Shown in pieces: positions 1 to 64,000 of a stretch of 64,000 nt of DNA (position 1 is the first letter of the stretch; each line of letters opens with the position of its first letter). The notes under the pieces are model-generated. The model did no database searches. It was given only the letters and a program-made list of their open reading frames with translations, and was not told the origin of the DNA. Location: contig JBNRSN020000001.1 of the NCBI GenBank assembly GCA_051313645.2, positions 428,048,001-428,112,000 on the forward strand. Reading direction: 5' to 3'. The stretch is from Centroscyllium fabricii. Taxonomy: Eukaryota. Both the position numbers and the translations under genes were made by a program.

Positions 1-484
1 TTTCAGGGTGGATAGGCCGCAAGTCGGGCTCCGCTTTAGGAAGGGATTGTCCCGGCTACTGACGGCGAGTGGGGGCAGGGTCCCGCCCAACTCCATTGTC
101 AGGCTCTTCAGGTGGCACTGGAAATCCAGTCCCAGTAAGACTGGGGTGCACAACTGCTGGAGTATGTACAGTTTAAAATTACGGTACACGCAGTCCCTGA
201 CTGTGAGCGTGACAGAGCAGTAGCCGGTGACGTCCGCCGTGTGGGACTTTGAAGCGAGGGAGATTTGGTAGTGCGTGGGCAGGGTCTGCAATCCGTAGCG
301 CCGCACTGTGTCGGGGTGAATGAAGCTCTCTGTGCTTCCGGTGTCGAACAGGCAGTTGGTGATATGGCCGTTAACTTTAATCCCCATCATGGAATTTGAT
401 AGGGTGTGCGGCCTAGCCTGGTGGACCGTGGCTGAGGCCGAAGTGTGTGTGCGTGTGTGGGGGCCCTCCGCTAGCTGGGGCCGT

Positions 485-800
485 TCACAAGATGGCGGCG
501 GTCGTCATTCGCATGCGGCCGACCGCGGTGGACAAGATGGCGGCGCCGGGTGGTCGCACATGGCTGGCCGCTGAAGACAAGATGGCGGCGCCGGGGGGTC
601 GCACATGGCTGGCCGCTGAAGACAAGATGGCGGCGCCCGTGATTCGCACGTGGCGGGCCGCTGTGGACGCGGTGGCGGTGCCCATGGTTCGCACGTGGCG
701 GGCCGCGCTGGCTAAGTTGTCGGCGCCCGTGATTCGCACGCAGCGGGCCGCGCTGGGCGAGATGCCGGCATTGGGAGGTCGCCCACGGCCGGCCGCGGCC
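485..800. repeat. 45-bp minisatellite in Gag-protease linker
   Basis: CAAGATGGCGGC at 488, 533, 578, 623 (period 45); degenerate units continue to about 800. Confidence 0.85.
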
Positions 801-1737
801 GTCTGTGGCGTGGCGGTGCCCGTGCCGTGTGCGCGGCCGGCCTCTGCCGTATCAGGGTGGGAGACGGGGGCGCTTGTAATCTACCCCCGGACCGCTGCTG
901 GGTCGCGCTGCAACAGCAGCTTACCTGAGGCCATGGGATGGCGTTGGAGCTCTCGCAGGCCGCGCTGTTGTGTCTGGAGCAGGGCGCTGGGGCCGATTTG
1001 CAGGCCCTGGCGTAATGTCCCTTTTTACTGCATTTCTCGCAGGTCGCGGTCCTCGCGGGGCATTTCGCTCGCGGATGTAGTCCCTGGCCGCAGAAGTAGC
1101 ATTTTTTATCCGCCGGCATCTTCGCAGCTGCCGCTGCCATTGTGGGGGTCTTGACCTGTCGTGGGGCCGCCCAGGAGTCGAGGGTGGCTTGTGGGCCTTG
1201 GCCGCTATACGCCTCTAGTCTGCGGCGTGCTCCATCCACCGCGTTAGAGATGGAGATCGCCTCTTCCAGCGATAAAGTCTCTTTCTCCAGCAACCGCTGG
1301 CGGGCCTGGCCGGACCTGATCCCCGTCACGTAGGCGTCTCGAACGAGAAGATTCATCTCCTCCTGCGCCGTCCGTGCCTAGCAGTCACAGGCCCGGGCGA
1401 GGGCTTGAAGCGCCAACAGATATTGTTCATTAGAATCACCGAGCCGTTGTTGTCTGGTCGCCAGCACGTGTCTGGCATAGACCGAGTGGACCGGGCGCAC
1501 GTAGCATGCCTTCAGTTTCTCCACGGCCTCTTTGTACGTTTTTGCGTCGCGGATGAAGGAGTATACCCAGCTGGAGATCCTGGACGAGAGAACGTGGAGT
1601 TTGTTCCCGTCGGTCGTCGCCTTGGCGGCCTCCATGTAGGCCTCGACGAGGCTGAACCAATGTTCAAACGTATTGGCGGCGTCTGGATCCTGTGGACTGA
1701 CATCCAGCTTTTCAGGTTTCACAGCGCCGCTCTCCAT
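712..1737 (-). pseudogene. gag of Gypsy A, in-frame stop at 1378-1380 and later frameshift
   Basis: MESGAVKPEKLDVSPQDP...YARHVLATRQQ...LLVRDAYVTGIRS plus two Cys/His knuckles; matches Gag of B, C, D. Confidence 0.85.
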
Positions 1738-1762
1738 TTCGAGAATTTAAAGTGAATAAAAT

Positions 1763-2044
1763 TGACGTATCGTCAATGAGGCAAAGACGAGTAGTTACCT
1801 TAACTGGAGGCTTTTATTCACTTTACAATGGAGCTACTCTCCAGTCGAACATTGAGTACAGAATGAATGGGGGCAGGTCAGACCCCACCTATAAGGCACT
1901 CACCTCAGGGGAGGAGTTAGAGGTGTGGCTGACCTGACCTCGCGACAGTGTCGTTATACAAACTATATACAATTGCACCCAGCCACTATACATGCTGGTC
2001 TGTAGTGTGCTCAACTATTTACACTGGTAATCATGATTACCACA
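1763..2044 (-). repeat. 5' LTR of Gypsy A
   Basis: TG...CA ends on minus strand; AATAAAAGCC block as in the other LTRs of this lineage; gag ATG starts about 25 nt downstream. Confidence 0.8.
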
Positions 2045-4048
2045 ATATCCCACCCTATCCCCGTTAGTGTTCTCTGCAACCGAGAGCGGGAGTCCCGAAG
2101 GCTGTGTTGCCTGCCTGGTGCAAGGCTTAAGGACATCTCTTTTGGGCTGGCGAGAAACTTGCAGTGGGAGGGGGAGGATCCAGTTGTCCTGGTACATGTT
2201 GGTACCAACGACATAGATAAGACAAGGAAGAAGGTTCTGTTACAGGGGTATGAGCAGCTAGGGGTCAAACTAAAAAACAGAACCTCAAGGGTAATAATCT
2301 CCGGGTTATTACCTGAGCCACGAGTGAATTTGGCTAGGTTAAATAAAATTAGGGAGTTAAATGCGTGGCTCAAAGATTGGTGTGGGAGAAGTGGGTTTTG
2401 CTTCTTGGGACACTGGCACCAGTACTGGGACAGGAGAGAACTGTTCCGGCAGGACGGGCTTCACCTGAACTGGGCTGGGACCAGTGTCCTGGCGAATCAT
2501 ATAACTAGGGTTGTAGAGAGGGCTTTAAACTAATTAGTGGGGGGGAGGTTTCTAGAGAGCAAATAAATAAAATGACACTGGAGAAGGTAATGGACATAGG
2601 GAACAATGGGGGAATTAAAAGACAGAGAGTGTCAGGAAGGGAAAGAATGTATGGAGATAAAGGTAAAGTTGTAAAAAGGGAAAAAGCAGGAATTAAGTGT
2701 CAAAAAACATATTTCAAAGACCTTTATTTGAATGCACGTAGTATTCGTAACAAAATAGACGAGTTGGCGGCACAAATAATTACATATGGGTATGATCTTG
2801 TGGCAATTACAGAAACATGGTTACAGGGCGACCAGGACTAGGAATTAAACATACACGGGTATTTAACAATTAGGAGGGACAGGCAGGAAGGAAAGGGAGG
2901 TGGGGTGGCTATGTTAATAAGACAAGAAATCACGACAATGCAGCGAAATGATATTGGCTCAAAGGATCAGGATAGTGAAACAGTTTGGGTGGAAATAAGA
3001 AATAATAAAGGGAAAAAAAACACTGGTGGGCGTAGTCTATAGGCCTCCAAACAGTTGTAACTTAGTTGGTCGGTGTATAAAACAGGAAATAGTTGGGGCT
3101 TGTAATAAGGGAACAGCTATAATTATGGGGGATTTTAATTTTCATATTGACTGGACTAATCAAGTTGGACAGGGCAGCCTTCAGGAAGAGTTCATTGAGT
3201 GTATTAGGGATGGGTTCCTTGAACAGTACGTAACTGAGCTGACCAGGGGGCAAGCAGTCTTAGATCTGGTCCTGTGTAATGAGACAGGATTAATAAAAAA
3301 ATGTCCCAGTAAAGGATCCCCTTGGAATGAGTGACCATAACATGGTCGAATTCCAAATTCAATTAGAGGGTGAAAGGGTTGGATCTCAAACAAGCGTACT
3401 GAGCTTAAATAAAGGAGACTATGATGGTATGAGAGCAGAATTGATTAAGGTGGACTGGGGAAACAGATTAAAGGGTAAGACGGTACATGATCAGTGGTAT
3501 GTATTCAAGGAGTTATTTTACAACTTTCAAGAAAAATATATTCCACTGCGGAAAAAAGGGTGTAAAAGAAAAAACAGCTATCCGTGGCTAAGTAAAGTAA
3601 TAAAGGAGAGTATCCGACTAAAAACAAGTTTATATAAGGCAGCTAAATCTACTGGGAAGATAGAAGATCGGGAAGCTTTTAAAAGTCAGCAAAAAATAAC
3701 AAAAAGATTGATTAAGAAAGAGAAGATAGATTATGAAAGTAAATTAGCAAAAAATATAAAAACAGATAGTGTAGCGCCGGCAGGGCCTAGGAACCACACG
3801 TGAGCCAGAGCTAGAGAAAACACAGCTTTAATCAACTGAACAAAACAAGAAAGAGAGTGAACCACTCGCAACAATCGTATTTAAACAGTTGGTGACGTCA
3901 TCGCGTCGGCCGACGTGGTGACGTCGTCGCTTCACCCGGATGAGCGGGGCTTTGCTCCGCGGAGTTCCCGTGGCGGATTCGATGTCCCAGTGGGCGTGCC
4001 GCCCCACAGCTCCCCCCAGAATCCGTCCGGGAGGAATAGTGACAGTGT

Positions 4049-6826
4049 CTATGTGTGCCGTTGGGGTGGCCGGATGATGCGGCCGGACCGTGTTGTCTGT
4101 TGCTCCTGGTTCTGCGGTGGAGTGTGGGCGGGTTTTGTTGCGGGAGGGCGACCGCGTTGTGGTGGTTGTGCGGGGACCGTAGCCTCACCCGCTATAACGT
4201 GTACCGGCTTGAGCCGGTCTATTGTCACAGTGTCAGTCCTGTTGCCCATTTGTAATTCAAAAGTTTTAGCTCCCGCCCGAAGCACTCTGTAGGGGCCATC
4301 GTACGGTGGCTGTAGTGGAGATCGGTGTCCGTCGCGCCGGACGAACACAAATTTAGCTTTTTTAATGTCGTCCGGCACCCGAGCTGCCGGCTCTCCGTGC
4401 CGGGCCACTGGTAGTGGCTGGAAAGCTCGTGCCGGGTTGGCGAAGTCTTTTAAATACTGGTCGGCTGACCAGGGAGCGTTGGGCTCAGCCAGGAACTCGC
4501 CCGGCACCGTTAAAGTTTGGCCGTAGACGAGCTCTGCTGCCGAGGCGTTTAGGTCTTCCTTGACTGCCGAGCGCAGCCCGAGGAGAACCCATGGAAGGCG
4601 GTCGGTCCACGATGCGTCCTTTAGTGTAGCTCGTAGTGATGCCTTCATTGAGCGGTGGAACCGTTCGCATAGGCCGTTCGCCTGTGGGTGGTATGCAGTG
4701 GTTCGATTTAGTGTCACCCCGAGCTCGCGGGCAATGGCAGCCCATAATGCCGACGTAAACTGGGGTCCTCTGTCGGAGCTGATGTCTGTGGGCACGCCGA
4801 AGCGGGCGACCCAGGTGGCGATGAACGCCCTGGCCAAGTCCGTGGTGCCGGTGGCAGTGAGGGGGACTGCTTCTGGCCAGCGAGTGTTGCGGTCGACCAT
4901 AGTCATTAGGTGCGTGTGGCCCTGGGATGGCGGTAGTGGCCCGACGAGATCGATATGGACGTGGTCAAAGCGTCTGGCCGGCACTTTAAAAGTTTCCAGT
5001 GGTGCCCTGATGTGCTTATGCACTTTGGAGCGCTGGCAGGCTATGCAGGAGCTGGCCCAGGCGCGGACGTCCTTGCGCAGGCCACGCCATACGAATCAGG
5101 CCGAGATTAATTTGATGGACGCGCGGGCGCCGGGGTGGGACAGGTCATGGAGGGTCCTAAATATGTGTCGCCTCCAAGCGTGGGGTACGACTGGCCTGGG
5201 TTGCGGCAAGGATACGTCGCAGCAGACGACGGTGGCAGCGGGTCCGTGCGCGATATTGGCCAAGTGGAGGCCAGGGAGATTAGCTGCTGCATTGAGCAGG
5301 TCGGGGTCGGCCAACTGGTCGGCGGCCAGCTGGGTGTAATCGACCGCCATTTGGGCGGCGTTAATGGTGGGGCGTGAGAGGCAGTCAGCGACCACGTTGT
5401 CGCGGCCGGAAATGTGCTGGATGTCGGTTGTAAATTCTGACATGGCCGCGAGTTGGCGCTGCTGCCTGGCCGACCAGGGTTCGGCGACCTTAGCCATCGC
5501 AAACGTGAGTGGCTTATGGTCGCTGAAGGCTGTGAAGTGGCGGCCCTCCAAGAGGAAACGAAAGTGTCTCACTGCCAGATGGAGAGCGAGTAACTCCCTA
5601 TCGAAGGCGCTGTATTTAACCTCTGGGTGCCGGAGTTGCCGGCTGAAAAAGGCCAGGGGCTGCCACGAGTTGCCGGTCCACTGCTCAAATACGGCCCCGA
5701 CCGCATGGTCGGAGGCGTCGGTGGTGAGGGCTACTCTGGCGTTGGGCCTAGGGTGGGCTAGGAGGGTGGTGTTTGCTAGGGCGGTTTTAGTTGCTGTGAA
5801 GGCGGTGGCGGCGTCGGCCGTCCACTCGACCGCAGCCTTGTTGGACTGCCCGCGGGTGGCCTGGTATAAGGGGGCCATGAGAGCGGCTGCTCCCGGGATA
5901 AAGCGGTTATAAAAATTAACCATGCCTAAAAATTCCTGCAGCCCTTTAATGGAGTGCGGGCGGGGGAATTCCTGTACCGCCTGCACCTTGGAGGGCAGGG
6001 GTATGGCCCCTGTTTGGGAAATGCGGTGGCCGAGGAAGTCAATGGTCTCAAGGCCGAATTTGCACTTGGTGGGGCTTAAGATAAGGCCGTGTTCGGTAAG
6101 GCGCTGGAACAGGGTCCTGAGGTGCAGGAGGTGTTCCTGGAGGGAGGTGCTGGCCACGAGGATGTCGTCTAAATAGACGAAAATGAACTTCAAGTCCCGT
6201 AGGACTGAGTCCATGAGGCGCTGGAAGGCCTGGGCCGCGTTTTTAAGGCCGAAGGGCATCCTAAGGAACTCGAAGAGCCCGAAGGGGGTAATAACGGCCG
6301 TTTTGGGAATGTCCGCCGGGTGTACCAGCACCTGGTGGTAGCCACGCACCAGGTCGATCTTGGAAAAGATCGTACAGCCCGCTAATCTGGCGGAAAAATC
6401 CTGGATGTGGGGTACGGGGTACCTATCCGGGGTGGTGGCGTTGTTTAGGCGGCAGTAGTCGCCGTAGGGGCGCCAACCTCCGTCGGGCTTGAGGGCTATG
6501 TGGAGCGGAGAGGACCAGGGGCTGCTGGAGCGGCGGATTATACCGAGTTGCTCCATGGTGCGGTACTCGGTGCGCGCGATCTCCTGCTTGGCCGGGTCGA
6601 GCCTATGGGCGTGGGCATGGACGGGAGGGCCTGTGGTCATTATAAAATGCTCCACCCCGTGTTTGGCCTGGCGGGCGGTGAACGTGGGGTTGATTAGGGC
6701 AGGGAACTCTGCCAGGAGTGTGCCGTAGGCATCGGAGTCCCGGGAGCGGCATTGGGCTGCCGCGTGGGCCAGGAGTGTGGGCCTTGTGGAGCATGGGATG
6801 GTCGTCATATTATTTATGTTGACCAA
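4049..6826 (-). pseudogene. pol (RT-RNase H-integrase) of CsRN1-like element, stop at 5096
   Basis: ORFs 5096-6826 and 4049-5023; [26 protein letters not shown] motifs. Confidence 0.92.
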
Positions 6827-6916
6827 GCGGCGCCGGCTTACGTCGACTAGTAGGCCGTAGGCGCAGAGGAAATCTGCCCCGATGAGGGGCGATGTGACCT
6901 GGGCCGTTACAAAATC

Positions 6917-7876
6917 TCAGGTGTACGCGTGGCTTGCAAGGGTAATTGTAAGCTTGCGGGTGCCGTATGTTTTTATATTGGAGCCGTTGGCCGCCGCTAG
7001 TGGCGGGCCCCGGGTGCCTTGTTTGGTTTCTGCAGGGGAGTCTGGCACGATGCTGTGCTGCGCGCCTGTGTTGCAGAGGAACCTGAGGCCTGTGCCGCTG
7101 TCTGTGGCAAAGAGCAGTGCTCCTGTGTGGCCTACAGACATGGTGGGGGCTGAGTTGGGCCGTGGCTTGAACGCGCATGGCTGGACGCAGCGGTGCACTT
7201 TGTGATCGAACCGCGTGTAGTAGTAGCACCAGCCGGTGTTAGAGGGACGCGGTTGCCTAGGTGGGCGCGGGGCCCTAGGTTCAGGCGTAAAGTTATGCCT
7301 TGGGGGTGATTGGCTGCGCTCTACCGATGCGGAGTTAGGGTCGCACGTGGTTGAGCGGGTGCGCTGCGCCTCCATGAGCCTGTCGGCTTCCTCTCTGAGC
7401 TCATCATCGCTCCGTTGGCCAAGGGCCGCCAAGGCCGGTCTGATGGCGCGGGGCAGCTTAAGGAGGAAGACGGTGTGGAAGAGGGAGGCCGGGTTGGGTG
7501 TGAGCGCTTGCATCTGACCTAAGAGGTCCGATGGGTCTGCGTCCCCGAGTTTGGGGAGGTCGAGGAGCTGGCAGTCGCGCTCAAATTGGGAGGGGGTAAA
7601 AAAAATTATGAGCGCGGCCTTAAGTTATTCATACCTGCCTGCGATGGGCACACGCTGTATTTTTGACCACATCCGATCAATCGTCGTCTGTGGTAGGGCT
7701 GAGAACACCAGGTCGTAGCGGTCGTCCCCCTGGATGCCGTGTGTGCGGCAGCTGGTCTCGATGCACATAAACCAGGCCGCTGGCCGTTGCTCCCAGAACT
7801 CGGGTAGAGTTAGTCCACGTCCGGCGTTCTGGCCAAGTCCTTGCGTTCGTGGAGCTTGGTTCCTTGGGTTTACCAT
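6917..7876 (-). pseudogene. gag-protease of CsRN1-like element, disrupted
   Basis: ORFs 7625-7876 and 6917-7513; protease motif decayed to FLCNTGAQHS. Confidence 0.85.
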
Positions 7877-7954
7877 GTTTTCTTATTTAAAAAGTTCTTT
7901 GGCTGGTGGTCCCAGATCCTGCGGCAGCTTTTCTTCTCTGGAAGTCGTTCCAGT

Positions 7955-7966
7955 TCGGGGTCACCA
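7955..7966 (-). promoter_or_regulatory. tRNA-Trp primer-binding site
   Basis: TGGTGACCCCGA 1 nt after 5' LTR, complementary to the vertebrate tRNA-Trp 3' end TCGGGGTCACCA. Confidence 0.88.
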
Positions 7967-9392
7967 CTGTAGCGCCGGCAGGGCCTAGGAACCACACGTG
8001 AGCCAGAGCTAGAGAAAACACAGCTTTAATCAACTGAACAAAACAAGAAAGAGAGTGAACCACTCGCAACAATCGTATTTAAACAGTCCCGCGGTTGGTG
8101 ACATCATCGCGTCGGCCGACGTGGTGACGTCGTCGCGTCACCCGGATGAGCGGGGCTTTGCTCCGCGGAGTTCCCGTGGCGGATTCGATGTCCCAGTGGG
8201 CGTGCCGCCACAATAGCAAGAGATTCTATAGTTACATAAAAAGAAAAAGGGTGGCTAAAGTAAATGTTGGTCCCTTAGAGGATGAGACCGGGAAATTAAT
8301 GGTGGGAAATCTGGAGATGGCAAAAACACAATGAATATTTTGTATCAGTCTTTACAGTAGAGGACACTCAAAATATCCCAACATTGGATAAACAGGTGGC
8401 TCTAGGGGGGAGGAGCTAATTACGATTAAAGTCACTAAGGAAGTGGTACTCGGTAAAATAATGGGACTTAAGGAGGATAAATCCCCTGGACCTGACGGCT
8501 TATATCCTAGGGTCTTGAGGGAAGTGGCGGTAGGGATTGTGGATGCATTGGTAATAATTTTTCAAAACTCTCTGGACTCGGCAAAGGTCCCGGCAGATTG
8601 GAAAACTGCTAATGTAACGCCTTTATTTAAAAAGGGTCATAGACGGAAGGCTGGAAATTATAGACCAGTTAGCCTAACATCTGTGGTTGGCAAACTGCTA
8701 GAATCCATTATTAAGGAAACAGTAACAGGGCATTTGGATAAACATAATTTAATAGGACAAAGTCAGCATGGTTTTACAAAGGGGAAGTCATGTTTGACAA
8801 ATTTGCTGGAGTTCTTTGAGGACATAACATACAGGGTGGATAAAGGGGAACCAATGGATGTAGTGTATTTAGACTTCCAAAAGGCATTTGACAAGGTGCC
8901 ACACAAAAGATTATTGCTCAGGATAAAAAATCAAGGGATTGGGGGTAATATTCTGGCATTGGTGGAGGACTGGCTTTCTAACAGAAAGCAGAGAGTTGGG
9001 ATAAATGGTTCATTCTCAGACTGGCAGTCAGTGACTAGTGGTGTTCCGCAAGGGTCGGTGCTGGGACCCCAACTCTTTACAATCTATATTAATGATTTGG
9101 AGGAAGGGACCAAGTGCAACATATCAAAGTTTGCGGATGACACAAAGATGGGAGGGAGTGTGATGAGTGAGGAGGACATTAAAAACCTGCAAAAGGACAT
9201 AGATAGGCTAAGTGAGTGGGCAGAGATTTGGCCGATGGAATATAATACTGGAAAGTGTGAAGTTATGCACTTTGGCAGGAAAAATAATAGAGCGAGTTAG
9301 AACATAGAACATAGAACATCCAGCACTGTACAGGCCCTTGGGCCCTCAATGTAGTGCCGCGCTTAGTCCGTCTCTGATTTTTTCTGTCCCCC

Positions 9393-12227
9393 CTACTCTT
9401 CCTTCCCCTCCATGTACCTATCTATCATCCTTTTAAAAGCACCCAGACTGTCCACATCCACTATTTCAGATGGTGGCCTACTCCATTCCCCGACCACTCT
9501 CTGCGTAAAGAACTTGCCCCTGCCATCCCTTCTGAATCTTCCTCCTTGAATCTTGTGCTCGTGCCCTCTTGTTGTCGTTCTTCCCACCCGGGGAAACAGT
9601 CTCTGCACGTTTACTCTATCGATCCCCTTCATCATTTTAAACATCTCTATTAAGTCCCCCCTCTTCCTTCTCCGTTCCAGGGAGAAGAGTCCCAGCTACC
9701 TCAACCTCTCCTCGTACGACTTTCCCCCCATTCCCGGCAGCATCCTGGTGAATCTCCTCTGCACCCTCTCCAGCGCCTCCACATCCCGCCTGTAGTACGG
9801 TGCCCAGAACTGCACACAGTACTCCAAGTGTGGTCTCACCAGTGACCTGTACAGCTGTAGCATGACCTCCCGGTTCTTAAACTCTATTCCCCTGTTGATG
9901 AAGGCCAATACACCATAGGCCTTTTTTACTGCCTTGTCCACCTGGGTGGCAGCCTTCAATGATCTGTGTACATATACTCCCAGATCCCTTTGCTCCTCTG
10001 CTTCACTCAGGACCCTGCCGTTGACCCTATATTCCCTCTTCCTATTTGCCCTACCGAAGTGCATCACCTCGCATTTCCCCGTGTTGAACTCCATTTGCCA
10101 TTCTTCAGCCCAGCTCTGCATCCTATCTATATCCCTCTGAATCTTTCTACTTCCTTCCTCCTCATCCACTACTCCCCCAATCTTTGTGTCATCCGCAAAT
10201 TTGCTGACCCATCCCTCAGTCCCCTCCTCCAAGTCATTGATAAAGATTACAAATAGTAGTGGCCCCAACTCCGACCCCTGTGGTACCCCACTGGTGACCG
10301 GTCTCCAACCCGAGTATTGGCCCTCTACCTCTACCCTCTGCTTCCTCTGAGCCAGCCAGTTCTCAATCCATCCCACCACTTTGTTGTTTACCCCGCAACT
10401 CCTTACTTTCTTCATGAGTCGACCGTGCGGGACCTTGTCGAACGCCTTGCTGAAGTCCATATATATGACATCAACCGCCTTTCCCTCGTCCACACACTTG
10501 GTCACCTTAACGAATCCGTGCTGACTGCTCCTGATTAATTTGCCCCTTTCTAGATGGTCGTAGATCCTGTCCCTCAGGACCCTTTCCATCACCTTTCCGA
10601 CCACCGAGGTAAGGCTGACTGGTCTGTAGTTCCCTGGCACGTCCCTGCTCCCCTTTTTAAATATGGGAACCACATTCGCCTCTCTCCAGTCGTCAGGGAC
10701 TATCCCCGAGGATAGCGAGGAACTAAAGATAGAGGTCAGTGGCTCTGCGATTTCGTTCCTCGCTTCCCAGAGAATCCTTGGATATATCCCGTCCGGCCCA
10801 GGAGATTTGTCTACCTTCAGTTTCTCCAAAATATCTAATACCTCCCCCCTCTGAATATTTACTTCCCCCATCCTTTCCCCTTGTATCTTGAACTCCTCCT
10901 CTACTTTTAGTTCCCTCTCCCTTGTGAACACGGACGCAAAATATTCATTTAGTGCTTCCCCAATTTCCTCTGACTCCGTGCACATTTCTCCCTTGCCGTC
11001 TTTGATCAGCCCTACTCTTATCCTAGTCATCCTTTTATTTCTTACGTAAGCATAGAAAGCCTTAGGGTTCTCCTTTATCCTTCCCGCTAATGCCTTCTCA
11101 TGCCCTCCCTTTGCCTTCCTTAGCCCATTCTTCAGTTTTTTCCTTGCTTCTTTGTACTCCTTTCCCGCCCCTGCTGTACACTGCTTTCTCAATCTATCAT
11201 ATGCCTCCTTCTTCTTCTTTACTAATTGTTCTACCTCTTTCGTGATCCACGGTTCTCTCCTCTTTCCCTTGTTTCCCATCCTACTCGGGACATGCTTATC
11301 CAGGGCTTTCATAATTTGCTCCCTGAACACTCTCCATTTTTCTTCCGTTCCTCTCCCAGCAAGTTCCCGTTCCCAATTGGTGTTAGCTAAATCGTGCCTA
11401 ACCCTGTCGTAATTTCCCATCCCCCAGCTGTATACCTTACCCTGCCTCATGCTCCTATCCTTCTCCATTACTATTGTGAACGTCACCGAGTTGTGGTCAC
11501 TGTCCCCAAAGTGCTCCCTTACCCCCAGTTCTACCACTTGGCCTGGTTCATTTCCCAGAACCAGGTCCAACGTTGCCCCCCCCCTTGTTGGTTCCTCCAC
11601 GTATTGTGTCAGGAAACCTTCCTGCACGCATTGTAAGAAAATCTCTCCATCTGCACTCTTTGACCTTCCTAGATTCCAGTCTATATTAGGGAAATTGAAA
11701 TCTCCCATGATAACTACCCTATGTCCCCCACATCTTTCCTTTATTTGTCGCGCAATTTCCTCCTCCAGCTCCCTGTTACTATTTGGTGGTCTATAAAAGA
11801 CTCCCACTAACGTTACCGCCCCTTTCCTATTTCTAAGCTCCGCCCATACTACCTCCGTTCGTGTGTCCCCCTGAAAGTGTTTTTCTGTAGCTGTCACGCT
11901 GTCCTTGACCAGCAGTGCTACTCCCCCCCCGCGCTTTCCTCCCTCCCTGCTCCTCGAGAAGCTTCTGTATCCCTGAACCCCAAGCATCCAGTCCTGTCCC
12001 TGCTCCAGCCATGTCTCTGTAATGGCCACCACATCGAAGTCCCATGTCGCCATCCATGCCCCTAGCTCTCCTGCCTTGTTCCGTATACTTCTTGCATTGA
12101 AGTAGGCGCATTTCAGTCCCCTGTCACTTCCCTGCGTCCTTGGTTCTCCCCCCTGTTCCTCCTTGTTCCCTGGTCTCCCCTCTGTTTCCCTGCCCGTTTC
12201 CCCATCCCCCTGGCCAATTAGTTTAAA
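9393..12227 (-). pseudogene. CR1 ORF2 (APE endonuclease plus RT), one stop at 9696 and a short in-frame RT deletion
   Basis: 785-aa ORF plus 9393-9644 continuation; QHGFVK joins directly to VTKCVDEG, lacking the G-SCLTNL-EFFE block seen in other copies. Confidence 0.92.
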
Positions 12228-13206
12228 TCCCCCTTTATGGCCGAAGCGAGTTTCCCACCCAGAATGTTGATGCCCCTTCGGTTCAGGTGCAAGCCGTCCC
12301 GGTCATACAGATCCCACCTTCCCCAGAACGATCCCCAATTGTCCACAAAACTTATGCCCTCCCTTCTGCACCAATCCTGTAGCCACGCGTTTATTCGCAT
12401 TCTTTTTTTGTTTTTCCACTCCCTATCCCGTGGCGCTGGTAGGATCCCAGAAATCGTGGCATTATTCGTTTTGTCTCTCAGTTTCCTTCCTAGTTCCTTA
12501 AATTCCTGCTTGATGTCTTCTTCCTTTTTCCTCCCTATGTCGTTCGTACCTATGTGTACCACGACCTGCATTTGTTTGCTCTCCCCTTTTAGAGTGCTGT
12601 AAACACAGTCCGAGATGTCTTGGACCCTGGCACCTGGGAAGCAACAGACCATCCTCGAGTCCCTTCTGCTCCCGCAATACCTCCTATCCATCCCTCTCAC
12701 CATTGAGTCGCCAATAACTATTGCTCTCAGCCTTCCCCCCCCTCCTTTCTGTACCGCCTCTTCTGGCCTGGTATCAGAGTTCTCGACCCCTCGGTCTCCC
12801 CCTGTTAGTTCTTCCCCCTCTTCATCATTCAGGGGTGACTACCTGTTGCCGAGGGGAATGTCCCCTGAGGGCCTCGACCTATCCTTCCCCTTCCTTTTCG
12901 CCAACTCCCAACAGCCCTTCTGCACGGGTGTATGTACAGTCCCCCCTGGTTGCTTTGTGCCTTCCTCCGCCTCCTTAAGGATTTAAAGTTCCTCCAGGTT
13001 CCTTTCCATTTCCCCATCATGGACCTGGACCTCCTCTGCCTCCCTCAGGACCCTGAGTTCCTCCAGGTTCCGTTCCAGCTCCTTTACTCTGGCTTTAAGG
13101 AGCTGTAGCTGGATGCACTTTTCACAGATGAATCCAGCCTGGCTCCCCTTTCCCCCCCCTGCTGAAACATGTTGCAGGAAGAGCATTTTCCCGTTTGCTT
13201 TGCCAT
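12218..13206 (-). pseudogene. CR1 ORF1 (zinc finger/leucine zipper plus SGNH esterase), frameshifted
   Basis: MAKQTGKCSSC...FICEKCIQLQLLKARVKELERNLEEL; CCFPGARVQD, HIGTNDI, DGLHLN. Confidence 0.88.
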
Positions 13207-13962
13207 CCCTTCACAAATTCCCAGGAAATAATGTACAAAAAAAAAAGTCTGACCTTAGTTTGTCTCGAGTTCTTCAGTTCACTCCTAAATGTTAGAGGAG
13301 GAGGATGGGTGGGGGTCACTACTACGTAGTGACTCGGGTTTAGCCGCTGCTCCCCCTATATACAGATACCAATATAAAGGCCCCTCCCCTTCCTGTTACA
13401 CTCCCTACTTAAAGATCACCAGTCCAGAGTTCCTCCTTCCTCTGCTTTCCCACAGGTCCGACTCCTCGGCCCCGCTCTCTTCTGGCTTTTCAAAAAAGCC
13501 CGCGAAGCTGCTGCCTCTGCCGCTGCTCCTCCTGTGCGCCGCTGCTCCTCCTGTGCCCAGCTCCCTTCTGTTGGCCTCGCTGCCTCCTATTATTATCTAA
13601 ATGGAAAGAAACTGGAAAGTACTTCAGTGCAAAGGGATCTGGGGGTCCTGGTGCAAGAAACATAAAAAGTTAATATGCAGGTGCAGCAGGTGGTCAGGAA
13701 GGCCAACGGAATGTTGGCTTTTATTGCTACGGGGATGGAGTATAAAAGCAGGGAGGTCTTGCTGCATTTGTACAGGGTATTGGTGAGACCACACCTGGAG
13801 TACTGCGTGCAGTTCTGGTATCCATATTTAAGAAAGGACATACTTGCTCTCGAGGCATTGCGAAGAAGGTTCACTGGGTTAATTCCGGGGATGAGGGGGC
13901 TGACATATGATGAGAGGCTGAGTAGATTGGGCCTCTACTCATTGGAGTTCAGAAGAATGAGA

Positions 13963-14357
13963 GGCGGCTCGGTGGCATAGTGGTTAGCACTGTTGCCTCA
14001 CAGCTCTGGAGACCCGGGTTCAAATCCAGCCTCGGGTGCTATCAGTGTGGAGTTTGCACATTCTCCCCGTGTCTGCGTGGGTTTCCTCCGGGTGCTCCGG
14101 TTTCCTCCCAAAGATGTGTGGGTTAGGTTGATTGGCCATGATAAATTGACCTTTAGTGTTAGGGGGATTGAATATGTGGGGTTACGGGGATAGGGTGGGA
14201 TATGTGTCGGTGTAGGCTCGATAGGGATCGAGGGATATGGGGAGAGGGCAGGGGCAGGCTGCTGGGTTTGGATGATCAGCCATGATCTCATTGAATGGCG
14301 GAGCAGGCTCGAAGGACCGAATGGCCTACTCCTGCTCCTATCTTCTATGTTTCTATG
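13963..14357 (+). mobile_element. HE1-like V-SINE (tRNA head, V domain, CR1-derived tail)
   Basis: A box TGGCATAGTGG, B box GGTTCAAATCC, V core GTGTGGAGTTTGCACATTCTCCCCGTGTCTGCGTGGG, (CTATGTTT) tail; interrupts CR1 RRMRG|DLIE. Confidence 0.9.
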
Positions 14358-15077
14358 ATCTTATTGAAACATATAAGATTGTGAGAGGGCTTGATCGGAT
14401 GGATGCGGTGAGGATCTTCCCAATGGTGGGTGAAACTAGGACTAGAGGGCATAATCTTAAAATAAGGGGCAGCCATTTCAAAACTGAGATGAGAAACTTC
14501 TTCACTCAGAGGTGGGGCTGTGGAATTTGCTGCTCCAGAGAGCTGTGGAAGCTACTACATTTAAAACAGAGATAGACAGTTTCCTGGAAGTAAAGGGAAT
14601 TAGGGGTTATGGTGAGCAGGCAGGTAAGTCGATGTGAGGCTAGGTTCAGATCGGCCATATGATCTCCTGGACCAGTTTTCGATCGCCTAGATGGGTCGGA
14701 GAGGAATTTCCCAGATTATTGCTCCCAAATTGGCCACTGGGTTTTTTATCTGGCTTTTCGCCTCTCCCAGGTGATCATATGGGTTTGGGCGGGATGGAGA
14801 GTAAAAATAAAATTGAGGTTAGGATCAGATCAGCCATGATCTTGTTGAATGGCGGGGTAGGCTCAAGGGGCCGATTGGCCTACTCCTGCTCCTATTTCTT
14901 ATGTTCTTATAAGTTGAATAAAGCCTTGCTTTATGTTCACTAAAAGCTTGGTAAGTCTTTATTACATCACAAGGCTATGTACCAAATGCAGTGAAATGGG
15001 ATTAGAATAGACAGGGCTTGATGGCCGGCACGGACGTGATGGGCCGAAGGGCCTCTTTCTGTGCTGTAAAACTCTAT

Positions 15078-15873
15078 GGGCGAAAGATTGGTCAGCGCAT
15101 GTTTTGGGGCGCTAACTTCGGCGCAGCGCTAACATTAGCGCCGTGCGCAAATTAGCGTCGGAGCCCCCGATATTCGCTTTGGCGCCGGCCGGCCTTGCAG
15201 ATTGCAGCACTAAATCAAGCATTGCACGGGTGCAAATGGCCAATATTCAGGCGCTAAGTGGTGAGTGCGGGCGCAGCGCTCCATCTGCCACTCCTTGCCT
15301 TCACAGCAATGCTGGCACTGGTCAGCTCTTAAAGGGGTAGGGGAAACAATATATGATGTCTGCTCACCTCCCTCTGCCTCTCTCTGTATCTCTCCTCACC
15401 TCCCTCTCTTTTTCTCTCTCTAACTTTCCTAGCCTCCCTCTGTCTGTCTCCGATCTCCCCTCACTTTCCTCTGTCTCTCTCTGTATCTCTCCTAACATCC
15501 CTCCGTCTGTCTCCGATATCCCACAAAATGGCCACCGCACAAAAGGGAGGAAGTGTCTCCCTTTAAGGAATGCCCCAGCAGCCCCACATCACCTCAGCTG
15601 CGTTTGTGAAAGCTGGCGCGGGCAGCGCTGGGCGTTAGTTCGGTGGCCGCTCGTCAATTTCGGGTGCAGCCCTGGGGGCGGGCGTTGCACCAGGATATCA
15701 GCAAGGATTCAGGTACGCCAAGTAGCGCCCGCTAACAGTTAGCAGTTAGCGCCGGCGCTAATCGCTTGGCGAATCTTGGGTGCGGCTCAAAGTTTTTAGC
15801 GCCCGGCGCTAAAACCTCTAGCGCCCATTGTCGGGCGCTAATTGATCGGCGTTAGAGTGCCAATTTTCCAACC
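15078..15873. mobile_element. PIF/Harbinger-like MITE
   Basis: 3-bp TSD TAT inside a LINE tail (CTC TAT GACTCT); imperfect TIRs GGGCGAAAGATTGG / CCAATTTTCCAACC; many GCGCTAA/TTAGCGC motifs. Confidence 0.65.
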
Positions 15874-16265
15874 TATGACTCTGGAGAGGGTGCCGAGAAG
15901 ATTTACAAGGATGATACCAGAAATGCGAAGGTACACCTACAGGGGAAGGATGAACAGGCTGGGTATCTTTTCTCTTGAAAAGAGAAAGCTGAGGGGTGAC
16001 CTAATAGAGGTCTTTAAAATCATGAACGGCTTTGATAGAGTAGATACAGGGAGAGTGTTTCCACTTGTGGGGAAGAGCAAAATTAGAAGCCACCAATGTA
16101 AGATAGTCACCAAAAAATAAAACGGGGAATTCAGCAGAAACTTCTTTACCCAGAGAGTGGTGAGAAAGTAGACCTCGCTACCACAGGGAGTGGTTGAAGG
16201 GAATAGTATAGATGCATTTAAGGGGAGGCTGGATAAGCATGAGAGAGAAGGAAATAGAGGGTTAT

Positions 16266-19200
16266 TGTGGTAACCCATATTTGGGTATCCCTTATATGGG
16301 ATACCATTGTTGTATACCTGTGTGCTGATATGTTGCTGGAGCCAGGTCAGCCACACCTCTGACTCCTCCCTCCAGGTGGAGCACCATAAAGGTGTGGGCT
16401 GATCGTCCATTCATTCTTTTCCTGTATGAATGTACCGAGGAGACACCTCTATTCTTTATTAATTAAAAGCCTAGTATTAACGGTAACTACGAGTCGTCTT
16501 TTAATTAAGTCTTCGACCTCGCTACAATTTTAATTAATAATTTTACAATGGAGACCAAAGCAGTAAACCCTCGGATACTGGACATCAGCCCCCACGATGC
16601 TGCAGCACAGGTCAACTTCAGGCTCTGGCTCAAAGTTCTGGAGAACTACATGGAAGAAGCCAAGGCTGAAACAAGTGCGCAAAAACTTAAAGTACTGCTG
16701 GCACATATCTCCGGCAGGGTTTTCTCCCTCATCGAAGAACACACATCGTACGAAGAATCGGTGGAGACCCTCAAGGAGCACTATGTGCGCCCTACTCACA
16801 AAGTCCACGGCCGCCACCTACTAGCGACCCGACCTCAACAAACCGGTGAGTCAGACCTTGATTTTGCGCAAGCACTCCGAAGCATGATAAAAGCCTGTGG
16901 CTGTACGGGCGGACTGAATCTGAGACAGGAGGAAAACCTCCTCCTCCGGGACGCGTTCGTTACAGGGCTAAAAAACCCAGTCGCCCGTCAGAAACTACTG
17001 GAACAGGACAGCCTGACCTTTGAACAGGCAGTCAATCTAGCACAAATGGTGGACGGGGCCCACGCCAAAAACCAGACGTACGGCGGGGCCGGCTATCATG
17101 CTCCAAGCATTTGGGCTGCGACCCAGCAAGAGCCACGGATTGAGACCCCCACTATGGCTGCGTCAGCCACCACGGACTCTAAGTATAAACACTGCTATTT
17201 TTGCGGAAAAGGCTTGCACCCCAGGGCAAAGTGCCCAGCCAAGACAGAGACCTGCGGCCTCTCCACCCTGAGAATCGATCCCCCCTCGCTGTTCGCCAAC
17301 CTCGATCCCAAGTGCAAACCTATCGCCACTAAGAGTCGGCGGTATAGCGAGGGGGACCGCACGTTTATCAGGTCGGAGGTAGGGCGGCTGCTAAAGGAGG
17401 GGATTATTGAGGCCAGCACCAGCCCCTGGCGGGCCCAAGTTGTAGTCGTTAAGACTGGTGAGAAACACCGGATGGTTATCGATTACAGCCAGACCATTAA
17501 CCGCTACACCGGGCTCGACGCCTACCCCCTTCCCCGCATCTCAGAAATGGTCAATCAGATCGCCCAGTACAAGGTGTTCTCCACGATCGACCTTAAATCG
17601 GCGTATCACCAGCTCCCGATTCGGAAAGCCGACCGCCCCTACACCGCCTTCGAGGCGAACGGCCGGCTCTACCACTTCCTCCGGGTCCCCTTTGGCGTCA
17701 CCAACGGAGTGTCAGTGTTCCAGCGGGAGATGGACCGCATGGTTGATCACAATGACTTGCAGGCCACCTTCCCTTACCTGGACAATGTGACCATCTGCGG
17801 CCACGGCCAGCAGGACCACGATGCCAACCTGGCCAAATTTCTTGACACGGCGGCTAAGCTGGACCTTACGTATAACAAAGACAAATGCGTCTTTAATACA
17901 ACCCGGCTCGCCATCCTCGGATACGTGGTGGAGAACGGGGTCCTCGGCCCCGACCCACAGCGTATACGACCCCTTCAGGAACTGCCCCTACCTCACAACC
18001 CCAAAGCCTTGAAGAGAGCTCTAGGATTGTTCTCCTACTATGCACAATGGGTCCCGCAGTTCGCAGACAAGGCTAGACCACTCCTCAAGGCTGCCGTCTT
18101 CCCTCTTTCTATAGAAGCTCAAACGGCATTCGAAAAGATAAAAGGAGATATCATCAAAGCGACCATGCACGCTGTTGATGAATCCATCCCTTTCCAGGTG
18201 GAGAGTGACGCTTCGGACTTTGCCCTTGCTGCCACTCTGAATCAGGCAGGCAGGCCCGTAGCGTTTTTCTCCCGCACCTTACAGGGACCCGAAACTCGCC
18301 ACTCAGCAGTGGAAAAGGAGGCCCAGGCCATTGTGGAGGCCGTGCGCTACTGGCGTCATTACCTGGCCGGTAAGCGTTTTACCCTGCTCACCGACCAACG
18401 GTCGGTGGCGTTTATGTTTAACAATAAACTACGGGGTAAAATCAAGAATGACAAGATCATGCGGTGGCGGATCGAACTCTCGACTTACGAGTATGACATT
18501 CTTTACCGACCAGGTAAACTCAATGAACCACCGGACGCACTGTCCAGGGGAACGTGCGCCAGTGCCCAGCTAGACCGGCTGAAGGACCTCCACGACCGCC
18601 TCTGCCACCCGGGTGTCACCAGACTCGCCCATTTTGTCAAAGCTAATAATCTCCCCTACTCCATCACGGAGATCAAGGCTATGACCCGAGATTGCCCTGT
18701 CTGCGCTGAGTGCAAACCCCACTTTTTCCGGCCAGACACGGCGCATCTCATTAAGGCCACTCGCCCCTTCGAACGCCTCAGCGTAGACTTCAAAGGCCCC
18801 CTTCCCTCCACCGACCGCAACTCATACTTCCTCACGGTAGTGGACGAGTTCTCCCGTTTCCCCTTCGCATTCCCCTGCCCAGACATGACGAGCGCAACGG
18901 TGATCAAACACTTCACCACGCTGTTCGCCATCTTTGGTTTCCCCAGCTATATCCATAGCGACCGGGGGTCATCGTTCATGAGCGATGAACTGCGTCAGTT
19001 CCTGCTCCAGAAAGGGGTTGCCACGAGCAGAACGACCAGTTACAACCCCCGGGGGAACGGCCAGGTAGAAAGGGAGAATGGGATTATCTGGAAGGCGGTC
19101 ACCCTGGCCCTCAAGTCCAGAGGCCTTCCAGTGTCCCACTGGCAGGCAGTCCTCCCAGGCGCATTGCACTCTATTAGGTCGTTATTATGTACAGCTACTA

Positions 19201-19970
19201 ATGCCACCCCGCACGACCTTGTTTTCTCTTTCAGCAGGAGATCATCTTCGGGGACGGCACTCCCACCATGGCTGACGACCCCCGGGCCGGTGTTTCTTAA
19301 AAGGCACGTTCGGGGCCACAAGACGGACCCCCTGGTGGACCAGGTACAGCTCCTACACGCCAACCCACAATATGCTTTTGTGCAGTTCCCAGACGGGCGT
19401 GAGGACACCGTGTCCATCAGGGACCTGGCTCCGGCCGGCAACACCGCCACGGCTCCCCCTATTGGCCAGCAAGTCGACCTGCCATCGACCGGGGAACGTA
19501 CAGCACCGACGGAGGCAGACTATTCGGCCATGGGGCCATCACAACCAACATCGGAACCCCGGCGGTCGGCAAGACAGACGCGGCCGCCGGAGAGACTCAT
19601 TGTGAACTGTTCACTGTCTTCAACCCCCCCCCCCCCCCCCTGGACTCAAAGTTTTCAACAAGGCATTCACCCCGCCCCCCCGGACTCAAAGTTTTTAACA
19701 AGGGGTGAATGTGGTAACCCATATTTGGGTATCCCTTATATGGGATACCATTGTTGTATACCTGTGTGCTGATATGTTGCTGGAGCCAGGTCAGCCACAC
19801 CTCTGACTCCTCCCTCCAGGTGGAGCACCATAAAGGTGTGGGCTGATCGTCCATTCATTCTTTTCCTGTATGAATGTACCGAGGAGACACCTCTATTCTT
19901 TATTAATTAAAAGCCTAGTATTAACGGTAACTACGAGTCGTCTTTTAATTAAGTCTTCGACCTCGCTACA
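16266..19970 (+). mobile_element. Gypsy B, identical LTRs, protease-deleted
   Basis: 261-bp LTRs 16266-16526 and 19710-19970, no difference seen by eye; 5-bp TSD GTTAT; PPT AAGGGGTGAA. Confidence 0.96.
16548..19772 (+). CDS. Gag-RT-RNase H-integrase fusion lacking protease (1074 aa)
   Basis: One knuckle then TCGLSTL; IDLKSAY, PFGVTNG, YLDN, ESDASD, HxxxCH...CPVC, DFKGP/SDRG/ERENG; ORF runs into the 3' LTR. Confidence 0.88.
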   Translation: METKAVNPRILDISPHDAAAQVNFRLWLKVLENYMEEAKAETSAQKLKVLLAHISGRVFSLIEEHTSYEESVETLKEHYVRPTHKVHGRHLLATRPQQTGESDLDFAQALRSMIKACGCTGGLNLRQEENLLLRDAFVTGLKNPVARQKLLEQDSLTFEQAVNLAQMVDGAHAKNQTYGGAGYHAPSIWAATQQEPRIETPTMAASATTDSKYKHCYFCGKGLHPRAKCPAKTETCGLSTLRIDPPSLFANLDPKCKPIATKSRRYSEGDRTFIRSEVGRLLKEGIIEASTSPWRAQVVVVKTGEKHRMVIDYSQTINRYTGLDAYPLPRISEMVNQIAQYKVFSTIDLKSAYHQLPIRKADRPYTAFEANGRLYHFLRVPFGVTNGVSVFQREMDRMVDHNDLQATFPYLDNVTICGHGQQDHDANLAKFLDTAAKLDLTYNKDKCVFNTTRLAILGYVVENGVLGPDPQRIRPLQELPLPHNPKALKRALGLFSYYAQWVPQFADKARPLLKAAVFPLSIEAQTAFEKIKGDIIKATMHAVDESIPFQVESDASDFALAATLNQAGRPVAFFSRTLQGPETRHSAVEKEAQAIVEAVRYWRHYLAGKRFTLLTDQRSVAFMFNNKLRGKIKNDKIMRWRIELSTYEYDILYRPGKLNEPPDALSRGTCASAQLDRLKDLHDRLCHPGVTRLAHFVKANNLPYSITEIKAMTRDCPVCAECKPHFFRPDTAHLIKATRPFERLSVDFKGPLPSTDRNSYFLTVVDEFSRFPFAFPCPDMTSATVIKHFTTLFAIFGFPSYIHSDRGSSFMSDELRQFLLQKGVATSRTTSYNPRGNGQVERENGIIWKAVTLALKSRGLPVSHWQAVLPGALHSIRSLLCTATNATPHDLVFSFSRRSSSGTALPPWLTTPGPVFLKRHVRGHKTDPLVDQVQLLHANPQYAFVQFPDGREDTVSIRDLAPAGNTATAPPIGQQVDLPSTGERTAPTEADYSAMGPSQPTSEPRRSARQTRPPERLIVNCSLSSTPPPPPWTQSFQQGIHPAPPDSKFLTRGECGNPYLGIPYMGYHCCIPVC

Positions 19971-20107
19971 GTTATGCTGATAGGGTTAGAAGAGCAAAGA
20001 CGGGAGGAGGCTCAAGTGGAGGATAAACACTGGCATGGACTGATTGGGCCAAATGGCCTGTTTCTGTGCTGTAATATCCTATGTAATCCTTTGTAAAGAG
20101 CAAGTGG

Positions 20108-22085
20108 TAAGAACATAAGAACATAATAAATAGGAGCAGGAATAGGACACTTGGCCCCTCGAGCCTGCGCCTGCGCCGCCCTTCAATAAGATCATGGCTG
20201 ATCTTGGGCTCAAAGCCACTTCCCCGCCCGCTCCCCATAACCCTTCACTCCTTTATCTTGTAAAAATCTGTATCTCCACCGTAAATGTTTTCTGGGGCAG
20301 AGAATTCCACAGATTTACGATCCTCTGAGAGAAGAAATTCCTCCTCATCTCAGTTCTAAAAGGGCGACCCTTTATTCTGAAATTATGCCCCCGTGTTCCA
20401 GATTTCCCCACGAGGGGAAACATCCTCTCTGCATCTACTCTGTCGAGCCCCCTCAGTATCTTATATGTTTCAATAAGATCCCCTCTCATTCTTCTAAATT
20501 CCAATGAGTATAGGCCCAACCTGCTCAACCTTTCTTCATAAGTCAACCCCCTCATCTCTGGAATTAACCCAGTGAATCATCTCTGAACTGCCTCCAATAC
20601 AAGTATATCCTTCCTTAAATAAGGAGACCAAAACTGTATGCAGTACTCAAGGTGTGGTCTCACCAACACTCTGTACAGTCATAGCAGGACTTCCCTGCTT
20701 TTATACTCCAACCCCCTAGAAATAAAGGCCAACATTCCATTTGCCTTTTTGATTACTTGCTGTACCTACATGCTAACATTTTGTGTTTCATGCACAAGGA
20801 CCCCCGGGTCCCTCTGAACTGTAGCATTTTATTTTCTCTCTCCATTTAAATAATAATTTGCTTTTTTATTTTTCCTGCCAAAGCGTATAACCTTGCACTT
20901 TCCCACATTATACTCCATCGGCCAAATGTTTGCTCGCTCACTTAGCCTGTCTATATCCCTTTGCAGATTCTGAGTCCTCTGCACAACTTGCTTTCCCACC
21001 CATCTTTGTATCATTCATAAACTTGGTTACATTACACTCAGTCCCTTCATCCAAGTCATTAATATAGATTGTAAATAGTTGAGGCCCCAGCACCGATCCC
21101 TGTGGCACCCCACTAGTTACCGTTTGCCAACCGAAAATGACCCATTTATCCTGACTCTCTGCTTTCTGTTAGTTAGCCAATTCTCTATCCATGCTAATAT
21201 ATTACCCCCAACTCTGTGCGCTCTTATCTTATGTAATAACCTTTTATGTGGCACCTTATTGAATGCCTTCTGGAAATCCAAATACACCACACCACTGGCT
21301 CACACCTATCTAACCTGCTCATTACATCCTCAAATTACTCCAGCAAAATTGTTAAACATGATTTTCCATTCATAAAAGCTGACTCAGCTTGACTGCATTA
21401 TGATTTTCCAAATGCCCTGCTACTGCTTCCTTAATGAAGGACTCCAGCATTTTCCCCAATGACAGATGTTATGCTAACTGGTCTATAGTTTCCTGCTTTC
21501 TGTCTCCCTCCTTTCTTAAACAGGGGTGTTACATTTGCAGTTTTCCAATCCACTGGGACCTCTCCAGAGTCCAGGGAATTTTGGTATATTGCAACCAATG
21601 CACCCACTATCTCGCAGCCATTTCATTTAAGACCCTGGGATGCAGGCAATCTGGTCCTGGGGACTTGTCGTCTTTTAGTCTCATTATTTTACCAAGTACT
21701 TTTTCCTTCATGATAGTGATTGTCTTTAGATCCCCCCTTCTCTGTGGCCCCTTTATTGTCCATTATTGGGATGTTGTTAGTGTCTTCTACCGTGTAGACA
21801 GATTAAAATATTTGTTCAGAATCTCTGCCATTTCCCCGTTCCCCATTATTAATTCCCCATTCTCATCCTCTAAGTGGCTAACATTTACTTTAGCTACTCT
21901 CTTCCTTTTTATATACCTGTAGAAGCTCTTACTTTCTGTTTTAATATTTCTTGCCAGTTTACTCTCATAATTCATCTCTTTATTATATTTTTAGTCATCC
22001 TTTGTTGGTTTTTTAAAATTTTCCAATCCTCCGGCCTCCCACCAATCTTGGCAACATTGTATGCCTTCGTTTTCAATTGATACCA
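20108..22085 (-). mobile_element. 5'-truncated CR1 (ORF2 3' half), decayed
   Basis: YESKLARNIK..., MEYNVGKC, YEERLSRLGLYSLEFRR; (TGTTCTTA)n tail near 20108. Confidence 0.88.
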
Positions 22086-23559
22086 GATGGTGGCAGAGGA
22101 GGAGCAGGGAGCTGCTGACCAGATGGTCATGTGAGTGCCGTTTATGATGCTCTACACCCTTACGAACCCTGTCAACCAGGCAATGTTCTGTACTTTGTCA
22201 AGCTGGCTTCTCCTTTCCATATTGAAAGTGATGAGTGTGTTGTCTCTTGCAAACAAGAGCTCTGTCACTTGCTTTATGCATCTGTGGCTGCCAACTGACT
22301 GATTTGTCATATGTCGTTGTTGCTGGCTTGGAAGGATCCAATGGCATAAAGGTTTAACGGACTAGTGACCATCACTATGATATAAGTTGTCTGTCACTCA
22401 ACTTCCACATTGCTATGTGCAGCATCCTTTATGAAGCAGAGGCATAAAAGACAGGCCTCCTCTGGCATGTTCTGTAAAGACTGTCTGGGACAGTAATGGG
22501 CGGTTCTGGAGTTAAGTATAAGTGCGTACTTAACCTATCTTTCTTGATCCCTCAAGAGGTGTTCTTCTCCAAATCTAGGATTGCCAATGGAACTCCCAAA
22601 GGAATTCCCACCCTTCCCACTTCTGTTGCTGAAAGTGAAATAGCAGCGGAAAGCAAGAATATTGTAAGAAATAAAAGCTGTACAAAGCAATACAGCAAAA
22701 AAAATTAATGCACCAACCAAATGACAGATAAAGCACGGGCTAGCACCACATAGAAAAGGGGGCAAGATGGTGCTTATTGCAATATGTGACTAATTTGAAT
22801 AATTGATTGGCTTAATAAGGCTTGTGCTGGTTACCAGTGCCACCTTTGAAAACCTAGCAATGTTCTTTGCAGCAAAGTGGAGTGCGCTGAGAATTGGGCG
22901 GGATAGTCTATGTGCTCAGCTTTGCAACCTATGCTCCCCCATAGTGAAACTCTGTGGCACCAGCTTAGTCTTGTAAATTTGGGACCATCAAAGCATGAAA
23001 GGTAATCCTCCAACCGAAATGAGGTTCTGTGGGGTCAGGGGGTTTGGGGGGGGGTGGGGGGGGTAGGGTGGCGGGGGCAGCTTCCCTGCTTCTTTGAGGT
23101 GTAAGAAGCACCGGCATCGATTTTGTGCCTGGATATCGGGATTTTACGCTGGAAGTTAGAGTGGCTGGTGAATATGTTGACTAAGTATGGGTGGATGTAT
23201 TCAAATTATGTATTAATGGTGAAATGTCACACAATATATTTCCTGTCAGTAGTGCCGTAGCAATGCTGGACATTAGGAATGCTAATGCATTCCTTATGTT
23301 CAGTGCTGCTATAGAGTGCAGAACATGATTGAAAATATAACCCTGCACCCACTAAGCCCAAGATATGGATTTTGTTTTGTGAATAAAACCTTGCCTTCAG
23401 CTACTTCAGAGGAAGCTATCCACCATGAGACTCAAGGCCGGCAGCAGCAATTTCCCACCTTTTCTTGATGTGGGCACCCTGATTCTGGCAGGAAACCTGC
23501 TGAAATTATTTAAATAAAACCGATCACCATCTCACCACTGCCCTAGACAATCAACTTCA

Positions 23560-24255
23560 TTACCATCACCGAATCCCCCACCATCAACATCCTGGGTGGT
23601 CACAATTGACCAGAAACTTAACTGGACCAGCCACATAAATACTGTGTCTACAAGAGCAGGCCACAGGCTGGGTATTCTGCAGCGAGTGCCTCACTTCCTG
23701 ACTCCCCAGAGCCTTAGCACCATCTACAAGGCACAAGTCAGGATTGTGATGGAATACTCTCCACTTGCCTGCTTTAAGTGCAGCTCCAACAACACTCAAA
23801 AAGCTCAACACTATCCAAGACAAAGCAGCCCACTTGATTGGCACCCCATCCACCACCTTAAACATTCACTCCCTCCACCACCAGTGTACCGTGGCTGCAG
23901 TGTGTACCATCTACAAGATGCACTGCAACAACTCGCCAAGGCTTCTTCAGCAGCACCTCCCAAACCCGCGACCTCTACCGACTAGAAGAACAAGGGCAGC
24001 AGGCGCATGGGAACACCACCACCTCCAAGCTCCCCTCCAAGTCACGCACCATCCTGACTTGGAAGTATATCGCCGATCCTTCATCGTCATTGGGTCAAAA
24101 TCCTGGAACTCCATAGCTAACAGCACCGTGGGAGAACCTTCGCCACACGGACTGCAGCGGTTCAAGAAGGCAGCTCACCAGCACCTTCTCAAGGGCAACT
24201 AGGGATGGGCAATAAATGCTGACCTTACCAGTGATGCCCACCTCCCATGAACAAA
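23560..24255 (+). mobile_element. 3' fragment of a second CR1/L2-group LINE family
   Basis: VTIDQKLNWTSHIN...IYKAQVR..MEYS, KLNTIQDKAAHLI, KSWNS, FKKAAHQHLL; same tail at 34330 and 43491. Confidence 0.78.
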
Positions 24256-26507
24256 TGGAATACCCTGGGAAATTCATTGAAGTCAGTTTGGCACTAGATG
24301 AATGGATGCAAACTGGCTGCAGTTCGAGAGGAAAATCTAGCTCACCATCTTCTAATTACTGTACACATATTTTCAATGGAAAATTAGAAGTAAACATAAA
24401 ACATAAGCACAGAGAGAACACAAAGCTGTTCTTTAGAACTTTTAGGCTTATTGATCCTCGCCTGCCCTAATAATATCTCACATGGATTCTTGGATCAAGC
24501 CAGCATGTACTGGCTTTGATCTGCTGATTTCTAAACCATCAACATTGCTGTGGGTAATTAACACTGGTTGAACAAACTGTTTGTACTTGGAGTCTAGAGG
24601 GCACATCATACTGCCAAGGACGAGGGAAAATGTTCATATTGTATACTCTGCAGGTTTGCCCATTTTTGCCTCAACAGTGGTTTTATACTGCCAATATAAA
24701 CTGGAGTTGTGTGGGTTTTGTTTGACCAAAGCTTTTACAACTCACATGTGCAGCTTACTACAAACCCATGGGTCTCCCTCTGTTGGCTGTGCTCCATAAT
24801 GTAAACAAGCTTGGCTCCTTTATCCTGAAAGCATTGTGGATCCATGAAAATGCTGATCGATTATTCTCCTGTTGGGACCTGAAATGAAAGAGAGGGACAG
24901 GGTTAGCTTTTAGTGTGAAGGGCGAGCAAAGGGAGATGCGTGACTGCTGAATGCAGCAGCAGTTTGTCATGCAGAGTGTGTAGGGTGAGATAGAAGTAAG
25001 AAGGGAAAAAGAGGAGGGGGTAGAAGCAATCCCAGGGTCGTTCGCTCCATGGATGCTGACTGACCTATTTGTGCTTCCAACATTTGCAGTTTTTTGCTTT
25101 GTATTTATTCTTTAATCTCTATTATAACACTCATCTGATGCTAGTTGTTTTCACACAAGATAGCTTTGATGGTATAGTAGAATAAGTCGCTTTTTGAACA
25201 TGAAAGGATTTTCATTACAAAGAAAAATGACATTTTGAATGAGAGAGAACAGAAAGAGTTGAAGAGAGAGGCGTCAGTCTGTCCTGGCCCTACTCCACCA
25301 TGTTCATTCTGCATGAATGTGGTGCCACTAGAACAATTAAGGGAGAAGATTTCATGTCAGCCTGCTCTGCAGATTTATATCATGATCTGAGACAACTTAC
25401 TATTTTTGGACTGATAAATAACCCAGGCACATTAATCTTTATTATTTTTTCAAAACAGTAAACAATATTAGTTATACTTTTAAGAGCCTGTTCCAAGTGC
25501 AATGGTTGTTACATGCAATATTTTTTAAAACACTGTCGTGACCTTTCTCTCCAACAAATCTTGTAATGAGGTGCAAAAACTGCTTTCAGTTCACATTTGT
25601 CAGGCTTGGGTTTTAAATTGAGAATTTGTGATGATAAATCTGTCAATCTACTCCTAAAGCACAAACACAATACTTTCTTCCCTTGTTTTTGTGGAAAGTT
25701 CTCGAGCTGTAAATGTCGCTGTCCAATCAAATACAAGTTCACTGATGCAAATTTACAAACCTCTAGTTTCTGAAAAATGAGCCTTGAGGAATCAGCACGC
25801 AGGTCTACTATCGATTGTGATAAGCTCTGATAGATGACAGGTTGAACAAGTGAGGAAAACATGCTTTGCAGCAGCAGCAGTGGCAATCCTACTGGTGGAT
25901 AGAGTTTTAAAATGCCTGTAGTGTGAAATCACAGTTGGGCCCAGAAAACACGTGTCCACACTTCAGTCTGAGTGCAGTTGGGATTCTGGGGCCATTGTTG
26001 AATTTACTAATCTGGAAGCAAGTGTACCATATTGAGCTGATCATTCCAATTTGCTATTGGGTTCATTAAAAAACAGCATTTGGGAACAGTATTCAGGCAA
26101 AGATAATGGATAATCCTCTTCAAAAATGGATGGCAGGCACCTGAAAGAAGGAGCAAAATGTGCCAGTGTTCATTAAGCAGCCGTAATTTTTTTTTAGGAG
26201 TTGTAGCTGAGTTGTTACACAGAGTGGCACTAGTGCATTCAGGGAAACCCTTCGTACTGTGGGAAGATCACAGACCTTAAGTTGTAGGTGCTTGTAAAGG
26301 AAAACTCTCTGAGTTTGTCTCATTGTTATCTCCCAGTAAATGTTTATGACCCTGCTGTGCCCTCCTCATGTCCAAGTTTCTCTCTCTCAGGGGGTTCAGC
26401 TTCTGCCTCAATCTTCTCATCGGGAAGCACAATTTCCAAGCCTTTCTGAATAGTGAAATTGTGGCGGACACAGCAGACTAATATAATTCACAAGACAACA
26501 TGGGGAG

Positions 26508-29500
26508 TGTGATAAACCCTTTTATCATATGTATATAGTTAACTGACATGTATCGTTATGTATCAATGTAATACCTATACTGTAATGTGATTCCTGGGAC
26601 ATGCCCAGGTTAGCTCCGCCCACGACTCCTCCCTCCCTGGAGGAGGTATATAAGTGGCTACCACCCATCCCCCAGCCATACCTGGGGACAGTCGACTAGC
26701 TGGTGCATGTTCCAGTTAGTAGTCAATAAAAGCCTAATTGTTTCTTCATCTAACTACTCACCTTCGAGGTCGTTATTTCAGGTCACAATTTTATTGACTA
26801 CTTTTGAAAATGGATACTATGCTCAAGCCAGCAACGTTTGAATTGGACCCCCGAACACCAGGAGCATCGAACACTTTTACACACTGGCACAGTGTCTTCG
26901 ATGCATACCTAAGAGCGAACGCAGCGGTCGTGGTGACCGAAGAGGACAAACGACGGCTCCTCAACGCCCGGGTGGGCCCTCAGGTGTACTCCATGATCGT
27001 GGACGCCTCATCTTACCTGGATGCCATCAGGATTCTCAAAGCTGAGTACAATCGGGCACCTAATATCGTCCACGCTAGGCATATCCTTGCCACCAGAAAA
27101 CAACAACCTGGTGAGTCAAGCGTGGAGTTCCTAAGAGCTCTCAGAATACTGTCGCGGGCCTGCGACTGCAGAGCGCTAACGGCCCCGGTCCATGCAGACA
27201 GTCTCATTAGAGATGCATATGTAACAGGCCTCAGGTCGGACTATGTGAGACAGAGACTGCTAGAGCAGAACGGCCTTGACCTGCAGGCAACCGCGGACCT
27301 GGGGAATGCGCTGGATGTGGCCTCACTAAATCTGTCATCTTATTCGAGTAACTACACGGGCCCAGCCCCGCCATCTTGGACAATGCCGGCGCAATGACCG
27401 GCAGAAGAATTAATTGCAGCTGCCCACGCGAAGACGGCAGCCAAATGTTACTTTTGTGGGCAGTCTCAGCACCCGAGACGTAACTGCCCTGCTAGAGAAG
27501 CGGCCTGTTCGAAATGTGGGAAGAAAGGACACTATGCAAAGGTCTGTAAAGCAACCACAAAATCGAAACCGGGCAGCGCCGCGTGTGGAACATGGGAGCA
27601 GCCACATTGGGCTCACCCATCCCCCACTCAGCACCCCTCGTGGCAGCAGTCGCCATATTGGACTCAGCCTCCCCCTCCACAGTACACCGCATGGCGGCAG
27701 CCATCTTGGGGACCAGCCCCGGAGGACTACTCTTCGGATCAAGACGAATCGGCTGACCCAGTATTGGCATCGGTGACCATCGACCAGGACAAGACTCAGT
27801 CACTGGAAAAATCTTCGGATCAAGACGAATCGGCTGATCCAGTATTGGCATCGGTGACCCTCGATCAAGACAAGACTCAGCCACTGGAAAAATCTATGAT
27901 GCCGGTGGAAGTTAATGGTCAAGAGGTGGAGTGCCTGTTCGACAGTGGGAGCACAGTAAGTTTTATTAATCCTAATACTGTAAAGCGTCTCTCCCTTAAA
28001 GTAATACCTGCGCGCCAGAGAATATCCATGGCTTCCAAGTCAGAATCTGCAGACGTCTCCGGGCGCTGTGCAGTAGCACTCAATGTCCAGGGCGCGCTGT
28101 TTAATAATTTTAGCTTTTACGTGCTGCCACAGCTCTGCGCCCCCTTACTCCTGGGACTGGATTTCCAGTGCCATCTCCAGAGCGTTACTATGGCGTTCGG
28201 TGGGCCCCTTCCTTCGCTTACGGTTAGAAACCGCAGCCCAGCGCGGCACCCCCAACGCACTACCTGTGGCCTCTCGACCCTTAAGGTCGCCCCTCCATCC
28301 CTCTTTGCCAACCTCACCCCAGACTGCAAGCCCGTCGCCACCAAGAGTAGGCGCTACAGTGCTGGGGACATGGATTTTATAAAGTCCGAGGTGCAGCGCC
28401 TCCTAAAAGAAGGGGTCATCGAGGCCAGTAATAGCCCCTGGAGGGCGCAGGTAGTGGTAGTCAAAACCGGAGAGAAGAACCGGATGGTTGTGGACTACAG
28501 CCAGACTATAAACCGGTTCACCCAACTAGATGCCTACCCCCTCCCCCGGATAGCGGACATGGTGAACCAGATCGCGCAGTTTAAAGTGTTTTCCACCATA
28601 GACCTTAAATCTGCCTATCACCGGCTTCCCATCCGCTCAGAGGACCGTCTCTATACAGCCTTCGAGGCTGACGGTCGCCTCTACCAATTTCTTAGGGTCC
28701 CGTTTGGCGTCACGAATGGGGTCTCGGTCTTCCAAAGGGAGATGGACCGAATGGTCGATCGGCACGGGCTGCGAGCCACTTTCCCTTACCTCGATAATGT
28801 GACCATTTGCGGCCATGATCAGCAGGACCATGACGCCAACCTCCAAAAATTTCTCCACACCGCCAAAACGCTGAACTTAACCTATAACACAGAAAAATGT
28901 GTGTTTAGTACCACCCGCCTGGCCATCCTCGGCAGCGTTGTGGAGAATGGGGTCATCGGTCCCGACCCGGACCGCATGCGCCCCCTCATGGAGCTCCCCC
29001 TCCCCCACTCCCCCAAGGCCCTTAAACGGTGCTTGGGATTTTTCGCTTACTATGCCCAGTGGGTCCCCAACTATGCGGACAAAGCTCGCCCACTACTCAA
29101 ATTGACCTCTTTTCCCCTGTCTGCAGAAGCCAACTCGGCGTTCTGTGGAATTAAAAACGATATTGCTAAAGCCACGATGCACGCTGTGGATGAGTCCGTC
29201 CCGTTCCAAGTGGAGAGCGATGCATCGGACTTTGCCCTGGCCGCCACCCTTAACCAGGCGGGCAGACCCGTGGCCTTCTTCTCGCGTACCCGCCAGGGCC
29301 CCGAGACCCGTCACTCCTCAGTCGAGAAGGAGGCCCAGGCCATCGTTGAAGCAGTGCGGCACTGGAAGCACTACCTGGCCGGCAAGCGTTTTACCCTGTT
29401 GACTGACCAACGATCAGTCGCGTTCAAGTTCAACAACAAGGAACGGAGTAAAATCAAGAACGACAAGATATTAAGGTGGAGAATTGAACTCTCTGCGTTC

Positions 29501-31257
29501 AATTATGATATCTTGTACCGGCCCGGGAAATTTAACGAACCCCCAGACGCCCTATCCCGCGGTACCTGTGCCAGCTCACAGGCTGACCGTCTCCAAACCC
29601 TTCACAATGACCTCTGCCACCCGGGGGTCACCAGGTTGGTTCACTTCGTGAAGTCCCGCAACCTCCCCTACTCTATCGAAGAGGTCAAGACCCTGACCAG
29701 CAATTGCCAGGTCTGCGCGGAGTGCAAGCCGCACTTCTACCGGCCAGACCGGGCGCACTTGATCAAGGCCACTCGCCCCTTTGAACGACTCAGCGTCGAT
29801 TTCAAAGGACCCCTTCCCTCCTCCAACAGGAATGTGTACTTCCTCAACATAATTGATGAGTACTCCCGCTTCCCCTTCGCCATTCCTTGCCCGGACATGA
29901 CCTCCGCCACTGTTATCAAAGCCCTCAATAGTATCTTCTCCCTGTTCGGCTATCCCAACTATATCCATAGTGACTGGGGGGCCTCTTTTATGAGTGATGA
30001 GCTGTGTCAGTTTCTGCTAGCGAAAGCCATCGCGACTAGCAGGACTACCAGCTACAACCCCCGGGGGAACGGACAGGTCGAGAGGGAGAACACCACTGTC
30101 TGGAAGGCCATCCAGTTAGCCCTACGGTCTAAAGGCCTCCCAGTCACCCGCTGGCAGGACGTCCTCCCTGAAGCGCTCCACTCTATCCGGTCCCTCCTGT
30201 GTACTGCCACTAATGCCACCCCTCACGAACGACTTTTTGCCTTCCCCAGGAAGTCAGCTTCCGGGACCTCGCTACCATCGTGGCTACTATCCCCGGGACC
30301 GGTCCTGCTACGGAAGCACGTGAGGGGACACAAGGCAGATCCCCTGGTCGAACGGGTCCACCTCCTGCACGCCAATCCCCAGTACGCCTACGTGGCATAC
30401 CCCGATGGGAGGGAGGACACCGTGTCCATAAAGGACCTGGCACCAGCGGGAGTCCCCAAACACAGCCCCGCTCAGCAGCCCAAGCACCCAAGAAGCCCCG
30501 CTCAGCAGCCCGCGCCCCCAAAACGTCCTGTTACGCTCCCCCAGCCACCGACGCCAAGGTACGCTCCCCGGCATGTGGACCCAGTACCCCAGTATGCCCG
30601 CACGACACCTGCGAGCAGCACGGCGTGGCAGCCAGCTTGGATCCACAGCGCGCGCCCCCTAGAGTCAGAGGACAAAGGAGAGAGCGCGCCCCCTGCTGTC
30701 AGAATAAGGGCACCACCACCCAGAAGTAATAATTTAACGACCACCGCTCGTCAACCGGCACCAGCACCACCACAGCAACCGACCCGGCCAGCCACCCCGC
30801 GACCACGGACACCACCAGCGGTGCAACGATCGACGAGGATCACCAAACCGCCGGAACGACTTAACCTTTAATTAAAGAACTTTTCCTTTTCACCCCGCCG
30901 TACTTTTGTGGATTAAAGAATTATTTTTCTCTCTTTCCTTTCACCCCGCCGGACTTTCGTTTTAAAGAAGGGGTGAATGTGATAAACCCTTTTATCATAT
31001 GTATATAGTTAACTGACATGTATCGTTATGTATCAATGTAATACCTATACTGTAATGTGATTCCTGGGACATGCCCAGGTTAGCTCCGCCCACGACTCCT
31101 CCCTCTCTGGAGGAGGTATATAAGTGGCTACCACCCATCCCCCAGCCATACCTGGGGACAGTCGACTAGCTGGTGCATGTTCCAGTTAGTAGTCAATAAA
31201 AGCCTAATTGTTTCTTCATCTAACTACTCGCCTTCGAGGTCGTTATTTCAGGTCACA
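26508..31257 (+). mobile_element. Gypsy C, complete
   Basis: 280-bp LTRs 26508-26787 and 30978-31257 (2 differences seen); 5-bp TSD GGGAG; PPT AAGAAGGGGTGAA. Confidence 0.96.
26804..30871 (+). pseudogene. Single-frame gag-pol of Gypsy C with one TGA at 27395-27397
   Basis: ORFs 26804-27397 and 27764-30871 share a frame; knuckles CYFCGQSQHPRRNC follow the stop in frame; protease LFDSGS; RT YLDN; RNase H; integrase. Confidence 0.9.
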
Positions 31258-31879
31258 GGGAGTATACATGAGAGAGCCTCAGGACTTATCTGGGTACCTG
31301 AATCTTCACTTTAGCATGCCAATGGCCTATCAATTTTAATTTGACTGCAGATGTGAGCCTCATTGTAGCATTCTTCCAATTTCTTTGTGGTCCTTCTCAA
31401 TGGTGTTAGAAGCCATGGTAGTACTGGATATCTTATTGTTTCCAAGAAGTCATCGTGTCCTTAATTCTGAGACTGTGGGGACACTGGACTACCAAAAGAT
31501 GAACAAATTATTGCAGCTCCATACTGGGCATTGATGTACAAAAGTCTGTGCCTGCAGTTGCACACCAATTGGACATTAAGGGAGTGAATTCCCTCTTGGT
31601 TCACATAAAGGCATGGTTTGGCAGTTGGAACTCATGTAGCCATATGAGTGCAATCCGTAATTCCAAGTACCAAGGATATGATAAAACTCTGATAGAAATG
31701 AATGATTGACTCATCCATTCATCTTGATGCTGCCTCAAATTTAAAGATCTGGTCACCCTGGAAAACAGGGCATTCATTCCAAAGGGCAACATCCTGCAAA
31801 AATGGACAGTAACTTGACCGTAGTTGCCCCTTGTACTGATCAAATGGCCAGGAATTTAAGTGCTGCAATGACGTTCTGG

Positions 31880-33550
31880 AACATAAGAACATAAGAAATT
31901 GGAGCAGGAAACATAGAAACATAGAAGATAGGAGCAGGAGTAAGCCATTTGGCCCCTCGAGCCTGCTCCGCCATTCAATGAGATCATGGCTGATCATCCA
32001 AACTCAGTACCCTGTACCTGCCTTTTCCCCATACGCCTTGATACCTCGAGCTCTAAGAAATATATCTAACTCCTTCTTGAATATATTTAATGACTTGGCC
32101 TCAACTGCCTTCTGTGGTAGAGAATTCCACAGGTTCACCACTCTCTGGGTGAAAAAATTCTTCCTCATCTCTGTCCTAAATGGCTTACCCCTTATCCTTA
32201 GACTGTGACCCCTGGTTCTGGACTCTCCGACCATCGGGAACATTCTTCCTGCATTTGGCCGTTTGAGCCTGCTTCGCCATTCAGTAAGATCATGGCTGAT
32301 CTTCTACCTCAACTCCACCTTCCCGCACTATCTCCATATCCCTTGATTCCCTTAATATCCAAAAATCTATCGATCTCTGTCTTGAATATATTCAACGACC
32401 AAACCTCCACAGCCCTCTGCGGTAGAGAATTCCAAAGATTTACCATCCTCTGAGTGAAGAAATTTCTTTTCATCTCATAGAAACATAGAAACATAGAAGA
32501 TAGGAGCAGGAGTAGGCCATTCGGCCCTTCGAGCCTGCTCCGCCATTCAATGAGATCATGGCTGATCATCCAAACCCAGTACCCTGTCCCTGCCTTGTCT
32601 CCATATCCCTCGATCCCTATCAAACCTGCACCGACACATATCCCACCCTATCCCAGTAACCCCACATATTCAATCGCCCTAACACTAAGGGTCAATTTAT
32701 CCTGGCCAATCAACCTAACCCGCACATGGCTGATCCCTTATTCTGAGATTATGACCCCTGGTTCTAGACTCCCCAGCCAGGGGAAACCTCTTCCCTGCAT
32801 CTAGCCTGTCAAGCCCTCTAAGAATTTAGTATGTTTCAATGAAATCACCTCTCATTCTTCTAAACTCTAGAGAATATAAGCCTAGTCTACTCAATCTCTC
32901 CTCATAGGACAATACACCCATCCTAGGAATCAGTCTGGAGAAACTTTGTTGCACTCTCTCTCTGGCAAGTATATCCTTCCTTAGATAAGGAGACCAAAAC
33001 TGTACACAATACTCCAGGTGTGGTCTCATCAAGGCCCTATATAATTGCAGTAAAGATGTATTTACTCTTATACTCAAATCCTCTTGTAATAAAGGCCAAC
33101 ATACCATCTGCTTTCCTAATTGCTTGTTGTACCTGCATGTTAACTTTCAATGATTCGTGTGCAAGGACACCCAGGTCCCTCTGAACACCAACATTTCCCA
33201 ATCTCTCACCATTTAAAATATACTCTGCTTTTCTATTTTTCCCACCAAAATGGATAACTTCACATTTCTCCACATTATATTCCATTTGCCATGTTCTTGC
33301 CCACTCACTTAGCCTGCCTATATCTCCTATATCTCTTTGCATCCTCCTAACAACTTACATTCCCACCCAGTTTTGTATCAATCAGCAAATTTGCATATAT
33401 TACATTTGGTTCCCTCATCCAAATCATTGATATAGATTGTGAATAGCTGAGGCCCAAGCACTGATCCTTGCGGTACCTCACTAATTACAGCCTGCCAACC
33501 CGAAAATGACCCGTTTATTCCTACTCTCTGTTTTCTGTCCGTTGACCAAA
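31880..33550 (-). mobile_element. Cluster of nested CR1 3' fragments and a V-SINE 3' half (32477-32725)
   Basis: Repeated CATAGAAA/CATAAGAA tails at about 31880, 31910, 32477; CR1 C-terminal peptides RNFFTQRVVNLWNSLP. Confidence 0.85.
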
Positions 33551-34003
33551 CCAATGCAAAATAATGAATAATAGTCTCCTCCAGATAAAGTTATATAAAT
33601 AGTTTAACCCCTCAAGTTTTTATTTTGGTGGTGGAGGGATCACATTTGAGATATTACAGGCAGCGTTCAAAATCCAGCGTGTTTTATTGAACACTCCTTT
33701 AATGTTCCATATGTAAAGTAATTGACAGCTGGAGACAATTACAGTTGTAACATCTGATTAATACATACAATCTATTCTTAATTCAAAGTCACTTAATTCA
33801 AAATAACTGATAATTCAATGTTATTAACTTTGCTTAATTGAAATTATTGGATAATTAAAACAAAAAAAATGGAATTATTCTGTCACAGCCCTAATTTGTT
33901 ACTGCTTTATGTCAGCAACTCACAGCATCCTGTGTCACCCACTTACAGTGGCAAGCACCACCTCAGATCCTTCCACTCCGGGGTAATGGCGGAATGTCTG
34001 TGG

Positions 34004-34470
34004 GGAGGCGGCGGCATAGTTGTTATGTCACTAGACTAGTAAGGCAGAGGCTCAGTCAAATGCTCTTGATGATATGGGTTCAAATCCCACCACGGCAGCT
34101 GGTGGAATTTAAATTGAATTCAATTTAATTCTGGAATTAAATGTTAGTCTTAGTAATGGCGACCATGATACCATTGTCGATTGTTGCAAAAACCCATCTG
34201 GTTAACTAATGCCCTTCAGGGAAGGAAATCTGCCATCCTTACCTGGTCTGGCCTACATGTGACACCAGACTCTCAGCAATGTGGTTGACGCTTAATGGCC
34301 TAGCAAGCCACTCCATTGCAAACAACCGCTACGCAACATTGTGGGTGTACCTACACCATATGGACTGCAGCGGTTCAAGAAGGCAGCTCACCACCATCAT
34401 CTCCAGAGCAATTAGGCATGGGCACTAAATGCAGGCCTAGCCAGCCAGTGATGCCCACAAACCATCAACG
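34004..34470 (+). mobile_element. Second tRNA-derived SINE family with tail from the 23560-type LINE
   Basis: GGCATAGTTG A-box-like, GGTTCAAATCCC B box; 3' part GGACTGCAGCGGTTCAAGAAGGCAGCTCACCACC shared with 24150 and 43705. Confidence 0.65.
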
Positions 34471-35082
34471 AATAGAAAAAAAAGTCTGTTGGGATTTGTA
34501 GGAAGAAGCATTTGGTGAAGCACAGAGCACGAGTGAGGAGGAGAGTGCAGGTGGAATCATGGAAGATGCAACCTGGTGGACAGAGAGTCAGCTTGAGGGC
34601 TCCTTCAGCTTCTGTGCCCAGAGATTCGGACCTTTGGTAGTTCAATATCAGCACTTCATGGAGTCATTTGAGGCTGTGCCATGCAGCCTGTACAGTTAGG
34701 GGGTGTCTATGGAGGAGTGCCTGAGTGCCTGACTGAGCTGTGGCCAATCCAGGGCCCTCTAGAGCCAAGCACCCCTTGAGCCAAGGCTCTAAGCCCAGGT
34801 ATAGCTTCTCTCTTTAACAAGTGCTATCGACACCTTGATCATCTACAGCAGTCTGTCTCTTCTGGATTCATCCTGGAGGGGAATCAGATTGAGACGGCCA
34901 CAACTCAGGGCTTCAGCTACTTCATTGCTGCCCCAGAGGCCCATGCCCATACAGATCTCTAGCCAGGTTGACGGGGTGAGAGGGATTGCCACAGTTCATG
35001 GAGATTTCTGCAATCCTGTTGCAATGTGACATTGCCCTGAGATACTGCAGCTGAGATTCCAATTTTGCAGCATCGAGGAGCC

Positions 35083-36982
35083 ATTGTTGGTCATCTTCCA
35101 AAATTCGATAGACTCTGGAATAGTACCAATGGATTGGAGGGTAGCTAATGTTACCCCACTGTTTAAAAAAGGTGGTAGAGAGAAAACGAGGAATTACAGA
35201 CCGGTAAGCCTGACATCGGTAGTGGGGAAAATGCTAGAGTCCATTATAAAAGATGTAATAACAGAGCACTTGGAAAACAGTCAACATGGATTTACAAAGG
35301 GTAAATCGTGCTTGTCTAATCTACTGGAATTTTTCGAAGATGTAACTGATAAAATAGATAAGGGAGAACCAGTGGATGTGGTGTATTTGGACTTTCAAAA
35401 GGTGTTCGATAAGGTCCCGTATAAGAGATTGGCATGTAAAGTTAAAGCACATGGGATTGGGGGCAAGGTACTGTCTTGGATAGAGAACTGGTTGGCAGAC
35501 AGATAGCAAAGAGTTGGAATAAACGGGTCCTTTTTTGAGTGACAGGCAATGACTAGTGGGGTATCGCAGGGATCGGACCTTGGACCCCAGCTATTTACAA
35601 TATATATTAATGATCTAGACAAGGGAACTAGATGTGATATCTCCAAGTTTGTAGATGGCACAAAGCTGGGTGGGTGTGTGTGTTGTGAGGAGGATGCCGA
35701 GAAACTCCAGTGTGATTTGGACAGGTTGGGTGATTGGGCAGAAGCATGGCAGATGCAATATAATGTGGATAAATGCGAGGTTATCCACTTTGGTGTCAAA
35801 AAAAGGAAGGCATATTATTATCTGAATGGCAATAGATTGGGAGAAGGGAAGTGCAACGAGACCTGGGTGTCCTTGTGCACCAGTCACTGAAGGTAAGCAT
35901 GTAGGTGCAGCAGGTGGTTAAGAAGGCAGATAGTATGTTGGCCTTTGTAGCGAGAGGGTTTGAGTACAGGAACAAGGATGTCTTGCTGCAGTTGTACATG
36001 GCCTTGGTGAGACCACACCTTGAGTACTGTATGCAGTTTTGGTCACCTTATCTGAGGAAGGATGCTCTTGCCATGGAAGGAGTTCAGCGAAGATTCACCA
36101 GGCTGTTACCTGGGATGACAGAAATGATGGCTGAGGAGAGATTGGGTCGATTGGGCTTCTACTCGCTGGAGTTTAGAAGAATGAGAGGGGATCTCAATGA
36201 AACTTATAAAATTCTAACAGGGCTAGACAGACTAGATGCAGAAAGGATGTTCCCGATGGTCGGGGAGTCCAGAACCAGGGGTCACAGTCTAAAGATAAGG
36301 GGTAGGCCATTTAGCACAGAGATGAGGAGGAATTTCTTCACCCAGAGAGTGGTGAACCTGTGGAATTCTCTACCACAGAAGGCCGTAGAGGCCAATTCAT
36401 TAAATATATTTAAGAAGGAGTTAGATATATTTCTTAACGGGAGGCACGGTGGCATAGTGGTTAGCATTGTTGCCTCACAGCTCTGGAGACCCGGGTTCAA
36501 ATCCAGCCTCGGGTACTATCTGTGTGCAGTTTGCACATTCTCCCCGTGTCTGCGTGGGTTTCCTCCGGGTGCTCCGGTTTCCTCCCACAGTCCAAAGATG
36601 TGCGGGTTAGGTTGATTGGCCATGATAAATTGACCCTTAGTGTTAGGGGGATTGAATATGTGGGGTTACGGGGATAGGGTGGGATATGTGTTGATGCAGG
36701 CTCAATAGGGATATAGGGAGAGGGCAGGGGCGGGGTACTGGGTTTGGATGATCAACCATGATCTCATTGAATGGCGGAGCAGGCTCGAAGGGCTGAATGG
36801 CCTACTCCTGCTCCTAGTTTCTATGTTTCTATGTTTCTTAAGGCTAAAGGGATCAAGGGATATGGCAAGAAGGCAGGAACAGGGTACTGAATTTGGATGA
36901 TCAGCCATGATCTCATTGAATGGTGGAGCAGGCTCGAAGGGCCAAATGGCCTACTCCTGCTCCTATCTTCTATGTTTCTATG
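35083..36982 (+). mobile_element. 5'-truncated CR1 (RT to 3' UTR) with SINE insertion
   Basis: NYRPVSLTSVVGK, YLDFQK, QGSDLGP, RPHLEYC; TCTATGTT tail near 36980. Confidence 0.9.
36438..36833 (+). mobile_element. HE1-like V-SINE
   Basis: Full head, V domain and tail; 8-bp TSD TTTCTTAA (36430-36437, 36834-36841). Confidence 0.92.
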
Positions 36983-37257
36983 CCACTTCATCACTGGCTA
37001 TGGCTCCTTCCCTTTCAGGGCCTTCTTTAGACCCAGCAGGAAGAGGGACTCGGAAGAGGGACTCGATTACCTCCACCAATTGCATCAAGCATTGAAACCC
37101 AGAGGCATGTTGGGTTCCAGTCATTCACCTCACTTTCTCCTTCCTCTGGAAAACACTTAGAAGGAACACAGGGTTAGAAAGAAGAAGAAACACACAATGT
37201 ACGTTGACTGAGGGGAAGCACTGGGGCAAAACACGTTGAGCACAGCAGCATCGTACA

Positions 37258-37755
37258 GTAAGAACATAAGAATTAGGAGCAGGAATAGGCCATATGGCCC
37301 CTTGAGACTGCTCTGCCATTCAATAAGTTCATGGTTGATCTTTGACCTCAACTCCACTTTCCTGCCCCATCCCCATATCCATTGATTCCTCTAGAGTCCA
37401 AAAGTCTATCTATCTCAGTCTTGAATATACTCAACAACTGAGTATCCACAGCTCTTTGGGGCAGAGAATTCCAAAGATTCACAACCCTCTGAGTGATGGA
37501 TTTCCTCCTCATCTCAGTCTTAAAAGGCCGACCTCTTACCCTGAGACTATTCCCCAGTTCTGGACTCTCCAGCCAGTGGAAACAATCTCTCGGCATCTAC
37601 CCTGTCAATCCCCCTCAGAATCTTATATGTTTCAATGAGATCACCTCTCATTCTTCTAAACTCCAGAGAGTATAGGCCCATTCTACTCAATCTCTCCTCA
37701 TAGGACAACCCTCTCATCCCAGGAATCAGTCGAGTGAACCTTTGTTGCACTGCCT
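37258..37755 (-). mobile_element. CR1 3' fragment
   Basis: QQRFTRLIPGMRGLSYEERL...; TAAGAACA tail. Confidence 0.85.
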
Positions 37756-39342
37756 TTGTCAGGGTTTATAAAAATTACATTGATTTCAAATGAAGCTGAT
37801 TCAGCTAGTTAGGAAGAACTGAGGGTGCATTTTCATGGATACTAATGCATTGTTAGGCTTAGTGGAAGGGAAGTCATGATGTCATGATGCAAGTCTGTGG
37901 GGATTATCCTTGGTCCCCAAAACCCATCCACAGAGTCTTCTTGGGCTTAAAATAAGGTTGGCACTGTTGGCTGCCCCAGGATGAATGAATCATGGGAAGT
38001 GTCACGTGCATTCATGCACATGATTCTATTGAAGGGTTGAAGATGCTCTATACACTGATGGAATGGTGGCCATTTCTATTCATGAAGTGTGCTGCATTTG
38101 GGTTTGGGGCATATATGGCTACACAGAGTCAATTAGGCCCTGCATTTGTGGGAAAACTACTGCACAGTAGAAGTGAAAGGCTCTTTCTTTGCTGTTGGCT
38201 GCTTCCCAAAGGAAATGTGATGAAATCCCTGGCCCTGGCAAACCTACACATCAGTTACACATTTCATACATCTGTGGACTGAAGGTTAGGAGATGTGACA
38301 GAGATCTTACCTGGAAGGAACCTATCACATTAAAGCTCAAAGCAACTGTAACCTTGACAGCTACTGATAGAGCAGTCCCTGGCCTTCAATTGTGCCTGTA
38401 GAAATCAGCTGAGTTCAGTGATAGCTTCCTTCGGGAATCTGAATTGGAGCTGGCAGGCTTCTTCAGACATGTTCTGATAAGAGACCCTGGGCCTGTATAC
38501 TTGAGTGAGTGTCAGCAATCAGCATAGGTATGTGTCCAAGTAGACTGCCTAAGGAAGGTGCAATCTCAACTGTCTGGCATGACTACTCTGATGCCCCTCC
38601 TCCTCCTCCAGAACTTGCAAATAGAGATGCATGCTCATAGGAATACAATACCTATAACCAGATGATAATAAGCTCTCTAACAACTACGGTTGTACAAACG
38701 GTCACTGACAAAAGATTCACTAGTTATCAGGAAGGCTGCAGTGAGGTTCATTCTCCAAGACTAAAACAGAAACAACCAGTCACTAAGAGATATATGATGT
38801 ACCTTTAAAAACAAGGACCCAACTGAATGGTGCAGGCCTCTTGAACAGTGGCATTTGATGCAGGTGCTCAGTCTATCAGGGGGATCGCGGGAGAGTCCAA
38901 ATGTGCTGCTGTCCAGAGAAACTGCATCTTGATATTTGCCAGCAACCTTGCTGCTGTGACCTGGCTCTCAGGCCCACTGATCTGCATGACCGCTGACTCG
39001 ATGGCACCACAGGTGTATAGCCCTTGGTGATGCACTCCACAGAGTCCAATTTTCCAGCAGCTAGAAAAAGGCATTAGGCCCCTTATTTGCATATGCAAAA
39101 GGACTAATAACTGTTTTAGCCGTGGGCCCTGGACACTCCTTTTCACCCTTTAACAATATGGTGGGTGGCATTCTCCTGGTGCGTAATATGCATGCAGTCT
39201 GCCATATTGGTCGCTTTGGTTCCCATTTTGCATCTGTAAAACAGACGTGCCATCCACCAATTTCTAGGTTAGTAATACTGCAACAGGATGAGAGCAGATG
39301 AAATATATTTCTTCTTTAACCCTTTGCTTAGAGGTTTAAGTC

Positions 39343-39770
39343 TACAACAACAACTTGTATTTCTATAGCGCCTTTAACATAGTAAAACATCCCAAGGCAC
39401 TTCACAGGAGTATTATAAGACAAATAATTTGACACTGAGCCAGATAAGGAGAAATTAGGGAAGGTGACCAAAAGTTTGGTCAAAGAGGTAGGTTTCAAGG
39501 AGCATCTTAAAGGAAAATAAAGAGGTAGAGAGGCGGAGAGGTTTAGGGAGGGAATTCCAGAACTTAGGGCCCAGGCAACAGAAGGCGCAGTCACTGATGG
39601 TTGAGCGATTATAATCAGGGATGCTCAAGAGACCAGAATTAGGGGAATGCAGATATCTCGGGTGTGAGGGGGGCGGAGGGTGGTGGTGTGGGGCTGGAGG
39701 AGATAGAGAGATAGGGAGGGGGCGAAGCCATGGAGGGATTTGAAAACAAGGATGCGAATTTTGAAATGGA
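39343..39770 (-). mobile_element. L2-like LINE 3' fragment
   Basis: Minus FKIRILVFKSLHG..P; tail AAAGGCGCTATAGAAATACAAGTTGTTGTTGT; related piece on + at about 52900-53110. Confidence 0.65.
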
Positions 39771-41159
39771 GGCTAAACTTAAGTCTAAACTGACTTAACA
39801 TGGTATTCATACAATAAGTCTTTGTCAGTTCTCAGACAACTGTTAAAAAAGTTTTACCCTGTCCAAGCAGCTACTTAAAAGGACCATAGTTTGACAAGGT
39901 TAAAGGTCATGGGTAAGAGCTGCTGACAGTCTTGTCTCAGTGTCAGTTTTGACATTAGCTGAAAAATTATTTTTCCCTCTTTTAGTATACAGTAACTGCT
40001 GCTGAAGTGAGCATGAATATTTGTTTCTCTTTGGAGTTGTCCAGTATTTAAATAACTGCCCCTATAGTATAAATGCCAAAATGAAAAGATGTGTATCAGT
40101 GCATCAATGATAAACCTCTACTGATGTTATTTTTGTTATGATTTGAATGTTAAATGGGCACATATTGTATTTAGAATATCCTCACTCTTGAGTACAGCAT
40201 CTGGTCTTTGGCTGGTGTGCAGTTAAAATGGATTTGCTGATTATGAGATGCTTTTAATATTTAGAACATAACATATTTGGCAACTGGTTCCCTGCTGAAA
40301 AAAACAATATGAACAGTTTTTGGAAGGTTAGCAGACACATGTGTTCAACCATTTCAGAAGCCACACTGTGCAACAGAGCTAAACCCCATGTGGTGAAGTA
40401 AATTGAAAATCCAATAAGGTCAAAGTGTCAGCAAATGCGATTTTCGCCCCATTATTGAATTATTAGCTGATATGAAACAACTCTTAAGTATTTCTTGCCA
40501 GCAATCACTAGGGAGTTTTAGTATAATTAAAAGAGCTGGCACACTAGTGTGTGACACATACATCTTATCAGACAGTAGCTGAACTCTGATGAGCTTGAGT
40601 GAACCTCAGGTCACATGCCGGACCACTTGAGGTATCATATACTTGACTCATGGCAACTAAAGTTCAGAAACAAACCATCCCATGTTTTCCATAGGACTGG
40701 CTAATTGTCACTACAGATACCATATGCATCTACCAAGAAAGCCAGAGGAGGTAAGTGTAAGAATGGAGGATTACACATTATTAATTAAATTAACTAATGA
40801 TTATGAATAATGGGGGAAAGTATCCTCTATAAATAATATTTGACAATAAATTGCATAGGCTTGTTTTACATCATGTTATATTTTAGGCTAGAACAGAAAA
40901 CATATTGGGATACAAGTTGGATAGCCCCCAAAAATGGGCACAAGAATTGCGATGCGCGATTAACCCGCGCCCGTTGATTGCACTGCAGGCAGGACGCCAA
41001 CTTGGGCTGCGTGCAGCCAGCACTCCCTGCACTGTTCATTAGCTCCACTCATCAGCAGGAGGCCCAATATCATGAGTGCCTGGCACTACTTAAAGCTAGC
41101 CTGCACTTTTAAAACTGCTGGTGGTGCTGAGATCATTCTAAATATTGTGCTGTGGAAGA

Positions 41160-41700
41160 TGGGAGAGTGCGTGCACCAAGGTTTTTGGATACTGCACTAG
41201 AGGTCTTGGATGAAGAGGTGGAAAGAAGGAGAGATGTCCTGTATCCTCAGGGGGGCTGGAGGCCCTCCAGACACATGCTCAGAAGGCAGTGACAAGAGAT
41301 AGCGGCGGAGGTCAGTGCCAGGAGTGTAGTCCCAAGGACCTGGGTTCAGTGTAGGAAGAAGTTTAATAATCTCACATGAGTTGTCCAGTTCAGGAATGCA
41401 TTTTCAAATGCCTATACCTACCAACTTCACCACTAGCCTCACACACTGCTCAATTCACTACACCCCCATCACTTACCTACAAACAATCTCTATCAATCAG
41501 GACTCATACCTAACATTCATATGCTTCACCTCATCCTTACACACTTAGCACAGTTCTAAGCCTCGCACCCACATCTCATAGCTTGAACACACTGGCAGCT
41601 ATTCAACAATGGCAGCCACATCACCCAATGTTTTAACCCCCATGGAGGAGACAGTGCTGGCCATTATGGGAAGGGCTTTGCTGAGAGCCCTTCTCCACCT
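41160..41700 (+). pseudogene. Harbinger-type Myb/SANT-like DNA-binding protein remnant
   Basis: RAPRFLDTALEVLDEEVERRRDVLYP...IAAEVSARSVVPRTWVQCRKKFNNL with stops; second block LTPMEETVLAIMG; paralogous to 55321. Confidence 0.7.
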
Positions 41701-41834
41701 CCTCCTCATCCCTCCTCTAGCAGCTTGTCCTCCTCTGCATAGCCTCTGCTTATTCTCCCAGTCATGCTCAATGCCAAGAGGGAGCCGTACCAGACCACCT
41801 GCGTCTGGAAGTACTGATCCCTGGGGAACACCAC

Positions 41835-42813
41835 TCCCACAGTCCAAAGATGTGCGGGTAATGCCCCAGTTTCACTGGAGGCTAAGAATGTCAAGAATAT
41901 CAAGAATCGTCAGGAATCGAAATTCTTGGCGATTCTGCAAAAAATGCGAAAATTCGTGGTTGATTCTTGGCGATTCTTGGTGAATTCTTGGCGATTCTGG
42001 ACAAGGTTAAGAATCTATCACGAATTATTGTAGGAATGAGGTACGAATCACTCACGAATATGAAGAATTAATTAACGAATCCACTACGACCTCCACGATT
42101 TAGTTACGAATTCTATGAATTAGCTACGAATTATCTACGAATTGCATTCGTAGTGCATTCGTAGTGCATTCGTGGACATTCGTGGACATTCGTGGACATT
42201 CGTGATGAATTCGGCGTTTTTCCACGAATTTGAGAAAATCAAGAATGCCCAAGAATAGGCAAGAATGCACTACGAATCCACTACGAATCAGTTACGAACA
42301 GTAAGAAAGGGTTAAGAATGATAAGAAAGGGTCACGAATTGTTTAGGAATCTATCACGAATTGGGCATTCGTGAACCCTCCCACGAAATTTTTTGACAAA
42401 CAAAAACTTTCTTGAAACCTCAAAGAAATCTCGCGAACTTCCGCGAACTCTACGAATCCGCTACGAATCCGCTACGAATCCACTACGAATCCACTACGAA
42501 TCGCAAGAATTACCCACGAATCGGACAAATTTCACAATCGGCACGATTCGGCAATTCGTAGCCTCCAGTGAAACCGGGGCATTAGGTTGATTGGCCAGGA
42601 TAAATTGACCCTTAGTGTTAGGGGGATTAAATATGTGGGGTTACGGGGATAGGGTGGGATATGTGTCGGTGCAGGATCGATAGGGATATGGGGACAAGGC
42701 AGGGACAGGGTACTGGGTTTGGATGATCAGCCATGATCTCATTGAATGGCGGAGCAGGCTCGAAGGGCCGAATGGCCTACTCCTGCTCCTATCTTCGATG
42801 TTTCTATGTTTCT
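41835..42813 (+). mobile_element. 5'-truncated V-SINE split by the MITE
   Basis: CTCCCACAGTCCAAAGATGTGCGGG before and the SINE 3' half with tail after. Confidence 0.85.
41861..42582. mobile_element. MITE with 29-bp TIRs inserted in a V-SINE
   Basis: ATGCCCCAGTTTCACTGGAGGCTAAGAAT vs reverse complement ATGCCCCGGTTTCACTGGAGGCTACGAAT; TA on both sides; SINE GATGTGCGGG|GGTTGATTGG joins across it. Confidence 0.9.
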
Positions 42814-43490
42814 ATACCTTCCTCCAGTCCAAAAAACCAACCGTTCACAACTGCTCTCCGTTTCCTGTCGCTTAGCCAATTTCGTATCCATGCTGCCACT
42901 GCCCCTTTTGTTCCATGGGCTTCAATTTTACTGCCAAGTCTATCGTGGCACTTTATCAAACACCTTTTGGAAATCCATGTACACTACGTCAACTGCATTG
43001 CCCTCATCAACCCTCTCTAGTACCTCATCAAAAAACTTGATCAAGTTAGTTAAACATGATTTGCCTTTAACAAATTCATGCTGACTTTCCTTAATTAATC
43101 CACACTTGTCCAGTTGACTGTTAACTTTGTCCCTGATTATCGTTTCTAAAAGTTTCCTCACTATCGAGGTTAATCTGTCTGGCCTGTAGTTGCTGGGTTT
43201 ATCTTTACACCCTTTTTGAACAAGGGTGTAACATTTGCAATTCTCCAGTCCTCTGGCACCACCCTCGTATCTAAGGGGGATTGGCAGATTATGGCCAGTT
43301 CCTCTGCGATTTCCTCCTTAACCTCCCTCAGCATCCCAGGATGCATCCCATCCAGTCCTGGTGACTGATCAACTTTAGGTACAGACAGCTTTTCTAGTAA
43401 CTCCTCTTTATCAATTTTTATCTCATCCAGTATCTCCACTACCTCCTCTTTCACTATGACTTTGGCAGCATCTTCTTCATTGGTGAAGAC

Positions 43491-43825
43491 ATGCAAAGCT
43501 CCTTCAACAGCACCTTCCAAACCCGCAACCTCTACCACTTAGAAGGACAAGGGCAGCAGATGCATGGGAACAGCACCACCTACAAGTTCCCCTCCAAGCC
43601 ACACACCATCCTGACTTGGACCTGTATCGCCGCTCCTTCACTGTCGCTGGGCCAAAATCCTGGAACTCCCTTCCTAACAACATTGTGGGTGTACCTACAC
43701 CATATGGACTGCAGCGGTTCAAGAAGGCAGCTCACCACCATCTTCCCAAGGGCAGTTAGAGATGGGCACTAAATGCAGGCCTAGCCAGCCAGCGACGCCC
43801 ACATCCCATCAATGAATATTTAAAA
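43491..43825 (+). mobile_element. 3' fragment of the 23560-type LINE
   Basis: Closely matches 23940-24250. Confidence 0.78.
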
Positions 43826-44224
43826 AAACGTACTCATTTAGTACTTCAGCCGTGCCCTCTGCCTCCATGTGTAGGTCTCCATTTTGGTCCCTAATCGGCC
43901 CCACCCCTCCTCTTACCACATGTTTATTATTTATATGCCTATAGAAGACTTTTGAATTTCCTTTTATGTTGGCTGCCAATCTATTCTCATACTCTCTCTT
44001 TGCTCCTCTTAATTTTCTTTTCACTTCCCGGCTGAACTTTCTATATTCAACCTGATTCTCACTTTTATTCTCAACCTGACATCTGTCTCTGGCTCTTTTT
44101 CTGTTTCATCTTACTTTCTATCTCTTTCATCATCCAGGACACTCTGGCTTTAGTTTCCCTTCCTTTTCCCCTCGTGGGAATCCATCTTGACTGTACCTGA
44201 ACCATCTCCTCTTTAAAGGCAGCC

Positions 44225-47200
44225 TGTAGTGCCAGCAAGGCCTAGAAACCACGCGTGAGCCAGAGAGCTAGAGAAAACACTTGTTTAATGCATAAGAGTT
44301 AAACAGGAAAGAGAGTGAACTACTCGAAACAAGCTTATTTAAACTGCCCGCCGTTAGTGACGTCATCACGCAGGCAGACGTGGTGACGTCATCGCGTCAC
44401 CCGGATGAGCGGGGCTCTGCCCCGCGGTGTTTCCGTGGCGGATTCGGTGTCCCAGTGGGCGTGCCGCCACACAGCTCCCCCCCAGAATCCGTCCGGGAGG
44501 AATAGAAAAGAGTCTATGTGAGCCGTTGGGGTGGCCGGATGATGCGGCCGGCCCGTGTTGTGCGTTGCTTCTGGTTCTGCGGTGGAGTGTGGGCGGGTGT
44601 TGTTGCGGGAGGGCGTCCGCGTTGCGGTGGTTGTGCGGGGACAGTCGTCTCGCCCGCTATAACGTGTGCCGGCTTGAGCCGGTCTATTGTAACAGTTTCT
44701 GTCCTGTTGCCCATTTGAAGCTGGAAAGCTTTAGCTCCCGCCCGAAGCACTCTATAGGGGCCATCGTATGGTGGCTGTAGTGGTGATCGGTGTCCGTCGC
44801 GCTGGACGAACACAAATTTTGCATTTTTAATGCCGTCTGGCACTCGTGCTGCCGGCTCTCCATGCCGGGCCACTGGTAGTGGCTGGAAAGCTCGTGCCGG
44901 GTTGGCAAAGTCTTTTAGGTACTGGTCGGCTGACCAGGGAGCGTTTGGTTTGGCTAAAAATTCACCCGGCACTGTTAGGGCCTGGCCGTATACGAGTTCT
45001 GCTGCCGAGGCATTTAGGTCCTCTTTGACTGCCGAGCGCAGCCCGAGGAGAACCCATGGGAGACGGTCGGTCCAAGACGCATCCTTGAGGGTGGCTCGCA
45101 GTGATGCCTTCATAGATCGGTGGAACCGTTCGCAGAGCCCGTTAGCTTGTGGGTGGTATGCGGTGGTTCGATGCAAGGTTACCCCGAGATCGCGGGCGAT
45201 GGCCGCCCATAGTGTTGACGTGAACTGGGGTCCTCTGTCGGAGGTGATGTCGGTGGGCACGCCGAAGTGGGCGACCCAGGTGGCGATGAACGCCCTGGCC
45301 AAGTCCGTGGTGCCGGTGGCAGCGAGGGGGACTGCTTCTGGCCAGCGAGTGTTGCGGTCGACCATGGTCATTACGTGCGTGTGGCCCCGGGATGGCGGTA
45401 GTGGCCCGACGAGATCAATGTGGACGTGGTCAAAGCGTCTGGCCGGCACTTTAAATGTTTCCAGCGGTGCCCTGATGTGCTTATGCACTTTGGAGCGCTG
45501 GCAGGCAATGCAGGAGTTGGCCCAGGCGCGGACGTCTTTGCGCAGGCCGCGCCATACGAACCGGGCCGAGATAAGTTTAATCGACGCGCGGGTGCCGGGG
45601 TGGGACAGGTCATGGAGGGTTTTGAAAATGTGTCGCCTCCAAGCGTGGGGGACGACGGGCCTGGGCTGCGGCAGGGACACGTCGCAGCAGACGACGGTGG
45701 CAGCGGGGCCATGCGCGATATTGGCCAAGTGGAGGCCCGGGAGATTTGCTGCTGAGTTGAGCAGGTCGGGGTCGGCCAGCTGGTCAGCGGCCAGCTGGGC
45801 GTAATCGACCGCCATTTGGGCGGCGTTAATGGTGGGGCGTGAGAGGCAGTCAGCGACCACGTTGTCGCGGCCGGAGATATGCTGAATGTCGGTCGTGAAC
45901 TCCGACACGGCCGCGAGCTGGCGCTGCTGTCTGGCCGACCAGGGTTCGGCGACCTTAGCCATCGCGAAGGTGAGTGGCTTATGGTCGACGAAGGCTGTGA
46001 AGTGGCGGCCCTCCAGGAGGAAGCGAAAATGTTGCACTGCAAGATGGAGAGCGAGGAGCTCCCTATCGAAGGCGCTGTACTTGACCTCTGGGGGCCGGAG
46101 TTGCCGGCTGAAAAAGGCCAGGGGCTGCCACGAGTTGCTGGTCCACTGCTCAAATACGGCCCCGACCGTGTGGTCGGAGGCGTCGGTGGTGAGGGCTACT
46201 CTGGCGTTGGGCCTAGGGTGGGCTAGGAGGGTGGTGTTAGTCAGGGCGGTTTTAGTTGCGGTGAAGGCGGTGGCGGCGTCGGCCATCCACTCGACCGCAG
46301 CCTTGTTGGACTGCCCGCGTGTGGCCTGGTATAAGGGGGCCATGAGAGCGGCTGCTCCCGGGATAAAGCGGTTATAAAAATTGACCATCCCCAGAAATTC
46401 CTGCAGCCCCTTAATGGAGTGCGGGCGGGGGAATTCCTGGACCGCCTGCACCTTGGAGGGCAGGGGTATGGCCCCGGTTTGGGAAATGCAGTGGCCGAGA
46501 AAGTCAATGGTTTGGAGGCCGAATTTACACTTGGTAGGGCTTAATATTAGGCCGTGTTCAACCAGGCGCTGGAACAGGGTCCTGAGGTGCAGGAGGTGTT
46601 CCTGGGGGGAGGTGCTGGCCACGAGGATGTCGTCTAAGTAGACGAAAATGAACTTCAAGTCCCGTAGGACTGAGTCCATGAGGCGCTGGAAGGCCTGGGC
46701 CGCGTTTTTAAGGCCGAAGGGCATCCTGAGAAACTCAAAGAGTCCAAAGGGAGTGATAACGGCCGTTTTGGGAATGTCCGCCGGGTGCACCGGAACCTGG
46801 TGGAAGCCACGCACCAGGTCGATCTTGGAGAAGATCGTGCAGCCCGCTAATCTGGCGGAAAAATCCTGGCAGGGTAAATCTGTGCCCGAAGTTCTGGCCA
46901 AGTCCTTGGGTTCGTGGAGCTTGGTTCCTTGCTCTTGCAGGCATGTTTTCTCTTCTAAAGTGTCCTTTGGCTGGTGATCCTTGATCCTGCGCCAGCTTTT
47001 TTTCTTTGGAAGTCGTTCCAATTCGGGGTCACCACTGTAGCGCCAGCAAGGCCTAGAAACCACGCGTGAGCCAGAGAGCTAGAGAAAACACTTGTTTAAT
47101 GCATAAGAGTTAAACAGGAAAGAGAGTGAACCACTCGAAACAAGCTTATTTAAACTGCCCGCCATTAGTGACGTCATCACGCAGGCAGACGTGGTGACGT

Positions 47201-47282
47201 CATCGCATCACCCGGATGAGCGAGGCTCTGCCCCGCGGTGTTCCCGTGGCGGATTCGGTGTCCCAGTGGGCGTGCCGCCACA
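44225..47282 (-). mobile_element. CsRN1-clade Gypsy, gag/protease-deleted derivative
   Basis: 247-bp LTRs 44225-44471 and 47036-47282 (about 6 transitions); TSD AGCC; Trp PBS TGGTGACCCCGA; Gag start FTLP joined to RT QDFSARL. Confidence 0.95.
44514..46870 (-). CDS. Uninterrupted partial RT, RNase H and integrase frame
   Basis: Part of the 849-aa ORF; YLDD, TDASD, HPG..CIAC, DDE motifs; the Gag ATG at 46944 is in a different frame. Confidence 0.75.
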
Positions 47283-47382
47283 AGCCCATTGTTTGATTAC
47301 ATTTTTGCCTGCCAATCTTTGATTCCTGTTTACCCAGGCCAGATCTGTTCTCAACCCACTGAAAGTTGCCTTCCTTCAATTA

Positions 47383-48290
47383 CATAGAAACATAGAAACA
47401 TAGAAGATAGGAGCAGGAGTAGGCCATTTGGTCCCTCGAGCCTGCTCCGCCATTCGATGAGATCATGGCTGATCATCCAAACTCAGTACCCTGTACCTGC
47501 CTTCTCCCCATATCCCTTGATACCTTTATCTCTAAGAATATCTAACTCCTTCTTGAATATGTTTAATGACTTGGCCTCAACTACATTCTGTGGTAGAGAA
47601 TTCCACAGGTTCACCACTCTCTGGGTGAAGAAATTCTTCCTCATCTCTGTCCTGAATGGCTTACCCCTTATCCTTAGACTATGGTCCCTGGTTCTGGACT
47701 CCCCAACCATCGAGAACACCCTTTCTGCATCTAGTCTGTCCAGGCCTGTCAGAATTTTATAAGTTTCAATGAGATCCCCTCTCATTCTTCTAAACTCCAG
47801 CGAGTATAAGCCCAATCGACCCAATCTCTCCTCATACATCATTCCTGCCATCCCAGGTATCAACCTTGTGAACCTTCGTTGAACTCCTTCCATGGCAAGA
47901 ACATCGTTCCTCAGATAAGGCGACCAAAACTGCACACAGTACTCAAGGTGTGGTCTCACCAAGGCCATGTACAACTGCAGCAGGACATCCTTGTTCCTGT
48001 ACTCAAACCCTTTCACTATGAAGGCCAACATACCATTTGCCTTCTTAACCGCCTGCTGCACCTGCATGCTCACCTTCAGCGACTGCTGCTCAAGGACACC
48101 CGGGTCTCGTTGCACTTCCCCTTCTCCCAATCTATTGCCATTCAAATAATAGTCTACCTTTCTGTTTTTGACACCAAAGTGGATAACCTCGCATTTATCC
48201 ACATTATATTGCATCTGCCACACTTCTACCCAATCACCCAACTTGTCCAAATCATCCTGGAGTTTCTCGGTATCCTCCTCGCAGCACACA
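47383..48290 (-). mobile_element. 5'-truncated CR1
   Basis: 268-aa C-terminal ORF2; CATAGAAA tail; same subfamily as 35083-36982. Confidence 0.9.
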
Positions 48291-48838
48291 TTTTTACAGT
48301 ATTTTTACTCTAGATTGTTCCCTGTCTTGCTCCATAGCTAATCTGAAACTTATGATACTATGATCACTCTTCCCTAAATGTTTCCCTACTGACACTTGCT
48401 CCACTTAACCCACCTAATTCCCCAGAACCAGATCCAGCAATGCCTCCTTCCTCGTTGGGCCAGTAACGTACTGATCAAGAAAGTTCTCCTGAACACACTT
48501 CAGAAATTTTTCTCCCTCTCTGCCCTTTACACTTTTACTATCCCAGTCTATATTAGGATAATTAAAGTCCCCCATTATTACTACTCCATAGTTCTTGAAA
48601 CTCTCTGTAATTTCCCTGCAAAACTGCTCCTCTATATCTTTCCCACTAGTTGGTGGCCTATTAAATACACCTAGTAGTTTAATGACACCGCTATTATTTC
48701 TTAACTCTAACCAAATAGATTCTGTCTTTGACCACTTCAGGACATCCTCTCTCCCCAGTACTGTAACATTCTCCTTGACCAATACTGCCACCCCATCTCC
48801 TTTTTTCTTTCCCTTCCCTATCTTTCCTGAACACCTTG

Positions 48839-49584
48839 GGGGGGGGGGGGGGAGGGGAAATTGGGTTGCTTGCGCAGCCATTAGCGCCCTAAGAGGGCTG
48901 CTAATGGGGCGCAAGGCACCTAGCGCCTGGGCTGGTGCCTCCCATCATATTCAGCGGGGCACTGGTGGCAGCGGCAGCCAGTAGTGCCCCATGACGGCAT
49001 GCGCCGGCAGTGACGTCATCGCCATGCGCTGCGCCTCGCTCGCGCCCCGGCCTCAAACTTCACTCGTGCCCCCTGATGTAGCGTCGGACACTGTCGCCGA
49101 CAGGGTCAGCGGGCAGCAGCCGGGCCAGCGCTATTTAAAGGGGGGGGGTGCCGGGCGGCCATTTTTCTTGCTGGCCGCCTGCCAGCACCTGCCCCCCGGC
49201 CTTCCCCGATGCCCCCTCACAGAGTGCTGGCTGTGCTCCATGAGCCCGGCACTTCTCTCGAGTGCTGGGCTCCTTTGGTGGCATTGCGATCGCTGGCGGT
49301 TCAGCGGGGCTCTGGGCCGCGCCATGCTAGGCCACTCCCCTTTAAGATGGGGAGGGAGGCCTGCAGTACCATGGCACGGCGGGCTGCAGAGCGTGGCGCA
49401 GTGACCCACAGTGGCCAAAATTGAGTTGGTGCGCTCAAGGAACGAGATGGGGCACCTGCAGTAGTGCCCCACCTCCTACCTGGGGCGCTAAAACCCAATT
49501 TTAGGCGCAATGGCGCAAACTTTTTTGGGGCTCTAATTTCTGAGATTAGCGCCCCAAATGGGACGCAACCCAATTCCCCCCCCC
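48839..49584. mobile_element. GC-rich Harbinger-like MITE
   Basis: TIR GGGGAAATTGGGTTGC / GCAACCCAATTCCCC; interrupts CR1 endonuclease at a TTA. Confidence 0.72.
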
Positions 49585-49945
49585 TTATATCCAGGGATAT
49601 TTAATACCCAATCCTGCCCTTTTTTGAGCCAGGTCTCCGTTATCGCCACAACATCATATTCCCATGTGACTATTTGCACCTGCAGCTCACCAACCTTATT
49701 TACCACGCTTCGTGCATTTACATACGTGCACTGTAAACCTGTCTTAGACCTTCTTGTATTCTCTATTGGTCTGACCCCACCTATTACTTTACTATTTCTT
49801 ACTCTACTACCATCTGTTTTTTCCCATCCTTTGTGCACTTTGTTTCTCCTTTCTCCTTTCTAATGCACATCCTCCTTTCAAATTAGGTTAAGCCCTTCCC
49901 AACAGCACTAGCAACCCTGCACCCCCCACCCCTTGTGAAGACTAT

Positions 49946-50697
49946 GGGCGCAAAATTCACGCTCAAGCGCCGGCCCGTTAAATGGGCGCTAATCGGGCAC
50001 TGGCGAATTAGCGCTAAAAATAGCGCCCAGCGCTAAATTCAGCTGGGCGTTAAGTTGAGGGCTAACTGGTAGCGCCCCAACGAATTTAGCGCCCAGCTGG
50101 ACGTCGGGAATTACGTCATCAGGCCGCGCAGTGCCTGGAAGGCGCCCGCAGCCGAAATTGGGCAGCGCCCACCGTCTTACCCCTGGGCGCTGCCCGCGCC
50201 AGCTTTCCCCGGCCGAAAAAGCAGTGCTCGAGCGCTGCTTAAAGGGAAGTGCGGCGGTCGGCCATTTTTACTGCTGGCCGACCGCCAGCACCTTCCCCCT
50301 CAGCCGCCCCTGCTGCTCCCCCAGTAGGGTCAGGCCTCCCTCAGCTGAGCCCGGCACTTCCTTCCAGTGCCGGGCTCGTTCTCCGGACCTGATTCCTCAG
50401 CGGCCCCGCGGGGCTCTGACTGCAGCCGCGCTTGGCCTCTCCCCTTTAATGGGGGAGGAAGGCCTGCCATTCCGCGGGTCGCCGCTGCGGCCTCACTCGC
50501 GCAGCGCTGCTCCAACAGCCTGTTATTCGGCCGCTTCGCACTAAGAGGCTGGTGGCCCGCCCGATTCTGCACCCGCCCACCCGTAATGGCCGATGCGGCC
50601 AATATCGTCATTTTTAGCACCAGCTCATCGCTGGCGCTAAAAATAGCGTATCGCCCAGGTCAGCGCCACAAAACGTGGGCTGGCCAATTTCTTCCCC
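49946..50697. mobile_element. GC-rich Harbinger-like MITE
   Basis: Ends GGGCGCAAAATT / AATTTCTTCCCC, flanks TAT/CAT; GCGCTAA arrays; interrupts CR1 ORF1. Confidence 0.62.
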
Positions 50698-53410
50698 CAT
50701 TGGTTCTGGCTCTGTTGAGATGCAACCCGTCCGGCCTGTACAGGTCCCACTTTCCCCAGAACTGGTCCCAATGTTCCAGGAATCAGAAGTCCTTCCTCCT
50801 GCACCATCTCTCTAGCCACACATTCATCTGCTCTATCCTCCTATTTCTACACTCACTAGCTCGTGGCACTGGGAGTAATCTAAAGATTAATACCTTTTGA
50901 AGTCCTGATTTTTAATCTCTTTCCTAGCTCCCTAGAATCTGCCTGCAGGACCTCATTCCTTTTTCTACCTATGTCATTGGTACCGATATGGACCACAACC
51001 TCTGGCTATTCACCCTCCCCCATCAGAATGTTCTGTAGCCGCTCAGTGACATCCTTGACCCTGGCACTGGGGAAGCAACATACCACCCTGGAATCCATAA
51101 ATATATGTGGGATGACCAGATCACACTGTATAACTGTTAGGTTTCAGTGAGTTGCAAGGGGCTCAGATGACAGTACAAAATGCAAGATTAAAATCTGTCT
51201 TGGTTATGAATGTCACTTCGACGCTGAAATTATGCTGCAGCTTGTAACTCACAATCACAACTGGACTCCGGTAGCTGTCATGCACCAGGGCAAGAGGTAA
51301 AACAGCAGTTATGGTGAACATTCTCATACATGTGTTGCATCCTGTGACATGGTGAGCCAGTGATTTTTTTTTATTCTTGGGACGTGGATGATGCTGGCAG
51401 GCCACATTTATTGTCTGTGCCTGGTTATCCTGAGAAAGGGGTGGGCCCTTTTCTGGAACCACTGCAGTCCTTATGGTTGATTTCCAACTGGTTGGCTCAC
51501 TAGACCCTTCAGAGGGAATTAAGAATCAAAACTTAAGTTAGTACAAGCTTTGAGAAAGTACTCCACCTTTAACAAATGAATGCAGTAATTTTTTTAATTC
51601 TTAATCAGTAATTAGAGTTGCACCTGTTAGTTATTACCTATGGTTTCTGTCAGTCAGTGCTCAGTATGCTGTGTGCCAGGTGATGGGAATATCCATTTGT
51701 TTATCATTATGTCATATGATGATTTTAATATCATATACTGTTATACTATCACCCTCAGTACAAATGCAGATAACATTGTAGCACCATTAGCATTAGAATT
51801 AGCACTTACCTGTTCTATTTCGAGGGATTAACATGCTTGTTTCTGCACCATAATTAGTACTGTGTTACAGTAGATACTCAGACCTAGTGAAGGGTGTCTC
51901 ACTGAAGAGTCAACAAGCAGTGAATTATTTGGACTTTCTTAACTTTTGTTTTTTTAAGAATACTTGCAGATCTGTCAGATAAAAAATGCCAGATGCTATG
52001 TAGGTGCTCTATCCACTTGTGATGGCACTTTATGTAATGGTTACAGGGAACATTGAGTGCATGATCCCTAATGATACAGGCTGCTTTCGATTCTGCTTGT
52101 TCCTATGTAGCTGATTTTCCCATGTGGTAGTGAAGGGAATTTTACCAGCTCTCTTGTTCATGTGCATAACATCCTGGGCTCTTTTGAACCTTTTTAAAAT
52201 CCACCTGCAAAATTATATTTATTGTTTCAAGAACAATGGCATGTGTGTGAATTTGTCCTTGTTGGGGGCGGAGGGGGAGGGGCAGAATAGCACTCTGGCC
52301 AACAAACTGCGCCATGGTGGCGGGTGACAGGCTTGTCTTCAAAGTTGCCAACATAGTTGAGTTTTGATCATTGCTGTGCCACTCGGAGTGGATGAGAAGG
52401 GACTAAAACTCAGCAGTTAAGTTACCTTGAGTTAGTCTTGTTTATTTCCTACCAGCTGATTAAAGGCAGGTGGAGATATTAACAAAGGTCCATCTCAGTT
52501 GAGAGATGGTACAGGACATGGTGTAGAATAGAAGAAAGGATTATTGAAAATGTGACAAAGTAATAGTATTAGAAAATTACAGTTTACCTGGGAAGCTATG
52601 TAGATTCCATAGAGAATTGTCCAATTGCACACAAAAATTTATACAGAATTCTCCAATTTGTTTAATTAACAAGCGAAACTGTAGCTTAGAATCATAGAAA
52701 TTTACAGCACAGGAGGAGGCCATTCGGCCCATTGTGTCTGTGCTGGTCGCAAAAGAGCAATCCAGCCTAATCCCACTTTCCAGCTCTTGGTCCATAACAC
52801 TGTAAGTTACGGCACCTCAAGTGCATATCCAAGTATTTTTAAAATGTGATGATGGTTTCTGCCTGTACCATACTTTCAGGCAGTGAGTTCCAGACCCCTA
52901 CTTGTTGGGGTTCTACTCGCTGGAACTCCCTCCCTAAACTTCTCTGTTTCTCTACCTCTTCTCCACATTTAGAAACCTTCTCAAAACCCATATCTTTGAC
53001 AATCAGCCCTGCTAATCTTCCTTCTTGGCTCAATGCTCGGTTTCCTTACTACTATTTGTGATGGCTCGGGACATTCCATTAAATTAAAGGCACTATAGGA
53101 ATGCAAGTTATCGACAAGTGTTTACGTGTGAATGTGTAAGCTCTTTCTTTAGTCATGAGGTTTCAATAGAATATTGTTCCCTTGTTACTTTTGATGGTTT
53201 TTGAACTCTGCCACTGACAGATGTCTCATGCTGCATTCATATTCATATCTATTCTCGTTCTATTAAATACATTTCTTTGCCAATTGAATTTCTAAATTCA
53301 GGTGTTTATGCTTCATATGTGCTGAAGTAAACAGATTTTGTTGCTGACGTCATTATTACTGAAGCAGACCAGAGTATTGTCTGGAAACAGAGTATTCACT
53401 AGAAATATAC

Positions 53411-53549
53411 CTGGATCATTTTTGTCATCAAATCCAGTCTGTTCATCATCTAATCTCAGATTTTGTTTGTTGATTTTAGAAGTGCACTCTTCCCAGTGTA
53501 AACATTGTTTTGCCTTCCATGCATAAACTTCATCTATACGTTTCATTCT
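53411..53549 (-). CDS. Candidate host-gene internal exon, unidentified
   Basis: TTGTTTTGTCAG acceptor, 139 nt open (RMKRIDEVYAWKAKQCLHWEECTSKINKQNLRLDDEQTGFDDKNDP), CAG|GTATAT donor, in non-repetitive DNA. Confidence 0.4.
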
Positions 53550-54157
53550 CTGACAAAACAATGGAAGTTTTACTCTATCCTTCCTGCTTGCTATTGCTTA
53601 ACGGCCCAGCTATCAGTTTGGTCCTGTGAGCAGCTTTCAGAGATCCATTCCTCTCGGGTTTCACACAGTGCCAATAGGCAGATGTGGCAACAGCATTCTG
53701 ATTCCTTTAACCAATTCTCTCTGACAGATTATGCAGTTGTTCCAAGATAACTCAGAAATCACATGGATTCAAGTAAAACTCAATAATATTATAATCCATG
53801 TTGGCTGTCAAACATTGTTTCCGAACATTGCTTTTTTATACAGGTATCTATAATTTAGAACGATTTACAGCAGCTTATTTTGATCTACAGTAATCCTATA
53901 AAGCTGTGGTGGAATTTAGCGAAAGACCAGATAGTTGTCTAAATTGACTCAATGCTCATTTTCATCCAAGAAATGTAGTGCTATACTAACTAATCATGAC
54001 TGAGGCACTGGATCAAATCTGACTGAAATGCTTCTCTTTTAATGGGCTAGCTTTTCTCCATAACCAGCCAGCTCATTTTGTTTATTTGTGTTGACCAGAA
54101 CAATATAAAGTCAGTGATGTTGCAACTATGTGACTTTCCAGCAATACTGGAAATATC

Positions 54158-55050
54158 GGCCTAGAAATTGGATAAGGCCCGAAAACGGGTGTGGGTATCG
54201 CGATCCGCGCGACTAGCCTGCACTCATTGGGCTTGAATTTCCAAGCTCCTTGGAGGCGGGAGTGGGGGGGAAATTGCAGAATCGGGGGGCACAAACCCAT
54301 TCCCCCCCAACCCACCTTCATGCCCGTTTCCCAGGAGGTGGGTTTTCGATCTGTGCTGGGAGCCGCCTCCCCGAGGTGGGAAGGGGATTAGTGCCAATTA
54401 ACTGCCTGTTAACAGGTAGTTAACAGGCAGTTTTTGGCTTAATCGCTATTTTTAGCCCTAAAGTGTGGGCTGCCCGATGGTTCCAAACCACGGCAAGTTA
54501 GCGAGGCGGACCGTCGGGCTGAAGGGCTTGGAGTGTTCGAGATGTCCGGTGTTCAGGTGAGTGATGGGTGCATGAGTGCAGAGGTAAGTGTGTTTGGTGT
54601 GTGTCAAGTGTTTAAATAAGTTTTACTTACCTTTACTTACTAATGCAGGCTTCCTTCCTTCAGGTCTCGGGAGTCCCTCATCTCACCGGCACAGAAAGCA
54701 GAATGGCCGTGAGCTGTCAAAAGCCGCAGCATTCTGCTTTCTGTTCTGGAGAGATTTCTAACTCTGTCTGTGGAGAAGAACTCAAGTTGGAAGGCAGATT
54801 GTCAGTGTTTGACAGCTTCACAGAGCTGTCAAACGCTGATATTTCATCTGTCAAAAGCTCTTGACAGATGAAATGTCAATCCCTGACGTCACTTGTAACT
54901 GGGTGTCCCTTAATTGGCTTGCTGGGCGGGCTTAACATGATCAATCAAGGGAAAATCATGTTGGTTGGCCACAAATCGATGGAGACGGGACGACATCCCA
55001 AAAAGTGGGAGTCCCACCTCCATCACGTCTCCATTGACAAAATCCAGCCC
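54158..55050. mobile_element. Probable Harbinger-like non-autonomous element(s)
   Basis: Starts GGCCTAGAAATTGG, ends CAAAATCCAGCCC; GC-rich relative to flanks; may be composite. Confidence 0.4.
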
Positions 55051-55320
55051 ATTGAGTCTGTTGTAGGCAGTACACAAAGTTTGTGCTGCATGCTAATTTA
55101 AATGATTGCAGTGGTAAAAAAGCACTAAACACACTGTTCAGTGGCTTAGTGCCTCAGCAGGGGGTCCAAGTTTGTGCGAAGCTAGCACCAATTAAAGCTT
55201 GCCTGCAGTTCTTAAAGGCAGCTTGCACCTCTTAAAGGGAAGGTGCATTCTAGCTTCAGCAGATGGTGGAAGTGACTGGGAAACAGACTGAGGGGCAAGA
55301 AAACTGAGTGATAGCATAAC

Positions 55321-56400
55321 ATGGCAGCGAGAGAGAGATCCCAGATTTTCAGACGTAGCACTAGAGGCCTTAGTGTAGGAGGTGAATAGGACAAGAGATG
55401 TTCTCTTTCCAAAGGGGGCCAGGAGGCCCGGCAGACAAGCTGTTAGAAGGCATTGGGACCAGATAGCTGTCGTAGTCAATGCGAGCAGTGTAACTCCAAG
55501 GACCTGGATGTAGTGCCGCAAGAACTTTAATGACCTCACAGGAGTTGTCAATGCCAGTGAATTCATCTTCAAATGCCATATCCCACAAACTGCCCCACAA
55601 GCCTCACACACTGCTCAATTTACCACCACCCCATTTCTCACCTGCCAACAATCCCTATCTATCATGACTCACACCTCACATTCATATGCTCCTCCTCACC
55701 CACTTACCACTACTGTAAACCTTACACCCACATCGCACAGCTTGAACACGCTGCAAGCTATTCAACCATGACAGCCACATCAGCCAAACACATTGAACCA
55801 CACTCACTGACAAACTTCCCTTTCTCTTGCAGGACAAGGTGGCGCACAACCCTAGGATGCTGCAGCTAACTGGAGGGTGACAGGCGTGCTTCCATATCCT
55901 GACACCGCTCGAGGAGATGGTGCTCGCCATAATTGGAGTGGCTGCGACTGAGGCCATGGCCAGCGGCGGCGCAGAAACCATTGAAGATGACGGTACACTC
56001 ATACCTAATCCTCCTTCTCACATCCCACTTCCCCCTCATCCCACAATCTCTTCTGACTTACAAGCTGCAGATGCTGTGAGCATGGACCTCTTGCTTTCCG
56101 CCCCCCCCCCCACCCCCACTACCCCTCACCACAACCCTACCCTTGTGGCTTTTGCATTTCAGAGACCCAAGAAATCCAACCTGGCCAACCAGTGGTGCAA
56201 CAAGAAGAGGAGAGTGATGATGAAGAAAAAACACCATCACTCGATATGACCCTCACAGCCACCAGCTCAGATACTAGCACTACACGGACTTTAGAGGGTA
56301 GCTTAGAGGTGGGATCGAGTGGGCTGCAGCCAGTGCAGGGGGAAAGGGTAGCACAGGTGTGAGTACCCTGGTGGATGAGGTCACCCACAAGTTGGGAAGT
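55321..56400 (+). pseudogene. Harbinger-type Myb/SANT-like gene remnant with introns
   Basis: PRFSDVALEALV*EVNRTRDVLFP...WDQIAVVVNA...RTWM*CRKNFNDL; acceptor TCTTGCAG near 55832 then DKVAHN...LTPLEEMVLAIIG. Confidence 0.7.
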
Positions 56401-56416
56401 GGTCCACATGGATTAT

Positions 56417-56820
56417 GGGCGGCACGGTGGCATAGTGGTTAGCACTGTTGCCTTACAGCACTGGAGACCCAGGTTCAAATCCAGCCTCGGGTACTATCTG
56501 TGTGGAGTTTGCACATTCTCCCCGTGTCTGCGTGGGTTTCCTCCGGGTCCTCCGGTTTCCTCCCACAGTCCAAAGATGTGCGGGTTAGGTTGATTGGCCA
56601 TGATAAATTGACCCTTAGTGTTAGGGGGATTGAATATGTGGGGTTACGGGGATAGGGTGGGATATGTGTCGGTGAAGGCTCGATAGGGATCGAGGGATAT
56701 GGGGACAAGGCAGGGACGGGGTACTGGGTTTGGATGATCGGCCATGGTCTCATTGAATGGCGGAGCAGGCTCGAAGGGCCGAATGGCCTACTCCTGCTCC
56801 TATCTTCTATGTTTCTATGT
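56417..56820 (+). mobile_element. HE1-like V-SINE
   Basis: Full head, V domain and CTATGTTT tail. Confidence 0.92.
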
Positions 56821-57276
56821 TACATCCATGCATTTTAAAAGAATCTAGGGAAGAGATAGCAGAGGCATTACTACACATATTTCATAATTCATTAGAAAAA
56901 GGTGTAGTGCCAGAGGACTGGTGATAGCTAACGTAATATCTATATTTAAGAAGGGAGATAGAACATGTCCAAGGAACTATAGACCAGTCAGCTTAACATC
57001 AGTGGTAGGAAGAATAATGGAATCCCCACTAAAGGACAAAATAGAAGAACATCTAGAAACCAAAAATATAATAATGATTAGTCAGCATGGATTTCAACAG
57101 GAATGTCTTGCTTGACCAACCGCAATGAATTTTTTGAAGAAGTAACAGAGAGAGTAGACAAAGGCAATGAGGTAGATGTAATTTATCTACATTTTCAAAA
57201 GGCCTTCGATTATCCCATAATAGACTAATGAATAAGGTCAGAGAATAAGGAGTCAGGGGACAAGTAGCAGAATGGA

Positions 57277-58061
57277 AAGTGTCTGGAATTATTCAAGAAA
57301 GCTTTATAATATTATTTCTAAGCAATATTAGTTGGTCTTTATTAGCTGGTTTGGGAGACCCTCCGTGATTACCCTCGTTTGGGTCCCCAAAGTTCTGAAG
57401 CAGGCTCTACTTTTGTTGCATTAATTGTGTTTTGCAAATAATTTTCTTAGTAGTTAAAGTATTTGTACTAGTATGGGTAATTAGTATATTTGTGATAATA
57501 TAGGCAATTTAAGTAATTGAGATAGTATTGGTGACTGGAATATTTATAGTATCAGTAATTGGAGTGTTGGTTACCAGAGTATTTGTAATGGTATAGGTGT
57601 TTGAAGTATTTGCAATAGTATCGTGCAGCGTGGACCAGCAGCGGGGTCGGGGCCCAGGGAAGGTGCAGCATGGGCCAACAGCGAGGTCGGCAGGACCACA
57701 ATGCATCCTACAAAACCCAGGCAGAGAGGACCTGCGGGAAGGATGGAGGACGACAATAGGAGTATGTTTGTTTGTGTGTGCTAGGCCGTTGTAGCAGATC
57801 CTGGTCTACAATTGTCTTGGATCCCCTTGCCATTGGACCAAGACCCTGCTCTGTCAGGCCCGTGTGGTGGCTGGTGTGCAATGGCCACCCCACATTAAAA
57901 GAATTCACGCACCAGCATCGTCCACCCTTTAAAATGAAGTTTGGGACTTGGAATGTCAGGACTCTCATGGTTCGCATTGGACTCTCAGTCACCTGAGAAC
58001 TCATTTCTAATGTGGAAGCAAGTCATCCTCGGTTCCGAGGGACTGCCTAAGAAGAAGTAGA
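57277..58061 (+). mobile_element. Bipartite (internally deleted) RTE-clade element
   Basis: 11-bp TSD AGCAGAATGGA; MKFGTWNVRTLM joined to RIGL-SHLRTH-like C terminus; CCTCGGTTCCGAGG hairpin; (AAG)n tail. Confidence 0.75.
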
Positions 58062-58956
58062 AGCAGAATGGATAGCTAGCTGGCTTCAGGACAGAAAGCA
58101 GAGAGCAGGAGTAAAGTGTAGCTATTCAGAGTGGCAGAAGATAGGTAGTGGTGTTGTACAAGGATGAGTGCTGGGACCATTGTTGTTCACAATTTATATT
58201 AACGATTTAGACTTTGGAATCAAAAACACAATTTCTAAATTTGCAGATGACATCAAATTGGGGGGGGATAGTCAATACTGAGGAGGAATGCAACAACTTA
58301 CAAGAAGACATTAATAAACCTACAGAATGGGCATATAATTGGCAAATGAATTTCAACATATAAATGTGAGGTATTACATTTTTGTAGGAAGAATAGGGAG
58401 GTCACTTATTACTTGGAGGGTGCGAGTCTAGGTGGGGTAGAGGAGCAAAGGGATCTCGACGTGCAAATATACAAATCACTAAAAGTAGCAACACAGGCTA
58501 ACAAGCCATAAAAAAAGCAAACCAAGCACTAGGGTTTATTTCTAGAGGGATAGAATTGAAAAGTAAAATGCTGAACTTGTATCGAACCTTGGTTAGATCA
58601 CACTTGGAGTACTGCATACAATTTTGGTTGCTATATCAGAAAAAAGGATATAGAAGCACTAGAGAAGGTGCAGAGAAGATTTACAGGGATGATACCAGAA
58701 ATGAGTGTATACCTATCAGGAAAGGATGAACAGGCTGAGGGGTGAACTAATAGAGGTCTTTAAAATTTTGAAAGGTTTTGGTAGAATAGATACAAAGAGA
58801 GTGTTTCAACTTGTGGGGAAGAGCATAACTAGAGGCCATCAATATAAGATAGTCACCAAGAAATCAAATAGGGAATTCAGCAGAAACTTCTTTACCCAAA
58901 GAGTGGTGAGAATGTGGAACTCACTACCACAGGGAGTGGTTGAAGCGAATAGTATA

Positions 58957-61900
58957 TGTGGTGAACCATTTAGTGTAGTTCACACTGTGTTATTATTGTA
59001 TATAGTTTGAGCTAATAAATCTGTTCCTTTCTGTAAGGACCTGGACCAGCTGACCCCGCCTCCGGGTATGAGTATAAAGGAGGATGCTCCGCCCACCTGA
59101 CTCTCATTCCGGGCGGACTCATCGCGGACCAGGTCTAGTTCTTAGCTAATAAAAGCCTTCAATTACTCTTCACCAAAGACTAGCATAATTGATTTGCGCA
59201 TCAATTTTATTAGCTAAGATTTTTACAATGAGCCAGCATGTGGATGAGCAAGAACAGAGCCACCAGCCAGCTGCATCAGATAACTGGAAATCGATCCTTA
59301 AACCAAAGACTCTCGACCTCAACCCCCAGGCACCGAACGCTTCGAACGATTTTGAGCACTGACTGAGCTGCTTCGAATCGTTTCTGGTGGTGGCTGGAGT
59401 CAGCGATGCGCACAGGAGACGGGTCCTCATCTCCTGCATCAGTGGCAGGGTATATTCGATCATCAAGAATGCCACTGACTACGATGCAGCATTGGAGCTG
59501 CTGAGGGCTCGATACCTCCAGCCAGTCAACGCCGTCTACGCTCGCCATCTACTCGCCACGCGGAGGCAACAGCATGGTGAGTCGAATGAGGAGTACCTGG
59601 AGGCTCTTCAAGCTCTCGCTCTGCGCTGCGAATGTGCACCTGTTAACGCCCAGGAGCACATGGACCTCCTCGTCTGCGATGCCTACGTGGCAGGAATCCG
59701 ATCGGCCCCAGCGCGCACCCGCCTGCTCGAGCAGGATAATTTGTCCCTGAACCAGGCGGTGAAGCTCTCCAATGCGGTGGATGGGGCCCTCCGCAGCCTG
59801 CATTCGTACACGGGGCACGGCTCCCACACGGTTTCCCCAGGGCCTTGGGACTCGCGTTTAACGCCCTCGACGGAAACCGTGGCGGCCACTGCGCCATCCG
59901 GACAGCCAGCGCCTCTGAAATGCAATTTTTGTGGCCAAAACCGCCATCCACGAAGCTCCTGCCCAGGAAAGTCATCATCCTGCTCCAAGTGTGGCAAGAA
60001 GGGCCACTTCGCGAAGATCTGCCGATCGGCCCCGGAATCTGCTTGGAAAACGGCAGCAGCCTGCGATCTCCACGCCACAGAGTGGCCTCAGGTACCTGGC
60101 GCACCCCAACAGCAGTTTCCAGAACAAGTACTACTTACCTTGCCTCGGGTGCGGCCTGCCAGCGCCGTTTCCCGCGCTCCGCCATCTTCTTCATCGCTGG
60201 AATCGCGGGCGCCGTCGCCATCTTTGAGGGCGCGGCTTTCTTCATCGATGGAATGGTGCGAACGGGCAGCAGAGGCCCCGCCCCATCACGTGACGCCGCC
60301 ATCTTCCCGCGTCACGGCAGCAGCGGTCCCGCCCCATCACGTGACGCCGCCACCTTGGTGCAGGACGGCCTGCCTCTCGTCAGCAGAGGCCCCGCCCCAT
60401 CATGTGACGACGCCATCTTCCCGCGTCACGGCAGCAGCGGTCCCACCCATCACGTGCTGACGCCATCTTGGTGCAGGACAGCCTGCATCCCAACAGCAGA
60501 GGCCCCGGCGCCATCTTTGTGCAGGAAAATTTTAAAAGCACAGGCTGCTGCAGCAACTAGCAACTTCAAATCAACCTCTGCGGTCCTGGCAGCTGCAACA
60601 GACTACTCCAGACCACTTCAGCATTCGGGCGCTGGTGCGCCGTGAGCCCTTCGGTCTTCCAGACGGCTTTCTCGGAGACTCACCCACCGGTCCGAAACAC
60701 CACCGCGGCCCGCCGCGTGCGAATCACGGGCGCCGCCACCAACCGCGGACCCTGCATTGCACAAGGGCCCCAGCGTGCACACCACACTTGCCTCTATGGC
60801 CCCGAACCCATCTCTTACTTTATCAACAATGACCATCCGGGTGGAGGGGCACCTCACCCGCTGTCTGTTCGACACTGGGAGTACGGAGAGCTTTATACAC
60901 CCTGATACGGTGCGCCATTATTCCCTCAGGGTTAGGCCCGCGCATCGTAAAATCTCCCTCGCCTCCGAGTCCCAGACTGTGGACGTCATCGGCTGCTGTA
61001 CAGTCACAATTACTGTGAAGGGGACGACATACCGCAACTTTCCACTGTACGTCCTCCCACAGCTCTGTGCCCCTGTGTTGCTTGGCCTGGATTTCCAGTG
61101 CCATCTGCAGAGCTTGACGATGGCGTACGGTGGTCCCCTGCCTCCTCTCACGGTCAGCAGCCGCGACTGCCCTGCCTCACAGCCACACTCCTCTTGTGGT
61201 CTGTCTACCTTGAAGATAGACCCCCCCTCGCTGTTCGCCAACCTTGACCCTGACTGCAAGCCCATTGCAACTAAGAGTAGGCGATACAGCGCTGGGGACC
61301 GCACCTTTATTAAGGCAGAGGTTGCCCGGTTGTTGCGGGAGGGCATCATCGAGGCCAGTAACGCCCGTGGCGGGCCCAGGTGGTAGTGGTTAAGTCGGGC
61401 AACAAACAGCGCATGGTCATTGACTATAGTGAGACCATTAACCACTACACTGGGCTCGACGCTTATCCGCTTCCAAGGATAAATGATATGGTCAACCAGA
61501 TTGCTCAGTATAAGGTCTTCTCCACCATCGACCTTAAGTCGGCCTATCACCAGCTCCCCATCAGAGCTGAGGACCATAAATACACTGCCTTTGAGGCAAA
61601 TTGGCGCCTTTTTCACTTCCTCCGGGTCCCCTTTGGGGTTACCAATGGAGTTTCGGTCTTCCAACGGGAGATGGACCGAATGGTTGACCAGTACCATTTG
61701 CAGGCCACATTCCCGTATTTGGACAATGTCACGATCTGCGGCCATGACCAGCAAGATCACGATGATAATTTGGACAGGTTTCTCCGTACGGCCCAGCATC
61801 TGAACCTCACTTACAATGAGGATAAGTGTGTTTTCAACACTAACCGGTTGGCTATCCTCGGCTACGTAATTGAGAACAGGGTCCTCGGCCCTGATCCCGA

Positions 61901-62681
61901 ACGTATGCGCCCCCTTCAGGAGCTGCCTCTGCCGCACTTCCCCAAATCTTTGAGGAGATGCCTGGGGTTTTTCTCGTATTATGCACAATGGGTTCTCCAT
62001 TATGCTGATAAGGCCCGGCCTCTCCTCAGAGCTACCTCCTTCCCGCTCCCATTAGAGGCCCAAATTGCATTTTCACGTATTAAGCAGGACATCATCAAGG
62101 CAACCATGCATGCTATTGATGAGTCTTTCCCCTTCCAGGTCGAAAGCGACACCTCAGACTTCACCCTGGCCACCACCCTCAACCAGGCAGGCAGGCCCGT
62201 TGCTTTTTTCTCCCATACCCTACAGGGCCCTGAAGTCTGCCACTCTTCCACCGGTGGAGTCCCTGTTCACGTCGGGAGCCCCGTCAGCGTCTTTTCCGAT
62301 TGTGACTACTCCCGCCTATTCATGTGAATCGCCACTGCTTCGCAGGTCTTCTCGGACTGTTTGACCTCATCAAAGACTGATAACGCAGTGCTGATATTCG
62401 CCCCGCGGGACTTGTTTTTTAAGGAAGGGGTGAATGTGGTGAACCATTTAGTGTGGTTCACACTGTGTTATTATTGTATATAGTTTGTGCTAATAAATCT
62501 GTTCCTTGCTGTAAGGACCTGGACCGGCTGACCCCGCCTCCGGGTATGAGTATAAAGGAGGATGCTCCGCCCACCTGACTCTCATTCCGGGCGGACTCAT
62601 CGCGGACCAGGTCTAGTTCTTAGCTAATAAAAGCCTTCAATTACTCTTCACCAAAGACTGGTGTAATTGATTTGCGCATCA
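58957..62681 (+). mobile_element. Gypsy D, integrase-deleted, decayed
   Basis: 247-bp LTRs 58957-59203 and 62435-62681 (about 7 differences); TSD GTATA; Gag, LFDTGS protease, YLDN RT; RNase H breaks at about 62250 and joins the C-terminal LRRSSRT tail. Confidence 0.95.
60175..60520 (+). repeat. Degenerate minisatellite in Gag-protease linker of Gypsy D
   Basis: Repeated CCCGCCCCATCACGTGACGCCGCCATCTT units (APPHHVTPPSS). Confidence 0.8.
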
Positions 62682-62739
62682 GTATAGATGCATTTAAGGG
62701 GAGGCTAGACAAGCCTATGAGGGAGAAGGGAATAGAGGG

Positions 62740-62977
62740 TGTGATGAAATATGTATGTTCATCAGACTGTGCTTTCCACCTGGACTTGTACCGCCCACCT
62801 TTGTCTATTGTATATGCGGTGCTCTGCCCTTGTCTTTTGTTATATGGAGGACTCCAGAGCGGCTTGAGCCATTCGACCTGGAGAACTCAGTGTGGGAACA
62901 TGCACCACAGTTCTTAGTTATTAAAAGCCTACCTTTAAGTCCTTAAACCTCTCGCTTGGATTATTGATGGCCTATCA
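62740..62977 (+). mobile_element. Solo LTR E (same Gypsy lineage by motif)
   Basis: TGTGATG...CTATCA, 5-bp TSD GAGGG, CAGTTCTTAGTTATTAAAAGCC block like LTR D. Confidence 0.85.
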
Positions 62978-63639
62978 GAGGGTTATGTTGATAGAGTTAG
63001 ATGAGGAAAGACTGGAGGAGGCTCGAGTGTAGCATTAATGCCGGCATGGACTGGTTAGGCCGAATGTCCTGTTTCTGTACCGTATATCCTATGTAATCCT
63101 ATGTAATTAATAGTGCATTTATATTGTGGAGCTGCATCTGCTCCAGATTCCCAAAACAGCAAAAGCTGCCATGTTTTATTAGTGGAGTGGGTTATCCAGC
63201 ATCCAATACCTGAAACCAGCATAGAAACACTTCCTGACATTGTATAAGTATTGCTTTTCGGGAACACCCTGCAAACCACTGCCCTGAAATTTCTGCTAGT
63301 CTGCTATGCCGGTGGAGCCAGAGACCATGTCCCAAATTCTGGGGATGGGGTCATTTCCATCACCGGGGCAGGGAAATCATGCCTGCAAGGGCGCTTCAGT
63401 GGCTTCCTCCCAATCCATCTGCCAGAAGGAGAGTAATGAATTGGGGAGGGCGGGTGCATGATCTGTCTATGGCTCCCCCCACTGGAATTTAAAGGGCCAG
63501 TGCAAATGGGGATGAAACCTGGTGTAAATACCCCAAAATCCTGGCCGTCTCCAGGTGGAAATCTTTCTTTCTGCTCTCTCTGAACCCAGCTCCTACGCTG
63601 GCACCTGGGCTCCAGCGGCAGCAGCGTCACCTCGTTAAC

Positions 63640-63940
63640 ACAGTCTCAGAATAAGGGGTCGGACATTTAGGATTGACATGAGGAGAAATTTCTTCATTCA
63701 GAGGGTGGTGAATCTTTGGAATTCTCTACGCCAGAGGGCTGTGGAGGCTCAGTTGCTGAGTATATTCAAGACAGAGATCGATAGATTTTGGATATTAAGG
63801 GAATCTAGCAATATGGGGATGGTGCAGGAAAGTGGAGTTGATTTACAAGATCAGCCATGATCTTATTGAATGCCGGAGCAGGCTCAAGGGGCCAAATGGC
63901 CTACTCCTCTTATTTTTTATGTTCTTATATTCTTATGTTA
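63640..63940 (+). mobile_element. CR1 3' fragment
   Basis: RRNFFIQRVVNLWNSL; TTCTTATG tail. Confidence 0.85.
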
Positions 63941-64000
63941 ACATTGCTGGTTTGTCAACAACAACTGTTGGCAGCAAACCTACAACATAAATGCAGTATT

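What the first reader, a model, noticed from the sequence alone, without database searches (positions are those of the whole stretch)
2524..12227. In-phase U_UUA_AAC slippery site joins CR1 ORF1 to ORF2 in two diverged LINEs
Seen: the outer CR1 ends ORF1 with GCT TTA AAC TAA (heptamer 2524-2530) and the -1 frame is open into the endonuclease frame. The nested CR1 ends GAT TTA AAC TAA (12227-12221 minus); its -1 frame is open for 58 codons through LKCAYFNARSIRNK to the first Met at 12053, which lies after the first conserved APE motif, so AUG initiation would truncate the enzyme. G runs follow both sites. Known: U_UUA_AAC is the coronavirus -1 frameshift heptamer, whereas the LINE ORF2s studied (L1, SART1) use reinitiation. 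Inference: these CR1s make an ORF1-ORF2 fusion by programmed -1 frameshifting. Caveats: the outer copy has an in-frame ATG at 2572, and the old copy near 49880 is degenerate (CTTAACC).
Basis: partly seen in the sequence, partly recalled or inferred. Interest (0 to 1): 0.72.

Follow-up and report, generated by a model that had tools for sequence, protein, structure and literature searches.

The report
Probable ribosomal frameshift in CR1 LINEs
The two genes of the CR1 jumping elements, abundant in sharks, reptiles and birds, are joined by a conserved virus-style 'slippery' sequence, suggesting that these LINEs make their copying enzyme as a Gag-Pol-like fusion by ribosomal frameshifting, which has not yet been shown by experiment.

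Summary
Observation confirmed. Both intact CR1 junctions end ORF1 with in-phase U_UUA_AAC plus stop, and the -1 frame runs into the endonuclease; a decayed third copy keeps the -1 phase. Of 123 long ORFs in the window only these two end in an in-phase XXXYYYZ. The signal is family-wide: 18 published vertebrate CR1-type consensus junctions (sharks to bowfin, coelacanth, frog, crocodilians, lizard) carry TTTAAAC before any of three stops; none of the synonymous Leu/Asn variants searched was seen at an ORF1 end. [quoted passage not shown] No conserved stem-loop or pseudoknot was found; a G-run about 11 nt downstream is the candidate stimulator (G-quadruplex-like in only one copy). Against: no experiment, some shark families have a UAAUG stop-start, one frog family reads G_UUA_AAC, and phase could not be read from most gapped consensus strings. 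Best reading: programmed -1 frameshifting gives an ORF1-ORF2 fusion (0.77).

The parts
2075..2533 (+). Outer CR1 ORF1, C-terminal SGNH esterase part (5' part missing), ends ...ERALN-stop
   Evidence: Pfam PF13472 E 2.8e-9; tblastn 40% to nested ORF1
2524..2530 (+). In-phase slippery heptamer U_UUA_AAC of the outer CR1, followed directly by UAA (2531-2533)
   Evidence: sequence, frames
2539..2545 (+). G7 run 9-15 nt 3' of the heptamer; candidate stimulator
   Evidence: G4Hunter 1.4, no four-tract pattern
2524..3769 (+). Outer CR1 ORF2, -1 frame: linker and APE endonuclease; decayed (stops, one frame break near 3010); cut at 3770 by an LTR element
8206..9299 (+). Outer CR1 ORF2 continued (RT), cut by the nested CR1
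   Evidence: tblastn, junction sequence
13591..13920 (+). Outer CR1 ORF2 continued after the nested element
   Evidence: tblastn 58% to nested ORF2 residues 733-842
9300..13575 (-). Nested, near full-length CR1 (approximate ends)
12218..13206 (-). Nested CR1 ORF1 (zinc finger, coiled coil, esterase); one frame break and two stops in this copy; ends ...KGDLN-stop
   Evidence: profile hit to ZfL2-1 ORF1 esterase 4C1B E 1.6e-42
12221..12227 (-). In-phase slippery heptamer U_UUA_AAC of the nested CR1, followed directly by UAA (12220-12218)
12188..12210 (-). Four G tracts starting 11 nt 3' of the heptamer; candidate stimulator
   Evidence: G4Hunter 2.08, reached by 0.2% of windows in the element
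9696..12227 (-). Nested CR1 ORF2 in the -1 frame (linker, APE, RT), open for 843 codons from the heptamer; motif-I Asn at 12098-12096, first ATG at 12053
49883..49892 (-). Decayed junction of a third CR1 (CTTAACC TAA); -1 phase to the endonuclease kept

Best explanation
Esterase-type CR1 LINEs express ORF2 mainly by programmed -1 ribosomal frameshifting on the last two codons of ORF1. Most ribosomes read ...Leu-Asn and stop, giving ORF1p. A minority slip back one base on U_UUA_AAC, read on through a 40-70 residue charged, low-complexity linker and make an ORF1p-linker-endonuclease-RT fusion, the LINE counterpart of Gag-Pol. The pause is most likely supplied by the stop codon directly after the heptamer plus a G-rich element about 11 nt downstream, bound by a protein or folded as a G-quadruplex, not by a classical pseudoknot. 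Shown: heptamer, phase in the window, conservation, class-preserving swaps. Inferred: slippage, the fusion product, the stimulator.
For: (1) Window: 3 of 3 junctions in -1 phase; 2 of 123 long ORFs end in an in-phase XXXYYYZ, both CR1 ORF1. (2) DNA from other vertebrates (PMC13343379 Suppl. Table 2, first 400 nt of each cell, read by eye): 17 of 33 TTAAACTA places are ORF1 ends; the unqueried base before is T in 17 of 17, against 6 of 16 at the other places; an 18th junction has TGA; stops TAG 11, TAA 6, TGA 1. 16 synonymous-variant 9-mers gave 57 places, 53 shown, 0 at an ORF1 end. A heptamer-independent search on the upstream DGLH codons gave 4 rows, 4 with the heptamer. (3) Proteins: terminal tripeptide slippery-compatible in 99 of 163 homologues vs 3.6% background. 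In 92 dereplicated ingroup sequences LN (38) is never preceded by E/K/Q/M/W, which cannot end in U (0 of 38; 28 of 76 one and two residues further up); GN (17) is preceded by Q 11 times and never by a residue that cannot end in G; KN (8) fits A_AAA_AAC; at least 6 changes of state on the tree. [quoted passage not shown] (4) Naturally shifted copies show the -1 frame as FKL: P0079 (Hypanus) runs esterase-GGFKL-linker-endonuclease in one frame while its relative P0194 ends GGLN; also P0048, P0058, P0206, P0105 (Limosa). (5) The nested and old copies have no in-frame ATG before the motif-I Asn; an Asn-to-Ala change at a conserved EN Asn cuts Zorro3 activity below 5% (PMC1965478). (6) The L2-type outgroup lacks the signal (terminal 0 of 13) and the ZfL2-1 esterase folds without a terminal LN.
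Against: No translation data. No stable 3' structure: MFE z 0.1-0.9 for both intact copies, no stem of 5 bp or more starting 4-12 nt after the nested heptamer, no long-range partner better than shuffles, no Rfam hit. G-quadruplex pattern in one of two copies only; a G4 or longer run is absent in 4 of 18 consensus rows. UAAUG stop-start overlap in 3 of 18 rows, and 99 of 120 ORF2 homologues have a called start before motif I (scattered 1-262 residues upstream). A Ranitomeya family reads VKL, i.e. G_UUA_AAC (G_UU(A) is used by equine arteritis virus). Of 9 consensus rows showing the whole linker only 2 read through in -1 frame by eye, no better than chance; the strings have visible deletions inside conserved coding motifs. 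Distant GN/KN/FL clades are protein-only evidence from unnamed records whose element type was not established. Fisher p values (7.7e-8, 1.6e-6) ignore relatedness; the 16-30 residue window was chosen after seeing the data.
Confidence: 0.77

Rival explanations
1. Termination-reinitiation: ribosomes stop at the ORF1 stop and restart at an overlapping or nearby AUG or near-cognate codon (UAAUG, UAAUU, CUA), as in SART1 or L1; TTTAAAC is part of the reinitiation context.
For: UAAUG in 3 of 18 consensus rows, 3 of 6 with UAA; UAAUU in all three window copies; Met two codons after the stop position in P0069 and P0073; SART1 uses UAAUG (PMC3894237); L1 initiation is AUG-independent; UGGGA within 40-128 nt upstream of the stops.
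Against: 11 UAG rows and 1 UGA row have no overlapping AUG yet keep the heptamer; UGGGA sits at non-homologous places in the copies; reinitiation does not predict LN/GN/KN/GF swaps with a co-varying preceding base.
Confidence: 0.11
2. Mixed use: frameshifting is ancestral but some families also, or instead, reinitiate at a linker AUG, so free ORF2p and the fusion coexist.
For: In-frame ATGs at 2572, 2590, 2647 in the outer copy; UAAUG families; starts before motif I in 99 of 120 ORF2 homologues.
Against: AUG positions are not conserved and are as frequent as chance in a 40-100 codon linker (inference); heptamer is kept even in UAAUG families.
Confidence: 0.06
3. The motif is kept for another reason: protein constraint on the ORF1 C-terminus (helix cap Leu/Gly/Lys-Asn), or a DNA/RNA signal such as a TATA-like box, branch point or packaging signal.
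For: Terminal Asn is conserved in 54 of 92 ingroup proteins; Gly-Asn and Lys-Asn are plausible helix caps (own knowledge); TTTAAA is TATA-like (own knowledge).
Against: Protein constraint cannot fix synonymous positions (TTA, AAC, preceding T in 18 of 18 rows); a TATA-like or branch-point signal would not be replaced by GGGAAAC-type codings nor tied to codon phase; the ZfL2-1 esterase lacks the ending.
Confidence: 0.06

Closest known systems
Viral -1 programmed frameshifting at U_UUA_AAC (coronavirus IBV 1a/1b) and retroviral/LTR gag-pol
   Same: X_XXY_YYZ heptamer in phase at the end of the upstream ORF; polymerase ORF in -1; structural protein in excess
   Different: Host is a non-LTR LINE; stop follows the heptamer directly; no pseudoknot or stem-loop found
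Arterivirus (PRRSV) nsp2 protein-stimulated frameshift
   Same: A short low-complexity motif 11 nt 3' of the shift site with no structure (CCCANCUCC, PMC5009743); the CR1 G5 run also starts at +11 in the nested copy and in several consensus rows
   Different: G-rich instead of C-rich; no binding protein known; resemblance of spacing only, untested
SART1 UAAUG stop-start and L1 ORF2 reinitiation
   Same: LINE bicistronic RNA; ORF2 in the -1 frame directly at the ORF1 stop (UAAUG has this phase)
   Different: Most CR1 junctions have no AUG overlap and keep a slippery heptamer instead
Other non-LTR frameshift reports: Drosophila HeT-A gag; Paramecium LINE groups 1-2
   Same: Frameshifting used or suggested in non-LTR elements
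   Different: HeT-A shift is within gag; Paramecium case is +1 and only suggested; neither is a conserved -1 ORF1-ORF2 heptamer
Vertebrate canonical CR1 with esterase ORF1 (type IV)
   Same: Domain layout: zf/coiled coil/SGNH esterase ORF1, APE-RT ORF2
   Different: Nothing in the elements is atypical; the new point is the junction signal

Membership tests
Canonical vertebrate CR1 LINE | Esterase-type ORF1 | tested here: met
   PF13472 hits; top homologues from sharks and rays; 4C1B
Canonical vertebrate CR1 LINE | ORF2 with APE and RT | tested here: met
   PF03372/PF14529; homologues carry PF00078 and come from rays, birds, turtle
Canonical vertebrate CR1 LINE | Placement in the CR1 clade by RT phylogeny | not tested
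   No RT tree built; assignment rests on homologue hits and near-identical junctions in rows labelled CR1
-1 programmed ribosomal frameshift element | X_XXY_YYZ heptamer in phase with the upstream ORF | tested here: met
-1 programmed ribosomal frameshift element | Downstream ORF open in the -1 frame from the heptamer | tested here: met
   3 of 3 window junctions in phase; consensus strings uninformative (2 of 9 read through)
-1 programmed ribosomal frameshift element | Nucleotide-level conservation beyond coding need | tested here: met
-1 programmed ribosomal frameshift element | 3' stem-loop or pseudoknot 5-9 nt downstream | tested here: not met
   only a weak 6 bp G-U rich stem in the outer copy
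-1 programmed ribosomal frameshift element | Alternative stimulator (G-quadruplex or protein-bound motif) | tested here: inconclusive
   G4Hunter 2.08 nested, 1.4 outer; G run of 4 or more within +4 to +14 in 14 of 18 consensus rows
-1 programmed ribosomal frameshift element | Measured trans-frame product | not testable with these tools
   needs reporter, ribosome profiling or mass spectrometry
Termination-reinitiation (SART1/TURBS type) | AUG overlapping or close to the stop | tested here: not met
   0 of 3 window copies; 3 of 18 consensus rows
Termination-reinitiation (SART1/TURBS type) | Conserved UGGGA motif 40-90 nt upstream | tested here: inconclusive
   present at different, non-homologous distances in the three copies

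The most novel reading that the evidence does not exclude
Probability: 0.35. Interest if true: 0.88.

Novelty: new variant of a known kind. Interest (0 to 1): 0.76.

Why it matters
How non-LTR retrotransposons translate ORF2 is stated as an open question (PMC3894237), and the 2016 recoding review lists no LINE ORF1-ORF2 frameshift in the passages seen. CR1 is the dominant repeat of birds (11.8% of the chicken genome) and of many other vertebrates. A frameshift would mean that CR1 ORF2 is mis-annotated at its start, that the enzyme is a Gag-Pol-like fusion, that copies with a broken ORF1 cannot supply ORF2, and that vertebrate genomes hold a very large natural set of -1 sites with an unusual stimulator. 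It gives a sharp, cheap test: a 60-100 nt cassette in a dual reporter.

Tried and rejected
Looking for CR1 DNA as contamination in bacterial genomes: 2 weak loci, neither spans a junction, not used; plasmids and phages no match. Search for longer fused proteins with alignment A2: 26 hits, mostly chimeric gene models; only the Ranitomeya models were informative. Classical pseudoknot or stem-loop: rejected. Long-range pairing of the G-rich stretch, including to the C-rich 5' UTR tract near 13325: no better than shuffled queries (best -31.5 vs mean -30.4; -24.0 vs -20.8, minimum -24.4). Rfam: nothing in the window. Supplements of PMC4316615 (file 1 not searched; the two TTAAACTA hits shown lie in the RT tail) and PMC4120745 (no sequences as text) gave no junctions. 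Cluster look-up for ten distant esterases gave no informative names. Synonymous variants not searched: CTTAACTGA, all non-TTA Leu codons with AAT, and 4 of 10 TTAAATTAA places were not shown.
Full report
Context. The window is repeat-rich animal DNA; the best named homologues of the nested ORF1 are from sharks and rays (Mustelus, Stegostoma, Pristis, Leucoraja). It holds three CR1 ORF1-ORF2 junctions: an outer + strand element broken by an LTR element (3770 to about 8211) and by a nested - strand CR1 (about 9300-13575), and an old copy near 49900. ORF1 is an SGNH esterase and ORF2 starts with an APE endonuclease.

Observation. Both intact junctions read N-N-T TTA AAC TAA, with the -1 frame FKL... 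open into motif I (YxNARS). The old copy reads CTT AAC CTA and, apart from two decay stops, reaches motif I in the same frame. Linkers differ in length (44, 59, 70 codons to the Asn) while phase is kept. As control, 2 of 123 stop-to-stop ORFs of 100 aa or more in the window end in an in-phase XXXYYYZ; they are these two ORF1s. The two ORF1s share 42% of third codon positions, 33 of 59 identical residues use the same codon, and 4 of 9 other shared Leu do.

DNA from other vertebrates. Supplementary Table 2 of PMC13343379 holds about 1,000 consensus rows, but each cell is cut at 400 characters, so only junctions that fall in the first 400 nt can be seen; the cut parts may bear on every count here. 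TTAAACTA occurs at 33 places; by eye 17 are ORF1 ends (halosaur, alligator 2, bowfin, bullfrog, elephant shark, crocodile 3, stingray, coelacanth, sawfish, catshark 2, dogfish 3). The base before the query is T in 17 of 17 against 6 of 16 at the other places. TTAAACTGA adds a bearded dragon junction (1 of 6 places). Stops vary (TAG 11, TAA 6, TGA 1); the heptamer does not. Sixteen 9-mers with synonymous Leu or Asn codons gave 57 places, 53 shown, none at an ORF1 end; some combinations were not searched. A search on the upstream DGLH codons, blind to the heptamer, gave 4 rows, all with it. A run of four or more G starts within 4-14 nt of the heptamer in 14 of 18 rows, at +11 in several. Against: of 9 rows that show the linker up to motif I only 2 (ScyCan_CR1-1a, SquAca_CR1-6c) read through in the -1 frame by eye; the strings are visibly gapped even inside conserved motifs, so they neither support nor refute phase. 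Three rows have an overlapping TAATG.

Protein-level test. A heptamer X XXY YYZ constrains the last three residues. Of 208 ORF1 sequences (and the two window proteins) 176 had the catalytic His aligned and 163 a tail of 15-40 residues; 99 of 163 end in a compatible tripeptide against 3.6% of internal tripeptides, and 5-14 of 163 at offsets 2-8 (37 at offset 1, mostly the GL of GLN). On a tree of 105 sequences (157 of 163 with enough core, thinned at 70% identity, C-terminus excluded) the vertebrate clade ends in LN (26 of 32), other clades in LN, GN, internal KN, or GF/FF/FL; within 16-30 residues of the His, a window chosen after inspection, compatible tripeptides occur in 27 of 32, 4 of 6 and 44 of 53 (expected 4.5, 1.0, 11.5), and in 4 of 13 of the outgroup (expected 1.9); one sequence fell outside the clades. 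The outgroup resembles the ZfL2-1 esterase ending, so I take it as L2-type (inference). The preceding residue follows the homopolymer rule: before LN 0 of 38 are E/K/Q/M/W and 16 can only end in a pyrimidine or are Ile; before GN 11 of 17 are Q and none is pyrimidine-only; KN 8 of 8 can end in A. In the unthinned set one ELN exception exists (1 of 80). At least 6 changes among LN/GN/KN are needed on the IQ-TREE tree. The p values there ignore relatedness. [quoted passage not shown] The distant records are unnamed and their element type was not established.

Frames seen in shifted copies. P0079 (Hypanus gene model) reads esterase-ARGGFKL-linker-endonuclease in one frame, P0194 of the same family ends ARGGLN; together they fix T TTA AAY TA and -1 phase. 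FKL also appears in P0048, P0058, P0206 and P0105 (Limosa), LKL in P0097, VKL in three Ranitomeya models (G_UUA_AAC). In a distant family the two frames RYLN-stop and KYDI-stop (P0276 cluster; P0322, P0368, P0374) fix T (T/C)TA A. These proteins are selected for reading through, so they show the sequence, not the frequency of the phase.

Start codons. In the nested copy Pfam's endonuclease model starts at residue 67 of P0003, the Asn is residue 69 and the first Met residue 84; loss of a conserved EN Asn cuts Zorro3 activity below 5% (PMC1965478; equivalence of the two Asn is inferred). But 99 of 120 ORF2 homologues have a called start before the Asn, scattered from 1 to 262 residues upstream, and 21 do not; and L1 ORF2 initiation is described as independent of its AUG. 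So the AUG argument is weaker than the conservation argument.

Stimulator. No stable fold 3' of either intact site (z 0.08-0.88), no long-range partner beyond shuffles, no Rfam hit. The nested copy has four G tracts from +11 (G4Hunter 2.08, top 0.2% of the element); the outer has one G7 run (1.4). The spacing equals that of the protein-bound CCCANCUCC motif 11 nt 3' of the PRRSV shift site; the same review says natural G-quadruplex stimulators were not then known. The G run also codes a G-x-G in the linker, so a protein cause is not excluded. A role for the adjacent stop codon is my inference.

Literature. Ten full-text searches found no paper describing a CR1 ORF1-ORF2 frameshift. Seen: PMC3894237 parts 1-2 of 3 of the text; passages only of PMC5009743 (first 300,000 of 449,034 characters held), PMC3542737, PMC4255032, PMC11835228, PMC13343379 (0 occurrences of 'frameshift', 'slippery', 'overlap'), PMC2734521, PMC4120745 (0 'frameshift'), PMC3905857 (0 'frameshift'), PMC5405496, PMC1965478; a reference-list line of PMC4837594 (Ilves 1992, rat LINE reinitiation); supplement searches of PMC13343379, PMC4316615, PMC4120745. 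Not seen: Haas 1997 and Kapitonov and Jurka 2003 (cited; the latter not held), Kajikawa 1997 (recalled) and Repbase notes; any of them may mention the site.

Verdict. The feature is real and family-wide. It works like a viral -1 frameshift site; it fails the classical 3' structure criterion and lacks a measured product, so it is a probable, not proven, member. Probability of -1 frameshifting as main route 0.77; interest 0.76; new variant of a known kind.

Noticed in passing
window 3770-8211: LTR retrotransposon (Gypsy-type by RT/integrase order) with two near-identical LTRs inserted in the outer CR1 ORF2; a related copy lies at about 44300-47200.
   Followed up: partly
window 16509-19772, 26798-30871, 59363-62327, 712-1746: A second Gypsy-type family in several copies; two have very long open gag-pol frames (1087 and 1157 aa).
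   Followed up: no
window 48850-49584 and about 49930-50690: Two related GC-rich inserts (74-86% alike in blocks) split the old CR1; one has 20 nt terminal inverted repeats (48850-48869 / 49565-49584), like a non-autonomous DNA transposon.
   Followed up: partly
window 13925-14050: tRNA-derived SINE-like head directly after the outer CR1 RT (label from recall, not tested).
   Followed up: no
window 13300-13330 (-): C-rich tract in the nested 5' UTR can pair with the +11 G motif, but no better than shuffled controls.
   Followed up: yes
P0011, P0048, P0067, P0144, P0171, P0176: CR1 proteins filed under bacterial or archaeal names (Pseudomonas, Proteus, Carnobacterium, MAGs): probable animal DNA contamination of those assemblies.
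   Followed up: no
P0079: A Hypanus gene model named hydroxyacid oxidase 2 isoform X1 is an in-frame CR1 ORF1-ORF2 read-through.
   Followed up: partly
PMC13343379 Suppl. Table 2, row AldAff_Crack-2: Labelled Crack but begins with an esterase-like ORF1 end and the same heptamer, without the G run; may be a misfiled CR1 or a wider use of the signal.
   Followed up: no
shark-type ORF1 ends EGLN/GGLN: GAG GGT TTA AAC gives two overlapping slippery heptamers, G_GGU_UUA and U_UUA_AAC.
   Followed up: no

Follow-up and report, generated by a model that had tools for sequence, protein, structure and literature searches.

Whether a reverse transcriptase (RT) can work when the last aspartate of its YxDD motif has become asparagine is the question raised by a 64-kb stretch of the Centroscyllium fabricii genome (the window), in which three retrotransposons, elements B, C and D, encode YLDN at this site. 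The last of the three catalytic aspartates of RT is generally regarded as near-invariant. The activity of natural YxDN enzymes was posed as open in 2005, according to the accessible text of PMC554778, and no biochemical answer was found in the literature searched. The original prediction regarded Asn as a lineage trait of an enzyme working with two aspartates, perhaps in connection with compensating residues or self-priming.

Results

Structure and placement of the YLDN elements

Translation of the window revealed FPYLDNVTICGH in frame on the + strand of B, C and D (Table 1). In each element the YLDN site lies inside a Pfam RVT_1 match, and phmmer aligned it onto the YLDD of Ty3 RT. DNA identity is 74% for B-C, 75% for B-D and 70% for C-D. 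In 630 nt around the motif, dN is 0.115-0.144, dS is 2.2 and 2.7 in two of the pairs and saturated in the third, and dN/dS is ~0.05 or lower. YLDN is therefore fixed in three diverged elements, as predicted, and the saturated synonymous sites, together with the genome-wide predominance of YLDN, identify Asn as a lineage trait and not as copy decay. The CsRN1 elements of the window carry YLDD, again as predicted. CsRN1 differs from the YLDN elements by its tRNA-Trp PBS and 4-bp TSD (PMC2582038), and this label of the neighbours is consistent with their PBS TGGTGACCCCG, which was compared with the same source.

Table 1. Features of elements B, C and D and of the CsRN1-type neighbours (window coordinates)
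Feature	Position	Strand	Remarks
Element B, Ty3/Gypsy LTR retrotransposon, protease-less deletion derivative	16266..19970	+	5-bp TSD GTTAT
B 5' LTR, 261 nt	16266..16526	+	261/261 identical to 3' LTR 19710-19970
B LTR arm	16456..16468	+	ends in ATTAAAA, complementary to PBS
B primer-binding site	16528..16540	+	self-complementary type, not tRNA-like
B single gag-RT-RNaseH-integrase frame	16548..19769	+	without protease
B RT motif YLDN	17775..17786	+	codons TAC CTG GAC AAT
B polypurine tract	19690..19709	+	
Element C, full length, 4750 nt	26508..31257	+	5-bp TSD GGGAG
C LTRs	26508-26787, 30978-31257	+	278/280 identical
C LTR arm	26718..26731	+	ends in AATAAAA, complementary to PBS
C primer-binding site	26789..26802	+	14 bp with arm
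C gag 5' part	26810..27397	+	ends at in-frame stop 27395-27397 (between gag and pol)
C frame: zinc knuckle, protease, RT, RNase H, integrase	27398..30868	+	Pfam
C RT motif YLDN	28787..28798	+	codons TAC CTC GAT AAT
Element D, frameshifted	58957..62681	+	5-bp TSD GTATA
D LTRs	58957-59203, 62435-62681	+	240/247 identical
D LTR arm	59140..59154	+	15 bp complementary to PBS 59205-59219
D RT motif YLDN	61716..61727	+	codons TAT TTG GAC AAT
CsRN1-type Gypsy element	3770..8212	-	YLDD at 6175; tRNA-Trp-type PBS; comparison, outside clade
Second CsRN1-type element	44224..47282	-	YLDD at 46640; comparison

None of the three elements is complete and none is itself autonomous. The protease of B was removed by an in-frame deletion with its junction near 17251-17254; this junction is present once in the genome, and B was therefore rejected as a spreading protease-less subfamily. 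Where C has the stop between gag and pol, sister copies contain a single frame of 1317-1381 aa. In D, ~1.6 kb comprising the end of RNase H and the integrase are deleted near 62243-62248.

The domain order of C (PR-RT-RH-IN, Pfam) is that of Ty3/Gypsy, and B, C and D have TG...CA LTRs, 5-bp TSDs and a polypurine tract ahead of the 3' LTR. Ty3 RT (4ol8) was the best solved match by phmmer (E 5e-44) and the best structural match of the AlphaFold model (pLDDT 89; E 1.7e-32). YLDN departs from the canonical Y/FxDD, which is a usual feature of the group and not a basis for placement. Membership in BEL/Pao was rejected, since gag carries one CCHC knuckle and a preceding second Cys-His stretch instead of the BEL/Pao-type three and since the best solved match is Ty3; the tree included no BEL/Pao row. 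CsRN1 membership was rejected because of the self-complementary PBS, the 5-bp TSD and the position of the window CsRN1 element in the outgroup of the RT-RH tree, and PwRn1 was discarded as a clade member because it is CsRN1. The Tf1/sushi group is recognized by placement on the chromovirus branch or by a chromodomain; Pfam gave no chromodomain in the YLDN elements of the window, and the tree included no named chromovirus. Judged by their sequences, B, C and D are members of a very abundant Ty3/Gypsy LTR clade with a YLDN RT.

Asn and Asp within the clade

The motif clade spans animals, including sharks/rays, cnidarians, a snail and a fluke. YxDN was present in 101 of 120 homologues, in 52 of 112 further homologues and in 40 of 78 covered metagenome loci, and a first metagenome scan and a viral-contig scan yielded no matches. 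At the last motif position the clade proteins have 103 N, 47 D, one K, one Y and no E. Two Biomphalaria YVDN proteins carry the clade signatures; families of Cigr-1, a Ty3/Gypsy clade of Ciona and molluscs, are listed in Biomphalaria glabrata, with no RT motif or PBS given in the accessible text (PMC6238403).

On the clade tree (FastTree, with many open forks), 104 rows with N and 62 with D imply at least 15 Asp/Asn switches. Among the 104 Asn rows, conservation is 98-100% at the Asp of motif A and at the first three acidic positions of RNase H. No residue switched with Asn among 748 column-residue pairs (best median p 0.25; nine starred independent pairs; low power), and a Pro before the Tyr, which by eye had seemed Asn-linked, was not upheld in this column-wise test. 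The compensating residues that had been considered were thus not recovered; candidate permissive changes are common to Asp and Asn members alike. A distinct sister family with YLDD, likewise part of the clade, also occurs in the C. fabricii genome (~130 copies; 139 pattern matches, most SYLDDITVCG); its RT-RH is ~55-60% identical to that of C.

Pairing of the PBS with the LTR

The PBS of the YLDN elements is not tRNA-like and pairs over 13-15 bp with an arm located 35-77 nt before the end of the LTR. Among 31 types, 9.06 of 10 pairs were formed compared with 6.37 +/- 0.21 for swapped partners, and the observed pairing was reached by 0 of 10,000 shuffles, in which relatedness is ignored and the arm is the best-pairing register. 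This covariation of the PBS with an arm inside the LTR suggests self-priming, and priming from a hairpin within the element RNA is likely for this family.

Alternatively, the duplex might serve solely to mask the poly(A) signal at the 5' end and so avert premature polyadenylation, with priming by another route. The arm nearly always includes AATAAA or ATTAAA in the C. fabricii genome, and the duplex is possible only at the 5' end. In addition, in most of the resolved copies the arm ends 82-85 nt past a TATA-like box; unlike in Tf1, it is therefore probably not the 5' end of the RNA. However, pairing begins at the very position required of a primer, exactly 1 nt beyond the end of the LTR, a TGG-type PBS is absent, and in 7 of 15 paired loci of other hosts the arm contains neither hexamer, two of the seven having one downstream. 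A purely protective duplex is thus considered unlikely, while hiding of the poly(A) signal and priming may coexist.

It was also conceivable that Asn evolved to suit self-priming, for instance the extension of an RNA:RNA primer made by RNase H. Suppressors of Ty1 D211N map to RNase H, as stated in the accessible text of PMC2148107, and among metagenome loci with flanking repeats a duplex of at least 12/14 bp was found in 15 of 19, most of them Asn-type. YLDD members, however, have an equal duplex (14/14 pairing in 5 of 7 resolved copies of the sister family, 13/14 in the YLDD member L220). Tf1-type self-primers carry YxDD as well, and the repeated switching within the clade also speaks against such an adaptation. 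Because the same hairpin is present in YLDD members, the proposed link between Asn and priming fails, and we consider the adaptation quite improbable.

Genome-wide census and the helper question

Exact genome-wide counts of the pattern P-Y-L-x-x-[VI]-T-I-C-G gave 214,286 matches for YLDN and 296 for YLDD (all codon forms), next to 464 for YLDS, 822 for YLGN and one for YLDE. YLDD thus lies below the dead-mutant control YLGN. When 30 of the 296 YLDD copies were placed on a tree with 46 YLDN copies, 24 changes were needed, indicating that the YLDD copies are scattered mutants. All 20 fetched long-ORF copies are YLDN; 12 of them keep all 13 checked gag/PR/RT/RH/IN motifs, and LTR identity is 0.978-0.996 in the 17 that were resolved. 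The Asn codon switched six times between AAC and AAT among 43 copies (17 clusters at 90%). If each of the 214,286 matches represented a 4.8-kb element, they would amount to ~1 Gb or 14% of the genome, as a rough estimate. With Asp only at background level and all sampled long-ORF young copies being YLDN, no YLDD master copies, the counter-case named in the original prediction, were found.

A dead YLDN enzyme might still be served in trans by a YLDD helper, whether this is a YLDD master, the sister family or a Gypsy element of unrelated type such as CsRN1. The sister family is real and has the same PBS type, and B and D were inserted though defective, so some trans-complementation may occur. 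On the other hand, this family is ~1,500-fold rarer, none of the 19 copies sampled is intact (the longest frame has 661 aa), and its 8 resolved LTR pairs (20 regions) gave no match to 50 reference LTRs. The P-YLDD copies, being scattered and below the control, fit a helper no better, and dN/dS near 0.05 with invariant other catalytic residues is not what a dead RT would show. The proposed search for a YLDD helper sharing the LTRs found none with two motif patterns, which a YLDD family with other flanks could escape. Trans-copying by a YLDD helper is largely refuted and appears very unlikely.

That Asn arose by CpG deamination or G-to-A editing after insertion can practically be dismissed and was rejected on the motif counts: the codons GAC-GAC span a CpG and one G-to-A transition suffices to turn D into N, but CpG decay would yield GAT-GAY, still YLDD, about equally often (296 against 214,286), many copies read GAT AAT, and Asn is common to several phyla and present in intact long frames.

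Discussion

We consider it very probable, from comparative sequence evidence, that the YLDN RT copies its own elements with the motif-A Asp and the first Asp of the motif only. That the enzyme copies its own family is indicated by Asn being fixed across saturated subfamilies, by the conservation of the other RT and RNase H catalytic residues, by long-ORF young copies with Asn and by Asp at background level. The predicted two-aspartate enzyme is thus likely on whole-family evidence, while the argument from the LTRs of B and C does not hold, as both elements are defective, so that from their young LTRs it follows only that they were copied by the enzyme of some family member. The genomic evidence for a functional enzyme is strong, and function is likely.

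In the proposed mechanism, Asn likely preserves the shape of the missing third aspartate along with its hydrogen bonds, and either a bound water or the carbonyl of the Asn side chain would complete the metal-A site, as in Ty1 D211N. Changes shared across the clade in the fingers and in the template grip (SPWRAQ, DYSxTIN, NGV), presumably older than Asn, would make the swap tolerable, so that lineages could hold either residue. The Arg of SPWRAQ, invariant in the clade, might substitute for the Arg that is missing from DYSxTIN. Independently of Asn, the PBS would pair with the arm in the R region of the LTR, and the primer would arise by a cut just past the ...TAAA(A) of the arm, likely by the element's RNase H. 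The Tf1 primer is made by an RNase H cut.

The same substitution of the same residue was studied in Ty1. According to the accessible text of PMC2148107, Ty1 D211N polymerises in vitro and D211E does not, kpol is 223-fold lower with a preference for Mn2+, transposition is lost and 5-10% is regained via RNase H suppressors; the active site of Ty3 RT is cited there as similarly flexible. The occurrence of N and D but not E in the clade matches these data. The premise that Asn blocks Ty1 was overstated: transposition is indeed lost without suppressors, but polymerisation is kept and YVDN occurs naturally. Whereas Ty1 D211N is a laboratory mutant, in the YLDN elements Asn is the wild-type residue of an extremely successful family.

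The same natural change at the last YxDD position is known from nematode BEL/Pao elements with YVDN (C. elegans Cer7-Cer12; Atlas virus of Ancylostoma ceylanicum), where it is a family feature (accessible text of PMC9094657). These elements are apparently intact with identical LTRs, and retained activity was left undetermined in the accessible text of PMC554778. In contrast, the elements described here are env-less Ty3/Gypsy elements whose motif occurs 214,286 times in a single genome; their clade contains sister lineages with Asp and with Asn, and their PBS is self-complementary. As the superfamilies differ, Asn probably originated independently, and on sequence grounds the YLDN clade is a second natural lineage with Asn besides BEL/Pao. 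BEL/Pao was the only precedent for natural YxDN found, and no description of the clade's YLDN motif or priming was found, in literature covered by title and abstract start, with most subscription papers and Repbase Reports beyond reach. A paper on a Saci2-like tapeworm element has, in its accessible text, no bearing on the motif.

Tf1, Tj1 and sushi likewise use a PBS complementary to their own LTR-derived RNA instead of a tRNA primer (accessible text of PMC4600332). In those elements the 5' segment of the mRNA acts as primer, whereas the arm here likely lies ~55 nt downstream of the transcript start, shares sequence with the poly(A) hexamer in the C. fabricii genome and belongs to elements without a chromodomain by Pfam.

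A further-reaching view, which we put forward only tentatively, is that the YLDN RT is the normal selected state in sharks and rays, a two-carboxylate site with no advantage for Asp revertants, and that priming starts where the RNA is cut within R, at the poly(A) signal, one hairpin both hiding the 5' poly(A) site and giving the primer. If true, a two-carboxylate enzyme wrote roughly a seventh of a 7.2-Gb vertebrate genome, by a mode of priming undescribed for Tf1.

With its copy number and strong purifying selection, the YLDN family provides strong genomic evidence that YxDN enzymes work. The Asp/Asn switches within one clade offer natural matched enzymes for comparing rate, metal use, pyrophosphorolysis and fidelity, and the putative internal self-priming hairpin is a second testable variant. 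A pipeline that accepts only YxDD would classify a major active family as inactive.

YLDN-containing elements in the window

The YLDN feature is real. All three motifs were found exactly at the originally noted coordinates, in frame and within Pfam RVT_1 domains, and in an alignment with the Ty3 reverse transcriptase (RT) YLDN falls on YLDD. The three Ty3/Gypsy elements B, C and D share 70-75% DNA identity. Over 630 nt around the motif, a low dN (0.115-0.144) stands against a saturating dS (2.2, 2.7 and saturated), which indicates that the Asn is old and the protein under strong purifying selection, in line with the view that Asn is an inherited trait and not copy decay. LTR pairs are identical at 261 of 261 (B), 278 of 280 (C) and 240 of 247 positions (D), and each element is flanked by a 5-bp target site duplication. 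None is autonomous as it stands: B lost its protease through a deletion that occurs once in the genome, in C a stop codon separates gag from pol, and D has a frameshift and no integrase. Since all three are defective, their young LTRs show only copying by the enzyme of some family member.

B and D both landed in the same 3' portion of LINE-like fragments that are related to one another (79% identical), at sites about 50 nt or less apart along the repeat, by chance given the abundance of the repeat or through a weak target preference. The internal repeats of D are also present in a relative (L072).

Features of the window
Feature	Position	Strand	Description
Tandem array	442-846		45-nt units, G+C-rich
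Non-LTR element	9699-12302	-	868-aa frame, endonuclease and RT domains
Short repeat tail	14274-14356		83 nt or more; at least six further copies, both strands; presumably resembles shark HE1 SINE/CR1 3' end
LINE-like fragment	15881-16265		adjoins B
Element B	16266-19970	+	LTR element
Arm of B	16453-16468		pairs with PBS, contains poly(A) hexamer
YLDN of B	17775-17786	+
Element C	26508-31257	+	LTR element
Arm of C	26716-26731		pairs with PBS, contains poly(A) hexamer
YLDN of C	28787-28798	+
LINE-like fragment	58659-58956		adjoins D
Element D	58957-62681	+	LTR element
Arm of D	59139-59154		pairs with PBS, contains poly(A) hexamer
Internal repeats of D	59740-60642		imperfect tandem repeats of ~117 nt, between gag and protease
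YLDN of D	61716-61727	+

Abundance of YLDN and search for a YLDD helper

Exact matches to the degenerate pattern P-Y-L-x-x-[VI]-T-I-C-G were counted across the 7.21 Gb genome. YLDN was obtained 214,286 times, compared to 296 for YLDD, 464 for YLDS, 822 for YLGN and 1 for YLDE. In YLGN the indispensable aspartate is destroyed, and it served as a control that gauges single A-to-G mutation without amplification; YLDD is rarer than this control, a comparison meaningful only to an order of magnitude because mutation context varies by site. When 30 of the 296 YLDD copies were placed with 46 YLDN copies on a DNA tree built without the motif columns, 24 changes were needed, showing that the sampled YLDD copies are scattered mutants of YLDN subfamilies. 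Multiplied by a median length of 4.8 kb, the YLDN matches amount to roughly 1.0 Gb (14% of the genome), an estimate lowered by truncated copies and raised by decayed copies and solo LTRs.

Twenty copies were picked for long frames from the 150 best matches to C. Each of the 20 has YLDN within one frame of 1317-1381 aa, 12 have all 13 checked motifs intact, and LTR identity is 0.978-0.996 (17 resolved). A second, non-random sample comprised 40 YLDN copies lying at the beginning of one contig (C1), part of them picked for codon variety; LTRs were resolvable in 20 (identity 0.955-1.0). Together with B, C and D these copies form 17 clusters at 90% identity, with six AAC/AAT switches of the Asn codon.

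A YLDD helper sharing the LTRs could supply the enzyme instead. With the Pro dropped from the pattern, 139 YLDD sites were obtained, mostly from one family reading SYLDDITVCG, which belongs to the same clade and is a genuine Asp family (RT-RH about 55-60% identical to C). However, none of the 19 copies sampled is intact (the longest frame has 661 aa), and the eight LTR pairs resolved in 20 regions gave no match to 50 reference LTRs (E below 1e-3), so that no helper was found in these searches, both of which rest on the motif flanks and reach families with such flanks. The SYLDD family is not a plausible source of 214,000 recent copies. It is separate and decayed (L251-L269 in the genome analysed, G000; about 130 copies), with A+T-rich motif coding and a self-pairing PBS as in YLDN elements, and might have arrived independently in the host lineage.

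History of the Asp/Asn position

The nearest named homologues come from sharks and rays. Among the nearest 120 proteins 101 carry YxDN, 18 Asp and one is degenerate; a search seeded with an Asp member added 112 proteins (52 Asn, 60 Asp), and metagenome loci covered the motif in 78 of 80 cases (40 Asn, 29 Asp, 9 degenerate). Among named hosts, Asn occurs for example in sharks and rays, Actinostola, Xenia, Biomphalaria and Paragonimus, and Asp for example in Trichuris, insects and Armadillidium. Two clade proteins labeled bacterial in NCBI (P0011, P0026) come from 4-kb contigs and are probably eukaryotic contamination of metagenome bins.

For phylogeny, 250 RT-RH segments yielded 246 with a readable last motif position (Asx) and 197 rows after thinning at 93% identity. 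FastTree placed 166 of these rows in one clade (support 99; 104 Asn, 62 Asp). As all 28 outgroup and all three intermediate rows, and nearly all of the deepest clade branches, carry Asp, this is reconstructed as the ancestral state; some Asp tips inside Asn groups are likely reversions. The Asx column needs 15 changes, compared with a median of 29 and with none for the first Asp, and is thus conserved but not frozen. Clade proteins contain Asn (103), Asp (47), Lys (1) or Tyr (1) there, and no Glu. In 98-100% of Asn rows the Asp of motif A and the first three acidic residues of RNase H are retained.

Compensating residues had been proposed, but none of the alignment columns changes in step with Asn when independent pairs are compared (748 tests, nine starred pairs only; best median p 0.25). 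Asp and Asn members alike share SPWRAQ with near-invariant Arg and Gln (outgroup A/S and P), DYSxTIN with Ser and one inserted residue (outgroup DYR), NGV replacing NAP, and a thumb Phe changed to Trp. These changes, which correspond to about HIV-1 positions 57, 59, 78 and 157 (fingers and template grip), may constitute a permissive background predating Asn and not a paired suppressor. The AlphaFold model of the C RT-RH (pLDDT 89) matches Ty3 RT best, so the predicted fold is ordinary.

A self-pairing primer binding site

No TGG-type PBS was found in the YLDN elements, whose LTR pairs were resolved in 50 of 83 regions. Instead, a T-rich 13-15-mer begins one base past the LTR end and is complementary to an arm within the LTR. 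This arm stops 44-61 nt short of the LTR end; its last bases are AATAAAA or ATTAAAA, with GCC usually next. Among 31 distinct arm/PBS types, from which one misregistered copy was dropped, arms form 9.06 of 10 Watson-Crick pairs with their own PBS versus 6.37 +/- 0.21 with swapped partners; none of 10,000 shuffles reached the value for own partners, the shuffle ignoring relatedness. Compensatory pair types are clear at six positions, the AATAAA and ATTAAA forms of the arm covary with the PBS, and 13 folds give pairing probabilities of 0.86-0.99. With the hexamer inside the arm, the duplex would hide the 5' poly(A) site and leave the 3' site free. Of 19 loci from other hosts that have flanking repeats, 15 form at least 12 of 14 pairs (several from one assembly); seven of these 15 lack a hexamer in the arm, which points to priming more than to a pure masking of the poly(A) site.

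In most of the resolved copies a TATA-like box lies 82-85 nt upstream of where the arm ends, suggesting an arm about 55 nt inside the RNA. This predicted internal arm differs from Tf1 and Tj1, where the 5' segment of the RNA is the primer (PMC4600332). A connection of Asn with self-priming had also been suggested; yet Asp members carry the same duplex (14 of 14 pairs in 5 of 7 SYLDD copies of this genome, 13 of 14 in L220), so the two are uncoupled.

Relation to known systems

According to PMC2148107, Ty1 D211N polymerises while D211E does not; its kpol is down 223-fold, Mn2+ is preferred and transposition is lost, with 5-10% regained through RNase H suppressors, and Ty3 RT is cited there as similarly flexible. 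C. elegans Cer7-Cer12 carry YVDN with an activity that "remains to be determined" (PMC554778), and YVDN is also present in intact hookworm belpaoviruses (PMC9094657 and its preprint). A Cigr-1 clade is listed in molluscs, without sequences (PMC6238403). A search of the openly accessible literature, outside Repbase and subscription journals, yielded no description of YxDN or a self-pairing priming arm in a Gypsy clade.

Taken together, copy number, selection and the lack of a detected helper support well the prediction that the YLDN RT works with two catalytic aspartates, which we consider very probable. Nematode BEL/Pao elements show the same Asp-to-Asn change and in yeast it is known from mutants; the family described here presumably adds a second origin, in Gypsy, where the change occurs on a very large scale and comes with natural Asp/Asn pairs.
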